Origin: an uncultured Methanosarcinaceae archaeon
Lineage (GTDB): Archaea; Halobacteriota; Methanosarcinia; Methanosarcinales; Methanosarcinaceae
Length of the DNA stretch: 64,000 bases
Assembly (NCBI GenBank): GCA_963727895.1
Contig: CAVSHT010000009.1
Span: forward strand, 160,001-224,000
Reading direction: 5' to 3'
Position numbers and translations under genes: made by a program. Below are positions 1-64,000 of the stretch, piece by piece. How positions within the stretch are numbered: position 1 is the first letter of the stretch; each line of letters begins with the position of its first letter. The notes beneath the pieces were generated by a model. The model saw nothing but the letters and a program-made list of their open reading frames with translations, had not been told where the DNA came from and searched no databases.

Positions 1-364
1 CCCTATTAGAGCTTCTACTGTAACCTCTTATGATTTTATAGAAATAAGTATCAATAATAGTTCAACAGTCAATAAGCCTTTTTTGGATGAGTTCTATCAG
101 CTTATTGACTCTGAAGCAAACAGTACAGGTATTAGTAATGTCCCTGTAGTGTTCGTGCGTGAAAAGAATCTAACTCTTGCAGATTTTAAAACATCAGATT
201 CAACTAACAATACTTCAAATTCCACTAATGAAAGTATTTCGAACATAAACAATTCGAGTGAAAATAAATAAAGTACATCAAGTAAAGTGAGCTCAACTCC
301 TGATTTTGAGTTATTGGGAAGCTTGATTTGCCTTTACGGTGGTTGGAAGTTCAGGAAGAACTAA
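1..364 (+). pseudogene. 3' part of a cell-surface protein with PGF-CTERM-like sorting signal, interrupted by in-frame TAA at 269-271
   Basis: Frame open from base 2; Ser/Thr/Asn-rich linker; after TAA the same frame continues STSSKVSSTPDFELLGSLICLYGGWKFRKN*. Confidence 0.65.
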
Positions 365-406
365 TGGAAGCAGATAAGTGAGCTACTGCAACTAATTAGC
401 CGTTGC

Positions 407-592
407 TTGTTGTCTTTTGTACGCGAAGTGCTTAACTACTTCACCTTATATTTTGAAAACTGTGCAAGAAAGAATAGAAAGAAAAAACTTGCATTTGAAC
501 GCGCTGAAAAAGTTAAGCTAGAAAAGGAGCACCTTGAGAGAGAACGTGAAGAAAAAAGTAAGCAGAAAAACAAAAACGAAACTAATATATAA
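407..592 (+). CDS. small charged hypothetical protein (uncertain)
   Basis: 61 aa ORF, Lys/Glu-rich C-terminus, no clear start or RBS. Confidence 0.3.
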   Translation: MLSFVREVLNYFTLYFENCARKNRKKKLAFERAEKVKLEKEHLEREREEKSKQKNKNETNI

Positions 593-1042
593 TATTTCAT
601 GTGATGTAAAAATGGGTTTATGTAGGTTTAGAGGAGGAAATAATTCCTCCTCGTCTTTCGCTAGCACTATCGTTTTTTAATCTCTAGAGTTAAGTACCTA
701 ATATGTCCCGTTTTTGGTATTATAGTGGGTTTAACTTAGTCTTTAGGCGGTGTTGTTTTAAAGCTCGTTCAAAAGAACGTAACTTTAGTCGCAGGTTATT
801 ATAATATAATATTTATACTTAATTATATTTGATTAATTTATATATAAATAGTTTTGTTATATTAACCCCATGCTGATTTTGCAGATTTCAGCAAATCAAA
901 CTATAATTTGTAGTCAACATTTTGATTTTACTGTTATTAAGCGGAATTTTCCTCAAGATCTGAAGCGTTTAACTGGATCATAGATAATCAACTTGCGAGA
1001 ATAAACTAACTATAAATATATTTTAATTATATATAACAGATT

Positions 1043-1077
<35 letters not shown>

Positions 1078-1331
1078 TTCAGTTTTATTATATACTTCAG
1101 AGGTTTTTGTGCGTCCCTGCGTAGTTGATTTCTAGAATCCCAAACATATTAAAATCCTGACACATCATTTCTAATGACGCACCACCTCACATATAATTGG
1201 TCATTTTGAAATTTTCAAGATTAGGCAGAAAATAACCGATCTCGATTTTTTAGAGAAATGTATCCAAAGTCCTCTGAGATCTAAACTGGACTGTAACGAT
1301 TATTGTGAAAAGTAATTGGGGTATTAAAGTT

Positions 1332-1469
1332 ATGAATGAAAATGACTCCAAATGCAATAAAAAATCTAATTACGAAGAGAATGACCTGCTCGCCTTTGCG
1401 TTACTGGCTCTGCTTGTCTTATTTGCACTCAAATACATTATTTATCCCGATATTGTCGTTTGTCTATAA
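1332..1469 (+). CDS. small single-TM membrane protein (45 aa)
   Basis: MNENDSKCNKKSNYEENDLLAFALLALLVLFALKYIIYPDIVVCL; G-rich stretch upstream; below ORF-track cutoff. Confidence 0.5.
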   Translation: MNENDSKCNKKSNYEENDLLAFALLALLVLFALKYIIYPDIVVCL

Positions 1470-1994
1470 GTCAACAAATTGTTAATTCATTGAATATACA
1501 GTCAAACGTCTAATTACTGTATATACAGCGTAAAAACAGGACGATTAATCAAAAAGTGTTCGACAAAATACCACTAATCACTCGTTTTTGGGTATTATAG
1601 TGGGTTTAAAAAGATATTAGATATTGGTTGTACATACAATCAAAAATGCGTTTTTTCGCTATTGTTATATACGGACAGGGGGGGTAAAACAAAAGTATCC
1701 CCAAATTTATTGGAACTCATTTTTAGCTTATTTTACTGCTGATAGTTCTTTTAGTTTTAGAAAGTCTATTTATAAGAAAGTCTATTTATATTAAGAAACT
1801 GTTATTCTTCGCCTATTGTATAAATATAATTTTATATAAAATTATACATGCATGAGACTCTCTATTTCTGCTAAGCATGTGTGATCAATTAGAGTAAGTG
1901 AAAAAATTTGTTAGAGGATAATAATCCGACTAAAAAACTCACCTATACAAAAGAGAAAAATATAAAATTTATACAATAAATGGAGGAAAATACA

Positions 1995-2105
1995 ATGTTT
2001 GGAAATGGATTATTTAGAAGAGGAAGATTTGGTTTTGGTGGCTGTGACGGCGGCTTCGGTGGCTGTGGTGGCTTCGGTGGCTTCGGTGACTGTGGTGACT
2101 GTTAA
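1995..2105 (+). CDS. 36-aa Gly/Phe/Cys-rich peptide
   Basis: GGAGG RBS at 1982-1986; MFGNGLFRRGRFGFGGCDGGFGGCGGFGGFGDCGDC*; GC-rich against AT background. Confidence 0.7.
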   Translation: MFGNGLFRRGRFGFGGCDGGFGGCGGFGGFGDCGDC

Positions 2106-2354
2106 GAACAGTTGCAAGATCAGTGGCTCACAAGATTTGTAAACTATCCTGTTCTACATGAATCCGCAAAAATTGTATGTAATCTACTGAAAACAACAGC
2201 CTAAATAGGATCCCTTATTTTGAGGGATCTCTAAAACAGCTAAAAACTCCTACTTTTTTGAAGTTCATTTTTAAAATAGTCAATTGAGCTTCTGGGGAAA
2301 GTAATTCTAGAACTCTTCTTAATAATAGGAATATAGGCTGGTTTTGGGACAGGC

Positions 2355-2758
2355 TCATTGGTTGGATGGATATTTGACAGCTAGAGCCTTTATTATACCC
2401 AGTATTAACAACAACGTCGATAGGCCTAAAATAAATTGATAATCAAATCTTTGGGCATATACCCCTGCTGCGATTTCACGCATGACTATTAAAATCGTAG
2501 CATCGGTTACATATGCAATTTTGATTTCTTCATGTTCACGAAAATCAGCAAAAGTCTTGAAAAGATCAATAAGAACAAAAACTGTGAGGACACCAGATAC
2601 TATCTGACCTAAACCGCCTCCAAGAGTCCCGAATAAAATTGATTTGACATTCATGAGGAGACTTATTACTCCCCCGAATAGCGCCAGTAGCAGTATATAT
2701 AGGATGATAATAGTGACTAAATCAATTACAATTTTAAATATTTTTTTTGATCTATCAT
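2355..2758 (-). pseudogene. PsiE-like (phosphate-starvation-inducible) membrane protein, frameshift in A8 run near 5' end
   Basis: LTVFVLIDLFKTF..YVTDATILIVMREI motif; N-terminal TM lies upstream of 2654, linked to ATG 2758 only by +1 in the T-run 2741-2748. Confidence 0.7.
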
Positions 2759-3262
2759 AAGTATTTTATAATGAATGTTCACTTTTAACCTCCCGATAAA
2801 AAGGTTAGGGCAATTCTCCACTGTAATAAAAACCCGTCTAGTGATGTTGATTTTGAGTTATCAAATACATATAATTGCCAATCCATGTCAAACTGAAAAA
2901 CACAATGAATAGGCAACAATTAAAGAAAAGGGACTAAAGAAAAGGAACTCACAAAAAATTCCCCATTAAATCTTAAATAAAATAGCTAGTGATATTGTTT
3001 TTCTTAGGCTATAGTTACAATTTATGATTTATTAAATCCGATTTTCCGCACATGCACACATTTAAGATAATTAAATAAGATTTATGCGTTTGAGCTGAGA
3101 AATAATAGCATTAAACCTTTAACTGTCGATATTTGATACAACATACGAAACTTTTGCTTATGGGGATTTAATCAGTTCATTTTCCAAATATAATATTCGT
3201 GAAATTATATTTATATATTTTACGTTTAGAAAATAAAAGCTTTTTCAGTTTTCAAATGATTA

Positions 3263-3463
3263 TAACCCGAATTTGACAGAAACATAAATATTATGATGAA
3301 TAAATCAGCCACATGCTTATGTTTTTTCTCTACAACTGTAATTTATATACTACGTTCTTTGATTTTTGATATTTTCATTTTTCCAAAAAATTCTATGTCG
3401 ATGCAAAGTGTTTTTTGTAAGAACTCACTTTACAAATTAACAACTTCTGTCAAATTAAGGTTA
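3263..3463. mobile_element. MITE (~200 bp) with 19-bp terminal inverted repeats
   Basis: TAACCCGAATTTGACAGAA (3263-3281) vs TTCTGTCAAATTAAGGTTA (3445-3463), 17/19 match; terminal TA may be TSD. Confidence 0.75.
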
Positions 3464-3544
3464 AGAAAGAGAATTTCATAGTCTATTAGAATTTACAGAA
3501 TTTTCGAGACACTGCCAAATTACTGAAAATGCACTATAAAAATA

Positions 3545-4284
3545 GGAATTGTTACTTAACTATATCTAGTTATTTATTTCTGTATTTCATCAATAGAATA
3601 ACCGAGTACTTTAGCATTTCAAGACTCTTCGTATAACACTTTGTCTTTCTTCTCAACCTTGCCAGAAAGTGCCTCAATATGCTGTTATATCCTTCAACAG
3701 TATACGTTTTTGTTTTTGATTGAGTATGGATCTTTTCTGGAAGAAACTCTGCATATGCTCTCCAGTGATCTGTCATTACTTCTCCAATGTATTTTTTCTT
3801 CACTTTTTCCCAGAGTAGTTTTCCAGTTTCTGTTCCTCTGCTACCAAAAGAGCAGTTGATGAACTTTTTCCCAACTCTATCAACAGCAATCCAGATCCAG
3901 CAATATTTTTTTTGTTACCGATGTAAGTGTGCATCTCATCCATTTCAACAATAGATATCTCATTTTCGCTTTTTAGAGCCTCCAACTCCTTACCAAATTT
4001 CTTGATCCATTTTTGGACAGAAACATGACTCACCCCTAAAAACCGCCCTATTGAGTGAAAGCCCAATCCTTCAAGATAGAGTTGTAAAGCCTGTTTTTTG
4101 ACAGAAGTGGAAAAAGCAGTTGATTTTAGCTCTACTGTATAGTTATATCCACAATCATGGCATTTGTAGCGTTGACGACCACCAACTATACCATTCTTTT
4201 TGTGACTGGAACTATTGCATCTGGGGCAGTTCATGAAGAAATAGAGGTTCTCATAATAAATAACTATAGTTAATTAGCAAAGCC
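3545..4284 (-). mobile_element. IS1-family element, 740 bp, InsA 3800-4234 / InsB 3570-3803 with slippery A-run
   Basis: InsA Zn-finger CPRC..CHDC + HTH; InsB TDHW..Y..VEGYNS..RHFLARL; imperfect TIRs; 8-bp TSD TAAAAATA (3537-3544, 4285-4292). Confidence 0.95.
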
Positions 4285-4294
4285 TAAAAATATA

Positions 4295-4954
4295 GTGGAA
4301 AATGGCTTCAATTCCGCCTTTCCTGTAATCATTTGGAATAATGCCCTTATCGATGGGCATAATCGTTATCACATATGCCAAAAGCACAAAATTGAATTTG
4401 TATTTATCGAGCAGGACTTTGCTTCAAGATCTGCAGCTAAGATGTGGATTATTGAAAACCAACTTGGCAGGAGAAATATAAACAATATCATAAGAAATGA
4501 TTTGCTTGGTAGATGGTATAATGAAGATAAGAGGTCAAGAGGTAATCCTAACGGATTTGCTCAAATTAACCAATTCCGCAAAAATTGCGGAATTGGTGAT
4601 ACTGAGCCTGCAGACATAATAGTTAAACCTGCAGATATAATAGCTAAACAAGCAGGTGTAAGCTCAAGAACAGTAGAGTATGCAGCAAAGATAACAGAAG
4701 CAATAGACACAATCACTGCAAACACTGGAATTTCCAGAGCTACAATTCTGACTCGAAAAATCAATTACAAGCAGGAAGATTTAACAGACCTTGCAAAGCA
4801 TGACAAAGAATTTCAGCTCAGAGTAATGGAAAAAGTAAAATAAGACAGTGAAGACATTGGCTCTGCAATTATAAAAACTGAACGTGAAGACACTGCCAAA
4901 CAAATGGAAGAACTTGAAGCAAAAAGAAAGCAACTTCAAGATATAAAGAAGTAG
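4295..4954 (+). pseudogene. ParB/Srx-like N-terminal domain protein (viral/plasmid type), 5' end cut by IS1, internal TAA 4841-4843
   Basis: IIWNNALIDGHNRYHIC..WIIENQLGRRN motif, HTH (IAKQAGVSSRTV); frame resumes after TAA to TAG 4952-4954. Confidence 0.75.
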
Positions 4955-5457
4955 ATGGTAGGGTTTTAAGTCCCTATTCTCAAATCCCTACCTGCGATCC
5001 AACCCAAAGATTAAGAGGAAACCCTATTACTCTTAATCTACAAATTTATATTATCATGGTTATATATATCATAATTGATGTCAAAAATTGTGTCTAAGCA
5101 AAATATAATTTAATGTATTATATTTTAATGCCATTATATATTACAATATTATAAAATAATCATATAACATTAAAATTTTAAATTGAAAACGATTTTTGAT
5201 ATAATTTATTTAATATAGTTTATGCTATTAGTAGGTACCGGAGTTGGAAAACAAATGGGGTATTATGGGGTACCAATAAAATAAAAGAATCTCCTGGAGG
5301 TCGCTGATTCCTCTTCGAATTAATATATTTGGGGGAGCATAATATTTCGAAGAAACTGTATCGGGGGCAACAGTAAACACAGCACCTCCGGGCTTTCTTA
5401 CATTATATATTCTGAAAAATTATCCATTTAAATTTCAAAATTAAAGAGGTATTATTC

Positions 5458-5598
5458 ATGAAACATCTAAAAATATGCCCAAAATGTAATTCTAACCTGA
5501 AATTACATTCAGACGGTGTGACTCAGTATTGCAATGTTTGTAAGTACTGGACAAAAGCAGGTACTGCAAGACTTGACTCAATAATGATTTATGGATGA
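5458..5598 (+). CDS. small zinc-ribbon protein (46 aa)
   Basis: MKHLKICPKCNSNLKLHSDGVTQYCNVCKYW...; GAGG RBS upstream. Confidence 0.7.
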   Translation: MKHLKICPKCNSNLKLHSDGVTQYCNVCKYWTKAGTARLDSIMIYG

Positions 5599-5849
5599 AG
5601 AGCCTAAATGAAAAATACAAAAAATTTTTAAAATTTGGATCTATTCTCCTACATTTTTGCTTTCTGACAGTTTCTAACTTTTTATCCTTCAAGAATTAAC
5701 TACATGCAGGTAATAATAATCAGGTGGAATTTTCTGACTGTTTCAGCTGGCAGTGAGGCTGCTGTGAGGTTTGGAGTAAGCGCGTTCGTCTTCCATGAGA
5801 TATTTCATATTAATTACCCTCAAAAATTAAAAGAAGGGGAATGCACTAG

Positions 5850-5884
5850 GAAGCCACGAGGCCTTTAGCCTCGTGGTAGTTCAC
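5850..5884 (+). mobile_element. orphan IS200/IS605-type right end (hairpin + TAGTTCAC)
   Basis: GAAG-CCACGAGGC-CTTTA-GCCTCGTGG-TAGTTCAC, perfect 9-bp stem. Confidence 0.7.
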
Positions 5885-6042
5885 GAATTGCTGAACAATT
5901 CCATTAAACATACCTTTTTGGAAGATTCAAAAATAAGGATTTTCTATACCGTTGAATAAGCTTCAGCTTTTTAAACTAATACCATAATCTATGCATGTAT
6001 TGAAACTCATACAATATATTCAACACTACTAGGATTTTCACT

Positions 6043-6745
6043 GACGGTCATAACAGGTATGCTTTGTGCACTAAGAACAACATACCCTTTTAGGGTTGAG
6101 GCTAAAGAGTTTGAATCACGAAATGATGTTTGTATATGGATGCTCCAAAATCAATTCGTTCGACGTAATCTAGATAATTATACTAAAGGTAGTTTGAGCC
6201 TTATATTCGAGGAATATGTTGAGAAACAAGTTGCTGAACGAAAATCAAATGCTATTACACTGTCAAACAAATTACGCTCAGTAAAACTAGAAGAAAACTC
6301 AATTCCGCAGAAATCTGCGGAATTGGAGACTAAGCAGAGAAGAAGAGGAATCGAGACACGCGATGCTGTTGGTAAAGTTGCCGGTGGTCTCTCATGATAC
6401 AATCTACAAAGTAAAAGAAATCAAGTCTCAAACTCCTTCAGCGCTCCTTCCTGAATTGGAGCGTTTAATAATTCCACATGCAGTAAGCATAAATCAAGCT
6501 CATAAATTTGTCCGTGCAATAAAAGCAATTCAAGGAAAAGTACCTGACAAGGTCACAGTTGCAAATAAAATTCTTAATGAGTTCAATCAGAATCCTTCTG
6601 TTTCCCTTGAAAGTAAGACAAAAGACGTAATACGTGAAACTCAGCGTGCAGAAAGAGATAGACAGTTAAGAGAAGCTGAAGAAAAAAGAAAGCAGCTTGA
6701 AGAAGAAGCAAGGCTAAACCGTGAAAAAAGAAATCTCTTAGTTTC
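6043..6745 (+). pseudogene. second ParB-like paralog, 5'-truncated, two frameshifts
   Basis: DGHNRYALC at 6043, WMLQNQFVRRNL, HTH (VGKVAG-VSHDTIYKVK), coiled-coil EKRKQLEE matching paralog 1; shifts near 6088 and 6390. Confidence 0.7.
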
Positions 6746-6746
6746 T

Positions 6747-7073
6747 TTACCATTTCCAATATCCAAACCAACGTATATTTTTAGTGTTAGCCTCCTCTAA
6801 ATTACGAACAAAAAGATCAAATCCTTTTATAAAACATATTGAAGTAACAATTATATTAACTCTTAAATCATTTTCTACATACATCAACCCCATCGAAAAA
6901 TACCATATAGATTTAAATAAGTCAGTACTAAAATCTTTTTTCCATATGTATGCAAGAATTCTTATAATAATGAAAGCAACTGCAGAAAAAGGAATAAACG
7001 CAAAATCTAAATATTTTATAATGTTTCCAGCAAATAACAACCAAATAGAAAGATTCTCAAACATATTCACCAA
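6747..7073 (-). CDS. hypothetical membrane protein
   Basis: 108 aa, about three hydrophobic segments. Confidence 0.55.
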   Translation of the reverse strand: MVNMFENLSIWLLFAGNIIKYLDFAFIPFSAVAFIIIRILAYIWKKDFSTDLFKSIWYFSMGLMYVENDLRVNIIVTSICFIKGFDLFVRNLEEANTKNIRWFGYWKW

Positions 7074-7188
7074 AATTTATACAAAGGTTTTTCTAATAAA
7101 ACTTTGCTCTTTCCGATTTATTAAAAGTCAAGTTTTATGAATTTACTTTGGAATCTTAGTACTAGTATACCTTACATCACCATTTAAT

Positions 7189-7665
7189 TCATTCTTTTTC
7201 AGTTAAAACTTCACTTATCTCTTTTTCAATGTCTGATCCTTTTCCATTGATTTGAAACCTTATAAACTCTTTATTTCCTTTTTTAAGGCTCACCTTACCT
7301 TCAGCAAATATTTTAATGCTTATCGTACCATCTATTTTTACATATTTAAGAGAAGTTTTTAGATAGTGTTGCAGTACGTGGGTAGCATAAGGAGTAAGCA
7401 GTACAACATTATCCCAGAAAAAATGAGTTTCTTGTACAGATGCACTTATATAGCATCTACGAGACTCTTGAGAACTACAATAATAATTAACTGATATATC
7501 TGGAAATTCTTTGATGAAAGACTGTCTATTAAATTGGTTATTAAAGATTCCTTCTTCTTCCTTGTGGGCTGGGATAATTAGAATATCCGACTTAAAATAT
7601 TCATCAATATTCTCAAATTTACAATACCCTTCTAATAGTTCATCTCTTGATACTTTTTCTGTCAC
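7189..7665 (-). CDS. hypothetical protein
   Basis: 158 aa, GTG start with AGGAG RBS. Confidence 0.7.
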   Translation of the reverse strand: MTEKVSRDELLEGYCKFENIDEYFKSDILIIPAHKEEEGIFNNQFNRQSFIKEFPDISVNYYCSSQESRRCYISASVQETHFFWDNVVLLTPYATHVLQHYLKTSLKYVKIDGTISIKIFAEGKVSLKKGNKEFIRFQINGKGSDIEKEISEVLTEKE

Positions 7666-7784
7666 TGTTACTCCTTCTTAACTTTATTAAAATTGCAACT
7701 AAAAGATTTTAATAAACTGTTTTATAAAACACTACTAATTCCAAACATTTTGATTGAAATACTGATTTTGTATGAAAAAGCGAA

Positions 7785-7817
7785 AAACCCTGAGTTTTTA
7801 GCACCGTGGTAGTTCAC
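7785..7817 (+). mobile_element. degenerate IS200/IS605-type right end
   Basis: ...TTTAGCACCGTGGTAGTTCAC shares terminal CGTGGTAGTTCAC with 5850-5884. Confidence 0.5.
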
Positions 7818-7974
7818 AATTACATTACTAGATAAATATGTAAAAATATTTAAAATTATAGGAAGTGGGGTGAAAGTGTTCATGCTTGTGATCACGTTTA
7901 ACGTTCATTTAAAGAAAAAAACATAATTTTGGTAACTATAAACAGGCATTTATGACAATGGAATTAAAAATGGA

Positions 7975-8356
7975 AATCATGACAAATCGCATGACGAAGC
8001 CTTATTATCTGCAAATATACTATAAAAATTTAAGAATGGTAAAGAATAGGAATCATGATAAATCGCATTACAGAGCCTTTGTGCCGACCTTGTGCCAACT
8101 TTGTGCCGACCAAAAACATTAATGGTTCCGAGTGTGCCGACTTTGTTCTTTAAAACAATTTATAGTAGAAAAATTTTTTTCATAAATTAAATACACTGTG
8201 TGTGTCTTATAGAGAAGGGTTGTACAGAGGGGTTGGCACAAATGCGTTTTTCCGATACTTAAAGGCATGTTCCAACCCTAAAATTAGCTTTTTCGTAATG
8301 CACAGGCTTCTAGGTGGCAACTGTTGTCGGCACACCCGGCACAAAGTTGGCACAAA
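7975..8356. repeat. iteron-like repeat array, candidate replication origin
   Basis: 11-bp (T/C)TTGTGCC(G/A)AC x3 tandem 8078-8110 plus 8132; inverted copies at 8232, 8326, 8336, 8346; AT-rich spacer 8147-8195; separate 21-bp repeat at 7975 and 8051. Confidence 0.75.
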
Positions 8357-8446
8357 ACTGAAAAAAGGGATAATAGGTATAGTTAAAATAGAAACAAAGA
8401 AAAGGGTTTGTCAGGGCGATTCGCCGCCCCACAGTGAGTGATTTAA

Positions 8447-8704
8447 TTATTCTTGATTTCCGCCCTGAATTCCCTTCAAGGAACGGATTGCAAGAGCTAC
8501 GAATGTTACTAGGACGACTACACCTACGATATTAACACCATTATTCCAGACTGAAGCACCCGTTGTTGCATTTGCAAAGTCCCCAGATTTATTAACCGGC
8601 ATTGCCTGTGAAACTTTTTCACCAATACCCGGCCCTAAATAGAATATAATAACGAGCGTGAGAAGCCCAACACACATCCCTACAAGTTCGGTCATTGTAC
8701 TCAT
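8447..8704 (-). CDS. two-TM-helix protein, candidate spindle-shaped virus major capsid protein
   Basis: 85 aa; two hydrophobic helices, linker with NKS/NAT sequons, basic tail; AGGTGA RBS and TTTATATA box upstream. Confidence 0.6.
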   Translation of the reverse strand: MSTMTELVGMCVGLLTLVIIFYLGPGIGEKVSQAMPVNKSGDFANATTGASVWNNGVNIVGVVVLVTFVALAIRSLKGIQGGNQE

Positions 8705-8881
8705 CGTTTTTTCACCTACCTTAACTATATAATCTGTTTTCCCGAGTATATAAAGACATTTAAAAATAATAGTGTGCAGCAGGCTTTGTATGTGAGAATG
8801 GTATCAAAAAAATGAAAATTGAACCCTTCTAAGGCAATCGTTATTAGCAAACTTAAAAATAAGGTTAAAGGGTTTACCCCT

Positions 8882-9775
8882 TTATCCCAACATTGTCCCT
8901 AAACTACCTAAACGATTGTATATAGTTCGTTTTTTATTTATTTGACTAATTGACTTCTTTACGGGGATTTTCACCTCTTTCTTTTTCTTTTTCGCTGAAT
9001 TTTTCTCATCACCGTTTTTCCGCATCAGTAGATATGCTAAACTACTTTTTTGAGTATTAGCCATTCTTACCGAAGCGCTTTTATTGTTAACTGATCCCGT
9101 TGAGTTGCTTGCCCCTTTTGAACCTCTTGAATTCCCCTGCAGTGCAGCTGTGGAGAACTTAGGAAGTGTCAATACTGCTTTTGAAATTTGCTTTGATCCC
9201 TGTGAGCCTTGCTTACTACCGTTTCGATTTATACTGTTGTTAGAGTTTCCAGATTTTGAGTTTGGAGATGCAACAGTCTTTTTTTGTCGAAGACACAGTA
9301 ATTGAGCCCGATCCTAGCATAGTGCTTATATTTCCCAATTTATTGAATATGGTTCTATTTCTGTTTATTTCACTGCTAGTATGCTTCACATACTGCTGTG
9401 ATTTTTTCTTTTTGTTTGTATCTATTACGTCTTTACGCTTTTTTAGCATGTGTAGGAAGGCTATTGAGCTGTTTTTAGCTGAGTACTCCGGTAAGGATTG
9501 CCCGCTTTGTGAAGTTGTGCTTTTTTCTGTCACTGATTTTACACCCTGAGATATTTTTGGGATGTTTAAATTGCTTAATATTTTAGTAATACTTGAAACA
9601 TCCGATATCGTTTTAGGTGAAACTAGTGAGAGGCTTTTGCTTGACTTTGTTCCAGCGGACGCTGAGTTTAACTTTTTACCCGCAGTTGATGCTATTGCAC
9701 TCCTGCTAGATCCTGAACGTTTTACTGCCCCCTTTGAAGAACCTAGCATATTAGGTTGATATTGAGTTGCTTTTT
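8882..9775 (-). pseudogene. C-terminal part of giant Ser/Lys-rich protein (two basic repeat modules)
   Basis: ORFs 9240-9749 and 8882-9172 join via one frameshift in T-run 9279-9285. Confidence 0.65.
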
Positions 9776-10745
9776 TGATCCAAAATCATCACTATATCTC
9801 TTGTTCACGCTTTTCAATTGATGAAACACACAAAAAGAATGAACCACTTCAGGAAAGACGCTTTTTACAGCTCCAATGATTGCTTTATCTTCATCAGAAA
9901 CGATTTTTTGTATTTTGCCTTCTGGAAATCGGTTTTTTATTCGTAGGATAAGAGAAATTAGAGCTTCAATTGTTGGTAACCTGTCAGTTACCTCAAAATC
10001 CAAAATTACCTTTTCTTTTGTAGCGATAACGTAAACGGATTGATATCGCATCTTTTTCCATTTTTTTAATGTAATCTCTCGTCCTATCAGAGTCTCAAAC
10101 TTCTTTTTCCATCCTTTCTTGACCCGATCTCCATCAATATACAAAGTTCCATCAAAATCAGGATTTTGATATAAAAGTTCTTGCTTAGAAAATACAGATT
10201 GTTTTTGCTCATGCAACCATAATGAAGAGGCACAAGGAGCTCTGCCGCATATATCAGTCAAACCTTCTGTATATGTTTCGCCTACCCTACAGGAATTGTG
10301 AAGACTGCATCTGCTATCGTATCTGACAAGCATTTGTTTGTCATAGAACTCATCACTGTAATTTGCGGATCCAGAAACACCAACGATCTGATCATGAAAA
10401 TGCTTTTTACAAGTAGGACAAATCCAGTATGTAGTATTGCAAGTTATGGTGCCATAACTTGTGAGAATTGAACGAGTATAGTGAGAGTTCACATTTAATT
10501 TAGCGCCACAAAAATCACAATGAGTAGGAGATATTAAAGAGAACAGAGAATGAAAGCGATTTTCAACTAGCAATTTCGGCAAAGGAATTAATACATTGCC
10601 TTCAAGTATCGTTTTTACCATTGAATTCTCGATTGATTTATTTCCTCTTCCCATTAAAACGAATTTATCTCAATGAAATTAAAATTTTATTGTTTTGCAC
10701 GATTGAGAAAAAAGAGGTAGACCAGAAAATAATAAAAAGTCTCTA
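9743..10745 (-). mobile_element. truncated DDE transposase (IS256/ISH6/ISNCY-like), CDS 9743-10654
   Basis: Zn-finger CDFC..CPTC, LYIDG, IVSDEDKAIIGAVKSVFP..CVFH; C-terminus and right end missing; ends approximate. Confidence 0.8.
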
Positions 10746-13700
10746 ATCTAGAGACCTCATTTTCAGCATTTTGTGCAGCCCTGTCACGTAAAGATCCGTT
10801 TGGAGCAGTAGCAGCCGAACTGATTTCACCTGCATTACTAATAATTTCATCAAAACCTTTTTTATTCCCCTGATCTTCATAAATAAACTCTTTTTCTCCT
10901 TCGGTTGTCACTCCCACAAGTTTATTAAGTTCTGCTTTAGTCGGAAGTCTATCATTTGTCACAATGAACTCAGCAACTGGGGAATACGCTTTTGATTGTG
11001 TGTTATCTATTATGTTAGGATACTTTTCTGCTACCGCTTTTGTGTAACTTACCACATCTGCAGCTTTACCCGTGCCTTTAATTACTTTGTTCGATGTTCC
11101 GATCTCTACTAGGTCACGAACATCTTTCACCCTGCCTGCGTGAGCAACTTCCACAGACTTTCCACCTTTAAGGAAAGTACTTCCAGCATATTTACGGGCA
11201 GCCTGTTCCTGTAATTTCATTAATTTTACGCCGTCGACTTTCAGCGATTTCAACTCGCCAAAGTTGTAAGCGATACCTTCCTGTTTTTGCCATCCCTGCT
11301 TAAGCTAGTCTTGTGTTTCTGCTATGTCCAAGAGGCTTGACTTTGCGTTATGGTTAAAGACTTCAACTCCTTTTTCCCAGTTCCCATTTACTTTAAAGGC
11401 TATTTTAGGCTCATTGGTGCCTTTATTTTCTACTTTGAAATCCTTGCCTTCTGAAAACCCTTTTTTAGTGGCAGCTGTAGCAAATTTCTGTATATATGCT
11501 GTTGGATTATCAACGTAGATTTCGAGATCTCCGGGGGTACGAGTCAAGTATTTTTCCATTTGCAATTTCTGCGCATTGGAACCCGCAACTTGAATTTTAT
11601 AATCAGTTCCACCTTTTAGAGACCTAACTGCACTTTTTATGCCTGAATCTTTCCCGTATGACTGGATAGACTCTGTTAATGCCGCTCGCATTTTTGTAGG
11701 CACATCAGTACTTAGTATAGAGAATTTCTCAGGATTTACAACTGTATTTTTAGCATTGTAGGCAGCGGTTGCAACACGTTTACCGGCTGCATAATATGTT
11801 TTATCCGCGTCACTGAGTACATCGGATACATACCTATTCAGAATCTTTTCTCCTGTTTTATCGTAGGCCTGAACTGAGCATTCAACTTTTACCTGTTTAC
11901 TTGTTTTTCCCAGTTTATTCAGCTCATTTATCGCATCCACATTTATGTAAGATTTTAGAGTTTCAGCGTTTGGAGCAACGCGACCAAGATGCAACCCGCT
12001 TTTACTGTCAGATGAAACAGTATTTAAGAAAGTTGTACCTTGATGTAGATTTCTAGTGTTTCCGCTTGATCCCAGTGAGGTCTCTTTCAAATCACCCGAT
12101 TTTAGCCCGGGGGTTAATAAGTACGGGTTTTTTGTTTCAAAAGCTTCAGCACCTTTTCCGAAGGCTTTTAATCCTACAGCTAGGGAAGCCACAACATCTA
12201 AGTCTTTTTCAATGTCAGTAAACATGTTAGTGTATTTAGCTGACGATGCTATCATGTCTACGCCCATCACGGCACCCGGTGCAGCTCCAACTGCTTTGGC
12301 TGCATAAGGTACAATTGGCTATCTTAGCACTGCTTTCAGCAACTGGCTTCAAAGCTTTAAGCGTTGCAGCGGATAAACCAAGTTCTGCACCTTTTAAAGC
12401 GGCTCCGCCTATGGCAGACTCTGCAACAAGAACACCAACGTCAGCGGCTGCGTTCAATGGTTGATTTTTAGCATAGTTATACTTGTTTACCTCCCAGTTG
12501 CGAATAGCTGAAAGCCGTGAGTCACTGTCAACTGTTTTTTCCCACTTGTTCATTACACTGTTTCCTAGTGCTTTTCTTAACGCTGAGTTTCCAGCTGTTT
12601 GAACTGTGCTTACATTAGGGATATATTTTGATACTGCTTTATTTGAAGCATCTACTGCAGCAGCGGCCCTTTTATAGCTAAAAGTATCTATAAATTTTGT
12701 ATTTAGCTTTGCGGAGGCTGCTCCAAGTCCGCCATTTTTAATCTCAGCATTATACAGAGCTAAATCAGCCGCTGCTTGTATTTCGGCTGCTTTCTGAGCG
12801 ACTGTTTTAAACGATTGAAGATCTGTAAATGTTGCTTTTTCACCTGTAAGGGTGGAATATCCATTTTTCGCCGTTGCGGTCATCGGGGATACTACTCCGT
12901 AGTTTAGCAACTTTGCAGTAGCCTGCTTTTCCTTTTCCTCCTGAGCCTGCTTTACTTTTTGAATTGCTCCATACTGTGATGCCGTCTTTGAAACTGCTGT
13001 AAGCTTACCGGTTTTATCGGTTCTTAGTACTCTTACCTCTGATTCTCCTGTGCTTGCAGCTCCGTTTGTTTGAATCTGGTGTATAACCCTGTTATTTTTG
13101 CCCACAACGTCTTTAAAAGCCGCATTTAGCTTTTTTGCTGTTTCTGCTTCGATTTTTGCTGCTGCTACTGCCGCAGTGTACCCCGCATTTGAAGTAGCAG
13201 CTTTTGCTCTACCACCTACGGTGGCACCTGTCAGGTATTGTTGAGTTGTAGTTTTTCCCTTTGCAATCATTGCCTTATAGTCGGCTAAATTTTGAGATTT
13301 TTCCGCAACGGAGGAACCATATATTGTTTTAGCAACCTTTGAGTTAGGATTTGAGGCCCCATTTTATTCAATATCAGCTGTCCTGATTAAGGGAGAGGAT
13401 TCCTTTATCACACTAGCATGATTGGAAGTAACTTGTTTCGCTAGTTTGTTCAGATTCTCAGAAGTGGCTTTTGCAGTCGAACAGGTACCAGCCTGCAATT
13501 TCTTTGCTTGTGCAGATATGACTTTGGGAGCTACAGCTTTAACCGCCTGTGTCGTTGCGGTTAATTTTGTTGCGAGTTTTGCAGTAGCAGTTGAGATAAT
13601 TTTTGCGGGTGCTGTTTTTGAAGCTGCAACTGAACCTGAGGTTGCAACTCCCTTGGAGTAGTTTGAACTTTTCGTGTTAGAAGGATTGTTTATATTGTTT

Positions 13701-15055
13701 GCAACATGTGAGACAACCCCCTTTGATTCTAAAGCGGAGCTCTGGGCAAGTTCTTTTTGTATGTCTGCAATCTGTCCCTCTGCCTTAGCATTAGCTGCAT
13801 TGCGAGCAGCTGTAACTGAGGCACTTTCTTTAGCAGCGTCCTCTAGATACACAGGCGGAGACTGTGTATTGGCAGGAGCTTCATAATACCATTTTATATA
13901 TGCAGGGTTGTAATGTTTGCCTGTGTTGTTTGAGGCTTCTCTTGCATTCCACTTGTTGAGTGTCTGCTGTTCTTGAGAATTGAGACTTCCAGAATAATAA
14001 TTTGAAGTTGTAGTATTTGCAGCTGCTGCACTCGCTGCTTTTACTGATTGTGCTTTTACAGTAGCGGTATATGCTTTTTCAATTGCAGTACTATAGGAAT
14101 CTATAGCGGACTGTGCTTCTTTCTGCGTTTTGTATGTGGTTGTTTTAGGCGCAGTTGCAGACACTCCATAAGCCTTTGCAGTCGCTGATAAGGATTTCAC
14201 AGAACTTGATATGTCGTATGTTGTAGTAGTGGTTGCAGTTGCAACTTTAGTAGAGACAGACCCCCCGCTCGAAGAGGTAGTTTTTGCAGAACTACTTGCG
14301 TTTGAGCTTAGTTTTTTATTAACCTCAGTTGTATAACTATCAATTATACTTTGAGCTTTCTTTGAGTCTGTAATTGTTGAGCCATAGATTTTAGGCTTGG
14401 ACACACTTAAACCAGCTGCTACAGCCTGTTTGTAAACACTTGCGAGAGCGGAATCTACGTCATAATACGAAGCGGTCTTAGCTGCCGCTGAAGCTGTGAC
14501 ATTTTTAGCCGCTGTTGCTGCCTTACTAGACTGACTAGATTGACTAGGTTGGCTGGCTTGTGAGGTTGTGGTATATTTTGCAGCAATTAGCTCATTTGCC
14601 TTTGAAACATACGAGTCGACTATGCCTTGAGCTACAGAAGCACTTTTTATGGATTTGCCATAAGAAGCCGGAATGGTTAAACTAACACCATATGCAGCAG
14701 CCTGTGCTTTAATAGATGCAAGTGCAGAATCAATATCATAATATGTATCAGAAACTGTAGATCCAGTACCACGTACTGCAGTGTGATTACTTGTTACATT
14801 TGAAGTTAATTTACTTTTTGATGTTAATGCAGCACTTTTTACAGCGTTTACAACAGTCTGTTTTTTTGCTGAAACTACTGAAGATGAGGACGAGGCAGTT
14901 GTAGATGATGTATTAGCGGCAAGCCGGGCATCGTTGGCAGCTTTAGCCTTTTGAACTTCAGCACCATTTGAACCGGTTACCACTTGAAGCGAGCCGTCTG
15001 CTGCTGTATATTTTAGAATAACCCCGCCACTTGGAGTTGAGCCATAAATTAACAT
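10746..15055 (-). pseudogene. N-terminal ~1430 codons of giant Ala/Ser/Thr/Lys-rich protein, in four ORF fragments
   Basis: 13364-15055 joins 12236-13270 across in-frame TAA; frameshift near 12315 into the 11305-12270 frame; in-frame TAG 11305-11307 joins 10687-11253. Confidence 0.75.
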
Positions 15056-15107
15056 AATTAGAACCCTCTTTTTGAATAGAGGGCATTTTAAGCCCTCATA
15101 GTTGTTT

Positions 15108-15392
15108 TTAAGCTTTCGTTACACGAACAGTTGCAGAAGGCAGCTGGGATTGTAAGTGTTGCTTTACAGCAGCAGCAGGCACATCAAGATTTTTTAAATA
15201 TGTAATTTTATGAGATATTACATACCCCTGCTGTGTTTTAACCGTTGCACCGAAAGTCCCTTTTTGAACCTTGGTTTTAATACGTTTTTTAGCAGCGGAG
15301 GCCTCTGCGAGAGACACAAAGGGGCCGAACTTCTGTTCAACAACTATACGTAATTTTTTAGAGGACGTTTTTTTCATTACCATGGTTGCCAT
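15108..15392 (-). CDS. basic hypothetical protein with SPOR-like GPFxSxAEA motif
   Basis: 94 aa, KFGPFVSLAEASAAKKRI. Confidence 0.65.
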   Translation of the reverse strand: MATMVMKKTSSKKLRIVVEQKFGPFVSLAEASAAKKRIKTKVQKGTFGATVKTQQGYVISHKITYLKNLDVPAAAVKQHLQSQLPSATVRVTKA

Positions 15393-15602
15393 TCCTGAGA
15401 CTAATATATAATTATATTATATAAAATATAATTAGTCTGTAATAATAGTTATGCAAGCAGAGTATATAAGTATTTCTGCAAGAAAAACAGGATTAGAAGA
15501 AATGAAAATTAAAAAAGGAAAATAGTAATAAATTGAAGGTTGCGCAGTAGTTTGTATTACAACTACCAAGCAACATTATAACCTAGAACTGTATCCAGAC
15601 TG

Positions 15603-16101
15603 TTATAATCTGGATTTCCATGGCGCAATGAGACAGGGGGTATAGGCGGAGCCTACCTTTAGGTCTACACGCTTGTCTGATTCTGTGCAATCGATGTAGA
15701 TTCTACCACGGTCTGTTGTGTCGAAGGCATTGCAGGCGTGACCAAAACCGCGACCAAGAGTGACTGCAACGAATCCGCAGGTTATAACCCGCAGCTTCTG
15801 CATGATTGTGTAGCATTTCGGCATAATCGGCACATTGAAACGAACTATTGTACAACATTTGATCTGTCGTGTCATTATCGACAAAATTGATTACCTGTTC
15901 ATAAGTAACGTATGTTGCATTTGGATTTTCAGTTAGGTTAATGTGGTGTCCATCTGCACCTAAATAATCCAACTTATGTACGTTGGCACTGTCTGAGGGG
16001 AAGAGATATGCGAAAGTTAACATTACTGCAAATACAGCAAATACAGCAAATGCAGCAAAAAAGCCTAAAATACAGACTTCTAGAATATCTTTAAAACCCA
16101 T
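15603..16101 (-). pseudogene. membrane-anchored papain/transglutaminase-like Cys protease, frameshift near 15785
   Basis: N-terminal TM; FQCADYAEMLHNHAEAAG then other frame GHACNAFDTTDRGRIYIDCT (Cys-His-Asp). Confidence 0.65.
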
Positions 16102-16122
16102 TATTTTACCCCCAGCTCCACT

Positions 16123-16638
16123 TTAGACTTCCAGTGTTATTTTTTCTTGCTTATTTTCGTATAATTTTCTATAATTTTGATCGAAACTTTTCACTAATCT
16201 TTTCGCAGTATAATGGCTTATTGATAATTTTTCGGCAATTACTTCGATATCAGTATTTTTCAGAGCCAGCCGAATGAAACGCTCTGCACGTTTACACAAA
16301 GCGTCACTTGCTCCTAATTTTATAATGTCTACCTTTGGAACGCCTAAAGAGATTTGTCTAATTACTTCACCCAGCCCAAGTTTTCGTGGTATTCCCTGAT
16401 GATCTGTTTTTTTCCAGTTTTCAATTTTACGGATGTGTCGCAAAAATGAGGCAACCCCTGTCGTAATTTCAGGGTGAGCCAGCGAAATTTCGTAAGCGCT
16501 CATATTTACAGGGCACTTAGAAAACTTTATAATTATTTCTGTTATTTCTTCTGGTGCTTTAATTTTTTCGAGTTCTGTACCGTTGCAGACCTGTTTATAT
16601 ATTTTTGATACCTTTTCTTCCTGCGTTTGATGATGCAC
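16123..16638 (-). CDS. putative HTH DNA-binding protein
   Basis: 171 aa; IEVIAEKLSISHYTAKRLV; GGGGGTAAAA RBS. Confidence 0.7.
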   Translation of the reverse strand: MHHQTQEEKVSKIYKQVCNGTELEKIKAPEEITEIIIKFSKCPVNMSAYEISLAHPEITTGVASFLRHIRKIENWKKTDHQGIPRKLGLGEVIRQISLGVPKVDIIKLGASDALCKRAERFIRLALKNTDIEVIAEKLSISHYTAKRLVKSFDQNYRKLYENKQEKITLEV

Positions 16639-16659
16639 GTTTTTACCCCCCTAACGTTT

Positions 16660-16779
16660 TTAGTGTTCAATTACCATTTTCTGTTTACATCTTCTGCCGT
16701 AGCCTGCTTTTATTGATTTTTCATTCTTCAAGGGCTTGCCACACCTTTTGCAGGTACTTGATCTTTCTTCTTTTTCCAT
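16660..16779 (-). CDS. DUF6011-like zinc-finger protein (39 aa)
   Basis: MEKEERSSTCKRCGKPLKNEKSIKAGYGRRCKQKMVIEH; same RBS as neighbours. Confidence 0.7.
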   Translation of the reverse strand: MEKEERSSTCKRCGKPLKNEKSIKAGYGRRCKQKMVIEH

Positions 16780-16800
16780 AATTTTTACCCCCAACTTAAT

Positions 16801-17031
16801 TTAATTTTTTATTCCGTATTTTGCGTCTGCCAGACAATCTATTTCACATCGACTGTACACGAGACACATAGTGATGTACTTTACACTGTCGCGGTCATTG
16901 AATGCTGGATAAAGGTTAACGAAACTTGTTAAAATATCTGCATTATTTCCACTGTCAAATAGGCAACCGAGAAAGTTTTTATAATCAGCTAATTTTGATT
17001 TAATTTCATGGCGTTTTTCAACTGTAACCAT
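16801..17031 (-). CDS. hypothetical protein
   Basis: 76 aa; GGGGGATAAAAA RBS. Confidence 0.65.
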   Translation of the reverse strand: MVTVEKRHEIKSKLADYKNFLGCLFDSGNNADILTSFVNLYPAFNDRDSVKYITMCLVYSRCEIDCLADAKYGIKN

Positions 17032-17091
17032 CGTTTTTATCCCCCGTTTTTTGTTTTTTAAAGCTTAATATAGCCCGTTTTACAATTCAAT

Positions 17092-17304
17092 TTACTCTAC
17101 TTTCACATATCCAAACCCAAGTCCCTCAATTTCGATCTTTTTTATTTTACCCTCATACTCCATTTTTTCAAGCAATGCTTTAGCCGTATTTCTGCTACAG
17201 CCTACGCAATCTTTAATGACTACTATGGCGCGCGCCTTCTGCGTATCAAGACAACTTAGAACCATGTCTTCAGTATACTTTTTTTCGTATGTCAAAGATT
17301 TCAC
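17092..17304 (-). CDS. small winged-helix DNA-binding protein
   Basis: IKDCVGCSRNTAKALLEKMEYEGKIKKI; GAGGTG at start. Confidence 0.7.
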   Translation of the reverse strand: MKSLTYEKKYTEDMVLSCLDTQKARAIVVIKDCVGCSRNTAKALLEKMEYEGKIKKIEIEGLGFGYVKVE

Positions 17305-17553
17305 CTCTTTCTTAGTTATATATACGCTCTGAAAGTAGTTATAAGTTGCTATTGAGTGTCGTAACCGAACGTCATTAGCAGTTAATTAATAATATAATAA
17401 TATTAAAGTGGTATCAAAAGAAAAGCAAACATTAGCTCAGAAACAAACTGAAAAAATAATTGAACGCAAATATAAAACCATAATATTTAACTATAAATAA
17501 CAAAATAGTACTATTAATAACATGAGTTTAAAAATATAAAAAGAGGTTAAAAT

Positions 17554-17697
17554 ATGGATGCGGTATGCGAGGCTGAATTAACAATAATGAGAACAGAAAT
17601 CAGCGACTTGAAAAAACAAATTAAAGGATTGAAGGAAGAAATGGAAAGAAAAGTAGATATTGACGATTTATTAGATGCCTTAGATATAAAAGAATAA
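17554..17697 (+). CDS. small coiled-coil protein (47 aa)
   Basis: MDAVCEAELTIMRTEISDLKKQIKGLKEEMERKVDIDDLLDALDIKE; GAGG RBS. Confidence 0.6.
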   Translation: MDAVCEAELTIMRTEISDLKKQIKGLKEEMERKVDIDDLLDALDIKE

Positions 17698-17929
17698 GAT
17701 AAATGAAACGTAAATCTGGTTTATCCGTGACCTGCCTCGATATATAGTTCTGTGATAATTGATTATTAATCTCCATTCAGCCTGAAAATTTCCTCGTGAC
17801 CACGCTAATTTCAAAAACTTCTCGGTAAAAGGTGGATATTTGTCCATCCTATGAATGAAATACTTAAAATGAACATATACTCATTGAAAAAATGAAAAGG
17901 AAAGGATTGAAATAAAGAATGGATCAAAA

Positions 17930-18184
17930 TTATCTGCGCTTTACTGTTTTCTGTGCTGATTTTTGTGCTGATTTTTGAGTAGCTTTTTGTGCTGCACGCT
18001 CAGCTTTTACCTTTGATGCCTTCTTTGCGCCTTGTTCTTTTTGTGATCTAGTTTTATCAAAAATCGAGGTCTTTTCCGATGACGGGGTTCTCATTTTCTT
18101 TCTATTTGTATCATCCCTAGCTTTTTTAGATTTCTTTTTGATTTCAGTTTCTTCTTTGCCTAAAATCTTTTTCAGTATGCCCAT
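17930..18184 (-). CDS. highly basic Lys-rich protein, putative nucleoprotein
   Basis: 84 aa, AQK(A/S) repeats at C-terminus. Confidence 0.65.
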   Translation of the reverse strand: MGILKKILGKEETEIKKKSKKARDDTNRKKMRTPSSEKTSIFDKTRSQKEQGAKKASKVKAERAAQKATQKSAQKSAQKTVKRR

Positions 18185-18463
18185 TTTCTAAACCTTCTTT
18201 GCTTCCTTATATACCTATTTTCATTAATTGGCGCATTTTCTAAGAACGTGTTTTAAAACTCATTCTCACAGAGTTTTATCTTATCTAGTCTTCTAATTCT
18301 TTTTCTTATCATAGCAGCACAAGTTAAAGGTTTGCTTTTGTATACATGTCTCATAGATATTCAAACATCCCTACAACTAAAAATATGAGAAGTTATATAG
18401 ACAAGTTTTACTATAAATCTCAATTGCAACGATAAAACGTAACGAAGTTAAAAAGGGGGGGAT

Positions 18464-18674
18464 ATGCGTAACAACTTGTGAATTCTGTGGAGAAGGTATA
18501 ATATCATTGCCTTTCGAATGTCACAGATGTGGTAAGACTTTCTGCACTGATCATAGACTACCTGAGAAACACAATTGCTCATATGGTTGTCCAATACAGA
18601 GACCGTCTAATCCACTATATGTGAAGAAAAAGACTCCTGAAGAGAGTAAGAGAGTCTATTTTTTACCTAGATAA
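18464..18674 (+). pseudogene. AN1-type zinc-finger protein, +1 base right after ATG
   Basis: CEFCGEGIISLPFECHRCGKTFCTDHRLPEKHNC in frame from 18468. Confidence 0.7.
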
Positions 18675-18732
18675 GGAGAGCAGAATGAAGAAAAACAATC
18701 TATTTGATTGAATCTATTAAGGTTGATGTTTT

Positions 18733-19302
18733 ATGGGTGTACAGTTCGACAGTAGAGGAAAAATAAAGAACTACAACTATAATGGCACATGTGTATTATT
18801 GGATGAACCATGTTTTAAGCATGGAGTTGACTGTAGCCCTTGCACACGCATACAGGAACCAAAACACAAATCAATTGAAGCTCCTATACCTCATGTTGTG
18901 GAAGTTATAAAGACACCTGTGTCTGAGCCAATTTCAATTCAAGAACCCTTAATCGAGCCAATAAATAAAATAGGAACTGTAAAATTTGAATCAATTCCTA
19001 AAATCATAAGTAATGAAGATCCAACTAAAATTATCGCACCCGAAGTCAAAAAAGAACGGTTTAATTATGAATTAACTTTCAAACGATCTCAAAGGTCTAT
19101 TACAAATAATTCAACTTCAGTTCTAACAAAAAAGAAAAACTTATGGGCTAGATTAACAGGTTTTATAAAATCAATTTTCAAGCCAAGAAACAAGAAGCCT
19201 TATGATCAGAAACCAAAGCAATCACCTAAGAGGAGTGGCAAGATATACGTTTGGAAAAATCGTAAAGAGGGATTTGGAAAGAAAAGAGTAAGGAACCTAT
19301 AA
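18733..19302 (+). CDS. hypothetical protein with N-terminal Cys cluster and basic C-terminus
   Basis: 189 aa ORF. Confidence 0.65.
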   Translation: MGVQFDSRGKIKNYNYNGTCVLLDEPCFKHGVDCSPCTRIQEPKHKSIEAPIPHVVEVIKTPVSEPISIQEPLIEPINKIGTVKFESIPKIISNEDPTKIIAPEVKKERFNYELTFKRSQRSITNNSTSVLTKKKNLWARLTGFIKSIFKPRNKKPYDQKPKQSPKRSGKIYVWKNRKEGFGKKRVRNL

Positions 19303-19758
19303 TTAGATTTATTTTATTGGTCGGTGAATTACTCCTGAAACACTCCTTCCTGAGTTGGAACGCCTGCTCCACCTATTCCCCTATTTTCTATTCTAGCCTA
19401 TTCTGTGCACTCAATATTTGCACTAAAAATCAATAGCCTGTGCGAGATTAGACTACATAGTATGATATACCTTTGAGTATAGTCAGTTACAGTTGACACT
19501 GTTGAAAAATACCGTAATCAGTAAACGTCATTATTTTGTGTCAGACACGATTGACACGAAGGAGTTAACATTTTCAAAAACAGTACGGCTTCCTTGTTAA
19601 CACAACAGAAAGCATTAAGTAAGTAAACGACTATATTATATAGTATAGATCTCATATGTTAAGCACCTGCTAAACTAAATGGTTCGGTTTGGTTGGTTCA
19701 CAATACACGGGTTTCGTGCGGGTAACACGGATCCCGTAATTCTTCTTTTCTCGTTGTT

Positions 19759-19908
19759 TCAAAGATTTTCATTAAATACGGCTTCTAATATTGAACATAT
19801 CAGTCCAGACTGTGACTCTCCAGTCATTGTCCTTTCTTGCTCTATTTTTTGATAGAGGTCATCATCTACATATGCTGTAACTTGGATTTTGTTACAATAT
19901 CATTTCAT
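19759..19908 (-). pseudogene. ribbon-helix-helix (CopG-like) regulator, TGA at codon 3
   Basis: MK*YCNKIQVTAYVDDDLYQKIEQERTMTGESQSGLICSILEAVFNENL; GGTG RBS. Confidence 0.6.
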
Positions 19909-20199
19909 AAAAACTGCACCTGTTGTCTGGTCGTGGCATAGATTAACCTGCCTATTCCATATCGTATATAGGTGCTAAAAGTATAAATAACTTTCGTATG
20001 TTATATAGCTTCGCTTAAATAAAAAAGAGCTAATAATGCAGAGTTCACTGTTTGCGCTACTATCCTATAGTACATATAAGTTTAAAAGCTTGTCGTTAAC
20101 CATTGAAGCAAGTTTACATGTTTATAAACCCTGCAAAAGGTGAAAAATCGTTTTTGTTAACCTTATGATAATATTATAAAATTCAAAACAGCACACTTC

Positions 20200-20800
20200 T
20201 CATAATTTTGAGCGCCCCCTCACCCTGACAGCCTTTTTTGTATTACTCTGTTCCTCCAAAGCTTGCATTTCCAATGGTGCTAACATTAATTTTTGGGTCT
20301 CTACAATTATTCCCAGTAAGTCTATTTTCCCCTTTAAAACCTCAATTTCATCTCGTTCAACTGATAAATGTGCCGCTTCTGCCCGCAAAATATCATTTTC
20401 ATTTTTAATATCTTTATATGCTGCACCCTCTGACACATCAAGTTCTTTTTGGATAGTGAGATAAGGTACAAATTTTTTATAATACTCCTTCAATCCATCA
20501 ACATCCGCTTGATAATAATGGTTTTGTGTAGCAGGCAAAGAGTGCCCCATAAACTCTTCGGCATGGAAAAAGTCACATCCGGCGTTCAACATAGCTGAAT
20601 TAAAATACTTCCGCATGGTATGAGATCGGATTAAACCATAATTTCCCTTCTGAGTTTTCTTACTCGCTTTTGCTGCTAGATCTTTAAAAAGTTGAATAAA
20701 ACCAAATCGGTTAAATACACGCTCTTTTTCGTCAAAAGTATTTAAAAAAGTACTTGCAACCTTGCGGCGACAAAAAAGATAACTTGAGTCGTCATAAATA
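20200..20800 (-). pseudogene. C-terminal half of tyrosine recombinase/integrase
   Basis: IRSHTMRKYFNS (HxxR), EEFMGH, NHYY, C-terminal coiled coil; frame closed upstream of ~20800. Confidence 0.85.
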
Positions 20801-21013
20801 CCTTATTATGAAAATTCTTAATAGCCTTCTCAGAATTATAACTTTTATTTATATTATAATGAAAATATAATTACTGTCCTTAATTATAAGTATTAACAAT
20901 TACATATATTCAATGTGTGAAAAACGAACATTAGAAACAATTTAATATATTAATACAATTTTTATTGAAATATATAGTAAATTTCTAGACATGGAGAAGG
21001 AGGCTTTAATTTT

Positions 21014-21628
21014 ATGAGTCAAAATATAAAAGATATCACGAATATTCGTGATATAAAAATAACAGATTTATCTGGAAACCCCGCTCCTCTAGGTTTGATG
21101 GGATTCGGAATGACGACTCTGCTCTTGAATTTACATAATGCAGGCTTTTTTCCAATGAATGCAATGATCCTTTCTATGGGTATATTTTATGGTGGGTTGG
21201 CTCAGGTCGTTGCTGGAATCGAAGAATGGAAAAAAGGAAATACTTTTGGAGCCACGGCTTTTACCTCGTATGGTTTTTTCTGGCTTAGTCTGGTAGGAAT
21301 TGTTCTACTTCCAAAATCTCCAGACTATGCAGGATTAGCGGCAAATTCACTCGCTTTTGCCTCATATTTACTCATGTGGGGAATCTTTACCTTATTTATG
21401 TTCATAGGTACATTGCCAGGCTCAAAGGCGCTCTCGGTTGTATTTCTAACTCTCACAATACTGTTCATCTTGCTGGCAATAGGGAACTATCTGGGTGCTG
21501 AGGGTGCAGGTGCCGGAATACTCAGAATAGCTGGTTATGAAGGAATTCTTACAGGACTTTCCGCAATATACACAGCACTTGGTCAGGTACTAAACGAAGC
21601 ATATGGAAAGAAAATAGTTCCGTTATAA
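21014..21628 (+). CDS. acetate uptake transporter, GPR1/FUN34/YaaH (SatP) family
   Basis: [26 protein letters not shown]; six TM. Confidence 0.95.
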
Positions 21629-22250
21629 AATAATTCCTTTATATATTGGATTCCATTTTTATGGACTTTATTTCCATTTATTTTTTTATGGACTTTATTT
21701 CCCTGGATTTTCCAGTGAAATTCCCATTTTCTTTTTATGAATTGCTTGTGAATGATCCATTAGCGAGATTTAGGGAATTTTAAAGGTATATTTTATTAAA
21801 CAGGAGTTTTCAATTGCTTAATAAAGATAAATTGCAGATATTACTTTTTTAAAACCTATTTCTGTACTGTTAAAGGGGGGAAACTTACAAGAATTATGTG
21901 GATAATTTTAGAAATATAGTTTTTCCAATAAAAGTTTCAGTTTTTGAACCTATTGATTATCCAGTATCAACTAGTAACAGAATATACCAAAGTCATATTT
22001 TTTAACTGTGTAAATATTTCATTATTTAGTTGATGTCTACCCCTATCTGTATGTAGATATTTATTTAATGTCTCTCAACGTCTTTTTATGGAACATATTG
22101 AAGCATAATCCATTTTTACAAACAATTATTAGTTGATTCATCTAGCATTAGATCACTTCTATAAAAGATAGCTGACTGCACATACTTTATACACATTATA
22201 AAATCTTATACTACGTAAATAATATTTAAAAGTCATTTAATATTATTTTT

Positions 22251-23174
22251 ATGGACTCTAATGTATTTTTTGGAAGTTTCGGGAGAATTCTCAAGTACAA
22301 GCGAAAGAATACCAAAGAATATAGGCACAAAAATTCTACACTTGAACTCTTAAAAAGTTCTATTTTAGTTGCGTTTTCAGGCGCATTAAGAATTCATATT
22401 GCATTCCTCCTACTTAAGATTCATTCCAGTTTATTTACATGCATTGCAGGAGGACTCGTAATTTACAGTGTATATACACTTGATCGAACTCTTGGTTCCG
22501 AAGAAGATATTATTAACAGAAAGGAGTTAAGTGGCTCAAGAAAGGAAATAGGGTTTGCAGCCTCCATTCTTACTTTGTTTATAGGAAGCTATGTACTGAC
22601 AAAAGAAAGAATGCTTACACTTGCATTTTTACCTTTCATAACCGGTTTTCTTTATAGCAAAGGGATTAAGATAGGGAGATTTGCTTTAAAACTCAAATGT
22701 GGGCTTGGAGTCAAAAACTTTGTTGTAGGTCTTACATGGGGTGCTTTTATTTCAGGGCTTGCAGGTAATACTTGTAAAAGCATTGTTCCTATTGTTTTAG
22801 TTTTCACTTTTTTTGGAATCAAGCTTTTTGTCAATTCTATCATATATGATTTCAAAGATGTAAAAGGAGATATATATGCAGGTATCAAAACCCTTCCTGT
22901 ATGTCTTGGGGCACACAATACCAGAAATTTCCTTCTGAAACTGCACCTGCTTTCCCATCTAATGCTTGGTATTGCCATAATTAATGGAGTTCTTGCTTTC
23001 GAACCCCTTATCATTCTATACAGCTTCATATGTGGGTTAATCTGCATTAAAAACTATACAAAAAGTAATGAAGAGGTATCTTCTTTCCAAAAGGTAGAAA
23101 GAACGATTCTTGTAGATGGAGAATCAACTTCTATTGTGGGACTGAAAATAATTGCAAGTGCGCTCATGGAATAA
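22251..23174 (+). CDS. UbiA-family prenyltransferase
   Basis: YTLDR..ED..N and YDFKDVKGD..GIKTLP motifs. Confidence 0.85.
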   Translation: MDSNVFFGSFGRILKYKRKNTKEYRHKNSTLELLKSSILVAFSGALRIHIAFLLLKIHSSLFTCIAGGLVIYSVYTLDRTLGSEEDIINRKELSGSRKEIGFAASILTLFIGSYVLTKERMLTLAFLPFITGFLYSKGIKIGRFALKLKCGLGVKNFVVGLTWGAFISGLAGNTCKSIVPIVLVFTFFGIKLFVNSIIYDFKDVKGDIYAGIKTLPVCLGAHNTRNFLLKLHLLSHLMLGIAIINGVLAFEPLIILYSFICGLICIKNYTKSNEEVSSFQKVERTILVDGESTSIVGLKIIASALME

Positions 23175-23337
23175 AACACAATATTGTAGAGGGTCGTAAT
23201 ACTAAAGTGAGAATCAATAAAATAGATAAAGTGTTTCAGAATACAAGATCTAATCCACAGGAAAGCTACCAATACTAAAAGTAAAGCCATATTGTCTTAT
23301 TAACTTTATAATTTTTGAAAAATCCTTAAAAACACTT

Positions 23338-24144
23338 TTATATATTCTTTATTTCAATTGAATTCTCTTTATAATACTTAAAAAGATCTTCTCCCCATTT
23401 TATTGAAGGCAAATCAAAACCTATTAAGTCATTTCGAGGGTCATAGGTTCCATTTTTAAAAAAGAGAGACAGGGATAGAAATCGATCCGTTACCACAAAG
23501 GCAATTTTTGCGTTGTCGTATACATGGAAACTTGTGTGATTAAATTTAAGAAATTCTTCAATTTCAGTACTATACTCACTTTTTATTTTAAAAAATACAT
23601 TGGGCGTAACAATTATAGAAATTGGAATATTCCTGTGAGCCAATTCTAGGAGCATAGAAGGATGGCTGGGAAGAAATATGGATGAAAAACCTACAAAGCG
23701 TGTAGAAGACAGCACATTTTCTAGAAATGCCTTGTGAGTATCGTAAATATGCTCATGCTCATCTCTTATGACTCTACACTCTTTAAGCTCTTGAATTCTG
23801 TTTAACAATACTTCAGGAATTACAGAAAGGTCATGGTCTTTCCAGAAATCCTCGTTTATTTCTATAGCTGAAAGAGTGTCCAAGAAGGGCTTATAATAGA
23901 TAGCTGATACTTTTCCAAGAGATGTCAGATGATACATTCCCTCTTGTCTGATAATCAGATTTGCAGCTTCCATTTCTTTAAGCCGAGGAAGAATCTCAGG
24001 GGACTTTACATCAAAATAATCTTTGATATCAGAAAGAGTTCTTGGACTATCTTGAAGTAAAAACAAAATATCCTTTCTTTTATCTGAAAAAGTAAGAATG
24101 CTTAAGAGTCCATTGGATTTCACTTTATCACCCCACAAACCCAT
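23338..24144 (-). CDS. winged-HTH regulator with DUF1724 domain
   Basis: SDKRKDILFLL HTH; VTDRFLSLSLF..YD..WGEDLF. Confidence 0.85.
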   Translation of the reverse strand: MGLWGDKVKSNGLLSILTFSDKRKDILFLLQDSPRTLSDIKDYFDVKSPEILPRLKEMEAANLIIRQEGMYHLTSLGKVSAIYYKPFLDTLSAIEINEDFWKDHDLSVIPEVLLNRIQELKECRVIRDEHEHIYDTHKAFLENVLSSTRFVGFSSIFLPSHPSMLLELAHRNIPISIIVTPNVFFKIKSEYSTEIEEFLKFNHTSFHVYDNAKIAFVVTDRFLSLSLFFKNGTYDPRNDLIGFDLPSIKWGEDLFKYYKENSIEIKNI

Positions 24145-24779
24145 TGTTACTTTGCACGGTAGAGCTAATCAAATCTTAACGCCTTAATCAAGTTCTTTAC
24201 TTTGATATGCAACAACTAAATTAAATCTTTATATTATTTCATTTTTTTATATTGATTGAAGAGAAATTGGTTATATCCTGAAGATAATATCATTGCTAAA
24301 ATGCTATATGAATTCAATATATATTATCTTTTTCAAATGTTTTCATAATTAATAATAATTCTTGTCTATGTTTAAGATTATGCTTATCAGCGTTATGAAA
24401 ATGAGAATGCTCTTTGTAAATAAATCAGAACTTTGTCCAAAAAATTTATATATGTTAATGATCTCAGATTATTTCATTAATATAAAGCTCATAATTGAGA
24501 CTTTGAACATAAAAAGAACCTCATAGCTAAAAATTAATATTTCATATTGATATAACAATAATTACTTTAGAAGAGAATATAGTTATTTAATCACAGAATA
24601 CGACCACTGAACAAGTATAAAGTTAAATTATCTATTTTCTGCGAATTAAAGCTGGTAGCACTTGAGCACAAGAGCTTATTGAACCTTTAACCTGAAAAAT
24701 TAATAATTTCCCTGCCATAGATAGCAGGGCCTTTTGAATTATAGTTTCAGCATAGTATTCTCTATTTCATAAGGTGTTA

Positions 24780-26396
24780 TTAATGAAGGAAGTGGCGCAT
24801 ACCTGTAAAAACCAAAGCAACTCCAAGTCGATTTGCAGCAGCAATAACCTCACTATCCCTAATTGATCCACCTGGAGAAACTATATAGCGAATATTATTT
24901 TCTGCAGCATGAATTATGCTATCATCAAAGGGGAAAAATGCATCTGAAGCCATTACACACTCTGACATAATTTTCTGACAATAAGCCTCAAAGGAGATTA
25001 CAGGATTTTCTCGTTCATAAATTATCTTGAGATTTTCTACAGCTTTTGTAGCTGCAAGTTTACGAATCGAGTCAACTCTATTTGGTTGCCCTGCGCCCAT
25101 AGCAAGGACCATGAAGAATCCTGGCTGATACTCATGAGCAAGGATTACTGCATTAGATTTAGTTGCCTTACAAGCTTTTAGACAGAATTCCGAGAGAGAA
25201 CGCTTTTCTTCGGGGTATTGGACATCGGTAACTGACTCCCATTTCTCATAAAGGCCGACATCGCGCATTTGTTTTAGCATTCCTCCGATTACATATTTAT
25301 ATGTGTAGTCTGTCCCAAAAGCATCTCTGAGCTCAGGCAGTTTAAGAAGTCTAAGGTTTTCACTTTTATTTTTGAGATACTCAAGAGCATCGGGTTTGAA
25401 GTCAGGAGCAAGAATTATTTCTACAAATTTCCCATTCAGAAAAGTTGCAGACTCAAGATCGAAGACCTCATTGGTGCAAATTATACTTCCATAAGCTGAA
25501 ATCGGATCTCCGCCCCATGCAGCTTGGAGAGCCTGCAAGAGCGTGTTTCCTGTAGCAAGTCCACATGGATTATTGTGTTTTACGATTGTTACTGCAGGAA
25601 AAGCATTTCCGAACTCTTTTATTGTCTGGAGGGCATTGTCAGCATCCACATAGTTATTATAGGAAAGTTCTTTTCCATGCAATTGAATGGCTTTTGCAAG
25701 AGTAGGACCCTTAATTTGAGAATCTTTATAAAAATAGGCTTTTTGATGCCAATTTTCTCCATATCGGAGTTTTATTCCTTCGGTAAAATTCAGACGCAGT
25801 ACATTTTCTCCAAGCAGGGTTTTGCTAAGATAAGCATCAATAGCTGCATCATAATCTGCAGTATGTTTAAAAGCCTTGACTGCAAGGGCAGCTCTAGTTG
25901 AATCTGAAACTACTCCAGTTGAACGAAGTTCTTTGAGGACATGCCCGTAGTCCGATGGATTAGAGAGCACTGTAACCGAACGATAATTTTTAGCTGCTGA
26001 ACGAAGAAGAGTAGGACCTCCTATATCTATATTCTCAATAGCTTCTTCTAGTTCAATGCCTTCTTTTGAGACAGTTATCTCAAAAGGATAGAGGTTTACA
26101 GCTACCAGATCAATGAGTGAGATGTCTTCTTTTGCAGCCTCAGCCATTTGTTCCTTGCTATCTCGCAGGCATAAGAGCCCGCCATGAATTCTTGGATGAA
26201 GAGTTTTAACTCTCCCTCCCATCATCTCCGGACAGCCCGTGACTTCCGAGACATCGGTAACTTCTATGCCGGCGTCGCGAAGAATTTTCGCTGTTCCGCC
26301 TGTTGAAATAATCTTCACGCCAAGGGATTCAAGCCCTCGCGCAAATTCTGCAATTCCGGTCTTGTCTGAGACGCTGAGCAGTGCTCTTTTTACCAA
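24780..26396 (-). CDS. purH: bifunctional AICAR transformylase/IMP cyclohydrolase
   Basis: RALLSVSDKTGI, GGRVKTLHP, IDIGGP, ASDAFFPF. Confidence 0.97.
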   Translation of the reverse strand: MVKRALLSVSDKTGIAEFARGLESLGVKIISTGGTAKILRDAGIEVTDVSEVTGCPEMMGGRVKTLHPRIHGGLLCLRDSKEQMAEAAKEDISLIDLVAVNLYPFEITVSKEGIELEEAIENIDIGGPTLLRSAAKNYRSVTVLSNPSDYGHVLKELRSTGVVSDSTRAALAVKAFKHTADYDAAIDAYLSKTLLGENVLRLNFTEGIKLRYGENWHQKAYFYKDSQIKGPTLAKAIQLHGKELSYNNYVDADNALQTIKEFGNAFPAVTIVKHNNPCGLATGNTLLQALQAAWGGDPISAYGSIICTNEVFDLESATFLNGKFVEIILAPDFKPDALEYLKNKSENLRLLKLPELRDAFGTDYTYKYVIGGMLKQMRDVGLYEKWESVTDVQYPEEKRSLSEFCLKACKATKSNAVILAHEYQPGFFMVLAMGAGQPNRVDSIRKLAATKAVENLKIIYERENPVISFEAYCQKIMSECVMASDAFFPFDDSIIHAAENNIRYIVSPGGSIRDSEVIAAANRLGVALVFTGMRHFLH

Positions 26397-26996
26397 AAAA
26401 TCACCAATGTATTTGGTTTAAAAATTATTAGCTATAAAACTTATGGTTTATAATTATAAATTTAAAAAGAAGTTTTTTTCCTGGAAAAACTGGATAGATT
26501 TTACAAGCCTATTATTTCTGTCAAAGTGAAGTGTTTAATAGTACGACTGTATATATAATTTGACATATTTCCTTGACTATTTATCTTATTTGTCATCGCT
26601 CCCTATTCTTAAAAATACTGATTTTTTTGTTTTCAAAAGGTGAGTTTTGATAAGCCTAGATACACTGCTTCTACAGATTATATCTGCTGAAAAGAGACAA
26701 GCCAACTCAGTCCAAAAACAAAATATTACGCGAATGTATCAGTTAATCCTATATACAATGCTATCTACTAGATCTTTTTACATATTCTGAAATGAAAAAT
26801 GCAAAGGATTTAGCTGCAGTAAGAAAATAAATTCGTTCTGAAATCAGTTGTTGATTCTATCTGAATGTATAATTTATTAATAATAGTCATGAGCAATTTT
26901 TTTATCGGTTATCGATGAAATGTTTGGGGCTACTATTGATTATTGATTTAACGATTATTTTAGCAGTAAGTGGGATGTTAAAATTTATCTCATTTT

Positions 26997-27113
26997 CAGG
27001 ACTTACGTACCCTAACGGCAGAATAAAACACGAGCAGATTGTTATATTTATTATGATCTGAATAACCTGAAGTCTTAAGCTGCTGTTTTTTCAGTTTAAC
27101 TGTGTGAGTCCTA
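26997..27113. mobile_element. degenerate MITE (CAGGACTTACG-type ends)
   Basis: CAGGACTTACGTA vs reverse complement of TGTGTGAGTCCTA, 9/13 match. Confidence 0.45.
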
Positions 27114-27338
27114 CGGAATTGAGATACAGAACCTGCTTAATGAAAAATAGTCGGCGCGCCACAAAAACAATACATGATTAACATATATATATGTTGATTT
27201 GTCCAGTTTTTGATTATTTAAGTTGATATGAACTTTGAGCTCATTGATATTTTGAGTTATCAAGTGGTATTATATAAGCCTCTTGAGGATATTAAATTAA
27301 GTATAATTAAAAGATAGTTATTAATAAGATATATTTTT

Positions 27339-27645
27339 GGTATTATTAACTAAACATAGTTAACTTTTTATTTTTGTATTTCATCAATAGAATAACCGAG
27401 TACTTTAGCATTTCAAGACTCTTCGTATAACACTTTGTCTTTCTTCTCAACCTTGCTAGAAAATGCCTCAATATGCTGTTATATCCTTCAACAGTATACG
27501 TTTTTGCTTTGGATTGAGTATGAATCGTTTCAGAAATAAACTCTGCATATGCCCTCCAGTGATCGGTCATCACTTCTCCAATCTCTTTTTTCTTCAATTT
27601 TTCCCAGAGTAGTTTTCCAGTTTCTGTTCCTCTGATGCCAAAAGA
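27339..27645 (-). mobile_element. partial IS1 (InsB 3' part and one TIR)
   Basis: ORF 27346-27597 nearly identical to other InsB copies; TIR GGTATTATTAACTAAACATAGTT; homology ends ~27645. Confidence 0.9.
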
Positions 27646-27886
27646 AAAGACACTGGTTATTTTACGAGTTGTCTGTTTTGTAGTATCTCTGACAGCTGCG
27701 GCAGCAAGCGCCAGAGACGGTGGACCTCGTGGAGGCGATGGACCTCACTTTGGCGGTGGATACAGGCACGGTGGATTTGGATACCGTGGTGGATATGGAC
27801 GCGGCGGCTGGAGCGGTTACGGCGGCTGCGGCGGCTGCGGTTGTGACTGGGACGATTGGGACTGCTGGAACAATTGCGTGTGTTAA
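27635..27886 (+). CDS. secreted Gly-rich, Cys/Trp-tailed peptide; 5' end abuts IS1 remnant
   Basis: Signal-like KTLVILRVVCFVVSLTAAAASA, GGY/GGF repeats, GGCGGCGCDWDDWDCWNNCVC. Confidence 0.7.
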   Translation: MPKEKTLVILRVVCFVVSLTAAAASARDGGPRGGDGPHFGGGYRHGGFGYRGGYGRGGWSGYGGCGGCGCDWDDWDCWNNCVC

Positions 27887-28293
27887 TTGTTGAGAGGTAG
27901 AGTGTCTTCATCAATCTTCTCACTTTTTTACTTTATTTTTTATAACACAGATTTCTTCATCATACTTTTCCATTTAGTCTTTTCATAAAACCGAGTTATA
28001 AGCCTTGATGGGCTCTGGCTATTTGTACTCTACTTTTTGTTTCTCCTTAATAGTCATCTTTTTGAAGGCAGTGGCAATGTTTGAATTTTTTACCACTGCT
28101 GCAGGGACAAGGATTGTTGCTTGCCACCGGTGTTCTGGAAAATACATAGTGAAAACTTCAAAAACAAAAAAATATCTGGAGACAAATCTAAATAAGGAAG
28201 GAATCAATGAAAAAACTGATAAATCCAATCTAAAAATGAATAAATAATATAGATTAAATTAGTATTTGCATAAAATTATTGAAAATCGATTTA

Positions 28294-28366
28294 TAGTCCT
28301 GAGCGGATTCGAACCGCTGTCCCGGGCTCCAAAGGCCCGAAGGATTGACCACTACCCTACAGGACT
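28294..28366 (-). tRNA. tRNA-Gln(TTG)
   Basis: AGTCCTG acceptor stem, CGGGC-CT-TTG-GA-GCCCG anticodon arm, GGTTCGAATCC T-arm; no encoded CCA. Confidence 0.97.
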
Positions 28367-28908
28367 GCATGTTAAAGTTATGTTAAAGTTATGTTAAAGC
28401 TTTTACCTATAGATTAATTCTTGTACTTAATTTTTGTGCCAGATTTGAGTTGTTTTGTGGTAATTTTTCCTGAAATGTTCTTTTATTTCAAACTCAGTAA
28501 AATGTAATTCTTGAAAATCCTTGTGACAGTTTATCCCTTACAAATTATATCCGCTTCGGAACAGATTGATATATAGAAATCTTCTTCCTGACGAATGGTT
28601 GCAGAAAAAGGAAACCAGATCTTCATACCTTAAAACATCCATTAGTTTATTTTTAAGGATTTTGGCTATGTAGAAATCCTCTAAAATAACTGACCTCAAT
28701 TAATTTGAGCCAAATAACTAGGTATACTTTTTATTAGTTAATGATGTCTCTTGAAGCTGATTTAAATAGGTATTATACAGATCCATTTAAATATATGTTT
28801 AGAAATTAATATAAGTATATCTGAATATCAGTCAAAGCTATCCAACAAGAAAGAAAAAAGATATGAGAATCTTGTATTCTCTTATTCTTGTAAAGGCTAT
28901 TCAGAAAA

Positions 28909-29211
28909 TCAGGCGGTAAGGTCAAGTCTTACGTCAATTACTGAGTCTTCGTTTGCTTCTATTTTGGATATTGTCAACAAATTGCCCTTTCTCTCCAGCA
29001 AAGTCGCCGTTGTGACCTGCACCTGGTGGCCATCCGTCTGTTTTTTGTTATTGCTTTTATAAATGACTAGCAATTTCTGTCCTTTCTCAGCCCCTTCCCC
29101 TATTTTGGAAGCAATATTTCGTATGACCTGTTCAAAATCAGAATAAATCAAAATTTCTGACTTATTTGCAACCTTTGTAATAATGCCAATTGGTTCCAGA
29201 CTAAGGTGCAT
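28909..29211 (-). CDS. hypothetical protein (small beta-rich)
   Basis: 100 aa ORF. Confidence 0.7.
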   Translation of the reverse strand: MHLSLEPIGIITKVANKSEILIYSDFEQVIRNIASKIGEGAEKGQKLLVIYKSNNKKQTDGHQVQVTTATLLERKGNLLTISKIEANEDSVIDVRLDLTA

Positions 29212-29747
29212 ATCAGCTTTCCTTCTTTACCTGTTTACACAAGTAATCAAATAATACTAATTCTAGGTAATAATAACTTGCGATACATACTATATTCGAT
29301 CTGTTTTTCTCGTATTGATTAAGATCTCAGATATTCTCCTTAGTAAAGGAGAACCAATATATAAAGGTTACTAAATAATGTAGCTTGCACCCGAAATGCG
29401 TCATATAAGTACAAATTTAATTTAAAAAGTATTGTATATTAGAACTAAATTTTGTATAAATAGTGAGCTTATCCAAACTAACATCCTATTAAAAGTATCA
29501 CTTTAGAACTGTGACTTTCTATGAGACTAAAGTTCATTAAATACAAATATTATAACTGTTATATATGGAGATACAATTTTATTGAAACTTAACTTGCTTT
29601 TTCCAAAAATTAAGATATTTTACTCGCTCTCAGACGAAGAGCTTAAAATAAATCCATTTCTTTAGATAGACTACTTTCAAAAAAGTCATTCAGCCTTAAA
29701 CATAATTCGCATTAAAGCATTTAATTTATATATATTTAAAGATTTTA

Positions 29748-30107
29748 ATGTTGCCAAAGGATTTTATACGGTGTAGAATTATGAATCAGCATTACTTTTC
29801 CTTGGATGAATATTATAAGTATCTCATAGGGTTTAACGGCATTATACTTACTTTCTTAATAATAAAGAGTTATCCATCTGTTGTTAATTTACCAACAAAA
29901 ACTAGCTTTTTTATTATGTTAGTAGGAGCCTTTTGTATATTAATTGATAATTGGAACCGAAAATCAATAAATTACAGATTATATGTTGAAATATATGACA
30001 ACGAGTATCAAGCTAATTCTGACTATAAAGCGGGTAAAATATTTATAAACTTAACTTTTTATGTGATCTCTATATATATAGTACATGGTTTAATTGGTGC
30101 ACTATGA
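29748..30107 (+). CDS. hypothetical membrane protein
   Basis: three hydrophobic segments. Confidence 0.55.
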   Translation: MLPKDFIRCRIMNQHYFSLDEYYKYLIGFNGIILTFLIIKSYPSVVNLPTKTSFFIMLVGAFCILIDNWNRKSINYRLYVEIYDNEYQANSDYKAGKIFINLTFYVISIYIVHGLIGAL

Positions 30108-30277
30108 TGCACACCAATGGATTTTTGTGAAAGATTGATTATTAAACTGGAATTGAAAACGTAGCTTTAATGAAAGGTACATTTCCAATTATTTTACAAA
30201 AAGGCTTTAATTTTTATGTTAGTCACATATAAATACAAGTACATCTAATTTTGATATAAGAAATTATATATTTATTT

Positions 30278-31017
30278 GGTATTGTTACTTAAATATATCT
30301 ATGTCTTTATTTCTTTATTTCATCAATAGAATAACCGAGTACTTTAGCATTTCAAGACTCTTCGTATAACACTTTGTCTTTCTTCTCAATCTTGCTAGAA
30401 AATGCCTCAATATGCTGTTATATCCCTCAACTGTAAATGTTTCTGCTTTTGATTGAGTATGACTCTTTTCTGGAAGAAACTCTGCATATGCTCTCCAGTG
30501 ATCTGTCATCACTTCTCCAATCTCTTTTTTCTTCAATTTTTCCCAGAGTAGTTTTCCAGTTCCCGTTCCTCTACCACCAAAAGAGCAGTTGATGAACTTT
30601 TTCCCAACTCTATCAATAGCAATCCAGATCCAGCAATATTTTTTTTGTTACCGATGTAAGTGTGCATCTCATCCATTTCAACAATAGATATCTCATTTTC
30701 ACTTTTTAGGTCCTCTAACTCCTGACCAAATTTCTTTATCCATTTTTGGACAGAAACATGACTTACCCCTAAAACTCTTCCTATTGAACGAAAGCCTAAT
30801 CCTTCAAGATAGAGTTGTAAAGCCTGTCTTTTTACAGAAGCGGAAAAAGCAGTTGATTTTAGCTCTACTGTATAGTTATATCCACAATCAGAGCATTTGT
30901 ACCGTTGACGCCCACCAACTATACCGTTCTTTTTGTGACTGGAACTATTGCATCTGGGGCAGTTCATGAAGAAATACACTTTCTAATAGTATATAACTAT
31001 GTTTAAGTATCAATGCC
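30278..31017 (-). mobile_element. IS1-family element, 740 bp; InsB ends at early TAA
   Basis: InsA 30533-30967, InsB 30315-30536; TIRs GGTATTGTTACTTAAA / TTTAAGTATCAATGCC; no perfect TSD. Confidence 0.93.
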
Positions 31018-31241
31018 TATTTTTTACTGATATCCCTTTGATTTTTGAAAATTAATATTTATACATATCGATATGTATAAATAACATAATTAGTGATACA
31101 ATAAAAGAGAGAGACATTCCAGAGGAAATATACCTAAAAATCAAAAAAATAGCAAGGCAAAATCAATGGATAAAACAAAAAATAAAATTTATTGGAACTA
31201 TTTTGGGTCAGGATACCTCAATTTAAATTTTTATACAATGT

Positions 31242-31874
31242 TTGATTTGGCTTGGGTTCAGACCTCTGGAGATTAGAATGACTCTCATACTTGATGAAGA
31301 AGAAATTGGAGTTCTTGAATGTATTAAAGAGGCTCAAACCGATCGTGGATTCCATATTCGGGATATTATTAAGAAGGCAAAGACCGGGTACGGGATGTCT
31401 AGGTCGAAAGTATATGAAATAGTAGGTTATCTGGAATTTCACGGTCTGATAAAAACAAACAAATCAGGCAACAGGACACTCGATGAAACTCAAGATTATT
31501 TTGTGATCTGCTCTGAATGCGGGCATGAAATTCCAGGAAATGAATATCTCAGAGAAAAAGGGCGAACAATCTGTGAAGATTGTTACATGGAAACACACCA
31601 GAAAATCAAGTTTGCAGACCCTCTGGCAGTGCGTTCCAAGAAAATCTTTAGAAAACAGCATGGGTTTGAAGGGATTGAGGGGCTGACAGAGCTTCAAAAA
31701 GAGATTTTCACTTTCATCCTGCAAGAAGGCGGGGTAACCCCTGAAAAAATCTCTATACTTTTTGGGCTCACCTTTCAGGAAACCAGAAACCAGCTCGCAA
31801 TATTAAGACACTGTGAGCTTTTGAAATGGCGAAAGATAGGAGATGAAATCTGCATAGTGCCTTTTGATTCTTAA
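31242..31874 (+). CDS. HTH + Cys4 zinc finger + HTH protein
   Basis: CSEC..ICEDC, DPLAVRS, NQLAILRHCEL; start may be 31278. Confidence 0.8.
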   Translation: MIWLGFRPLEIRMTLILDEEEIGVLECIKEAQTDRGFHIRDIIKKAKTGYGMSRSKVYEIVGYLEFHGLIKTNKSGNRTLDETQDYFVICSECGHEIPGNEYLREKGRTICEDCYMETHQKIKFADPLAVRSKKIFRKQHGFEGIEGLTELQKEIFTFILQEGGVTPEKISILFGLTFQETRNQLAILRHCELLKWRKIGDEICIVPFDS

Positions 31875-31931
31875 ATCGTAAATAAGGAGTAGATATATTG
31901 AGGAAGTGAGAACCTGACAGAAAGAATTGAT

Positions 31932-32243
31932 ATGGATGAAAAGCTACAAATCATGGCTGATCAACTCCCAGAAGTAATGAATGCACTTCCAGGACTTTAT
32001 TCAGAAGTTATAAAGGATGGAGCTTTAAGTGCAAAAATGAAAGAACTCATGATGGTTGCAATTGCTGTCTCCCTACGTTGTGAATATTGTCTCTGGAAGC
32101 ATGTTCCTGAAGCTGTACGATTGGGAGCGACTCGTGAGGAAATCTTAGAGGCAGTCAGTACTGCCATAGTAATGGCTGGCGGCCCTGCAGTAGCGTATGG
32201 ATCAGCAGTGATTCTTAATATTCTGGATGAACTGAACGCTTGA
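31932..32243 (+). CDS. carboxymuconolactone decarboxylase/AhpD-like protein
   Basis: KELMMVAIAVSLRCEYCLWKH..GATREEILEA. Confidence 0.9.
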   Translation: MDEKLQIMADQLPEVMNALPGLYSEVIKDGALSAKMKELMMVAIAVSLRCEYCLWKHVPEAVRLGATREEILEAVSTAIVMAGGPAVAYGSAVILNILDELNA

Positions 32244-32262
32244 AAAGGTGAGGTAAAGGAAG

Positions 32263-32660
32263 TTGTCCAAAGGAAAAACTAGTACTATGAAATGCGAGAT
32301 TTGTGGGTGTGAACTGGAAAAAGAAGACTGTATAGAAGAGGAAGGCAAAGTTTTCTGTGAAGACTGCTTTATAGAAGCCCATCATAAGATTCAGACCTGT
32401 GACCCCTGGGCAGTTCGTTCCAAGAAAATCTTCAGGAAAGAAGCAGGGCTTGAAGGTACAGAAGGCTTGACTGAACTACAAAAAGCAATATATGAGTTTA
32501 TTGTCTCCAGCGGAGGAGTAAAAAAGAGGAAATTGCAAAAAAATTAGGAATATCTCTTATAGAAACTGAAAACCAGTTTGCGCTCCTGAGGCATTGTGAG
32601 CTAGTAAAAGGGCAAAAAAGAGCAGACGGCGTGTATCTGGTACCTTTTGAGAGTAAATAA
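32263..32660 (+). CDS. Cys4 zinc finger + HTH protein (paralog of 31242 C-terminus), frameshift at ~32522
   Basis: CEIC..FCEDC, DPWAVRS; other frame continues EEIAKKLG..NQFALLRHCEL..VPFESK*. Confidence 0.8.
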
Positions 32661-32964
32661 CTCCAAAAATACTTTATTTATCTCAAATTAAGAAAAATTG
32701 AAGCAAATATAGTCCAAAATACCTAGAATTAGCATATGTAAAACCGAAAAAGTACTCAGAAAAGATTAACTAATTTCTGTTTTATAAAATGGAACTTGAG
32801 GATGATTTACTTGAAGGAAAGATAGGCTTTATAGAAAACCTATCTAAACCCATTTCAAGATGATGAAGACAAACAAGCAAAAATATCAGGTGATTAATTT
32901 CGAGTTAATGGAGTTCGTTATTTCAGAGGAACTCTACATAGCCGAAAGAGATACTTTCCGAACC

Positions 32965-33656
32965 TTACTTAGGGCAAATTTCCTTGAGACCATCAGCTAC
33001 ATCAGCCAGAAGTTCAATGGGAATTCCCATAATCATTTCTTCATCTGCAGATCTTGGTGTATGTTCTGCTACCGCTGCAACCGACTGTAACTCCGATTTT
33101 GCCTTCTTTATATGCCTGTACGACCCCATCCGAGCACAAGCTCTGCTTTCCTGCAAAACTCGCTTCAATCCTGCCGCCTGTTTTATACATCATGGCCTGT
33201 GTAAGCAACATAATCTGTTTGGGGGTGCAGATAACCACAACAACATCCGGAATAAACGTGGCTTTTTCCAGGGGAGAATACAGAATAGCTTCTGTTGAGT
33301 TTGGGGGAAGCTTGGGAACTCTTTCAAGGGTACGTCTTGCAGCGCCCTGAGTGCTGAATTGTTTGAGTTTATTATAATAAAATTCTCCACTTGCAACTTT
33401 TGGAGGCATTTCGCCAAGACCCATTGCACCAGCACCGCCTTTGCACATTTGGTCTTCACCAAGGGTATAGAACTCTTCGCCAGTCCGCCTTACTCTATCA
33501 ACAAGCTGGCAGTGTCTCATAGCCTCATCTACTTTCTTCATCCCTGCCGGAACTTCCCCTCCTTTTGGAATCAGTTTTACTGCAACAGGAGAAGTCTTGA
33601 GTTTAAGGCACTCTACAAGTCTCCTGTCCATACTTGTTTATCTCTTTAACATCCAT
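32965..33656 (-). CDS. DUF169 family protein, two apparent frameshifts (~33620, ~33048)
   Basis: SPVAVKL, RHCQ, CKGGAGAMG, PDVV, CSD, GCSGSR, DEEMIMGIP. Confidence 0.85.
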
Positions 33657-33696
33657 ATTTTTGACTCCAGTTTTAAATATCGATTATTTACCTAAT

Positions 33697-34071
33697 TTAG
33701 TGATGAGAGCAATTACAGGTACCATCTATAGATAATTCTTGCAGCGATCCATTGTTATAGTCCTCAACTGCGTTGGAAACCTTACCCGTTATTCCTGCAA
33801 ATACTGTTATATTCTTTTGGTTAGTGACATTAATGGTCTTCCACCAATACCCGCAACGAGAACAGCATCGACATTATACGATTTCAAGATTATTGAAGGA
33901 GCAGCGCAATTATGTTCGACCTTCAGGAGACAGGTTGCTTATTGTCTTAACACTTTCAATATCTGTGTTGTTTACGTCTACAATTGTAAAATATTCGCAT
34001 GAGCCATAATGAAAACAAACATCGGATTCTAATCCAATATCACTCATCGATGGTATAGCAATTTTTGTCAT
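33697..34071 (-). CDS. NifB/NifX-family (FeMo-co/FeS binding) protein, two apparent frameshifts
   Basis: MTKIAIPS..VCFHYGSCEYFTIVDV; VDAVLVAGIGGRP; GKVSNAVEDY; absent from ORF track. Confidence 0.8.
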
Positions 34072-34138
34072 TTTCTACTCTTCCTCTTTAGTATTTACTC
34101 ACTTTTTTTCCTTATTTTTGGGGCAGCAGTAATTGTTC

Positions 34139-34577
34139 TCAATGAACCTTTTTCCTCTTCCGTCGCCACCGTATTCGATAGATTATCCTGGAACCACACA
34201 TTGGACAGCTTGTTGGGCGTTCCTCATTACACTCTAATTCCCACGAATGCTCGCATCCATTACAATGGAATTCGACCCTGCATTCGCCACTATTCACATA
34301 TTCTCCCCCGGAAATCTCAATTCCTTTGCCATTGACAAGGGCATCAACCACTTTCTGGTCGGGCTTTTTGCAAGTCATTCCAGAAAGTTTTTCTGGAGAT
34401 TCCCATCATATCCGCGGCCTCGTTTTGCTCAACATGAAGGAGATCACAAAGACGAATAGCTTCAAGCTCTTCTATGGATAAGTTGACAATTTCGAGATCG
34501 CAGAGAGGGACTTCCCTGGGTTTATAATATGTGGCTTTTGGAAGACATGATACTCTGCGCTTAACTCTGTTCACCAT
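34139..34577 (-). CDS. DUF134 HTH protein with C-terminal Zn ribbon, frameshift ~34360
   Basis: EELEAIRLCD..QNEAADMMGISRKTF; KVVDALVNGKGIEISGG; CNGC..CPMC. Confidence 0.85.
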
Positions 34578-34751
34578 CAAATTACACATATGCGAAGTAA
34601 TATAAGTAATTTATTATACGTCACAATATAATTCAAATTCAATCCAGAAAAACATGCTACGAGCTGTTAATCCACTTAAAAAAGTTCCATCTCTAAAGCT
34701 AATAAATAACAGGTTTTCTATATATTCTATTAGTTCAGTGAGGGTGTTTTT

Positions 34752-36109
34752 ATGGAGAACTCAAAACCTTATTTCAACCCTGAAATCGAAACTATGGACA
34801 GGGGAGAACTTGATGCTCTAATAGAAGAGCGAATTCGATACACGATAAAATATGCGGCAGAAAATTCTCCTTTTTACAGAAAATGGTTTGAACACAGGGT
34901 GTAGACCCACGTGAAATTAAAGCCCATGAGGATCTGCTGGATCTTCCTGTAATCTCGGGAAAGACTATTCGTGAAAACCAGCCTCCAGAAATGAAGGACT
35001 TTATGTTCAGGAGTGTAGGATGGGGAAAAGTTTTCACAGTTCATGAGACTAGTGGAACTAGCGGAATTCCAAAGAGTTTTTTCCTCACATGGGAAGACTG
35101 GGAACGTTATTCAGAGAAATATGCCCGGATTTTCAGGTCACAGGGTTTTGGTCCTGGAGACAGAGTTATTGTCTGTGCTTCTTACGGTATGAACGTAGGG
35201 GCTAATACCATGACCTTTGCGGCCAGGGAGCTTGGCATGAGCATTATTCCGGAGGGAAAATGTACATTTCCTCTGCGTGTTATCGAAATTTATAGACCTA
35301 CAGGCATAGTAGGTAGTGTATTCAAACTCCTAAATCTTGCCAGAAGGATAACAGCAGAGGGTAGAGATCCTCAGGAATCAAGTATAGATAAATTGGTTGT
35401 TGGAGGAGAAGCATTTGCTGACGAGTCCAGGTCTTATCTGTCCGAAATCTGGGGCTGTCCTGTGTATAATACATATGGGAGCACGGAAGGCACAATGTGC
35501 GGGGAATGTAGTGAGATGTCTGGACTCCACGTACCTGAAGATTTTGTCCATCTTGACATATATGATCCTCACCTCGAGAATTATGTACCCGAGGGAGAAT
35601 GCGGAAGAGTTGTTCTGAGCACCCTGCTACCTGTTGGGGCAAAAGCAGGAAACCTTCTTTTAAACTACGATACCGAAGATACAACTTTAGTACTTACACG
35701 CAAACAGTGCCCATGTGGGAGAACACATATGAAAATTATGAATCCACAAAGGGAAAACGAAACAGCGTGGATAGAGGGAGTTCCATTTAACCGCGTAGAC
35801 GTGGAAAGAGGCGTTTTCCAGCGTGAAAACATGGACTACTTGACCGGAGAATATGAGGCATTCCTTTATGGTGAAGAAAATGAAGGAGAAACCATACTCA
35901 GAATAAGTATGGAATGTGAAAATCCTGACATATGTGACCGGAATCTTATAGAAGAGAACTTTATCCGTGCTTTTTTTAGGTATAAACCCCCACTTTTCAG
36001 GGCTTATTCCGAAGGTACTTTCAAAATCGTATTTAACTTCACAGGTCCTATGGAGCTCGAATTAAACAGGATAAAAGGAAGACCCAAGAGACTTGTTGAT
36101 AGACGATGA
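34752..36109 (+). CDS. coenzyme F390 synthetase / phenylacetate-CoA ligase family, frameshift ~34898
   Basis: YFNPEIETMDR N-terminus from 34752; HETSGTSG, YGSTEG. Confidence 0.85.
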
Positions 36110-36541
36110 AAATAAAAGCACAAAAATGCTGAAGCATGTTAATACAGATAAATTATAGTTACTCCGGAAAAATAAGTTTAAGCCGAAAATTTCATTTGTG
36201 CTGAAAAAATGAATTCATATTTGAGTGTATATTCAGTATAATTTTCAGAAAATATCATAAAAACTGATTAAACTTCCTTTTACTTTTTGTTTATTTACAA
36301 TATTTGTTATTAAATAAAGGAATATATTTATTTACGGAGTAAGAATATAAGTCGTTCCCAAAGATTAATATTAGTGGAGAATAATTATTTGGAGATTAAC
36401 TCTTTTATATTAGTAATTAAGTGAAAAAAACATATATAGTGATACTTACAATAAGATAAAGTAATATCTTGTAGTAAGATCTCATAGTAAGATCTCATAG
36501 ATAATTCTAAGTAGATAATGTTAAGATTACCTGGTGATACG

Positions 36542-36964
36542 ATGGAAACAGAACTTATGAGGATAGGGGTTTCCCTTCCCGATACCCTTCTGGGTAAATT
36601 TGATGAGATAATAGAAAAAAGAGGTTATTCTTCCCGTTCGGAAGGCATAAGGGACGCCATCAGGAATTACATATCCTATTATGAATGGATGGGCGACATT
36701 AAAGGGTACCGCGTTGGAACGATTTCAGTTATTTACGATCATACTAAAAGGGGGCTCTCAAATGCCCTTGCAGATATTCAGCACCAGTACTCGCACCTGA
36801 TAAAGTCTTCAGTACATATACACCTTGATCATGACAATTGTTTTGAAGTAATCGTTCTTGATGGGGAAGGTGAAGAAATTAAGGAACTTGCAGAAACTAT
36901 AATGGCCCTCAAAGGAGTAAAGTTTTCAAAACTCACAACTATAGCATCAAACGAGAAGATTTGA
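36542..36964 (+). CDS. nikR: nickel-responsive regulator
   Basis: [31 protein letters not shown]. Confidence 0.95.
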
Positions 36965-37096
36965 TCTTCTCTTAAAAGACAGAAGTTTACATTTGAAGTC
37001 GTGAGGAAAATCGACTGAAAAAGAGAACAGTATTCTAGAGAAAAAGTCTAAAAGGGAAAGAATCTCAAAGTCGAAAAACTTATTGATTCTTCTGAT

Positions 37097-37453
37097 TTAA
37101 GCTTTTTCAAAATGCTTCTCAATATATTCGAGGAGCAAGCTTCCGAACTCTGTGAGGTCGTATATCTGGAAACTGCGTTTTCTTCTAGAGTCAACCAGAC
37201 CTGCTTCTTTTAACAGCTTAAGGTGATAGGAAAGAGCTGAATGCTTTTGGTCCGTGCATTCTACAAGGACACAAACACAAAGGCTCTGGACCTCAAGTGC
37301 TTTGAGAACCCTGAGACGGGTTGGATCTGCAAGTACTTTAAATAAGCTAACGATTTCTTCCACATCTTCATTCATTGCCGTACGCACAGCTTCAAACACG
37401 TCTTCCGGAAGACAATATGCATCCTTTACTTCAATTATTTTTTTTTCAGACAT
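37097..37453 (-). CDS. ArsR/SmtB-family regulator
   Basis: FKVLADPTRLRVL..LCVC..LSYHLKLLKEAGLV. Confidence 0.9.
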   Translation of the reverse strand: MSEKKIIEVKDAYCLPEDVFEAVRTAMNEDVEEIVSLFKVLADPTRLRVLKALEVQSLCVCVLVECTDQKHSALSYHLKLLKEAGLVDSRRKRSFQIYDLTEFGSLLLEYIEKHFEKA

Positions 37454-37849
37454 TTATTCCACTTGACCGTCACTTCGAATAAAGCATGTGGTTATTATTT
37501 TAACCTTTTTGTTAATTTTCCTTACTTGTTAGATTCTCAAGTTTGAAAATATAAACTTAATTTATAATATCCTGTGATATCTTGCATTATAGAGATTATT
37601 CTATTTTATCGATTCAAAATATCCTTATCCGTGAAAAGCACTTATCTCCATCTAAGCCCCAGCTCCGATAGACAGAAAAATCCATAAATACATGTAGGAT
37701 TTGAAAATTGTATTTATGAATAGTTTTATCGTATCAGATTTATAAATGAAAAATCAATTAATTTTTTTATTTTCTTCTTTGGTTTTAAGTTATTTTTTAC
37801 AAGAATTAGCTTGTTATCTTAAAATAGGTCTTGGTAAATACTGATAGAT

Positions 37850-39280
37850 ATGAAAATGCAGATTAGTGGAAAACCTGTGGAAGCATGCAATGAGGATTTT
37901 TTTGACGTTATAAATCCAGCAACAGGTGAACTTATTGAAAGGATTCCAAAAGGCACAGAAGATGATGTAGTAGTAGCTGTTGAGGCTGCATCGTCAGCTT
38001 TTGATAGTTGGGCTTCCACATCTCCTCAACAAAGAGCCGGAGTCTTTTACAGAGCTGCGGGAATTGTAAGACAGAGAAAAGACGAACTTGCTGGCTTACT
38101 TACCAGGGAACAGGGTAAACCTCTTGCCGAAGCTAAAAACGAGCTTGAAGGTTTTTCAAATGTCCTTGAGTACTATTGTGGGCTTGCAAGTAGTTTTCAT
38201 GGAGATTTCATTACAGTTCCTCAAAATGGATATGCTTTTACCATAAAAAAACCTCTAGGTATCTGTGCAGCGATAATTCCCTGGAATATGCCTGCTCTTA
38301 TTATGGCATGGAAGATAAGCCCTGCCTTGATAACTGGGAATACAGTTGTTTTAAAACCTGCAAGCAATACTCCCCTTACTAATCTTACCCTGGCTTCTAT
38401 CCTGAATGAAGCAGGGCTTCCACCAGGTGTACTAAATATCGTTACAGGACCTGGGGAAATAGTAGGAGAAAATCTGGTTAAAAGCAATAAAGTAAAAAAA
38501 ATCTCTTTTACTGGTGAAGCTAGAACTGGAAAACGTGTAGCTGAACTTGCAGCCAGTGGGATGAAAAGAATAACTCTTGAGCTTGGAGGGAGTGATCCCA
38601 TGCTAGTATGTGATGATGCTAACCTTGAGGATGCAGTTATAGGGGCTCTCAGAGGAAGATTTTACAATTGCGGACAGGCCTGTACTGCTGTAAAGAGACT
38701 GTTTGTTTTTGAATCAGTAGCTGAAGAGTTCATAAAAAAGCTTGAAACAGGCATTGGGAACTTAAGAGTTGGAAACGGGATACATGAAAACGTTGATATG
38801 GGACCTCTTAACAACCGTAAACAGTGGGAATATATAAAAGAACTTGTAGCCGACGTTAAAGAGAAGAATGAAGGCAAAATAATTACAGGAGGTAATGTTC
38901 CAGAAGGCAGCGCTTACAGCAGGGGATATTTCTTCGAGCCCACGCTTGTTGTAGATGTTCCAGAGGATTCCAGATTATTGAAAGAAGAAATATTTGGTCC
39001 GGTGTTACCTATAGTGCGGGTAAAAAACCTTGATGAAGCAATTGAAGTAGCAAACAATAGCTGTTATGGACTTGGTGCTTCTATCTGGACAAAAAACATT
39101 GATCGAGCCCGTATAGGATGTGAACAATTGAATGCAGGAATTATCTGGGTAAATCAGCATCTGAAGGTTGCTCCTGAAGCTCCTTTTGGAGGCACCAAGG
39201 AGAGCGGAATAGGAAGAGAAAACGGGCCTGATGCCCTTTCAGAATATCTTGATCTGAAAACAGTAATGCTAAAAATCTGA
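37850..39280 (+). CDS. NAD(P)-dependent aldehyde dehydrogenase
   Basis: IIPWN, LELGG, GQAC, EEIFGPV, PFGGTKESG. Confidence 0.95.
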   Translation: MKMQISGKPVEACNEDFFDVINPATGELIERIPKGTEDDVVVAVEAASSAFDSWASTSPQQRAGVFYRAAGIVRQRKDELAGLLTREQGKPLAEAKNELEGFSNVLEYYCGLASSFHGDFITVPQNGYAFTIKKPLGICAAIIPWNMPALIMAWKISPALITGNTVVLKPASNTPLTNLTLASILNEAGLPPGVLNIVTGPGEIVGENLVKSNKVKKISFTGEARTGKRVAELAASGMKRITLELGGSDPMLVCDDANLEDAVIGALRGRFYNCGQACTAVKRLFVFESVAEEFIKKLETGIGNLRVGNGIHENVDMGPLNNRKQWEYIKELVADVKEKNEGKIITGGNVPEGSAYSRGYFFEPTLVVDVPEDSRLLKEEIFGPVLPIVRVKNLDEAIEVANNSCYGLGASIWTKNIDRARIGCEQLNAGIIWVNQHLKVAPEAPFGGTKESGIGRENGPDALSEYLDLKTVMLKI

Positions 39281-39438
39281 TATACGAATAAAAATAAGAC
39301 CTGATGTCTGAGCAAAAATAAGCTATGAAAAAACCCTGGACTTTGAGAACAATAAAATAAAGAGATTTTTGATGAGCCAGTTAACATGCAGCTCATCGGA
39401 CTTTTTTTCTGTAAAATCTGATATGTAAGTTATAAAAC

Positions 39439-39711
39439 TTACTTTTTCTGATATTTGGGCAGAAGCTGCATGAATTCGGAAGCTTCCATAACCGGCACGC
39501 TGTCAATCACACAGATATCCGACCAGGGCAGATTGAAAGCTCCGTAAGCTTCGGCACTTTCTGCTTCGTAAAGGATGTAATAACGGTTTCCGGAAAGGTC
39601 AATCCACTGGTTAATGACATCGATTCCGTCTGGAATTTCCAGTTTCTTAAAATGTTCAAGGATCTTATCGCGGTTCGAAGGGTCCCAGGTACTAACGTCC
39701 ATGAATAACAT
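39439..39711 (-). CDS. DUF3303-like protein
   Basis: MLFMDVSTW..QWIDLSGNR..PWSD..VPVM. Confidence 0.8.
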   Translation of the reverse strand: MLFMDVSTWDPSNRDKILEHFKKLEIPDGIDVINQWIDLSGNRYYILYEAESAEAYGAFNLPWSDICVIDSVPVMEASEFMQLLPKYQKK

Positions 39712-40129
39712 CTTTTACCACTCCTCTTATTTCTACGCTGCCAATACCCCTTCCCGGAAGCTAAGGCAGCTTTTTACAGCATCCGGGATATTTTTTGAGA
39801 GCCAAGCCTCAAGGGAAAACAAATCTATTCTCCTGTGCCATCCCCGCAAACGCGGATTTGACCAGCAAGCCCCCAAAACGCCGATTAACGGCAGAATCCA
39901 GATTATTTTAGATTTTTACTGTCTTTTCCTTATTTATCATTGCTAAATCCCCATGAATGACAAATCCGGAAGGACAGGTAATCATGCAGAAAGAAATTCT
40001 GCATGCAGATACAGACAGTATATTATCATCCCTTAGACTATATAATAGTTCGTCCTGAAAGACTATATTAAGTCAGGTGACTTATTCAGGTATACAAAAA
40101 TTTTAATGAAAATACAGGATGTAGCTTTC

Positions 40130-41468
40130 TCAGTCGAGCCAGCAAACCTCGCAATTGTCTTCTTTTTTCATGAAGAAGTTTGCAGCTTCAAACCCGGCTT
40201 TTACAGAGCCGTTCATGCTTCTTTCCGGGTAATTGGTTGATGAGAACATTCCTGCCAGGTAAAGTCCGGACGGGCCCGGAGCAAATGGCAGAACTTTTTC
40301 AAGGTACCCCTGTTCATATACAGGCGCAGTATCCATTCTGCGGAAGAGTTTCCCCAGTGGATATCGGTCCTTGAAAAATCAGGAAACATCTTTTCCAGGC
40401 CCTTCAGGTAAGAATCCAGGACTTCTTCTTCCTTCTTCAGCCAGAGAGCATCTTTTCGTCCTGGAAATAGGAGGTTACATAGACAAGGTGTTCTCCATAA
40501 TCCTCAAAAGGCAAAAAATTGGTGTGCTCAATTACGGCTCCAAAAGGCACGTCAGCTTTTATGTTCAACCAGTAATTTCCATCTTCCATAAGCCCTTTGT
40601 CAAGTCCTATAAGGGCACATGCAGTCCCCTGATAACGAATGCTTTGCAGGGTTTCGTGAAGAGCTCCAAGCTTGCCTTTTGTGATTGCATCCAGTACTCT
40701 GGGTTCAACAGTTGAAATCACGGCATCGCAGGGTATAAAATCCCCGTCAGTAACCACTCCCTGCACTGCATTGTCTTTGATTACAATTTCTGTTATTGCT
40801 TTGTTTCGCAAGATCCTGCCCCCCTGTGCAGTGATTTCCCTTGCCAGAGCTTCTATCAGGGAGTTAAACCCTCCTCTCAGGTACCCCAGTTTTTCTCCTT
40901 CTTTTCCCCTATCTGACCTTATTTTCACCCGCCCTATAAGCCAGGCTGCAGAAACATTTTCGGCATTTTCACCGAATTTGCTTTTCATCAGAGGAGCAAA
41001 AAAGTTTTCATATACGGATTTTCCCGCAGTATCAAGAATCCAGTCTTTTGCTTTTATTCTGTCATAGGAAGTCGTATCATTTATCAGCTTAATCCTGAGA
41101 ACCAGCAGGCCAAGTTTTACCAGATCCGTAAAAGAAAGAGGGTTAAACCTTAGAATTTCAGCAGGAGTATTCATAGGATAGTTTTTTCCGTCCACAAAAT
41201 AGGCGTTTTTTCCCTTAAGCCACAGCATTTGATCTTCAAGCCCCAGTTCCCTTATCAGGTCAAGAAGTTCCGAATCGCTCCTGAATATATGGTGGTAGTA
41301 CTTTTCTATAAAGTATTTCTTTCCGGAAAACTCCAGACAATAGCTTGCTGCCATTCCCCCAATTTCAGCATCTTTTTCAAAAATAACAATCTCATTAGAT
41401 TTACAGAGCTTATACCCGGCTGACAGACCTGCAAGCCCGCTTCCGATTATTACGATTTTCATACCCAC
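40130..41468 (-). CDS. FAD-dependent oxidoreductase (protoporphyrinogen/amine oxidase-like), frameshifts near 3' end
   Basis: IIGSGLAGLSAGY, YYHHIF; C-terminus YPERSMNGSVKAG in ORF 40130-40336. Confidence 0.85.
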
Positions 41469-41723
41469 TTTTTCCTTATCTATCTAACTTTTAACCCAAA
41501 TTTGGCTGTTCCTTAAGATTTCAAACCCCTATCTATATATAAAAAAAGTAAAGTGTTATATCTCTTTTTCCACAAAAGTTTGTAGAACCCAGATTCCTTT
41601 AAAAATCACTAATATATCGATATGCTTAACCGCTATATATATTTTAAACTAACTTATATTAGAGAAGCGAATATATTAATTGAGAAATATCTCTGGTAAT
41701 CCAGAGGCTTGAGGGGTAAAGGG

Positions 41724-44469
41724 GTGTATTACGATCAGGAAATCAACTCAGTTTTTGAGGACTTTGGAGTATCAGAAGCAGGTTTGAGTTCTGAGGAAGC
41801 AGAAAAGAGACTTAAAGAGTATGGTGAAAATGAACTTAAAGAAAAAGAAAAAGTCTCAATCCTGCAGCTCTTTCTCTCACAATTTAAAAGTATATTGATT
41901 CTTATCTTGATAATTGCCTCTATTGTTTCTGCCTTGCTTGGGGAGCTAATTGACGCAATAGTGATTATTTTTACGGTTTTTCTTGCAGGCATTCTCAGTT
42001 TTGTGCAGGAATATCGAGCCGAAAAAGCAATTGAGCTTTTAAGATCCCTTACCTCTCCAGAAGCTACTGTAATAAGGGACGGAGTAGAAAAAAAAATTCC
42101 CTCAAAAGAACTTGTTCCCGGCGATCTTATTCTGATTCAAACCGGAGATCGCATTCCTGCGGATGCCAGGGTAATTAAAGAGTTCAATCTCAAAATTGAC
42201 GAATCTTCCCTTACAGGAGAATCCGTGCCAGTCCAGAAGAGCATCGAAGCTCTGCCTTCAGAAACTCCTGAAGCTGACAGGACAAATATGGTCTATGCAG
42301 GAACTGCAGTTGCTTACGGAAGAGGAAATGCGATTGTTACTGCAACCGGAATGAAAACGGCTTTTGGGGAACTGGCCGGGCTTCTGGGAACAATAGAGAG
42401 ATCCAGAACTCCCTTACAGGAAAGCCTTGACAAGTTCGGCAGATGGATTGGGGCTGCAACTCTTATAATTGTGGCTTTTGTCGCAATGCTTGGCGTTTTT
42501 TACGGCTTTCCTCTTCTTGATATGTTTCTCTGGGGAGTTGCCCTTGCGTTGCTGCTATTCCTGAAGCTCTCCCTGCGGTTGTTACGGTAGGACTTGGGCT
42601 TGGAGTAAGGCGTATGGTCAAAAGGCATGCCCTTGTGAGGAAACTACCATCTGTAGAAACTCTTGGAGCCACAAATGTTATCTGTTCGGATAAGACAGGC
42701 ACACTTACCCAGAACAAAATGACGGTTGAAAGAATATGCGCCAATAAGCAGATTTTTAAAGTTACGGGAGCCGGGTACTCTCCTTCAGGAGAGTTCTTCA
42801 AAAGGAGATGAAAAAGCTTCTACTGACGATATTCATCTTCATGTTCTCTTGCTAGGGGCTGTTCTTTGCAATGATGCAGGTCTTTTCAAGAAGAATGAGA
42901 AGTGGAAAATTAAAGGAGATCCTACGGAGGCAGCTCTTCTGGTTGCTGCCGCGAAGGCAGGGCTTAATAAAGTCGAGCTTGATCAAAAGTATCCGCGTCT
43001 TGCGGAAATACCCTTTTCCTCCGAAAGAAAAAGAATGACCACCTTCAGTAAACTGGAAGCCGATTCCGACAGTTTTCCTGTTAGAGGACTGATTGCTTTT
43101 TCAAAGGGAGCACCTGAAGTAATTCTCGGTTCATGTACGAAAATTTTTCTTGATGGTGAAATAAAATCTTTATCTCCTGAAGTAAAGCAGTTGATTGCAG
43201 GTAAAGTCAGGGAAATGGCTGACCAGGCCCTAAGGGTTATGGCTCTCTCTTTCCGTCCTCTTGCTGAAAATACCTCTCTTGAAAAAATTTCTTTCGGAGA
43301 ACATACTATCAGAAGAAATTGAAGATGAGATGGTCTTTTCAGGTTTAATGGGCATGAGAGACCCTCCAAGAGAGGAAGTAAAAGTTGCAATCCAGAAATG
43401 TGCAGACGCAGGCATTAAAACCGTAATGATAACAGGAGACCATAAGATTACAGCGTCTGCAATTGCAAAGGAACTCGGGATTTTAAAGGAAAACGATCTC
43501 ACTCTTACAGGTTCGGAGCTTGATAGCCTTGGGGATACTGAGTTTGAAGACAAAGTTGAAAAGATCTCGGTTTATGCCAGGGTCTATCCTATCCATAAGT
43601 TGAGGGTAATAGATGCTTTTAAGAAAAAAGGCTACGTCGTGGCAATGACCGGAGACGGGGTAAACGATGCCCCTGCCCTTAAAGCTGCAGATATGGGCAT
43701 AGCTATGGGCATTACAGGCACGGATGTCAGTAAAGAAGCTTCAAGCATGATCCTTACGGATGACAATTTTGCGTCCATTGTCGCAGCGGTTGAGGAAGGG
43801 CGAAACATATTTAAAAACATTAGAAATTTTATCACTTATGGACTCTCAGCTCATATCGGGGAGGTTCTCATAGTCCTCATCTCGATCCTGGGATGGCAAA
43901 TCCTGCCTCTTCTTGCGGTTCAGATCCTCTGGATTAACCTGATTACAGATGGACTTCCTCCAATGGCTCTGTCTGTTGAACCTCCTGACAGCGGACTTAT
44001 GAGACAGAAACCAAGAAAACGTTGAGGAAGGGCTTATTACCCGCCGAGAAATTGCAGCCGGGCTGGGAATTGGAGGATTGATTGCTCTTCAGGCTCTTAT
44101 CGTTTTAACCTGGGCTCTTGAAAGAGATTTCCCCATTGAGAAACTGCAGACTCTGATTTTTACACTTGTGGTCTTTTCAGAGATGTTTAACGCCTTTAAC
44201 TGGCGTTCTGATCGATACTCGATTTTTTCCCTTGGGCTTTTTACAAACAAATCTCTGGTTTATGCAGTCCTGACTACAATAATTCTGCAACTGATAGTAA
44301 TTTATGTTCCTTTTTTCCAAACTGCTTTTAGAACAGTTCCACTTTCTCTTTTTGAATGGGAATAGTACTGACTCTTGCTTCTACCACTCTTATTTCTATG
44401 GAAATTGTAAAATACTTTATAGGAGACAGCTATCAGGAGAAAAAACATGGAAAAACGAATTTCGATTAA
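41724..44469 (+). CDS. P-type cation (Ca2+-like) ATPase, split by about five frameshifts
   Basis: TGES, DKTGT, KGAPE, TGDGVND across consecutive fragments. Confidence 0.9.
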
Positions 44470-45105
44470 ATTTAAGGTGTTAAATTCCGGTTTTTAGATT
44501 TTGAATTTTAATCAATCTTCTGAAGGATAACTAAGGTTTCAATTTCTCGTTTACAATGAAACTAAAGCATTAATTACCTTTTCGTTCAGTTTTTCCTTTT
44601 TTATTCCGCATTTTCAAGACTTTTATTATAGTACAGAGTGAATTCCTTTCCAGGACGTAAGGAAAAATTATAAGAGGCGTACCTTTCGGTAGGAATTTTA
44701 ATATACATCCGAGATGTTGCAGACACAATTATTGCATCGTATTCCTTGTTCACAGGAGGCTCTGTATAATAAGATGCTTTTTCATAGTTCCTTAAATACT
44801 AGGGCAAAGGCCAATAAAGATTTTCAGTATCTACAACGGTTATCTTTAGATTTTCAGGCCCAAGATTAAATACTTCAATTTTCATCATGATGAAAAACTC
44901 GTTCCCCAAGGTTAAACAACCTTATTAGCAGGGCAAATGAGAGAATCAGAAATCCAAGTATTTTATATTTTTCCCCAGAAAGCCTTTTTGAGTTTTCAGA
45001 ATTGTATCCCTGACCTTGATACTTCATTCCCCAAAACTTCCCATCATAACTGTTTCTTTATGAGGTATAGATATATTTAAGGGATAAGATGAAATAGTTT
45101 ATCTC

Positions 45106-45399
45106 ATGGCTGATGTAAAAATCAAATTATTTGCCAATTTGCGTGAAAAGGCAGGTACATCGGAACTGCATCTGTCGGGAAAAAAAGTTGTAGACGTACT
45201 TTTATCCCTTACTGAAAAATATCCTGAGTTAGAGGATCTTATTTTTGAAAAACCTGACGTAGAAAGTGAAGCTCCTATTATGCGTGGTTCAATTAACGTT
45301 CTTATAAATGGAAATAATGTCCGGCATCTTGAAGAAATGGATACCCTTCTTTCTGAAGCTGATGAACTTGCAATCCTGCCGCCTGTATCAGGAGGATAA
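45106..45399 (+). CDS. MoaD/SAMP ubiquitin-like sulfur carrier
   Basis: KLFANLRE..PPVSGG C-terminus. Confidence 0.92.
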   Translation: MADVKIKLFANLREKAGTSELHLSGKKVVDVLLSLTEKYPELEDLIFEKPDVESEAPIMRGSINVLINGNNVRHLEEMDTLLSEADELAILPPVSGG

Positions 45400-45419
45400 C
45401 CTTTCAGGAAGGAAAAACA

Positions 45420-46613
45420 ATGGGCAAGATATTCAAAAAACGGACTTTGATTGATGAAGCTTTAAAAATTTTTCTTGAGAATATTTCTACTACAAGAAAA
45501 ACAGAAGAAGTTCCACTCGAAGTCTGCACAGATAGAGTGCTGGCAGAATCTATAACTTCGGAAAGAAATGTACCTCATTACCGGCGTGCTGCCATGGATG
45601 GATACGCATTAAAGGCTTCTGATACTCTGGGAGCTGCACCATCAAATCCGATAATGCTCCAACTTTCTGACAGAATAGAAGAAGGAAGCTTGACCTGGGT
45701 CCATACCGGGGATGTAATGCCTGAAGGAGCTGATGCTGTTATAACAGTTGAGGATACTATTTCCGCAGGAAATCTTATTGAGATCCAGGCTCAAGCTTAT
45801 CCGAACAGGAATGTGGGACAGATTGGAGAGGACATAAAGAAAGGGGAACGAATTTTTGAAACAGGTCATCTTCTTCGTCCATGTGATGCAGCTGTGCTTG
45901 CATCGATTGGGATTGACAGAATAAAGGTTTTCAAAAAGCCTGTTGTTGCCGTCATTCCGACAGGAGACGAACTCGTAAGTCGTAAAAAAAGAATGGATGT
46001 CCCCCTTCCGGGTATGGTGCTTGAGACTAATGGATTGATGTCGAATCTTTATGTAAAGAAATGGGGTGGAATTCCTCGAGATGTCGAAATAGTTCCTGAC
46101 AATCCAGATTGTATAAAAAAGGCCATAGAAGAAAATCTGGATGCCGATATGATTCTTCTTTCAGGCGGGACATCAGTAGGGAAAAGAGACTATGCTCCTG
46201 AGGTCGTAGCAAATCTTGGAGAACTGCTCGTACATGGTATAGGAGTAAGCCCTGGAAAACCTGCAGCTATTGGGGTAATAAAAAATATCCCTGTTGTTTG
46301 CCTGCCAGGTTATCCTGTAGCAGGACTAGTTGGCCTTTATTTATTTGTTCGCCCAGGTATAAGGAAACTGGCAGCAATTCAAGAGATTCCAAAGCTGATT
46401 CTTAAAAAACGCCTGGCTGCAAAAATCAGTTCGAAAATAGGATATGTAAGTTTTGTCCGTGTTGTCTTCGAAAGGGATAAAGTGCATCCTTTGGCAGGAG
46501 CCTTATCAGGGGCACTTAGTTCCGTTGCAAAGGCTGACGGATATGTACTGGTACCAGAAAATGTTGAAGGGTATGAAGAAGGAGAAGAAGTGGACGTCTT
46601 TTTAATCGAGTGA
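45420..46613 (+). CDS. moeA: molybdopterin molybdotransferase
   Basis: AAMDGYA, TGDEL, SGGTSVG..D, PGKP, LPGYP. Confidence 0.93.
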   Translation: MGKIFKKRTLIDEALKIFLENISTTRKTEEVPLEVCTDRVLAESITSERNVPHYRRAAMDGYALKASDTLGAAPSNPIMLQLSDRIEEGSLTWVHTGDVMPEGADAVITVEDTISAGNLIEIQAQAYPNRNVGQIGEDIKKGERIFETGHLLRPCDAAVLASIGIDRIKVFKKPVVAVIPTGDELVSRKKRMDVPLPGMVLETNGLMSNLYVKKWGGIPRDVEIVPDNPDCIKKAIEENLDADMILLSGGTSVGKRDYAPEVVANLGELLVHGIGVSPGKPAAIGVIKNIPVVCLPGYPVAGLVGLYLFVRPGIRKLAAIQEIPKLILKKRLAAKISSKIGYVSFVRVVFERDKVHPLAGALSGALSSVAKADGYVLVPENVEGYEEGEEVDVFLIE

Positions 46614-47050
46614 CACACCGCAAGCCACTCAAGGTTAAAAATATCCCTACTAGCATTATGATAGTGAAATTTTAACACTATCTGCTACTCTTCGAACTTA
46701 CTTTTTTACTTATTTTGAGCCAAAAAAGGGTTTATTTCTTGAGAGAAGAGTTTTGAAATAGTATAGAAGTTTGTATCTTCGAAAAAGAAACTCTAAAAAC
46801 CCTTGAACAAGAGCAAAAATTCTCCCTTTTCTGAATATTGCATTTTGGATTTTTCAGGATTTGTTAAGAAAGAAATCACATTTAGAAAAAAGGGACATCA
46901 TAAAAAGTGTATGGTAGAAAAATTTGTAACAGAAAATCCATTACAGAAAAAGTTGATTAAAAACATTATCTGTAAAATATTGTTTTACAAAAAAATTTAT
47001 GAATACTTAAAAAGAAAATTGGAATAAGGTTTAATTAAAAACCCTTTAAA

Positions 47051-47233
<183 letters not shown>

Positions 47234-47576
47234 TCACTAAGTTTTGATTTTAATATTCTTTAAATTTAGCTGTAATTTATTACTTTATATACCCAAGTAT
47301 TCGCTTATTGCTGGACACTGCCGGTTGCCGCGGATTTTTATCTCCTCGACAGAGTCTCAATAAACAGATATTCAAACAGAAGTTACCTGTTCGATGATGT
47401 AGAATTGATAATTCTCAATGATACTTGAAGAATACTCTATTCCTTGAAGCCTGAAAGTGCGAAAGTATAAATGTCATCAAGCCTTGGATTTGTTATTAAA
47501 AGAAATGCTAGTAATTAAATGTTACGGATATCAGATTGAAATAAGGTAAACTTAAAAAATTCTGTTTTTAAAAAAG

Positions 47577-48296
47577 GTGATTAGCGTAATAAAAAATATA
47601 CAATCAATGCTTGCAGATATACGAGAAGAACTTGCAAGCATAAAAGAATTTCCTGATCCTGAATTTGTTGGCATTATTAAAGAGCTGGGATTTAGATGTG
47701 AACTCTGTGCACGCTGCTGCACTAAAGAGTTTAATGACCACGTTTTTCTGCTCGATGCAGACCTGACCGTTATAAGGCAAATAAATCCTGATGCTATTAT
47801 TCCTGCACCTTGCCCTGAGTTTTGCGATCAGAAGGGCAGGTTCTATGTCTCAGGTTATGCCCTGAAAACAAAGCCTGACGGTTCCTGTGTTTTCCTTGAG
47901 AATAAACGCTGCAAAATATATGATAGCCGACCTTCAATCTGCAGGGTTTATCCTTATATGCTTCATCGAGAAGCAGATGATTCAGGCAAAGTAGACTGGC
48001 GCCAGATAAGCGGCTTAAACGAACACGGAAGCTACAATTTTGAACTAGAAGATTCTGAATGTGAAGTAATTGCGCGGGAAACTAGAACTTATGAAGAGTC
48101 TTACCTGAAACAGATGATCGGTTTTTTTGAAGCTGTGGATGCCTATTTCAGAAAAAACGGCTTGAAACATGTTCAAAGTATATATGACCGCAAAATGCGA
48201 GAATTTCTTAAAGGCAAGTCTGAACTTGAAATTTTCGTATACAATAAGAGCGAATTTGAAAAATATAATTTTAAGTTAGATACCAATAAACAGTGA
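47577..48296 (+). CDS. YkgJ-family Cys-cluster (CxxCxxCC) protein
   Basis: FRCELCARCC, CVFL..CKIY..RP.ICRVYPY. Confidence 0.9.
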   Translation: MISVIKNIQSMLADIREELASIKEFPDPEFVGIIKELGFRCELCARCCTKEFNDHVFLLDADLTVIRQINPDAIIPAPCPEFCDQKGRFYVSGYALKTKPDGSCVFLENKRCKIYDSRPSICRVYPYMLHREADDSGKVDWRQISGLNEHGSYNFELEDSECEVIARETRTYEESYLKQMIGFFEAVDAYFRKNGLKHVQSIYDRKMREFLKGKSELEIFVYNKSEFEKYNFKLDTNKQ

Positions 48297-48556
48297 AGTA
48301 AAATGAATTAATGAATGACCCAAAAAGCAACCATATCAGTCCTAATTTAGACAAAAAATTAAATTTAAAATTAAATAGCAGTGTTAATATTTTTTGCACT
48401 TAATTTATGATGAAACAAACCTAAAATAGAGAAATAGCAACGCTATAGGATAAAACGTTGCTATCCAAAGATATTCATATTTTTAATTTAAGTGCAAAAT
48501 CAAACAATTTCAATATAACAATTCAATGTAATTACGTTGAATATAGAGAGTTAATT

Positions 48557-48775
48557 TTATTTCTTGAGAATTTTGACTATTGGTTTAGTTACTGGTTTTT
48601 TGGTAACTTTAACTACTTGTTTAGTTACTGGTTTTTTGACAACTTTAGTTACTAGATTAACTAGTTTGTGATGTACATTGTCATTTACTTGTGCGCTTAC
48701 TGCTCCAGCTGTCACTGTAACCATAAAACATACTGCAAGCAAAACAGCAAGTGTTTTCTTGATTTGTTTTAACAT
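48557..48775 (-). CDS. secreted cationic Lys/Val-rich peptide
   Basis: AGGAG RBS; signal KKTLAVLLAVCFMVTVTAGAVSA; KKPVTK repeats. Confidence 0.75.
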   Translation of the reverse strand: MLKQIKKTLAVLLAVCFMVTVTAGAVSAQVNDNVHHKLVNLVTKVVKKPVTKQVVKVTKKPVTKPIVKILKK

Positions 48776-49370
48776 TTTTTAACTCCTTATTGAATTATTG
48801 ATTAATTAATGACATTTTAGACAATCGCAGTGGAAAAATAATAGAACATTATTTTTTAGAACACTATTTTCTTCAACTGCAATTATCTAGAGGTTGTCTT
48901 GCTGACTTTTGCACCAACGATTCATAAATCAGAATTAAAAAATATAACGTTACTTATATACTAAGAGAATAATCTAATTTATTTTTAAAAAAAGCTTTAT
49001 CCAACTGTGAATCTCAAAAAAACATTAAATAAAGAAATTAATACTTATTAAGCTCTATTAAGAGCGGATAAAATAGAAGAAAAAAGAATTTTATTTCAAA
49101 AAATATGTAATAATATAGCTTAAATATTGAAAAAAGAATAGAATATAAGGATTAATGTTTTTTTGAGTCATAGAATAGGTTATTTAGGAAAGAGGACGTA
49201 AATTTTCCACATATTAGATAAATATGAGTATTTAATAACTGAAAAAACAAAATAAAGAAATAGAACGGCCAATCATGAATATAAAAAACTCAAAGGATTT
49301 CAATAAAACCAAAATGGTGAGTTATAAGAAAAGTATAAAACTTCCAATATAAGTATTTAAATAAAAATTT

Positions 49371-50110
49371 GGCTTTGATACTTAAACATAGTTATATACT
49401 ATTAGAAAGTATATTTCTTCATGAACTGCCCCAGATGCAATAGTTCCAGTCACAAAAAGAACGGTATAGTTGGCGGGCGTCAACGGTACAAATGCTCTGA
49501 TTGTGGCTATAACTATACAGTAGAGCTAAAATCAACTGCTTTTTCCGCTTTTGTAAAAAGACAGGCTTTACAACTCTATCTTGAAGGATTGGGCTTTCGT
49601 TCAATAGGACGATTTTTAGGGGTGAGTCATGTTTCTGTCCAAAGATGGATAAAGAAATTTGGTCAGGAGTTAGAGGACCTAAAAAGTGAAAATGAGATAT
49701 CTATTGTTGAAATGGATGAAATGCACACTTACATCGGTAACAAAAAAAATATTGCTGGATCTGGATTGCTGTTGATAGAGTTGGGAAAAAGTTCATCAAC
49801 TGCTCTTTTGGTAGCAGAGGAACAGAAACTGGAAAACTACTCTGGGAAAAAGTGAAGAAAAAAGAGATTGGAGAAGTAATGACAGATCACTGGAGAGCAT
49901 ATGCAGAGTTTCTTCCAGAAAAGAGTCATACTCAATCAAAAGCAGAAACATTTACAGTTGAGGGATATAACAGCATATTGAGGCATTTTCTAGCAAGATT
50001 GAGAAGAAAGACAAAGTGTTATACAAAAAGTCTTGAAATGCTAAAGTACTCGGTTATTCTATTGATGAAATACAGAAATAAAGAGTTAACTATGTTTAAT
50101 TAACAATGCC
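49371..50110 (+). mobile_element. intact IS1-family element, 740 bp
   Basis: InsA 49421-49855, InsB to 50103, A8 slip site 49742-49749; 23-bp TIRs; 8-bp TSD AAAAATTT. Confidence 0.97.
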
Positions 50111-50622
50111 AAAAATTTTAAAGCGGACATAAATTAACTGACAGTATGCCTTTTTTAAGATTATTTGATATTAAGTAACCAAAAAACAAAAACAACGGAG
50201 AAATTGTAAGAAAAAACTTAGTTGCTGTGTTTAGATATCCAAGTTACTTTGCAATTTAGTCGTTCAATATTAAAAATACCACAAAAAAGATAATTTTGAT
50301 TAAAAACTTGTGCTTATTAATAAAAAAGCCATTCTCAAAGTCGAATATGTCATATTGTGACATAATAATCAGTATGACATCAGACCATAAAATACCGCAC
50401 TTTACTTCTCGCCGTAAGTAAAATCTGGTGTCGCATCTGCTCAAGTAGTCGTTTTCGGAAAGAATTCAAAAATTTATGTTTATGATGATAAATGAATATT
50501 GATTACTTGCTTAAAACAAAGGGAAAACAATTAGTACTAAATATATTTAGTTGGAACACTTAAATGCAGTTCAAAAATTACACTTATAACATGATAAGAA
50601 ATGCTGGAGATAAGTTAAAGCC

Positions 50623-50892
50623 ATGAACATTGATCTAGATGAAATGCTTCAATTAGCATCAAGTTTTTTAGCGTTTTTTCTTTTTATTATTTCTTTTCTT
50701 GCATATATGCGAGAACGGAGGAAAAAACTATTTCTGTTATCTGCAGCATTTTTTTTCTATTCGCTAATGGAGTTTTTAGATGCAGGTGATATATTTTCTC
50801 CTAAAATAGGCGAATATTTTGAAATAGCGGGCAACTCTTTGAATTTTGTTATATTGGCGCTGTTTTTTCTTTCCATGATTACAAAAGAGTAG
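50623..50892 (+). CDS. small 3-TM membrane protein
   Basis: 89 aa, GGAG RBS, directly upstream of HTH gene. Confidence 0.8.
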   Translation: MNIDLDEMLQLASSFLAFFLFIISFLAYMRERRKKLFLLSAAFFFYSLMEFLDAGDIFSPKIGEYFEIAGNSLNFVILALFFLSMITKE

Positions 50893-50899
50893 GGTTGAA

Positions 50900-51424
50900 A
50901 TGGAATTTGAACTCGATACTAGAAGGAGAATCTACGAACAAATAAAAAAATCTCCTGGAATCCACTTCAGAGAAATCGAGCGAAGGCTGAACGTGGTAGT
51001 GGGCAATTTGCAGTATCACCTCCAGTATCTAGAAAAGAAAAAACTGATAGTAGCTTCAAATGACGATGATTACGTCCGCTATTTTGCAGTAGATAAGAAC
51101 TTAAACGAAAAAAAGAGAAAAATATTGTCTCTGTTAAGAAGATCCAGCTGCAGGCACATTCTCGTTCAACTACTTAAGAATCCTGACCTTAATAATAAAG
51201 ATATTTCTTCAGCTGTTGGTCTCTCACCTTCAACCATTTCCTGGAATCTAAACAAACTTGTTGAAACTGGAGTAATTGAAAGAAAAAAAACCGGAAGGGT
51301 AAGTAACTTTATAATCATCGATCCTACCACAGTTGTCGAACTTCTTATCTGCTACAAAGAAAGCTTTCTTGATACTCTAGTTGATGGTTTTATTGAAATG
51401 TGGGAATTCAAGAACTCTAAGTAG
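50900..51424 (+). CDS. double winged-HTH transcriptional regulator
   Basis: PGIHFREIERRL..LQYHL; LSPSTISWNLNKL. Confidence 0.9.
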   Translation: MEFELDTRRRIYEQIKKSPGIHFREIERRLNVVVGNLQYHLQYLEKKKLIVASNDDDYVRYFAVDKNLNEKKRKILSLLRRSSCRHILVQLLKNPDLNNKDISSAVGLSPSTISWNLNKLVETGVIERKKTGRVSNFIIIDPTTVVELLICYKESFLDTLVDGFIEMWEFKNSK

Positions 51425-51844
51425 TTTGATCGTCTATATTTTGGTTGATATTATTCCAAGGATAGAAATACACCTTTTAGCTATTCTTTTCTGGTAAACT
51501 TATCACTTTATTAAGAACCCTTCAGTATGACATTAAACTGAATCACAAGCCATATTCTAAGTAACGTAAGAAAAACATCAATAAGGGATTGCTGGATAAT
51601 CAAAGTGTTGTGTTAGTCTCGTTCTCCGAATTTTGTTTCATTGATTTTTTTACTATATTGAGACATCTTGGTTAATTTAATGTGGATGATATATACATTA
51701 AATTCAAAATACGCTTGCAAGAGAATGTTGACTTGTGACTTAAAATATCATAGAGATCAGCTTAATTATACGTTTTTAACAATTTACTGACTAAAAATAC
51801 ATGAAAACTTATATGGTTACTGAATAAAAGTTTAAATTATTTAT

Positions 51845-51929
51845 TGTGGCGGGAAACATGGAAGAAACTTGGAAAAACCCGCCACATTCTCACATGGAAG
51901 AAAGCCGCCACATTCTCACATGGAGGAAG
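51845..51929. repeat. 26-bp tandem duplication with inverted partner upstream of S-layer gene
   Basis: CCGCCACATTCTCACATGGA at 51879 and 51905; TGTGGCGG at 51845. Confidence 0.8.
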
Positions 51930-52361
51930 GCCTAAAACATTTTGCAGTGTTGATCCCGATTTATCACCGCAATAACCTTCATTTTTCAGTCCTCATATGA
52001 CATAATATATATTCTGGTACATTATTCGAAAAGTAGTACAATTGTCGAATAATAGTACAATATTCGAATAGTCAAAATAGTATATAGTTGGAAGGTTTAA
52101 ACGATTTACAATGGCAATGCGTATCGAAAATTTTTTAAATTCATTTAGATTACATAAATCAAGGACCACAACAGAGTTATAAGGAGCTATTTTATAAGAG
52201 GCTGTAAACTAATTTTCGGGGTGAGAAGACACGAAACAATCTTCGACAATTAACGAAATTCAAGATTTGGTTGATGAAGAATGGGGAAACCCCTTCATTA
52301 TTGATCCCGATAATTCTTCTTACATATAATAATTCTTAACAAATATGGAGGAAACAATAAA

Positions 52362-54407
52362 ATGAAGAGATTTGTAGCAGTTACACTGGCTACTCTCATG
52401 CTTCTGACTGTATTTGCATCCGCTGCAATGGCTGATGATAATAATACAACCTCAGCAGTGAGTACAATTGAGATCCGTGGTCCAGTGTATAACGGCTCTA
52501 ATATTGCCGATATTCTTAACCAGAATGACGGTAACGTTACAATGGATGCTAATAAATTTGCAGCATTCTATTACGACCTTAACAACAATGTGACAACCGA
52601 GTCTCTTTCTATTAAGAATATTGCTGGCACTTCTGGCAGGACTATAGGAGAGAATGGTTTAGTATATACAACAACGATTGGACAGACCGATTACAAGTAC
52701 GGAGATTGGGGCAACTACAGTGTGCTCGGTTTCTTCGCAGACAAGTATATCCCACTCAAATATAACGACGCTAGCAAGCTTGCAAAGCTTGTTCTTGACA
52801 GCGATGACAAGTACACTCTGAAGACCGGAGATAAACTTGACCTTGGTGACGGATACACTCTCGAAGCCAAGCAAGTAGATGTTGATGGTAAGAAAGTCTG
52901 GCTTGAATTCGACAAGGATGGACAGTATGTGGATGACCAGATTGTCTCAACTGACTCTGGAGATAGCACCTGGACCTGTAAAGTTGACAACGTGCAGGGC
53001 GAAGATAATGTTCCTGTCCTGAAAGTCCACGTCAACCAGGTCTTCCAGGGTGCGGTCGACAGCATTGCTCAGGTCGATGGTCTCTGGCTAATTGACTACG
53101 CAAACGCTATTAAGATTGATACTAGCGATGAATTCGGCAAACTAAACAATGTAGCCATTAATGGCCCCACCATTACCATCAACAACAAAGATACATTCAC
53201 TCTGACTAGAGACTCTGATCAGGAAATTGGACAGGGATTATACTTCAGGGTTGCTGATTCCGATGCGCTCAGATTCTATGCCTTTAAGCAGCAAACAACT
53301 TCTGGAACCTATGATATAAGAGGAACCGTTGTTTCCGGCGAACAGTCTTACAATTGGACTTCAAACAACTTTGCTGGTTTCTTCTACGACCTAAATAAGA
53401 ATGTTGGAACCGAAACTTTGAGCGTCTCTGGCGTTAGCGGAAGAACTATTCCAAAATATGGCCTCAACTACAGCACCACTATAAAAAGTGTTGATTATAA
53501 GGCCAGTGATGTTTTCAATGGAACTTACCCAGTTCTCGGCTTCTTTGCGCAGAAGTATGTTCCTCTGAAATCCAATGATGCCAGCAAGCTTGCCAAGCTC
53601 GTTCTTGACAGTGATGACAAGTACACTCTAAAGACCGGAGATAAACTTGACCTTGGTGACGGATACACTCTCGAAGCCAAGCAGGTAGATGTTGACGGTA
53701 AGAAAGTCTGGCTTGAATTCGACAAGGACGGACAGTATGTGGACGACCAGATTGTCTCAACTGACTCTGGAGATGGAGTCTGGACCTCTAAAATTGACAA
53801 TGTACAGGGCGAAGACAATGTTCCTGTTCTGAAAGTCCATATCAACCAAGTATTCCAGGGCGCAGTCGACAGCATTGCACAGATTGATGGTCTCTGGCTC
53901 ATTGACTACGCAAACGCTATTAAGATCGATACTAGCAATGAATTCGGCAAACTTGATAATGTAGCTATCAATGGACCTACAATTACCATCAACAACAAAG
54001 ATACATTCAGTCTGACTAGAGATTCTGATCAGGAAATTGGGCAGGGAATGTACTTCAAGGTCGCCGACTCCGATGCACTCAGATATTACCCATACGTTCA
54101 GCAGACCCTCAGTAATGGGACAGTTGCAACCAGCTCGGGTAATACAAGCATCGATAACACAACAAGCGTCAATAGTACAACAAGTATCAATAACACGACT
54201 ACTCCAGCTGTAGGCAATGAAACCGCCCCGTCTGACAATATGACCAACGGAACACCAAGTGCACCTACAACTCCAGAAGAGACTCCTGCTACAAATAATA
54301 CAACAGCAACAAACACCTCTACTAAGAGTAAAACACCAGGATTCGAGATTCTACCTGGAATTATTGGACTTCTTGCAGTTGTCTACTTTGTCAGGAGGAA
54401 CAAGTAA
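52362..54407 (+). CDS. S-layer protein with duplicated DUF1608 domains and PGF-CTERM anchor
   Basis: Signal peptide, two near-identical domains, Thr/Asn linker, TPGFEIL..VRRNK. Confidence 0.95.
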   Translation: MKRFVAVTLATLMLLTVFASAAMADDNNTTSAVSTIEIRGPVYNGSNIADILNQNDGNVTMDANKFAAFYYDLNNNVTTESLSIKNIAGTSGRTIGENGLVYTTTIGQTDYKYGDWGNYSVLGFFADKYIPLKYNDASKLAKLVLDSDDKYTLKTGDKLDLGDGYTLEAKQVDVDGKKVWLEFDKDGQYVDDQIVSTDSGDSTWTCKVDNVQGEDNVPVLKVHVNQVFQGAVDSIAQVDGLWLIDYANAIKIDTSDEFGKLNNVAINGPTITINNKDTFTLTRDSDQEIGQGLYFRVADSDALRFYAFKQQTTSGTYDIRGTVVSGEQSYNWTSNNFAGFFYDLNKNVGTETLSVSGVSGRTIPKYGLNYSTTIKSVDYKASDVFNGTYPVLGFFAQKYVPLKSNDASKLAKLVLDSDDKYTLKTGDKLDLGDGYTLEAKQVDVDGKKVWLEFDKDGQYVDDQIVSTDSGDGVWTSKIDNVQGEDNVPVLKVHINQVFQGAVDSIAQIDGLWLIDYANAIKIDTSNEFGKLDNVAINGPTITINNKDTFSLTRDSDQEIGQGMYFKVADSDALRYYPYVQQTLSNGTVATSSGNTSIDNTTSVNSTTSINNTTTPAVGNETAPSDNMTNGTPSAPTTPEETPATNNTTATNTSTKSKTPGFEILPGIIGLLAVVYFVRRNK

Positions 54408-54644
54408 ATTTTCAGAGTGAAGGATTTTCTTAATCCTTCTTTCTTTTACTTTTTTACTAAAATTCTAATTGAATGATAGAATTCTACATTTGCCATCTTT
54501 TCCTATATAAAAATCAATAACTACATACATCGAGAAAAAGCAACTACATGTTTCGGAATATTTTTTACATATCCTAGTATTAGAAAAACAAGTTCCAAGG
54601 TAAAATTAGAAAAGTTACAAAGGCAAGAAAAATTAAGAAACAAT

Positions 54645-55331
54645 CTAATTTATTTTTCCTTTGACCTTCCACTTAAGAAGCAATCCTTCCTCGACTTTTT
54701 CAGCAGAAATAAGTTCAAGCCCAAGAAGTTCGGCTTCCGTGAATCCTTCTCCATCAGTAAAAGTTGGAGCTGTTTTTCCTCCTATTATAAGATTTCCAAC
54801 GAAAGTATAGACTTCATCAACAAGACCAGCTGAAAGCATTCCCCAATTCAAAGTTGCTCCTCCTTCAACCATTAGGGTGTTTATTCCTATTTCTTTTAAT
54901 TTTACCGTAAGCTCTGTAAGGTCAACTCTAAGAGTTCCTGTTTTAATAACTAAAGCCTTTTCTTCAAGGAGTTTAATCTTTTCTGTTGGAGCTGAATTTG
55001 AAATCGCAATTATTCTGAGACCTTCGCCTTTTTTAAATACATCAGCATCTAAAGGAATCCTTGCTCTGCTGTCAACAATAATCCTTGCTGGATTTTCACT
55101 TTTTCCTGCGGCTTTTCTGGATGCCTGTCTCTCTACAGACTTTACAGTTAAGCTTGGATCATCCGAAAGGACAGTTCCTATCCCTACCATAACTGCATCT
55201 ACCTGGGCTCGGAGTTCATCAACTCTTTCAAAATCTAGTTTTCCGGAGATTCGGACCTGTTTTCTTTCTTTTGTTGAAAGTTTCCCATCAGCGGACATTG
55301 CGGAATTAATAAAAATAAAAGGTCTATCCAT
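54645..55331 (-). CDS. 2,5-diamino-6-ribosylamino-4(3H)-pyrimidinone 5'-phosphate reductase (RibD C-terminal type)
   Basis: AMSADGK, VGIGTVLSDDPSLTV, MVEGGATL. Confidence 0.93.
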   Translation of the reverse strand: MDRPFIFINSAMSADGKLSTKERKQVRISGKLDFERVDELRAQVDAVMVGIGTVLSDDPSLTVKSVERQASRKAAGKSENPARIIVDSRARIPLDADVFKKGEGLRIIAISNSAPTEKIKLLEEKALVIKTGTLRVDLTELTVKLKEIGINTLMVEGGATLNWGMLSAGLVDEVYTFVGNLIIGGKTAPTFTDGEGFTEAELLGLELISAEKVEEGLLLKWKVKGKIN

Positions 55332-55471
55332 TTTTTGGACTCCTGAAAAAGTAGTTTTAAGAGAAGTATTTCTCGAAAAAACTTCCTATTTGAAGGATTC
55401 TTAACAGGTTTCAAATATTCTTAATCAATCAGCATCTCATTAAAAAAGTATAATAAGAAAATTTGATTTAT

Positions 55472-56326
55472 TTATTCCATTTCTATTAAAGGCTTCAGTA
55501 GATCATGGTCTCTTAAAAGCCCTTGAAGCTTCCTGTTTGAGTTAATGATAGGAACCTGATCAATTCTGTTTCTCTTCATTTTACGTGCGCAGTCGCTGAC
55601 AGATGTAATATATGTAGCTGTAACTGGTTCCTTGATCATTATATCACTTCCAATAAGATTAGGAACCTTAATCCTGGAGACGCTGTAGTAGATGCTCATA
55701 GTATCTCGCATAGACTCCCAGGTCCAAGCATCGTCATCCTGACCTGCAGACATATTTGACATCTCTACACTATCTTCAATTACGCTGGAAGCAATAACGT
55801 CACGATCCGATATTATTCCTACGAGCTCCAAGTTTGCATCAAGTACCGGGACAGCCTTGACACCTGAAAGCTCCATAATTCTAGCAGCAACGGGGAGTGG
55901 TGTTCCACTGTAAACAGCAACTACTTCCTTTTCTACATAATCCTTTATTGGAATATCGATATTCATATCTGCAATTGCACCCACAATGTCTGCCACAGTA
56001 ACAAGTCCCACAAGTTTCCCGTCATCTACTACTGGAAGCCTTCTGATGTTGTGTTCTAAAAGCAAGCGTGCTGCAATCTGCAGATCCGATCCAGAAGATA
56101 TAGTTATTGGATCTCTTGTCATAAGAAGAGCCAATTGTTCTTCTTCAGGGTTTTGTAAAAGGTTTGTTCTGGTTACAACTCCCACAACTTTAGAGTCTTT
56201 AAGTACCGGCACTCCAGAAATATGTTTATTTTTAAGAATTTTTAAAACTTCGTCCCTTGAGCCTGGAAGCGTTGCACTAGCTACGTCCCTTACCATAATA
56301 TCTTCAATGAAGATGCTTTTTGGCAT
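55472..56326 (-). CDS. CBS domain protein
   Basis: four CBS repeats. Confidence 0.9.
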   Translation of the reverse strand: MPKSIFIEDIMVRDVASATLPGSRDEVLKILKNKHISGVPVLKDSKVVGVVTRTNLLQNPEEEQLALLMTRDPITISSGSDLQIAARLLLEHNIRRLPVVDDGKLVGLVTVADIVGAIADMNIDIPIKDYVEKEVVAVYSGTPLPVAARIMELSGVKAVPVLDANLELVGIISDRDVIASSVIEDSVEMSNMSAGQDDDAWTWESMRDTMSIYYSVSRIKVPNLIGSDIMIKEPVTATYITSVSDCARKMKRNRIDQVPIINSNRKLQGLLRDHDLLKPLIEME

Positions 56327-56405
56327 GTAATCTACACCTATCTCTAAATCCTAGTTTTGTTCTCCCACGTTTTATTTCTCAAAAGGCTTTAATTGACAGA
56401 AAGTC

Positions 56406-56855
56406 TTAACTCTGCTTTTCACTCCGGACAACCATAACCGGAACTTTTGAGTTTCTCACTACATTCTCTGCAACACTTCCCATCAAAAATCTGTCGAGAC
56501 CTGTTTTGCCGAGAGTACCCACAACTATTAGGTCAATATCATTATTCTCAGCGAAATTTATAATCTCATTGCTTGGGTGACCTTCCAACAGGACTCCTCT
56601 TACCTCAACCCCTGAAGCTTCTCCGCATTCCTTAACTTCGGATATTGCTTTCTCTCCCTCCTCTTTCAGAGTGTCATACATTGTTTCCCAGCCAGCATCC
56701 ATAGGTAGCGAAGAAAAAGAAGTCATATCTACCACGTAAAGACCATGTACCGTAGCCCCACTAAGTTTTGCAATCTCAATACCATATGAGATAGCTTTAA
56801 GGCTATTTTTGGATCCGTCTGTTGCAATCAATATATTCCTGTAAAATTCACTCAT
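56406..56855 (-). CDS. universal stress protein
   Basis: ILIATDGS, GSVAENVVRNSKVPVMVV. Confidence 0.95.
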   Translation of the reverse strand: MSEFYRNILIATDGSKNSLKAISYGIEIAKLSGATVHGLYVVDMTSFSSLPMDAGWETMYDTLKEEGEKAISEVKECGEASGVEVRGVLLEGHPSNEIINFAENNDIDLIVVGTLGKTGLDRFLMGSVAENVVRNSKVPVMVVRSEKQS

Positions 56856-56876
56856 CTTATTTGTTCTCCATTTTCT

Positions 56877-57986
56877 TTAAGAATGAAATACTGATAATAT
56901 GTCATCGGGTCTTGCCCGCCTTGTGATTCCATTTATAGGGTTCTTTATCCCTAAAAGATTATTGGAATTTCCATTAAGGATCATAAGATTAGCTTTATTC
57001 CCCTTTTGTATCGAATTTATAGAATCATGCCCCATTACAAAAGACCCATTAAGTGTGCAAATTTTAAATACTTGTCTATCGTCAAGTGAAAAAACTTTGG
57101 ACATAAATTCCATTTCAGCAAACATATTTACAGAATTTAACATTACATTATCTGTTCCTGCAGCTACTTGTATTCCAGCTTCGAGCATATCGGCTATAGG
57201 TGCCATTCCGACTCCTGTAATGAAGTTAGACCTGGGGCAGACAACAACTGGAATTTTCGCATCAGCCACAGATTCCAGATCTCTTTTTGTAGCTTTTGTC
57301 AGATGAATAAGAAGATCAGGTTCGAGTGATAATGCTTTTTCTATGTCGCTTGTATCTTTTTCTCCTGCATGAATCGCAAAGAATTTATTATGTTGGCGTG
57401 TAAAGGTAGCTATATTCTCCAATAGTTCGAGATCAAGATCATTTGTCCCACTCATTCCGAGACCATTAGAACTTAACAAAATTCTTTGGACTTCCGCCAG
57501 TACTACCTGAAGAGGTAATTCAGGTTCTGCAGGTCTACTCAATACCATAGAACGAAGTTTAATTTCTTCGAGAGCTTTATTCAAAGCCGCTACACCTACA
57601 ACACCCCCCTCTCTGAAATCCGCAAAAGCACATGTACCTGTTTCTACCATATCCATTAGGGACTTTTTCATACACTCGATAATGGTTTTGTATGGCGTTT
57701 CTCTTAAAATTTTATGTTTTAACCCATCAGGAGGCTTTACCAAGGCATCCAGATCTTTTTGAATTTTGAATCCAGAAACTTTTCCCAGTGTGGGATCTTT
57801 GAATACTGAATCTCCAAGGTGAGTATGAGCATTGACAAAACAGGGAGCTATTATGTTGGTAGAGTGTGTATGTTCCTCTCCAATCTCTGTAATAATCCCT
57901 TTATTTATACAGATATACCCTTCAATAGGTTCTAGGTCAGAACCTGCAATAATTGTTCCAGAAATTATCTGTTCAGTGCCATACAT
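56877..57986 (-). CDS. amidohydrolase family protein
   Basis: NAHTHLGD, IHAGE, CPRSN, GTDN. Confidence 0.92.
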   Translation of the reverse strand: MYGTEQIISGTIIAGSDLEPIEGYICINKGIITEIGEEHTHSTNIIAPCFVNAHTHLGDSVFKDPTLGKVSGFKIQKDLDALVKPPDGLKHKILRETPYKTIIECMKKSLMDMVETGTCAFADFREGGVVGVAALNKALEEIKLRSMVLSRPAEPELPLQVVLAEVQRILLSSNGLGMSGTNDLDLELLENIATFTRQHNKFFAIHAGEKDTSDIEKALSLEPDLLIHLTKATKRDLESVADAKIPVVVCPRSNFITGVGMAPIADMLEAGIQVAAGTDNVMLNSVNMFAEMEFMSKVFSLDDRQVFKICTLNGSFVMGHDSINSIQKGNKANLMILNGNSNNLLGIKNPINGITRRARPDDILSVFHS

Positions 57987-58269
57987 ATCTACGCACCTCA
58001 GCTATTCATTAAATATAATACTTAACTTGCGAAAGAGCAAATATCTAAATAATATAAAATATTTTTTGATAGTTTTAAAAATGTAATAATTTTTATAATA
58101 ATGCAATATAAATAGGATGCAAATTAAGTTTTATTGCTTTTATGAAAGGTTGCTCGTTTTTATGAGAAACTGACCTTTAATCTAAATATCTCCTATAAAT
58201 ATATATGCAATAGAGTTAAACCATACATCACCGATATTTATATATATTAATGGAGATATAATGGGACTT

Positions 58270-58447
58270 TAGCGCATTGTATAGGTCCTTGCACGAGATA
58301 ATGGAAAATCCTGACTATGAGTGTATAGACAACCCCAATGCGGTACATTGATAGTGTAACATTGCCCGGCACGAGGGTAACTGAAAGTGACTGCGGAAAA
58401 CCAGAGGATGAACTTTCGGAGTTAGTGCGCCAGGGCTACAGCACTAT
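58270..58447 (+). ncRNA. candidate two-hairpin box H/ACA guide sRNA
   Basis: TATA box 58237-58246; two stem-loops each with GA/UGA K-turn and followed by ACA (58345-47, 58438-40); T-rich tract after 58447. Confidence 0.7.
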
Positions 58448-58592
58448 TTCTTTTGATATTAAAAAATCCAGGTGGGGACTTTAGTAATTAAAGTTAAAAC
58501 TTTAGTAATCAAATTTCAGTTTTCCTTCTTTAATTGGTTAATAAATAAATTCGTTATTGAGATATAGAATACCTCGAGAAAGGTAAAAGAAT

Positions 58593-58910
58593 ATGGCTTT
58601 CGAAGAGGCAATAACAGATCTAGGTTCTAACATAATCATTGATATTGAGGTTACTCCCGGTTCTAAGTCAATTTCGGTTCCTAGCAGTTATAATGAGTGG
58701 CGTAAACGAATTGAAGTAAAACTAACTAAAAATGCCCAGAAAGGAAAGGCAAATGAACAGCTTGTGGAATGTCTTGCTGATCTCTTCGGGATTAGTAGCT
58801 CGAATATTCAGATAAATAGTGGGGCAACGAGCAGTAAAAAGTCTTTATTGATAAGAGGAGTTTCATATCAACAGGCAGTTTCAATTCTAGAAGCCCATTT
58901 AAAGAAATAA
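58593..58910 (+). CDS. DUF167 (YggU-like) protein
   Basis: EVTPGSK..KGKANEQL..GATSSKK. Confidence 0.9.
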   Translation: MAFEEAITDLGSNIIIDIEVTPGSKSISVPSSYNEWRKRIEVKLTKNAQKGKANEQLVECLADLFGISSSNIQINSGATSSKKSLLIRGVSYQQAVSILEAHLKK

Positions 58911-59044
58911 AACCAAGTTATCAAGAAAAATAAAATATTATGAAAGAATCATGTTTAAAATAAATTTTTAGTTATTTTATAAGTGAAATATGGTATCCTT
59001 GAAATTCTAATAATAAAAGGAATAATAAAAGGATTCCAGAAAAC

Positions 59045-59476
59045 GTGACTGATTTAGAAATTTATAGAAAGAGACTTGAAAGAATTGAAGAACTGCTTTC
59101 CGAAATCTCCGAATACGCTGAAAAGGGAGCAATTATCATCGTTGAAGGAAAAAAAGATGTTCTCTCACTGAAAAAGCTTGGAATTGAAGGCAATTTTGAA
59201 CTTGCAACTCGAGACTCTCTTTTTAATTTTTCAGAGAGAATTACCCAGCTTGGTAGCGAAGTAGTTATATTGACTGATTGGGATAGAAGAGGTGACCTTC
59301 TGGCTACAAAGCTTTCAGGATACTTTGAAAGTTTTGGTCTGAACCCTGAACTTGATATTCGAAATAAACTCAGGTTCATAGTTCAAAAAGACATTAAAGA
59401 TGTTGAAAGTCTGTATACCTATGTTTCGAAGTTGAGATTGAAAACAGGCTCCTGCTCAAATCAGGATTTCCAATAA
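59045..59476 (+). CDS. small TOPRIM-domain protein
   Basis: [21 protein letters not shown]. Confidence 0.9.
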
Positions 59477-59567
59477 GTATATTAAAAAAGGGAAATTAAA
59501 AGGTAAATTTTAAGAGATTAAGTTCAAAAACTAATATTAAAGCTGATATTAATTTTTGAAGGCGTTT

Positions 59568-59984
59568 TTATTCTTTATGCATGGGACTTGAAGATTCTCT
59601 GCTCTCCTGAATGATTTCCATATTTTGTGGACTTTTTTGATGGTTAAACGTCCGATCAAATTCTGGATACTTTGGAAACTTAACAGACAGTTCCTCAAAC
59701 ATTTTATGCCTGGGACTAATAATTATTATATGAGCAGGAGGATGAATTTTCTTCAGCCTGCTAATTGCCGCCCCTGCATGATTATTCAACTCAACTAGTG
59801 CTGCAGAGTTACATTTTGATTTGAGGGATACTCCCATCACATTAACAAGAAGCTCATCAGCATAGTTTGGCTCTATACATTTTGGAGTAGCCGAAAATTG
59901 AATATGTCCATATCGTTCTAGATCATGTAAGGCTATTTTTACTTTGTCCGAATCGTCTGCCCGGACTAATGCGAATGATTTCAT
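59568..59984 (-). CDS. DUF356 family protein
   Basis: LVRAD..ALHDLERY..KIHPPAHIIIIS. Confidence 0.8.
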   Translation of the reverse strand: MKSFALVRADDSDKVKIALHDLERYGHIQFSATPKCIEPNYADELLVNVMGVSLKSKCNSAALVELNNHAGAAISRLKKIHPPAHIIIISPRHKMFEELSVKFPKYPEFDRTFNHQKSPQNMEIIQESRESSSPMHKE

Positions 59985-61195
59985 TTTTTACACACCACCA
60001 ATTACTGAAGTTATCCCCATTTGGATATGGATCTACCCCTATAATAATCTTTGTGTATCAAAGATGCTGAACAGCCAAGTTTTTTCATAAATTTCGGGTC
60101 ATTTATGTTTTTATAATCGCTTTTAAAGCGCTATAAATGGTCTGTCCACTAGTTATAATACTAGATATTTTAGAGAAGATATTCTCAAAATTATAAGGGG
60201 TACCATGAAATTTCTTTTTTCAGATATAGTATATGCTTCCAGGTTATGAAGCAAAGTTATTTTGTAGTTAGATTCATCGTATATATATTCGTTTTGAAAT
60301 AATATCAAGTAAAAAAAGATGTTTAAAAATTATAAGTGTGTATATAAATTAAATAATTTTTTTATTAATACCACCCTTTGGCAAAAGAAAATTAAATAAG
60401 TAATGTTAAGCAAATGTTTACAAAAAATTAATTTATATGAATAGCTAATTGGGTAAGACCTGTACAGAATAAGTTAAAATTTTTTAATAAAAGATAGAAG
60501 TTTGGATACAAAGTGTTTTATTTCTTTTTTATAAGAACTTTATTAATTAAAAATACTAAGTGATAATATATATTCAAAATGATCAAAAAATTCAAAGATA
60601 AAATATCAACCACTTATTTATGGACGACTGATTGATTGAAAGTAAACATTAATAAGACAAGAGCTTACTTCAGATAAGTTTAAAATAAAGAACGTGTTTT
60701 AAAACACTCGATTTTCATAAAAATCAGGGTAAAACATCAAGAGTTAAATTTTTAAATTATAACATTGCAGCTAAAATGTACTTTATAAGTATGCTTTATA
60801 ATATGAGATCTATTAATTGGAACTTCTGTATTATACCTTAAAGAAGGTACAAAAAAGAAATAAAGATACCACAAAACGGTCTTTACTCTTTTTTCGTCAC
60901 ACATATTATTTCTAATGTAGTGGAAAGGATTAATAGATACATAATGATTATGAATATACCCTTGATATTTAACGAAAAATGAATCTTTAGTTTAATTCCA
61001 ATATACAATCAAACTTCAATTATTATTCAATATTAAATTCCATTACTCAGAATTCAAAAATAAGATCCACTATTTACACAACCAATACCTAACATTGAAC
61101 CTTCAATAGTAAATTGAGTGACGCAGTTACAAAGCTTGATTGTCCTGCTCTCAAATTAGAATATTCAGAGTTAATATATCAGATGGTGTGAGTAT

Positions 61196-62540
61196 ATGGC
61201 TGAAGATATTAAAACTAAGGTAATACAGGCAAAAAAGGCATCAATAGAACTTTCCAGTGTAAACACAGAAATAAAAAACAGAGCTCTTGAGACCATGGCT
61301 CAAGCTCTGGACAAAGAAAGGAAAGCCATAATAGAAGCAAACGCAAAAGATCTTGAATATGCAGCGGAACTGAAAAAGAAAGGAAAGCTAACTCAGGCGC
61401 TTGTGGACAGACTTAAAGTAAGCGACTCAAAGATTGATGGAATGATTGCAGGAATTAGAGATGTAATAAAGTTAAAAGATCCAGTAGGAGATACCCTGTC
61501 TACTCTTGAACTGGACAAAAATCTGATACTTTATCAAGTGAGTTGTCCAATTGGCCTTATAGGAGTTATCTTTGAATCCCGACCTGATGTGGTGCCTCAG
61601 GTTATGTCTCTTTGCCTTAAGAGCGGGAACGCGACAATCTTTAAAGGTGGAAGCGAAGCTCGAGAGTCTAACCGCACTATATTTCAAATTCTTGTAAAAG
61701 CAATAGAATCTACCGACGGTATGCCAGCAGATGCGTTCCAGCTTATGGAAACCAGAGAAGAAATAATGGATCTTTTGAGCCTGGATGCCTACGTAGACCT
61801 CCTGATTCCCAGAGGATCAAACGAGTTTGTAAAGTTCATCCAGGAAAATACGAAGATTCCGGTACTCGGGCATACAAGTGGGATCTGCCATATCTATGTG
61901 GATGAGTATGCAGATCTCGATATAGCCTGGAAAGTCTGCTTCGATGCGAAAGTACAATATCCTGCTGTGTGCAATGCTATTGAAACCCTTCTGATAAACC
62001 GTAAGATTGCAGACGCTTTCCTGCCGAAAATGGCAGAGATGTACCTTGGTGCAGAGGTCGAACTGCGCTGTGATCAGGATACATACTCACTACTTGAAAA
62101 AAGAGGGACTTTCTCCTTTATCAAAGGCTACGGAAGAAGACTGGAGCCTGGAATACAATGACCTAATTCTTTCAATAAAAGTAGTTGACAATATAAAAGA
62201 AGCAATTGATCACATAAACACATTCGGTTCCCACCATACCGATGGAATAATAACTGAAGATGCCTTAAGAAGAAAAAAGTTTACAGGGCTTGTTGATTCT
62301 TCGAGTGTTATGGTAAACGCATCAACCCGTTTTGCGGACGGTTATCGCTATGGAAAAGGAGCTGAGGTTGGGATCAGCACAAACAAAATTCATTCTCGTG
62401 GACCTGTAGGCATGGAAGGACTACTGATCTACAAATATATATTACTTGGAAAAGGGCAAATTGTTGCAGATTATGCAGGAGAAAATGCAAAGCCCTATAC
62501 TCACAAGAAACTTAACCTTAAGTTTGAAGATGTAAACTGA
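61196..62540 (+). CDS. proA: gamma-glutamyl phosphate reductase, frameshift in A-run ~62097-62102
   Basis: [19 protein letters not shown]; second frame [21 protein letters not shown]. Confidence 0.93.
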
Positions 62541-62667
62541 ACCCTTACAGAATAGTTATATATATGAATAGAAAATATCAGCGCAAATTGATTGCACCAA
62601 TGGAAATCAGGATTGTGACTGTAGTGATCTGAGCCACATTTTCAAAATACTTTACGGGGCCTTGTGA

Positions 62668-63825
62668 TTGACAGATAGAAATCAATTTCTCAATGATGTT
62701 AATAAAATCGTAATCAAGATCGGCACTTCCTCAATTACAAAAAATAACTGTGATAGTACGAAAGAAAACTGCAGTATTGATCCTACATTTATGGAAAACA
62801 TTGCAGCTCAGGTTTCCGAACTTAGAAAACGTGGAAAAGAAGTAATTATAGTAAGTTCGGGGGCAATAGGTGTGGGGCTATATGAATTGGGCATTGCCCC
62901 AAAACCTCGTGAAATTCCTATACGGCAGGCAGCTGCATCTGTGGGGCAGAGCATTCTAATGCAATACTGGAGTGAAGCATTTTCAAAATACGGAATAAAA
63001 GTTGCTCAGATCCTACTTACATATGAATTTTATTCTGATCGAGTATCTTACCTTAACCTCAGAAACAGTATATCCACTCTTCTGGAGTATGGGGTAGTTC
63101 CCATAATAAATGAAAACGACTGTACCTGTACAAACGAGATTGACGCCATTTTCGGAGATAACGACAAACTCTCCGCAATGGTTGCAAGTAAGATTGATGC
63201 TGATCTTCTGATTATTCTTTCGGATATTGACGGCCTTTTTGACAAGAATCCAAAAACACATAAAGATGCCAGACTTATTTCTCTCGTCGAAAAAATTACT
63301 CCTGAAATCGAAAGCTATGGTGGCGATCCTACAAGCTTTAAGGGAGTAGGAGGAATGAGGACCAAGATAAAGGCCGCAAAGATCTGCAGTATGGCAGGAT
63401 GCTATGTTTTGATCACAAATAGTGAGATTAAGGATGTAATTTTAAAAATTATATATGGGGATGAAATCGGAACTCTTTTCTTAGCTGAAAGGCATATCCA
63501 GAAAAACCGTGCACGTTGGATTATTCTTGCAAGAGCCTCAGGTACTATTCGTGTAGATGCAGGAGCAAAAGCCGCAATCCTGGAAAAAAACAGCCTTCTT
63601 CCAGCAGGAATTACAGATGTAGATGGGAGTTTTGACAGAGGAGATGTGGTGAGACTAGAATGTGAAGGCAGGATCTTTGCAAAAGGGATTACAGATTATA
63701 CATCAGAAGAACTTATGAAAATTAAAGGAGCGCATACAGACGAAATAGAGGGACTTCTGGGCTATAATAATTACAGCAATGTAATAAAAAAAGAAAACAT
63801 AGGCCTACTGGAAGAATTTAATTAA
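62668..63825 (+). CDS. proB: glutamate 5-kinase with PUA domain
   Basis: VIKIGTS, VSSGAI, INEND, FGDNDKLSA, GGMRTK. Confidence 0.95.
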   Translation: MTDRNQFLNDVNKIVIKIGTSSITKNNCDSTKENCSIDPTFMENIAAQVSELRKRGKEVIIVSSGAIGVGLYELGIAPKPREIPIRQAAASVGQSILMQYWSEAFSKYGIKVAQILLTYEFYSDRVSYLNLRNSISTLLEYGVVPIINENDCTCTNEIDAIFGDNDKLSAMVASKIDADLLIILSDIDGLFDKNPKTHKDARLISLVEKITPEIESYGGDPTSFKGVGGMRTKIKAAKICSMAGCYVLITNSEIKDVILKIIYGDEIGTLFLAERHIQKNRARWIILARASGTIRVDAGAKAAILEKNSLLPAGITDVDGSFDRGDVVRLECEGRIFAKGITDYTSEELMKIKGAHTDEIEGLLGYNNYSNVIKKENIGLLEEFN

Positions 63826-64000
63826 GTTTCCAGAATATCCAAAGAACTAAAATGGATTTTCAAGCTTTTTGAAAAATTTAAATAAATTTTTTGTATTTCG
63901 GGAGCTTTTATTAATTTAGATTGTTCTTTAAAAGAATCAAACTTCGAAATTTCTTTAAATTACTCAATACTAACCAAGAATAAGTTTTGAGACAATCGCC

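Follow-up and report, generated by a model that had tools for sequence, protein, structure and literature searches.

Between gpmI and yaaH, the Methanosarcina chromosome from which the 64-kb stretch analysed here (the window) is taken carries a clean insertion of 25,058 bp (G000:C9:155734-180791, corresponding to window positions -4266 to 20791). The comparison with related species that a first-pass annotation had proposed as a way of finding the empty site showed it to be uninterrupted in all four related Methanosarcina species examined, and alignment of both junctions with this site revealed the hexamer TCATAA at each end of the insertion, on the left at G000:C9:155728-155733 (4272-4267 bases before the window start) and on the right at 20792..20797. 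The boundaries originally given were 3470..20800; the right end of the insertion is placed exactly at 20791/20792, and its true left end lies 4.27 kb before the window begins. No att repeats had been recognised and long ones are indeed absent from the insertion ends, which share just these 6 bp. Equally, no housekeeping family is present in 3470-20800, as had been noted, the Pfam and PHROGs matches there being limited to pieces of IS1 and MULE-type transposases, the C-terminus of an integrase and weak regulators. Among the matches listed, the element core had no DNA match in 40 relatives.

The tyrosine-integrase remnant predicted at the right edge is a C-terminal fragment on the reverse strand (20203..20802), open throughout and missing approximately 230 N-terminal codons. 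It aligns by tblastn with residues 229-387 of a 418-aa integrase (genome G126) and residues 234-382 of a 451-aa integrase (genome G002), and matches PF00589 (E 3.5e-3), phrog_1 (E 1e-6) and the C-termini of XerC/XerA (E about 5e-6). The break in the gene, near codon 230, coincides exactly with the junction to host DNA, and homology begins within the repeated TCATAA, which suggests recombination at a secondary site within int; as no int(N) piece is found at the left end of the insertion, this account is incomplete.

Leftwards of the integrase, the region 17772..19302, to which other species have DNA matches of about 80%, contains a basic 84-aa gene (17930-18184, reverse strand) followed on the forward strand by a zf-AN1 microgene (18507-18674, E 2.9e-9) and a 189-aa ORF (18733-19302). 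Its 17772-18584 portion is multi-copy in the source genome, with 84-90% identical copies on contigs C11 and C4, and may therefore be cargo or a separate module. Next comes a reverse-strand group of small regulator-like genes that has no counterpart in related elements: a 70-aa protein with a weak wHTH match (17092-17304; phrog_18890, E 3.5e-4), a 76-aa protein (16801-17031), a 44-aa DUF6011 Zn-ribbon (16660-16794, E 1.3e-10) and a 171-aa protein (16123-16638). The regulatory microgenes of the first-pass annotation are accordingly recovered for the two Zn-fingers and, weakly, for the wHTH protein, while the RHH gene was not found.

The centre of the element, all on the reverse strand, is heavily damaged. 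At 15603..16101 lies a frameshifted homologue of a 158-aa membrane-anchored protein of relatives, of which residues 23-93 and 94-142 of the version in genome G159 are matched by tblastn in separate frames, with a break near 15780; the protein is also found in IMG/VR locus L042, and the window homologue has a weak match to DUF7262 (E 5e-3). The basic 94-aa protein that follows (15108..15392) is intact, and with the 84-aa gene at 17930-18184 accounts for the small very basic protein foreseen in the first reading. Its position directly upstream of the giant gene is conserved in G159 (99 aa), G002 (86 aa) and loci L041/L043, the G159 protein having a weak SPOR match (E 0.015) below the cut-off. 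The giant low-complexity gene itself, roughly 6 kb and rich in Ser/Thr/Ala/Lys, is present (8882..15055) but as a pseudogene rather than one open gene: it is collinear with a single 1987-aa ORF of G159, and a frame map places in it two in-frame stops (TAA at 13364-13366 and TAG at 11305-11307), two frameshifts (within 12239-12318 and at 9243-9313) and one insertion sequence. The latter is of MULE type (9771..10747, reverse strand; PF10551, E 2.6e-7), and the same genome has four further copies of it at 99% identity. The central domain of the giant gene has a GS...DxE motif, and its fold matches are Pol-beta-type nucleotidyltransferases (Z up to 6.9).

Downstream of the giant gene an intact 85-aa protein is encoded (8447..8704, reverse strand), for which AF2 predicts a hairpin of two helices (residues 2-34 and 49-81; pLDDT 79), both hydrophobic, and which is the previously proposed capsid-protein candidate. 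Just beyond it, at 8079..8355, the predicted iteron array was confirmed as a seven-copy cluster of TTGTGCC(G/A)AC, four direct and three inverted; a search of both strands of the whole window, allowing up to one mismatch, placed all seven matches within this interval. The cluster may possibly be an origin or operator. No ATPase or primase, and none of the genes that in relatives separate the capsid candidate from the ATPase, was found in the window, nor was an ATPase found anywhere in the assembly, which is 84% complete. The early view that the element is defective is thus borne out: with neither replication gene nor ATPase, with broken giant and 158-aa genes and with an integrase deprived of its N-terminal part, this copy cannot work.

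Left of approximately 8 kb, a 158-aa ORF (7189..7665, reverse strand), which may or may not belong to the element, has no match in Pfam, PHROGs or NCBIfam and no counterpart in related elements. On the forward strand, 4295..6800 holds two decayed copies of a multi-copy family together with a repeat at 4947-5681. Paralogy searches support the earlier description of these genes as paralogues (11 matches in the source genome, with members in 19/177 family genomes and none in G159 or G002) but not their ParB-like label, which derives from visual recognition of a DGHNR-type motif and has no Pfam or NCBIfam support (E<=0.1/0.01) even for an intact 399-aa paralogue situated 2.7 kb before the window. 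At 3535..4290 is an IS1-family element on the reverse strand with a broken transposase (PF03400, E 3.6e-10), one of 291 BLAST hits in the source genome, 203 of them of at least 700 bp. The remainder of the insertion within the window (1..3534), defined by paralogy and the junction alignment, is a mosaic of repeats including a PsiE paralogue (2355-2654) and a multi-copy repeat of roughly 200 bp (3259-3463). The 'ParB-like' genes, which the first reading had listed among the contents of the element, are, together with IS1 and the stretch to the left of ~8 kb, separate multi-copy modules with copies elsewhere in the genome, and lie outside the provirus family; the 25-kb island is a mosaic.

Fuller syntenic copies, for which a search had been advised, were found within the Methanosarcinaceae in Methanosarcina sp. 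UBA289 and UBA293 and two Methanolobus genomes, and in IMG/VR in three contigs; the family is patchily distributed in Methanosarcina and Methanolobus. G159 repeats the window order of 158-aa gene, basic protein, giant gene and two-helix gene, and its integrase is complete and accompanied by a primase-DUF927 protein and an ATPase; the same module is seen in the three IMG/VR contigs, in G114 and in Methanolobus sp. WCC5, where the element measures 13.7 kb. Fuller members have a tyrosine integrase at one end and encode two small proteins, one basic and one of 82-98 aa made up of two hydrophobic helices, as well as a Ser/Thr/Lys-rich protein that is large or giant and adhesin-like secreted proteins of large size. 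Their replication module is exchangeable and can be a UvrD-like helicase, a D5-type primase-helicase or a fusion of a DnaG-type primase with DUF927. Most fuller copies also encode an AAA+ ATPase from the family to which SSV1 B251 and His1 ORF16 belong; it is absent from the WCC5 element. Outside the window, 0.7-1.5 kb before its start, two small genes have counterparts in the G159 and G002 elements and probably belong to the element core.

These comparisons bear on whether the island is one decayed element at all, or an accretion site of unrelated mobile pieces, where the virus-like genes would at no time have made up a functional provirus. In favour of accretion, the genome has 291 IS1 hits, and three segments of the island (the left 3.7 kb, 4.3-6.8 kb and 17.8-18.6 kb) consist of multi-copy modules that also occur at other places in the genome without the capsid candidate; no relationship is evident between the two ends of the island, and since the left 3.7 kb is paralogous to two other loci they may come from different elements. 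Against it stand the clean insertion with one 6-bp repeat at each end, the order from 20.8 to 8.4 kb (integrase, small genes, 158-aa, basic, giant, capsid candidate), which is that of G159, and the two small genes near the far-left end with counterparts in the G159 and G002 elements, and we give this explanation very little weight.

The viral connection is drawn from the capsid candidate and the ATPase. Matches to the 85-aa protein are found in 12/177 family genomes (E<=0.01), seven of them, including the window, at E<2e-6. Pfam His1_capsid and VP1_VP3 were matched by none of five family members (E<=10) and none of 48 distant representatives (E<=0.01), Foldseek gave no match in BFVD at E<=0.001, and in hhalign the close family alone reached a probability of just 1.1 against His1 VP21 and 1.3 against SSV1 VP3. 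When extended to 48 sequences, however, the family aligned over 59 columns with the 21-sequence family of the His1 capsid protein at a probability of 84.4 (E 7e-6, score 33.2), exceeding all 201 controls: 100 column shuffles (at most 16.5), the reversed profile (22.1) and 100 shuffles preserving the helix-loop-helix layout (mean 14.1, sd 3.6, maximum 25.4). The accepted His1-SSV1 capsid pair scored 25.8 by the same method (probability 42.8), and the extended profile gave probabilities of 0.4-12.9 against SSV1 VP3 and its family. As this profile was built from HMMER matches to short hydrophobic proteins down to E 1e-3, it could have drifted; eight of the 48 representatives were left out of it. 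The earlier link from the capsid candidate to the spindle lineage is therefore upheld by the His1 profile comparison but not by the Pfam scans. The ATPases of all five relatives tested have as best match, over nearly their full length, phrog_5484 (E 1e-13 to 6e-5), which contains SSV1 B251 (E 5e-101) and His1 ORF16 (E 3e-62). In a tblastn search of 50,697 phage records, the sole match to the family ATPase was the ATPase of LSV-48N, a lemon-shaped virus of Haloferax (24% identity, E 2e-8).

The same genes could be assigned to a pleolipovirus-like virus of the pleomorphic, membrane-vesicle type, with the small membrane protein as VP3 and a large secreted protein as a VP4-like spike. The core gene set of pleolipoviruses is described in similar terms, combining a small membrane protein and an ATPase with large secreted proteins that are anchored at the C-terminus (PMC10599561), and unclassified pleolipovirus-like viruses are mentioned for methanogens (PMC12451623). 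However, the HRPV-1 ATPase (VP8) belongs to phrog_1979, not phrog_5484, and phrog_1979 was matched by none of the five ATPases (E<=0.05 for three proteins, E<=0.01 for two); the two-helix proteins do not match phrog_5900, which is HRPV-1 VP3, and align instead with the His1 capsid family, making this assignment improbable. Less easily set aside, although still unlikely, is the view that the family is not viral but an integrative plasmid or an island of surface modules. The two-helix and large secreted proteins would then be cargo with a role at the surface of the host cell, and the element would produce no virion but would spread in plasmid form or inside vesicles. This view would accord with the lack of capsid-family matches in profile libraries, with DnaG/DUF927, D5-type and UvrD modules as typical of archaeal integrative plasmids as of viruses, with the lack of an ATPase in the WCC5 element and with the CRISPR comparison advised earlier, in which none of 131 spacers from the genome's own array matched; ATPases of the phrog_5484 kind could also serve plasmids. 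Against it stand the His1 capsid alignment, the ATPase assignment in all five relatives tested, the order of capsid candidate, small genes and ATPase, which recalls SSV1 and His1, and the presence of three relatives in IMG/VR contigs. Conjugation genes, which with HK97 or DJR capsids had been named as evidence that would count against a spindle-shaped virus, were not seen among the relatives' proteins scanned, nor was either capsid type.

Among known systems, His1 virus (Halspiviridae) offers a capsid protein, VP21 (PF25665), of similar size with two hydrophobic helices, an ATPase in the same PHROG and large secreted, C-terminally anchored proteins encoded nearby. It differs in its linear genome with terminal repeats, protein-primed polymerase and lack of an integrase, the present family being integrated with tyrosine integrases and primase/helicase modules and escaping the Pfam His1_capsid model. 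SSV1 (Fuselloviridae), with its VP1/VP3 capsid proteins, basic protein VP2, C792, B251 ATPase and integrase, has in common a temperate, integrating lifestyle, the ATPase PHROG, a small capsid-type gene adjoining a basic protein gene, as in G002, and a large gene in the same block. VP1/VP3 nevertheless have no detectable similarity to the family, the hosts here are mesophilic methanogens, and integrated full copies keep intact integrases, unlike the SSV-type enzyme, described as split on integration (PMC4158269; PMC7253208). LSV-48N (PP151251) has a circular genome that encodes integrases, large proteins and a regulator of AbrB type, but resembles the family in one gene only and has a haloarchaeal host; its authors recognised no known capsid protein in it by sequence (PMC12714723). 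Methanosarcina spindle-shaped virus 1 (MSSV1; Eurekaviridae, PQ167755) and contig C1697 (Ngo et al., 2022), compared by description, are predicted spindle-shaped viruses assigned to Methanosarcina and recognised by a small capsid protein (PMC12451623; PMC9796341). MSSV1 is said to encode two copies of it where we see one per locus, and C1697 is described as encoding an SSV1-like capsid protein alongside a protein-primed polymerase, neither of which occurs in this family.

The fuller copies, the empty site, the ATPase PHROG and the capsid profile support the original proposal of a decaying integrated virus-like element, possibly spindle-shaped. We consider the core (~8.0-20.8 kb) to be a dead copy of a temperate spindle-virus-like element with a probability of roughly 0.6, short of proof that it is viral, the spindle assignment being deduced from sequence rather than from morphology. 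The family would then consist of viruses of the small spindle-shaped kind, in which the two-helix protein would be a membrane-derived capsid protein, the adhesins and giant protein may sit at the termini or take part in host recognition, and the ATPase may act in replication or morphogenesis. Recombination inside int would have locked the element into the chromosome, and IS1, the MULE-type insertion sequence and the multi-copy 'ParB-like' module may later have invaded or joined the island. Such elements would represent a type of virus, the spindle-shaped, that is barely known in methanogens.

The element lies within a clean insertion of 25,058 bp (C9:155734-180791, equivalent to window positions -4266 to 20791) that was delimited by aligning both junctions with four uninterrupted sites. 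In these four related species yaaH adjoins gpmI, beyond which lie a GHMP-like gene and FEN-1, while in the assembly containing the window (G000) the gpmI-side block stops at C9:155732, 4.27 kb ahead of the window start; the hexamer TCATAA flanks both ends of the insertion (window 20792 onward and G000:C9:155728-155733). The first-pass annotation had placed the element at 3470-20800. Because the junction alignment gives -4266 to 20791, its right edge stands and can now be stated exactly, but its left edge is wrong, the insertion beginning 4.27 kb before the window. The two island ends share no words of 11 nt or longer, the elements of genomes G159 (Methanosarcina sp. UBA289) and G126 show no att-type shared words of at least 12 nt within the ranges tried, and no tRNA adjoins either the island or the integrases of the relatives. 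The sole Rfam match in 1-30000 is a tRNA-Gln at 28294-28366, and an origin of the right boundary by inversion between this tRNA and the island was ruled out because the relatives keep the gpmI and yaaH flanks contiguous. To the right of the island lie ordinary genes, namely those for a yaaH-type transporter, UbiA, FilR1 and purH. Comparison of window 20792-29400 with the four related species also showed that the segment that starts on the gpmI side and extends across yaaH-purH as far as tRNA-Gln lies inverted relative to the gene at 28909-29211; an IS1 remnant (27339-27638) sits within this segment.

Gene content was surveyed by ORF listing and profile scans of window 1-30000. The scans found no housekeeping family within 3470-20800, as had been claimed; apart from the weak wHTH given below, their only matches there were fragments of an IS1 transposase at 3570-4234, a transposase of MULE type at 9743-10654 and a tyrosine-recombinase C-terminus (20200-20616). 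Of the regulatory microgenes named earlier, two of Zn-finger type are present (DUF6011, 16660-16794; zf-AN1, 18507-18674) and the wHTH is matched weakly (17092-17304), but no RHH gene was found. The proposed iteron array is well founded, since all seven matches to TTGTGCCRAC in the window fall within 8079-8355.

The copy in the window is extensively decayed. The gene for the 85-aa two-helix protein (8447-8704, minus strand), the capsid candidate, and that for a basic 94-aa protein are intact. The giant gene (15055-8882) described at first pass is indeed present, but instead of a single open gene it is broken by two in-frame stops (TAA at 13364 and TAG at 11305-11307, minus strand), two frameshifts, one of them within 12239-12318, and a MULE-type IS (9771-10747) of which four more genomic copies exist at 99% identity. 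TAG can be read as pyrrolysine in Methanosarcina, but plain decay is the more likely explanation of this codon because a TAA and frameshifts occur in the same gene. The gene for a 158-aa protein carries a frameshift near 15780. No primase, no ATPase and none of the genes that lie between the capsid candidate and the ATPase were found in the window, nor was the ATPase found in the whole G000 assembly, which is 84% complete. The far left of the island holds two small genes, an AbrB-like gene (45% identity to a UBA289 gene) and an 86-aa gene, with counterparts in the UBA289 and G002 elements, so the provirus may at one time have extended over the entire site. Two DNA metagenome runs from one study contain short contigs identical to scattered parts of 8000-17400, as well as the IS at other places; none of these contigs spans a break or the IS site, and among public runs no RNA dataset is listed as containing the sequence. 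The 131 spacers of the large CRISPR array at G000:C11:159846-169520 (132 repeats of ~37 nt) gave nothing longer than chance words of 17-21 nt against the island, the related loci or the rest of G000.

Fuller copies were recovered by the search for intact syntenic relatives that the annotation had called for, in UBA289, in two further genomes of the family (G002 and G114), in Methanolobus sp. WCC5 and in three IMG/VR contigs. The two-helix protein is rare, falling into nine clusters, its own included, among 5.8 billion proteins, and has matches in 12 of the 177 family genomes (E<=0.01). In UBA289 the gene order is that of the window (158-aa membrane-anchored protein, basic ~95-aa protein, giant protein, two-helix protein) with the giant gene unbroken as a single 1987-aa ORF. 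The element further encodes a complete integrase (PF00589, E 6e-23), a DnaG-type primase-DUF927 fusion protein of 1081 aa and a P-loop ATPase of 312 aa, and it has three small genes. A transglutaminase- or peptidase-like identity for the 158-aa protein, suggested by a C...H...D pattern read by eye, was dropped because a PDB sequence search of the UBA289 protein returned no meaningful match. G002, G114 and the three IMG/VR contigs have in common a block comprising the two-helix protein, about five small genes and the ATPase; the basic protein, the giant or large protein and ~800-aa secreted proteins with CarboxypepD_reg domains are likewise shared among them. In Methanolobus sp. WCC5 a compact version of 13.7 kb, at ~43.3-57.0 kb of the chromosome, is flanked by RFC and topoisomerase VI genes. 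It encodes an integrase, a UvrD-like helicase, the two-helix protein and two larger proteins, one of 724 aa and an adhesin-like one of 836 aa, but not the ATPase. The replication module varies among copies, being of DnaG/DUF927, D5 or UvrD type. Close-relative scans of IMG/VR with the 85-aa protein alone or with the UBA289 ATPase as query returned no loci, and among 50,697 phage records the two-helix protein had no tblastn match at E<=10.

Two observations on the related loci are recorded separately. A 9-kb contig of an 'uncultured Clostridia bacterium' MAG (L057, CALLZZ010000203.1) carries a two-helix gene that matches the query exactly as well (48% identity, E 2e-24) as the copy of Methanosarcina sp. 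UBA293 does; the probable explanation is mis-binning of a Methanosarcina or viral contig. In two independent relatives, IS200/IS605 insertions (TnpA and TnpB) lie directly beside the two-helix gene (L021:15674-17118 and the IMG/VR locus L041:7976-9529).

The integrase remnant reported at the right edge proved to be an open 200-codon frame aligning with the C-termini of two full integrases. Its homology to them starts at codon 229/234, inside the right junction hexamer (20792-20797), and covers their last ~160 residues, including the SHxMRK and YY stretches; Xer C-termini also match it (E ~5e-6). The C-terminal catalytic features of tyrosine recombinases (PF00589), the HxxR box and the tyrosine, are present, and the N-terminal half with its first catalytic Arg is missing. 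Fuselloviridae split their integrase into int(N) and int(C), one at each end of the provirus; here int(C) begins exactly at the right junction, but no int(N) piece occurs at the left end of the island (E<=10), and homologous integrases are whole while integrated in G002 and G126. The break could have arisen if the att core recombined with an att-like TCATAA lying within int, an event that would have removed the 5' half of the gene and anchored the element at its site. A full-length paralog of the window-remnant type is encoded elsewhere in the genome (G000:C5:202811-203980); across 411 residues it is 47% identical to the integrase of G002.

The multi-copy parts of the island, mapped by BLAST against its own genome, reveal a mosaic. 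The left 3.7 kb, which contains an intact 399-aa 'ParB-like' member, has paralogs on contigs C8 and C11, two decayed 'ParB-like' copies occupy 4286-6685, and 17772-18584 is repeated on C11 and C4. The 'ParB-like' family, with 11 matches in G000 and a presence in 19 of the 177 family genomes, is absent from the genomes holding the best copies of the virus-like module and is therefore a separate module. Its name (applied to 4295-4843 and 6059-6800) came from a motif read by eye and has no profile support, since neither the 182-aa copy nor the intact 399-aa paralog matches a ParB-type domain in Pfam (E<=0.1) or NCBIfam (E<=0.01). The IS1-type element (~750 bp; window 3535-4290) gives 291 BLAST hits in the 3.67-Mb assembly, of which 203 are at least 700 bp long and jointly make up 4.9% of it, with a longest open frame of 246 aa in any copy; this is a massive IS expansion. 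Other repeats were noted in passing. A ~200-bp repeat (3259-3463) with terminal inverted repeats (3263-3281 and 3445-3463) has at least eight more genomic copies (75-92% identity), is present in related species too, and looks like a MITE. The PsiE-family gene of the island (2341-2734) is 92.5% identical to G000:C8:118641-119040, a copy adjoining an IS1 copy, and is probably a passenger carried with the IS. A second island (G000:C11:137021-144934) encodes an integrase 78% identical to that of the UBA289 element and a protein homologous (40%) to the 527-aa protein found in the G002 element; it also contains 'ParB-like' copies and the basic-protein region, and lacks the capsid candidate and the giant gene.

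The case for a spindle-type virus turns on the two-helix protein and on the ATPase of the fuller copies. AF2 models the 85-aa protein as a hairpin of helices 2-34 and 49-81 (pLDDT 79), the size and layout expected of a spindle-virus capsid protein (~70-100 aa, two hydrophobic helices), and the two-hydrophobic-helix layout is kept in 13 close and 40 distant relatives. Direct searches were negative: hmmscan against PF25665 (His1_capsid) and PF06281 (VP1_VP3) matched none of five members at E<=10 and none of 48 distant representatives at E<=0.01, hhalign of the close family alone gave Prob ~1 against the His1 and SSV1 capsid proteins, and a PDB sequence search yielded nothing meaningful, only MurJ at E 1.4. 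A Foldseek search of BFVD with the model found nothing at E<=0.001 and is uninformative, since a fold as simple as a hairpin is unsuited to this test. Among 1.84 billion representatives, a profile search identified 48 distant two-helix relatives, of which 40 were aligned with eight close members to form an extended profile, truncated or two-stretch hits being left out (P0013, P0015, P0016, P0034, P0037, P0042, P0044 and P0053). In hhalign this profile gave Prob 72.7 against His1 VP21 and Prob 84.4 (E 7e-6, score 33.2) against a His1 capsid alignment of 21 sequences from the 27 homologs found. Control scores reached at most 16.5 for 100 column shuffles, 22.1 for the reversed profile and 25.4 for 100 layout-preserving shuffles, and the His1-SSV1 capsid pair scored 25.8 in the same set-up. 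Homology of the two-helix family with the His1-type capsid protein has moderate support, short of proof, from these profile comparisons. Against the SSV1 capsid family, represented by 28 of 89 homologs, the result was Prob 12.9 with a poor score; the SSV1 and His1 capsid proteins are themselves reportedly accepted homologs.

The ATPases of all five relatives tested match phrog_5484 over nearly its full length, and this family also takes in SSV1 B251 and His1 ORF16. An AAA+ ATPase of B251/His1 ORF16 type is thus a feature of the family but not of the window copy. In the phage collection, tblastn with the family ATPase matched only that of LSV-48N, a lemon-shaped virus of Haloferax. In Pleolipoviridae, the HRPV-1 VP8 ATPase falls in phrog_1979 and VP3 in phrog_5900, but the ATPases and two-helix proteins of the relatives match neither. 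In contrast to Halspiviridae, the elements of this family are integrated, and the replication proteins scanned in the relatives are DnaG-primase/DUF927, D5-type and UvrD-like, with no polymerase among them. Two capsid-protein copies are described for Methanosarcina spindle-shaped virus 1 of the Eurekaviridae, whereas tblastn finds one copy per locus here, a count that a divergent second copy could escape. It is most likely that the family belongs with the small spindle-shaped archaeal viruses.

The best-conserved stretch of the giant protein (UBA289 residues ~1095-1480) shows 34-48% identity among four copies, and its central domain carries a GS...DxE pattern (window 10690-12318, minus strand; L021:12287-13420). 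The AF2 model of this domain is poor (pLDDT 50.5) and confident only at residues ~150-250; that part aligns with Pol-beta-type nucleotidyltransferases, including Megavirus poly(A) synthase (Z 6.9), CCA-adding enzymes, ANT(2''), TENT5 and MenT, with all Z values <8 and not decisive. The ESM Atlas offers no more than a lead, its best score (0.77) falling to clusters of viral poly(A) polymerases. Fold matches to nucleotidyltransferases are unexpected in a Ser/Thr/Lys-rich, 'structural-looking' giant protein.

Taken together, we put at roughly 0.9 the probability that the locus holds an integrated mobile element of this family in a decayed state, and the fuller statement that it is viral and of spindle type is favoured less firmly. 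The original reading of a decaying virus-like element is supported, in that the locus is what remains of a dead temperate virus-like element, riddled with insertion sequences, within a 25-kb mosaic insertion, and the observations behind it are largely confirmed, save for the RHH gene, the ParB name and the left boundary. A broader proposal, tentative and in sum rather doubtful, is that the remnant and the fuller copies represent an undescribed temperate spindle-virus family of Methanosarcinaceae. Its members would be the elements of Methanosarcina sp. UBA289 and UBA293, Methanolobus sp. WCC5, another Methanolobus genome and the three IMG/VR contigs, and its traits a capsid protein of His1 type, an ATPase of SSV1/His1 type, replication modules that can be exchanged and a giant protein reaching ~2000 aa with a predicted Pol-beta-like nucleotidyltransferase domain; integrase-made recombination at a secondary TCATAA in its own int would have locked in the window copy. 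Such a family would be separate from both Eurekaviridae and contig C1697. C1697 is described as a Methanosarcina spindle-virus contig with a protein-primed polymerase (PMC9796341), and Methanosarcina spindle-shaped virus 1 (Eurekaviridae, PQ167755) is circular with two capsid-protein copies (PMC12451623); as presented there, Methanosarcina spindle-shaped viruses are so far known from metagenome contigs alone (PMC9796341; PMC12451623). Our literature search found no paper on such integrated copies in Methanosarcina or Methanolobus, and the tables of Medvedeva et al. (2023) may cover them.

The locus illustrates how a provirus of this kind decays in a genome overrun by a single insertion sequence. 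Methanosarcina and Methanolobus are important producers of methane, and to our knowledge very few of their viruses are known. A dead locus has here led to full integrated copies, one of them in the complete genome of a named Methanolobus strain, and because such copies are found in genomes, the existence of inducible spindle-shaped viruses in Methanosarcinaceae is directly testable.

Follow-up and report, generated by a model that had tools for sequence, protein, structure and literature searches.

The window that we analysed, a stretch of 64,000 nucleotides from the genome of an uncultured Methanosarcinaceae archaeon, holds a small intact gene for a hydrophobic protein amid the remains of a mobile element. 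The initial annotation proposed this protein as a candidate major capsid protein (MCP) of a spindle-shaped virus, and the question is whether that reading holds and to which kind of spindle virus it would point. To our knowledge, spindle-shaped viruses are unique to archaea. Their coat proteins are short and hydrophobic, and for this reason homology searches usually fail. The capsid proteins of SSV1 and His1 are glycosylated or lipid-modified, insert into the membrane and form a helical lattice. Our results suggest that the product of the 85-aa gene of the window is probably a subunit of the coat-protein type, from a virus that integrated in a Methanosarcina-like archaeon and is now defective, and that this subunit is a relative of the His1-type MCP.

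The gene and the signals around it are the following:
8447..8704, reverse strand: candidate capsid gene, intact ORF with ATG start, 85 aa, two-helix membrane protein
8712..8716, reverse strand: GGTGA, Shine-Dalgarno-like site with putative function, 7 nt 5' of the ATG
8726..8732, reverse strand: TTATATA, second TATA-like box, 22-28 nt 5' of the ATG
8747..8754, reverse strand: TTTATATA, TATA-box-like element, 43-50 nt 5' of the ATG
8385..8429, reverse strand: terminator-like element, a 5-bp GC stem (8429-8425 / 8418-8414) and then a U-rich tract (8403-8385)

The sequence at 8447-8704 on the reverse strand is identical to the one quoted in the initial annotation, and the 85-aa ORF is indeed intact. 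In a Kyte-Doolittle scan the hydrophobic segments are residues 3-19 and 55-71. The AlphaFold2 model built from a 14-sequence alignment, with a mean pLDDT of only 67, has helices at residues 3-34 and 50-81 and a loop at 35-49. The two hydrophobic helices and the polar linker with NKS and NAT sequons described before are thus borne out by both approaches. More specifically, the loop sequons lie at N38 (NKS) and N45 (NAT); the first is kept in 9/9 close relatives and the second is lost in 2/9. In size and layout (about 70-90 aa, two helices, a loop with a sequon) the protein agrees with His1-type MCPs. It offers few sites for cleavage by trypsin. The TATA box and GGTGA ribosome-binding site reported earlier are also present, with two TATA-like boxes instead of one; like the terminator, they are sequence readings. 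The terminator-like hairpin has a fold z-score of -2.17 (5/200 shuffles are equally stable), which gives it weak support. A search for RNA data gave none, and the sole DNA read sets that came up share 7-10% of words.

From the 12 candidates of a word-indexed search we obtained nine proteins with 64-100% identity, the window's own included; its eight close relatives are 64-87% identical to it. None of the nine has a Pfam domain or an informative name. Invariant across them are Y-x-G-P-G-x-G, P-x-N, G-D-F-A-N, T-G-A, W and L-K-G-I-Q. Alignment A2 joins this close family with five more distant genome-derived copies (14 sequences). In an exhaustive search of 1.84 billion representatives, the number of cluster representatives matched by the 14-sequence profile was 113 at E <= 1e-3, falling to 13 at <= 1e-10 and to a single one at <= 1e-30. 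These 113 relatives are mostly 80-125 aa long and match end to end. Many family members are extended N-terminally by 20-70 aa, and about ten members of about 200 aa carry an insert of about 110 aa between helix 1 and the conserved S-x-W-N-x-[ST] motif. A loop sequon is found in 90/96 two-TM members, as it is in 27/28 His1-type proteins. Judged by this conservation, the 85-aa ORF is a real gene of a conserved family, beyond chance.

The family is patchily distributed. Among 177 genomes of the archaeon's own family, 12 match at E <= 1e-3, seven with full-length copies (one of them broken) and five with short spurious matches. In a sample across the phylum, 6/401 genomes match at E <= 1e-5, spread over four families. 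Extra copies in the window's own genome (C12:148599-148670 and C11:52864-52947) and in five other genomes were rejected, being matches of 24-30 aa only; the two that were inspected, in the own genome and in G111, overlap the 3' end of a TPR-like gene in a different frame and are spurious. A bacterial locus from Zhongshania has 26% identity to the 85-aa protein, and this match is probably due to chance. A tblastn search of 50,697 phage records with the 85-aa protein gave nothing at E <= 10, and a scan of IMG/VR with the close-family alignment found no relatives. In the published literature, subscription journals lying outside our coverage, we found no description of this family in Methanosarcina proviruses.

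Against Pfam the 85-aa protein has no match at E <= 0.1. The two capsid models, PF25665 (His1_capsid) and PF06281 (VP1_VP3), match neither the protein nor two of its relatives at E <= 10. The models themselves work on their own members, with SSV1 VP3 matching PF06281 at 1.8e-38 and His1 VP21 matching PF25665 at 1.5e-37. Among the 113 relatives, PF25665 finds none at E <= 0.01 and its formal cut-off of 27 bits is not reached, PF06281 has one match below its cut-off (18.2 bits vs 25), and no other Pfam family recurs above threshold. When both capsid models were run over the 177 genomes, no locus holding this gene was matched; matches above the cut-off came only from genome G043, where true His1-type genes lie elsewhere. 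It is important to note that the Pfam and PHROG capsid models are weak detectors even among accepted spindle capsid relatives. SSV1 VP1 reaches the His1 Pfam model only at E 0.053, and VP21 reaches the PHROG of SSV1 VP1 only at E 0.029. A point against the capsid reading of the present family is that HMM-to-sequence cross scores amount to only 10-16 bits. Since Pfam membership formally failed, we file the protein as one that works like, and is probably related to, the PF25665 proteins. Pilins, holins or cellular membrane proteins, which as best hits would have spoken against a capsid protein according to the initial annotation, did not emerge as such from the Pfam and PHROG searches.

A structural comparison of the kind recommended in the initial annotation returned generic hairpins, with no specific match for or against a spindle MCP. 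With the 85-aa model, the best Foldseek match is at E 5.8 in PDB and at E 1.5 in BFVD. A wide VIA-align search has a centrosomal coiled coil on top (Z 8.8) and 627 chains at Z >= 5. The fold searches are uninformative either way because the predicted fold is a plain generic helical hairpin. When the family profile was searched against the sequences of PDB, designed repeat proteins alone came up, through summed weak repeats, which we regard as spurious; the SSV19 VP1 structure 7xdi was not matched at E <= 10. In a feature search of the ESM Atlas the nearest 30 clusters are all unnamed; in the top three (0.92-0.93), 80-90% of the records are viral. Among the clusters that bear a Pfam name, the closest two are PF06281 VP1-like (0.85) and PF25665 His1 capsid (0.84), and scores under 0.9 count as leads only.

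Profile-profile comparison gives a clearer picture. We compared alignment A3 of 97 family members and A6, a 26-sequence core, with alignments of 28 His1-type capsid proteins (A4, one of them from Methanosarcinaceae genome G043) and of 52 fusellovirus VP1/VP3 proteins (A5). With the His1-type proteins, A3 reaches an hhalign probability of 70.3% (E 4e-5, 58 columns) and A6 88.1% (E 3e-6, 64 of 74 columns), and probabilities of 70-90% lie below the usual level of proof. The positive control of accepted relatives, A4 against A5, gives 66.3% (E 5.5e-5, 56 columns). The comparison of A3 with A5 gives 32.8% (E 4.6e-4) over 22 columns in helix 1 only. A local hhalign installation repeated the numbers of the official comparison.

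Reversal and region-wise column permutation were used as controls, both of which preserve composition and topology. Scored on match columns, the real A3-A4 value is 27.8, compared with 16.6-17.7 for reversed profiles and a mean of 14.5 (sd 3.3, maximum 26.3) for 200 permutations, none of which reaches it. For A6-A4 the real score is 32.5, the reversed one 21.3, and the permutations have a mean of 14.5 (sd 3.1, maximum 24.2), again with 0/200 reaching the real value. The A4-A5 control behaves in the same way (27.5 real, 13.6-13.9 reversed, 0/100 permutations). Scores against the fusellovirus proteins have no excess over their controls: 18.2 real vs 19.6 reversed for A3-A5, and 14.6 vs 17.5 for A6-A5. 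As these scores do not exceed the reversed ones, there is no detectable link to the SSV1 proteins. The idea of spindle MCP homology stands in part: the His1 type is backed by remote homology and gene context, and a direct link to SSV1 VP1 is not supported. In the alignment of the family with His1, the conserved Pro that follows helix 1 is matched to its counterpart, as are the S-x-W-N motif (in VP21, SSWNS) and both conserved Trp residues.

The same preference is seen with single sequences. Ranked by the His1-type profile, the window protein is second among the 136 small two-TM ORFs of its own genome, with a score of 18.5 over 61 columns; the first ORF scores 18.6 over merely 21 columns, and among the other seven top ORFs listed none goes beyond 24 aligned columns. 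With the SSV profile the window protein ranks 34/136. In the opposite direction, every ORF of 50-250 aa from four virus genomes was scanned against the family profile. Among the 33 ORFs of His1, VP21 is on top (33.9, Prob 90.7%, 62 columns) and the next reaches 19.2; the official hhalign comparison of the family with VP21 gives 73.1%. VP1 (24.4, 15 columns) and VP3 (18.3, 9 columns) rank first and second, weakly, among the 39 ORFs of SSV1. The best of 90 ORFs of LSV-48N, a lemon-shaped Haloferax virus, is CDS0020 (28.3, 56.9%, 41 columns), and none of the 19 ORFs of the pleolipovirus HRPV-1 exceeds 17.0. A six-frame HMM scan of the four genomes found only VP21 (E 0.0096, 10 bits) and LSV-48N CDS0020 (E 0.002, 12.7 bits).

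Gene context in the relatives points in the same direction. The closest genomic relative with context, locus L001 (on a contig titled Methanosarcina sp. UBA289), has a 1987-aa Ala/Lys/Ser-rich ORF, the capsid-like gene, an IS200/IS605 insertion, three small genes and a 312-aa P-loop ATPase, in this order. The succession of capsid-like gene, several small genes and ATPase is repeated in L018, L051 and L050, the ATPases of L050 and L051 being identified by tblastn. L019 is a compact form, in which a full integrase and an HTH-bearing protein of 527 aa are present. In L001, L018 and L019 the ATPase matches phrog_5484 across the whole length of this PHROG (8.4e-12, 8.3e-11 and 1.4e-13), which also contains SSV1 B251 (5.2e-101) and His1 ORF16 (2.8e-62). 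A BLASTP comparison of the element ATPase and SSV1 B251 yields 26% identity (E 8e-6). When the L001 ATPase was compared with the 50,697 phage records by tblastn, the sole match was LSV-48N (28% identity, E 4e-12). Searching with the ATPase of L051, we found an ATPase in 5/9 Methanosarcina-type element loci, the window counted, with LSV-48N as the tenth target. The gene is paired with an SF1 helicase and a primase-like protein in L017, which lies in a complete genome of another genus, and in L052, which belongs to another family. All full-length copies with flanks read (L001, L011, L017, L018, L019, L051 and L052) stand beside element genes, adjoining integrases, primases and helicases.

Taken together, the His1-type homology is suggested by a moderate but well-controlled profile similarity and by the hallmark ATPase in relatives. 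The best reading of the 85-aa protein is that of a distant, as yet unannotated member of the MCP kind of spindle viruses, with the His1 type as the nearest. With His1 VP21 (PF25665, Halspiviridae) the family shares a size of about 75-85 aa and a series of sequence features. A conserved Pro closes helix 1 and leads into an amphipathic stretch; the polar loop has a sequon and the S-x-W-N motif, for which the subgroup of the window protein has GDF; another conserved Trp stands ahead of helix 2, and the C-terminal tail is basic. An ATPase of the His1 ORF16 PHROG (phrog_5484) accompanies the gene in L001, L018 and L019; the window and the 20 kb of L017 have none. On the other hand, the PF25665 HMM does not detect the 85-aa protein, and the loop of the family is about 8-11 residues longer. 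Differences extend to the genomes: the family elements are integrated, their genes include tyrosine recombinases together with primase/helicase or Rep-like ones, and no protein-primed polymerase was found among the element ORFs scanned. The His1 genome, by contrast, is linear and encodes a type B polymerase. Neither His1 nor SSV1 has a counterpart of the giant A/K-rich protein or of the spike-like protein with GLUG motifs.

With SSV1 VP1/VP3 (PF06281, Fuselloviridae) the likeness lies in the two-helix hairpin layout and size, the integrated, temperate lifestyle, the ATPase of the B251 PHROG and an N-terminal extension (the VP1 ORF has 144 aa, and some family members are longer by 20-70 aa); it does not extend to a PF06281 match or to a sequence signal above the reversed controls. 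LSV-48N and Tebi-SV1 (proposed family Almyrocitroviridae) differ in that their hosts are haloarchaea. In LSV-48N the family profile's sole match, CDS0020 (166 aa), adjoins the ATPase; the match is weak (12.7 bits; Prob 56.9%, 41 columns) and the protein has an N-terminal extension of about 75 aa. The authors of LSV-48N saw no ORF resembling a known capsid protein (PMC12714723), and the supplementary proteomics of their report contains a 166-aa protein in the supernatant, with 2 peptides and an iBAQ of 5.2e6 (PMC12714723). By length, this protein corresponds to CDS0020. For Tebi-SV1, a two-TM protein of about 17.5 kDa, VP35, was proposed by the authors as the capsid protein (PMC13612827).

Spindle-shaped viruses of Methanosarcina have already been predicted from metagenomes (PMC9796341). 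One of them, contig C1697, is described as having a protein-primed polymerase and a capsid protein that matches SSV1 with 94.9% in HHpred (PMC9796341). Methanosarcina spindle-shaped virus 1 (accession PQ167755) is reported to have a circular genome with two copies of the capsid gene and is placed in the Eurekaviridae (PMC12451623). Both have the same predicted host genus as the present elements and are reported to encode capsid proteins that resemble those of known spindle viruses (PMC12451623, PMC9796341). C1697 differs in that its capsid protein is described as matching SSV1, whereas the present family matches the His1 type.

If the protein works as its counterparts do, the hairpin would insert in the cell membrane with the polar, probably N-glycosylated loop outside, and, as the virus buds, many copies would line up next to one another to build the helical lattice of its shell. 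Where the relatives are intact, the gene follows large structural or adhesin-like genes and precedes, by a few small genes, an ATPase of the B251/ORF16 family, which would serve in morphogenesis/replication. For the family elements, the lattice-forming coat function and the spindle shape of the virion are inferred.

Not all elements fit this picture equally well. L017 and L018 have 700-aa Ala/Lys-rich proteins plus spike-like proteins of 760-830 aa, which carry signal peptides, domains of the GLUG and CarboxypepD_reg types and membrane segments at the C-terminus. These resemble envelope spikes, and in the L017 element no ATPase was found in the 20 kb searched. Both observations would suit a reading in which the 85-aa protein belongs to the membrane or envelope of the same element without being a true capsid homolog, its VP21 likeness being convergence of short two-helix membrane proteins. 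A pleomorphic, vesicle-like virus or a plasmid-vesicle might then have it as internal membrane protein. The failure of the Pfam capsid models and the absent SSV1 signal agree with this as well. We consider such a role rather unlikely. Convergence is opposed by the controls, which preserve composition and topology and never reach the real score, and by the pairing of the conserved Pro and both Trp residues. A pleolipovirus-like protein is opposed by the comparison of A3 with HRPV-1 VP3, which gives a probability of 0.2% and thus no VP3-type assignment, with all HRPV-1 ORFs staying at or below 17. In addition, the pleolipovirus ATPase VP8 belongs to phrog_1979, whereas the element ATPases belong to phrog_5484.

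It is improbable that the gene encodes an accessory small membrane protein of the element, for example a holin-like lysis or superinfection-exclusion protein. The 85-aa protein matches no PHROG family at E <= 10, any holin or exclusion family included (the library has few archaeal-virus lysis proteins), its gene keeps a conserved position in the module leading to the B251-type ATPase, and the loop is long and conserved, with the sequon in 90/96 members. Its size and two-TM layout suit many holins and exclusion proteins, and the apparent promoter-like and terminator-like signals of its own would be in line with an accessory gene; the specific similarity to VP21 would be left without a place in such a reading. 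It is very improbable that the gene simply lies beside mobile DNA and encodes an ordinary membrane protein of the cell or an archaeal protein of the type IV pilin kind, as the distribution is patchy (7/177 and 6/401 genomes), every flank-read full-length copy stands beside element genes, the short additional matches in G111 and in the own genome are spurious, and the window protein has two hydrophobic helices instead of the one of type IV pilins and no match to Pilin_N (PF07790), which among the 113 relatives has one sub-threshold match (20.8 bits vs a cut-off of 25.2).

Returning to a His1-type coat protein, we put forward tentatively that the 85-aa protein marks a large capsid clade invisible to databases (113 clusters at 50% identity, with no Pfam model), which would bring viruses integrated in Methanosarcinaceae and other Halobacteriota together with LSV-48N, Tebi-SV1 and His1 and would name CDS0020 as the capsid protein of LSV-48N. 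If this is true, the methanogen elements would form a new spindle-type virus family, in which the partners of the capsid protein are a repeat protein of about 2000 aa rich in Ala/Lys and spikes with GLUG motifs. The family profile would allow proviruses of methanogens and other archaea to be recognised and counted, and would offer a candidate capsid gene for the LSV-48N group. The complete genomes G086 and G354 would be candidates for the induction of a methanogen spindle-type virus.

For the window itself the finding is modest, and here the state of the neighbouring genes is decisive. The remains of the element are the following:
8882..15055, reverse strand: fragments of a giant Ala/Lys/Ser-rich gene (ORFs 13364-15055, 12236-13270, 11305-12270, 10687-11253, 9240-9749 and 8882-9172)
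9743-10654: inserted transposase gene (PF10551)
15108..15392, reverse strand: gene for a 94-aa basic protein between the giant gene and the 158-aa homolog, with no family match
15636..15993, reverse strand: frameshifted homolog of the L001 158-aa protein, seen by tblastn as two pieces (44% and 51% identity) whose frames differ
20344..20790, reverse strand: C-terminal 149 aa of a tyrosine recombinase (integrase), PF00589 positions 94-169 of 172, 31.6 bits

By tblastn, the pieces of the giant gene are collinear with the 1987-aa ORF of L001: ORF 13364-15055 with residues 130-407, ORF 12236-13270 with residues 773-817, and ORFs 11305-12270 and 10687-11253 with residues 1095-1471. According to the ORF phases there is an in-frame stop between pieces one and two; a frameshift lies ahead of the third piece and another in-frame stop within the third block, and both C-terminal pieces hold more frame changes. 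L001 has a small gene (99 aa) at the position equivalent to the gene at 15108-15392. The recombinase fragment is 45% identical to the 451-aa integrase of L019 and likely marks the end of the element, with host genes beginning from about 21014. A tblastn search of the window found no ATPase or downstream module. The earlier statement that the neighbours had decayed is therefore correct, given the stops, the frameshift, the IS, the truncated integrase and the missing ATPase.

The further hint that the intactness of the 85-aa gene is meaningful does not hold. The neighbouring stretch of about 5.2 kb has about 5 lesions, or about 1 per kb, and in 258 nt one would expect about 0.25 lesions, which corresponds to a probability of about 0.78 of finding the gene intact. 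A gene of this length would thus escape about 4 times in 5 (about 78%) by chance, and therefore its intactness is not to be taken as a mark of selection or domestication; we rejected its selective retention as unsupported. Some of the frame changes could be lineage differences or assembly errors, because the L001 ORF is distant (only 34-40% identical) and the source genome is an 84%-complete draft in 19 contigs. The IS insertion and the missing module are unlike either of these. The element in the window is dead: its giant gene is broken and IS-disrupted, its ATPase module is gone and only a truncated integrase is left. Most likely, therefore, the capsid gene is a relic that has stayed intact in a dead provirus, and neither works nor has been domesticated.

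CDS0020 of the lemon-shaped Haloferax virus LSV-48N is the only match in this virus to the family profile built from relatives of the 85-aa capsid-like protein of the window (12.7 bits; hhalign 56.9%):

12785-13285 of L020 (LSV-48N, PP151251), minus strand: CDS0020, 166 aa

The C-terminal half of CDS0020 is two-TM, and an ATPase operon adjoins the gene. In the published study, a 166-aa LSV protein was found by supernatant proteomics, and the capsid protein of LSV-48N was left unidentified by the authors (PMC12714723). CDS0020 may be this capsid protein.

In nine family members of ~200 aa (P0050, P0069, P0070, P0082, P0086, P0105, P0106, P0114 and P0116), helix 1 is separated from the S-x-W-N motif by a Thr/Ser/Gly-rich insert of ~110 aa. 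Other members of the capsid-like family have N-terminal extensions of 20-70 aa; the ORF of SSV1 VP1 (144 aa) is likewise extended upstream of its capsid domain. It was also observed that bona fide His1_capsid genes are present in another Methanosarcinaceae genus (locus L023, G043:C1:8556-10786). There a 79-aa protein matches His1_capsid at 7.7e-22, and the adjoining 161-aa protein has ends resembling the capsid helices with an insert of ~90 aa between them. A second set is located on contig C13.

Short matches to helix 2 and the L-K-G-I tail were obtained in several Methanosarcina genomes (G000:C12:148599-148670, G000:C11:52864-52947 and loci L012-L016). These were rejected as spurious alternate-frame matches: the two inspected lie over a conserved TPR-like gene, at its 3' end and in another frame.

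The giant Ala/Lys/Ser-rich gene is broken in the window and intact in a Methanosarcina relative:

3835-9798 of L001 (Methanosarcina sp. UBA289 contig): giant ORF of 1987 aa, counterpart of window 8882-15055

No family match was found for this 1987-aa ORF. It contains several repeats of ~75 aa each (Y-[YF]-D-V-D-[KS]..L..[IL].KQA...GVSL.KP.SYG) and two F-H-R-N-I-[KR]-N-T-L-G-like motifs, one internal and one C-terminal. Motifs resembling the latter stand at the ends of the 169-aa and 96-aa fragments of the window, and the ~700-aa proteins of relatives L017 and L018 also end in them. L018 (G074:C33:149000-168999) has the same three-gene set twice in one locus; each set encodes an Ala/Lys-rich protein of ~700 aa, a protein of ~140 aa and a spike-like protein of ~780 aa. 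Both sets flank the capsid-like gene and ATPase module; the locus may represent two tandem elements or a duplicated structural module.

Window 1-8400 occupies the position of the small-gene and ATPase module of relatives. GC content (0.31-0.34) and coding density are low here and family matches are weak only; ParB-like hints were noticed at 4295-4843. Insertion-sequence genes and a tRNA gene were located in the window as follows:

3570-4234, minus strand: split IS1-type pair, HTH/zinc-ribbon part and DDE_Tnp_IS1 fragment
9743-10654, minus strand: 303-aa transposase carrying the end of a MULE domain, inside the giant gene
28294-28366, minus strand: tRNA-Gln (anticodon TTG), ~7.5 kb beyond the integrase fragment
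30533-30979, minus strand: second HTH_23 copy, insertion-sequence gene

Follow-up and report, generated by a model that had tools for sequence, protein, structure and literature searches.

The locus described here raises the question of whether six open reading frames that follow one another on the minus strand are genes in their own right or the pieces of a single gene and, if they are pieces, what that gene encoded and whether it still works. They lie in a 64,000-nucleotide stretch of a Methanosarcinaceae chromosome, which as a whole is called the window here. The answer to which the evidence points, and which we consider likely, is that the six are the remains of one gene of ~1,730 codons belonging to an integrated virus-like element that has since decayed. 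In this chromosome the gene is probably dead, as a MULE-type insertion sequence (IS), inserted and subsequently truncated, cuts off its tail and two nonsense codons lie upstream of the IS.

The six open reading frames and their uninterrupted relatives

The gene occupies 8885-15055 of the minus strand and is read across six pieces of 563, 348, 337, 187, 165 and ~132 aa, together ~1,730 aa. From the N-terminus onwards, the pieces and the interruptions between them are:

13367..15055, minus strand: piece A, the N-terminal 563 aa, with its ATG at 15055
13364..13366, minus strand: in-frame TAA at the A/B junction, with the same frame on both sides (15118..13367 and 13363..12239)
12320..13363, minus strand: piece B, 348 aa in the frame of A, from the alignment with homologues
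12316..12322, minus strand: +1 frameshift at the B/C junction, from frame 1 to frame 2, outside long homopolymers
11308..12318, minus strand: piece C, 337 aa, with the second Ala/Gly hydrophobic stretch, a β-rich subdomain and the predicted nucleotidyltransferase core
11305..11307, minus strand: in-frame TAG at the C/D junction, with the same frame on both sides (12318..11308 and 11304..10690)
10744..11304, minus strand: piece D, 187 aa, cut by the IS, with the enzyme domain's helical half and, after it, the beginning of the tail
9777..10743, transposase on the minus strand: truncated MULE-type IS, from its PF10551 match and the other copies in the genome
9282..9776, minus strand: piece E, a basic Ser/Thr/Lys-rich tail (pI 10.5) with RTIFNKLGNISTMLG at its C-terminus
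9279..9285, minus strand: A7 run with a +1 frameshift at the E/F junction, from frame 0 to frame 1
8882..9281, minus strand: piece F, the last basic module (pI 11.3), with RTIYNRLGSLGTMLG followed by a TAA stop at 8882-8884

The initial annotation had proposed that six fragments reassemble into one giant modular protein, and its five junctions lie where it had placed them. The architecture that it described is likewise present: three N-terminal repeats, linkers, Ala/Gly hydrophobic stretches, an enzyme-like domain and two basic tail pieces. The repeats, each ~55 aa long (YYDxDSAL...AQxIIDSY), begin at aa 105, 197 and 280 of piece A (nt 14743, 14467 and 14218) and are connected by Ala/Ser/Thr/Lys-rich linkers; a search of the giant gene for tandem repeats at the DNA level found none, and piece A has no sequence match among PDB chains. 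Piece B terminates within the first of the Ala/Gly-rich stretches (~12400-12460), which at ~12240-12460 are moderately hydrophobic (Kyte-Doolittle 1.2-1.5). The motifs AGS (11586-11566), GDLEIYV (11532-11512) and KGVEVF (11373-11356) are found in piece C, and MKLQEQAARK (11220-11191) and GRVKDVRDLVEIG (11136-11098) in piece D. The absence of a signal peptide is a judgement made by eye.

The strongest evidence that these pieces were once joined comes from relatives in which they still are. A tblastn search with an intact homologue of 1,987 aa runs through both the TAA and the TAG in two adjoining segments, 14986..12326 and 12336..10918, with a joint E of 2e-133, far more than chance would give, and an intact homologue of 1,664 aa covers the same 14986..10918 span in two frames, again through both stops, at E 2e-100. 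A 321-aa piece finds matches in seven of 177 genomes of the family, always inside open frames of 876-1,995 aa. With a profile of the domain, nine of 392 genomes of the class match; an internal stop, a single TAG, is present in this genome only, and all eight of the others have a stop-free frame over 481-1,995 aa. Among the loci that were read, the giant open reading frames of the relatives span 834-1,987 aa, and the repeat region, to which piece A is 42% identical over 224 aa within the intact frames of L011, L016 and L022, occurs inside such frames only and never as a separate gene. The full-length search thus returned single uninterrupted frames of about 830-2,000 aa, and in no genome with a match were the homologues split at the positions seen here. 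It is true that a mechanical list of open reading frames offers a possible start codon for every piece, as would suit six functional genes in a row, but the homologues are single frames, the alignments span every point junction, the repeat region never stands as a gene of its own in the loci read and the TAG would split a conserved enzyme domain in two, so that separate genes seem to us scarcely credible.

Pieces E and F would belong to the gene on a different footing. The family shares a motif at the end of the tail, seen in close relatives as R-x-I-x-N-x-L-G-x-x-x-S/T-M/F-L/F-G, which the RTIFNKLGNISTMLG at the end of piece E resembles, and it is only this C-terminal motif and the composition of the two pieces that suggest the join across the IS. 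Neither piece has a tblastn match at E<=1e-4.

Lesions and probable assembly errors

DNA derived from an IS does interrupt the gene at 9777-10743, in keeping with the earlier proposal of a transposase insertion and deletion. The transposase matches Pfam PF10551 (E 2.6e-7; 31.4 bits against a cut-off of 27.6). The genome has four further copies, at 99% identity, which run on past 9777 to a full length of 1,585 bp, of which ~970 bp are left in the giant gene, the missing 611 bp encoding the C-terminus of the transposase. The ends of the IS were set from these four copies and from loose ends of public contigs, and loose ends at 9777 recur in four public runs. In the excerpted text of PMC4158269, the Mutator-like (MULE) element of MA1896 type from Methanosarcina has the PF10551 transposase and several near-identical genomic copies in common with the IS described here; the copy in the giant gene differs in being short of 611 of the 1,585 bp.

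The point lesions require more caution. In the same assembly, the essential gene for IleRS carries three single-base insertions, the gene for a P-type ATPase five 1-nt indels, and pylS is present in split form; mcrA and rpoB are intact. Since an essential gene has three insertions of just this kind, both +1 frameshifts of the giant gene (12316-12322 and 9279-9285) are probably artefacts of the assembly. The stop codons are another matter, as ~10.8k aligned residues from host genes contained not one genuine in-frame stop; the single apparent case lies ahead of the start codon. It follows that the TAA is probably a real mutation, and the TAG and the IS are probably real as well. The enzyme-domain loop in which the TAG sits is variable, and the codon may in part be read through as pyrrolysine, given that TAG terminates only 40 of the 1,058 open reading frames of at least 300 aa in this genome and that pylS is present.

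One could go further and suppose that in the organism itself nothing but the IS interrupts the gene, all four point lesions being errors of the assembly or the TAG a pyrrolysine codon. The indels in IleRS, the P-type ATPase, pylS and other conserved genes speak for such a supposition, as do the fact that both frameshifts of the giant gene are likewise +1, the rarity of TAG as a stop and the presence of pylS. Small shares are present in five public runs, and the four of these that we mapped cover the IS and, exactly, the stretches 10867-11017, 11689-11839, 12023-12256, 13147-13326, 13907-14098 and 14226-14389; all four point lesions fall outside this coverage, so that the public reads neither confirm nor refute them. 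However, two substitution errors that each create a stop within 5 kb would be unlikely in an assembly whose host genes have no true stops, the TAA has no known read-through here, and an integrase cut down to 138 aa (below) fits real decay of the element. We therefore regard an intact gene as improbable. A consequence of wider use is that a seeming frameshift in this assembly, where essential genes carry single-base insertions, should not count as pseudogenisation unless reads support it.

The protein family and its predicted nucleotidyltransferase domain

The broken copy leads into a family of 184 cluster representatives at E<=1e-3, whose members sit in small archaeal elements that carry an integrase, in Methanosarcinaceae and Archaeoglobaceae. 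Among the best 150 of the 184, 91 are at least 800 aa long, 31 measure 500-799 aa and 28 fall below 500 aa. Sequence libraries say little about these proteins. None of the 17 matches from a homologue search carries a Pfam domain, a second such search yielded no informative names, and none of 37 members scanned rose above a Pfam domain cut-off; neither the pieces nor intact homologues passed a threshold in NCBIfam, PADLOC or PHROGs; an ESM Atlas search with P0011 returned no usable match; and the enzyme domain matched neither PDB chains, by sequence profile, nor 50,697 phage records, by tblastn. No description of the giant-protein family was found in the literature; in the part of PMC9796341 available to us, the sole 'nucleotidyltransferase' is a minimal nucleotidyltransferase on the contig of a head-tailed virus.

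Structure prediction is more informative. The model of the whole protein is confident at residues ~340-700 only, and for the enzyme domain an AF2 model reaches a pLDDT of 90 and a pTM of 0.89. The confident part is predicted to fold as a β-rich subdomain followed by a nucleotidyltransferase of the Pol-β type, with invariant GS and DxE motifs and a third E or D; for piece C, the fold is that modelled for its homologous stretch in P0001. The top matches in a Foldseek search of the PDB are all Pol-β-type nucleotidyltransferases (best E 1.5e-3), and VIA-align, over 137-187 aligned residues, gives Z scores of 7.8 for the poly(A) polymerase of Megavirus, 7.2 for LnuA, and 7.0 each for TM1012 and JHP933, values in the middling range that the tool calls common, with a consistent kind of match. 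Three features by which the Pol-β superfamily is recognised are present: the core fold, as modelled, hG[GS] with [DE]h[DE]h, and a third h[DE]h on a later strand; in the window, the motifs are represented by the AGS, GDLEIYV and KGVEVF of piece C. G160, S161, D178 and E180 are invariant in five of five and in 17 of 17 aligned members, as is E233, the third acidic position, which by eye is D in the distant members P0066 and P0077. A strict pattern for the first two motifs fits 59 of the best 150 listed representatives.

The comparison with known Pol-β enzymes (Megavirus/Mimivirus poly(A) polymerase 4p37/4wse, LnuA 4wh5, TM1012 2ewr, JHP933 4ok0, vaccinia VP55 and the CCA-adding enzymes) places the common core fold at residues ~118-338 of the model, and both groups have the GS, the DxE, the third acidic residue on a later strand and a helical subdomain after the core. 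The giant-family domain differs from these enzymes in lacking a sequence match to any PDB chain or Pfam family, and in being embedded in 800-2,600 aa, with the β-rich subdomain before it, Gly/Ala segments and a disordered basic tail. Around the core, the family has variable N-terminal repeats, Gly/Ala-rich hydrophobic segments and a long disordered tail rich in Lys and Ser; short forms of 834-1,100 aa are without the repeats.

Toxins of the AbiEii/DUF1814/MenT group are neighbours in fold (JHP933 Z 7.0, MenT1 6.4, TglT 6.3, MenT4 5.9), and the group shares with the giant-family domain a helical domain with conserved R/K-D residues. PADLOC returned a weak AbiEii match over residues 166-308 (14 bits; E 0.0058). 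An AbiEii identity was considered and set aside: there was no PF08843 match even at E<=10, nor any in 37 members, and hhalign against five archaeal AbiEii proteins gave a probability of 0.06%. The giant protein is, moreover, unlike a stand-alone toxin of ~250 aa, and no AbiEi-type partner was seen.

The element and a possible role of the giant protein

What the enzyme might be for has to be judged largely from its surroundings, in which four genes of the window stand out:

8447..8704, minus strand: downstream gene for an 85-aa protein with two hydrophobic helices, the earlier capsid candidate
15108..15392, minus strand: upstream gene for a 94-aa basic protein, next to the giant gene on its upstream side in L010, L011 and L014 too
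15603..16101, minus strand: gene for a small membrane-anchored protein, with a +1 shift at 15779-15781, its halves matching one 158-aa open reading frame of a related element
20200..20616, minus strand: C-terminal remnant (138 aa) of a tyrosine integrase, PHROG 1 integrase, E 1.1e-6

The integrase remnant has full-length counterparts of 383-537 aa in L023, L017 and L026, and the upstream boundary of the decayed element is probably here; no convincing direct repeats of an att site were found in 1-23000. The elements of intact relatives are small (~15-20 kb) and carry, besides a tyrosine integrase, a P-loop ATPase of ~300 aa, large surface-type proteins with PKD/DUF2341 domains and a small two-helix membrane protein of 82-85 aa. 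Their replication module varies from element to element while the other companions of the giant gene stay. In the window, neither the primase nor the ATPase of the nearest intact element has a homologue, and a BLASTP comparison of the element ATPase with His1 ORF16 gave E 2.3. The membrane-anchored protein was considered as a protease that might process the tail motif and was rejected, being found only in the window and in one related element and matching no family.

The 85-aa protein is 61% identical to the product of the open reading frame right after the giant gene in L011, and also matches L014 and L015; the group measures 82-89 aa, and the two hydrophobic stretches are kept in four of four homologues. 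In its size of ~80 aa and its two hydrophobic helices it is like the capsid proteins of the SSV1 VP1/His1 VP21 type, and in its small archaeal element it lies next to the largest gene. This topology is nevertheless not discriminating as a sign of a capsid, because conjugative pilins have it too, and a weak match to TrbC/VirB2 (E 0.35) was in fact obtained. Against His1 VP21, hhalign with a thin profile of four sequences gave a probability of 0.85%, and no significant match was found among PDB chains, Pfam, PHROGs or, by tblastn, the phage collection. The protein is kept beside or near the giant gene in related elements, and these comparisons gave no link to a known capsid protein.

Links to viruses can also be sought through the giant protein itself. 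Two of its relatives lie on IMG/VR contigs. A Foldseek search of BFVD with the enzyme domain gave A0A5P9U643_2 as the best viral match (E 8.5e-7, TM 0.54), followed by A0A514K2U2, a protein of 1,125 aa from a Nitrosopumilus spindle-shaped virus (Thaspiviridae), at E 5.3e-5, a weak match with a TM of 0.20 and an rmsd of 18. Both come from viruses and exceed 1,000 aa, and their likeness to the enzyme domain is structural only. Very large, modular proteins with one central enzymatic domain that are delivered together with the genome have a precedent in phages, in which the N4 virion RNA polymerase and T7 gp16 are giant enzymes or ejection proteins packaged in the virion; the parallel is one of analogy, without homology. 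NSV1 has a two-helix capsid protein of 81 aa (PMC8491892), similar to the 85-aa neighbour of the giant gene; it differs in its linear genome and protein-primed polymerase from the elements considered here, which have integrases and other replication genes. Methanosarcina spindle-shaped virus 1 of the Eurekaviridae, according to the excerpted text of PMC12451623, shares its host group with the giant-gene element.

From the gene neighbourhood, a virion-associated role is plausible, and that the giant protein was a component of a transmissible particle of the element is the reading that we put forward, tentatively. The virion ejection or pilot protein of the initial annotation survives to this extent: the two-helix protein, the P-loop ATPase and the PKD/DUF2341 proteins fit it, but the comparisons showed no homology to a capsid protein. 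In such a particle, the variable N-terminal repeats would face outward, the Gly/Ala segments might lie within a lipid or coat layer beside the two-helix protein and the basic tail would bind the packaged DNA, so that the predicted nucleotidyltransferase could enter a new host with the genome and there add nucleotides to the 3' end of a nucleic acid or to host RNA.

The same features could be read in another way, as those of an intracellular protein of a plasmid-like integrated element, be it a replication accessory, a modifier of RNA or tRNA or a counter-defence nucleotidyltransferase, in which the membrane-seeking segments and the basic tail would help to localise the protein or to bind DNA. 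That no capsid homology was shown is in its favour, as are the diverse, plasmid-like replication genes of the elements, the presence of stand-alone toxin-antitoxin and resistance nucleotidyltransferases (MenT1, TglT, LnuA) among the structural neighbours and the weak PADLOC match to AbiEii. However, the profile comparison with AbiEii gave next to no probability, two relatives are on contigs that IMG/VR files as viral, and the giant gene stays with the genes for the ATPase, the surface proteins and the two-helix protein while replication genes are swapped; we consider an intracellular role possible, if on the unlikely side. The other suggestion of the initial annotation, a polymorphic-toxin-like delivery protein with a conserved trafficking part, a variable toxic enzyme domain and an immunity gene, can draw on the large size of the protein, its modularity and repeats, and an enzyme-like domain with a fold that MenT and AbiEii also use. 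It calls for variation in the central enzymatic domain, and what we find is the reverse: the domain is a conserved core, with GS, DxE and E invariant, across the 184 representatives, and it is the N-terminal repeats and the tail that vary. The reading is thus unsupported and, as the libraries scanned revealed neither a signal nor a secretion domain and the giant gene is always within integrase-bearing elements, very unlikely.

Little is known about the viruses and other mobile elements of methanogens, and almost all of their largest genes are, to our knowledge, unannotated. The dead copy in the window leads to a coherent family that has no entry in Pfam, NCBIfam or PHROGs and possesses one well-defined predicted enzymatic core, open to expression and assay. 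Should the protein be borne by a particle, as we tentatively propose, archaeal viruses would have in it a virion enzyme of a new kind, and it would be useful as a marker in the search for such elements in metagenomes. It is tempting to go a step further and see in the giant nucleotidyltransferase protein the hallmark of a widespread and unrecognised group of small archaeal viruses that package an enzyme, tethered to DNA by its basic tail, for delivery into the next host; on that view, the repeated 'N-x-L-G...M-L-G' modules of the tail could be signals for processing or packaging. Their hosts would include Methanosarcinaceae, Archaeoglobaceae and, going by similarity between predicted structures, the thaumarchaeal hosts of spindle-shaped viruses. 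We think this extension rather doubtful at present; if true, it would make the family the archaeal counterpart of the virion-borne polymerases of phages.

One gene in six pieces

When the minus strand of the window was read in three frames and the junction sequences were inspected directly, the six ORF fragments that the initial annotation had joined into one giant gene were recovered with the junctions it described. The pieces sum to ~1,730 residues and lie among the following features:

15118..13367, minus strand: open in frame 1, then TAA; open again 13363..12239
12318..11308, minus strand: open in frame 2, then TAG; open again 11304..10690
9743-10654, minus strand: transposase ORF
9777-10743: IS copy without 611 bp at the transposase C-terminal end, compared with the full 1,585-bp element defined by four other copies in the genome
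9785..9243, minus strand: open in frame 0
9313..8885, minus strand: open in frame 1
15603-16101, minus strand: small protein, hydrophobic helix at the N-terminus; its gene has a +1 shift at 15779-15781 and corresponds to a single 158-aa ORF in the related element

The first frameshift (~12316-12322) lies outside any long homopolymer and the second is inside an A7 run (9279-9285). A 180-base metatranscriptome contig (X3) matches 13147-13326 with no differences, a match that may reflect DNA carry-over and does not demonstrate transcription.

That these pieces once encoded a single giant protein is supported by the relatives, which are single open frames. A 321-aa piece has matches in 7 of the 177 host-family genomes, and outside the source genome (G000) every matching frame is uninterrupted (876-1,995 aa). 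Two same-genus homologues were translated (P0001, 1,664 aa; P0002, 1,987 aa including a masked part); by tblastn they align to the window in a pair of HSPs (14986..12326 and 12336..10918; joint E 2e-133 and 2e-100) that span both stop codons, TAA and TAG. Of 392 class genomes searched with a conserved-domain profile, 9 match; the other eight are open over 481-1,995 aa without stops, and an internal stop ('1 TAG') occurs only in G000. The N-terminal repeat region is matched only within the giant ORFs of four related loci (L010, L011, L016 and L022), never as a separate gene. As the homologues are uninterrupted and the repeat region never stands alone, the alternative of separate genes divided at these positions finds no counterpart among them.

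The transposase contains a MULE domain (PF10551, 31.4 bits in Pfam), and at least one report records MULE elements in Methanosarcina (PMC4158269). Four other copies in G000 (99% identity) define a full IS of 1,585 bp, with at least five copies in all. Contig loose ends from four public runs exit the window at 9777 into the sequence found there in the full copies and, since the copy in the giant gene is partial, the gene has undergone insertion of the IS followed by deletion. The tail varies among giant-gene homologues. Two of the other IS copies (L034 and L035, of L032-L035 on C14, C11 and C13 of the same genome) have a common internal deletion of ~232 bp.

Point lesions and assembly quality

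Contigs from the public runs span none of the point lesions, so these were judged by assembly quality, conserved host genes of G000 being compared with orthologues. The essential IleRS gene has three 1-nt insertions relative to a same-genus orthologue (94% protein identity), none in homopolymers; a P-type ATPase gene inside the window has five 1-nt indels, an amine-oxidase-like gene two shifts and a proA-like gene one. The host genes with such indels or shifts are at:

G000:C11:133794-136979, outside the window
40133-41477
41700-44362
61175-62537

The pylS gene (TIGR02367; G000:C12:42192-42909) is split into two pieces that overlap, differ in frame and include one TGA, which is probably an assembly error of this kind too; mcrA and rpoB are intact, as are the genes for ATP synthase subunits. 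In view of these indels, an apparent pseudogene in G000 should be accepted only with support from reads. The two shifts of the giant gene and that of its small neighbour are all +1, like the host-gene insertions, so that the giant gene's frameshifts are probably assembly artefacts. No true in-frame stop was found in host proteins over ~10.8k aligned residues, the sole candidate lying upstream of a start codon, and the TAA and TAG are therefore probably real, as, probably, is the IS. Because TAG terminates just 40 of 1,058 ORFs of at least 300 aa in G000 and the host has pylS, it is conceivable that the TAG is partly read through as pyrrolysine. The copy in the window is dead.

The conserved core and its family

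The conserved 367 residues (P0001 988-1354) were modelled with pLDDT 90 and pTM 0.89, and in this model the core is a Pol-beta-type nucleotidyltransferase. The top Foldseek matches in the PDB are solely of that type (best E 1.5e-3): Megavirus poly(A) polymerase, CCA-adding enzymes, JHP933, TUTases and Pol beta/lambda/mu. VIA-align, run over 48,161 chains, matched model residues ~118-338 with Z scores of 7.8 (4p37), 7.2 (LnuA), 7.0 (TM1012), 7.0 (JHP933), 6.6 (VP55) and 6.4 (MenT1), middling by the tool's own note and uniform in the kind of match. The catalytic pattern G160, S161, D178, E180 and E233 (model numbering) is invariant in the family and entirely kept in the window copy. A whole 955-aa member is confidently modelled only over ~340-700, its N-terminal part and tail (703-955) having pLDDT <50. 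Profile comparison found no sequence-level link to AbiEii.

The family revealed by the giant gene is unannotated. A word-indexed search returned 17 relatives, all lacking Pfam domains; the full profile search returned 184 cluster representatives at E<=1e-3, 47 of them at E<=1e-30. Among the best 150 of the 184, 91 have at least 800 aa, 31 fall within 500-799 aa and the remaining 28 are below that (median 865 aa, maximum 2,596 aa). None of 37 members scanned has a Pfam domain above cut-off, and NCBIfam and PADLOC scans gave no match above threshold. Short forms (~830-1,100 aa) are without the N-terminal repeats. By eye, the layout is retained in distant members: a hydrophobic Gly/Ala region comes first, followed by a beta region, the GS...DxD/E pattern, helices bearing EQ..RK and R.KD, and finally a tail of low complexity. 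With the enzyme core conserved and the protein ends variable, a polymorphic-toxin reading, offered in the initial annotation, fails.

The surrounding element and a possible role

Related loci come from Methanosarcina sp., a Methanosarcinaceae archaeon, Methanomethylovorans sp. and an Archaeoglobaceae archaeon. In a genome of the same genus, the uninterrupted gene lies within an ~18-20 kb stretch bounded by host IleRS and the ATP synthase genes. In gene order, an integrase, a DnaG-type primase with a DUF927 fusion and a trio of small genes precede the giant gene; after it come an 82-aa protein with two helices, an IS200/605 insertion, another trio of small genes and a P-loop ATPase of 312 aa. 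The insertion (L011:13675-15119, genome G123) is by eye an IS200/IS605-type pair just after the two-helix gene, with TnpA-like 137-aa and TnpB-like 344-aa ORFs; another locus, L015, also has a TnpB gene (PF01385, PF07282). Other loci have integrases (PF00589 or PF16795), differing replication genes (AEP primase, DUF927 with Cch HTH, or rolling-circle Rep) and a ~280-310-aa ATPase with weak Zot/nSTAND3 matches. Large proteins with PKD, DUF2341 or CarboxypepD_reg domains adjoin the giant gene and are better candidates for host adhesion than the giant protein itself:

L012:3668-6760, L018:11739-14435 and L014:4815-7211: large PKD, DUF2341 or CarboxypepD_reg proteins next to the giant gene

Four genes of the window recur in the related element: those for the small protein upstream, the small membrane protein that is split here, the giant protein and, at 61% identity, the two-helix protein. 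Its element is a decayed copy, as the integrase is a 138-aa remnant, no homologue of the related element's primase or ATPase is found within the window and no att repeats are clear. The 15603-16101 protein has by eye a Cys...His...Asp pattern like that of transglutaminase-type cysteine proteases, an assignment with no library support. By eye, the two neighbouring ORFs at 3570-4234 (minus strand) resemble an IS1-type transposase broken in two. On the plus strand, ORFs 4295-4843 and 6059-6800 are related to each other and have a ParB-nuclease-like look, and their regions have in common a 67-nt repeat (4875-4941 and 6637-6703, 72% identity); PHROGs gave no match for ORFs 4295-4843 and 6363-6800. 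The host genome (3.67 Mb, 19 contigs, 84% completeness), of which the window is G000:C9:160001-224000, encodes an S-layer protein (PF07752) with PGF-CTERM, a FilR1 regulator, mcrA and pylS, genes that identify it as one of the Methanosarcinaceae.

Two family relatives are on IMG/VR contigs. In BFVD the best structural match of the enzyme domain is an unnamed 1,041-residue entry (E 8.5e-7, TM 0.54), followed by a 1,125-aa protein of a Nitrosopumilus spindle-shaped virus (E 5.3e-5, TM 0.20) and then giant-virus poly(A) polymerases. The NSV1 capsid protein is an 81-aa two-helix protein (PMC8491892); for the window's 85-aa two-helix protein (8447-8704, minus strand), the initial annotation's capsid candidate, no homology to His1 VP21 was demonstrated. 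Reports also describe Methanosarcina spindle-shaped viruses (PMC9796341; Eurekaviridae, PMC12451623) and, in Archaeoglobus pleolipovirus-like viruses, a conserved morphogenetic block with an NTPase (PMC10919331).

What emerges is one gene with a conserved, modelled nucleotidyltransferase core and variable ends that keeps company with mobile elements. Tentatively, we regard the giant protein as possibly particle-associated; the main rival, in which it serves a plasmid-like element inside the cell, seems somewhat less likely. As a particle component, it would use its basic tail to bind the DNA packaged there; the Gly/Ala segments would lie in the membrane or coat, and the enzyme would do its work following entry.
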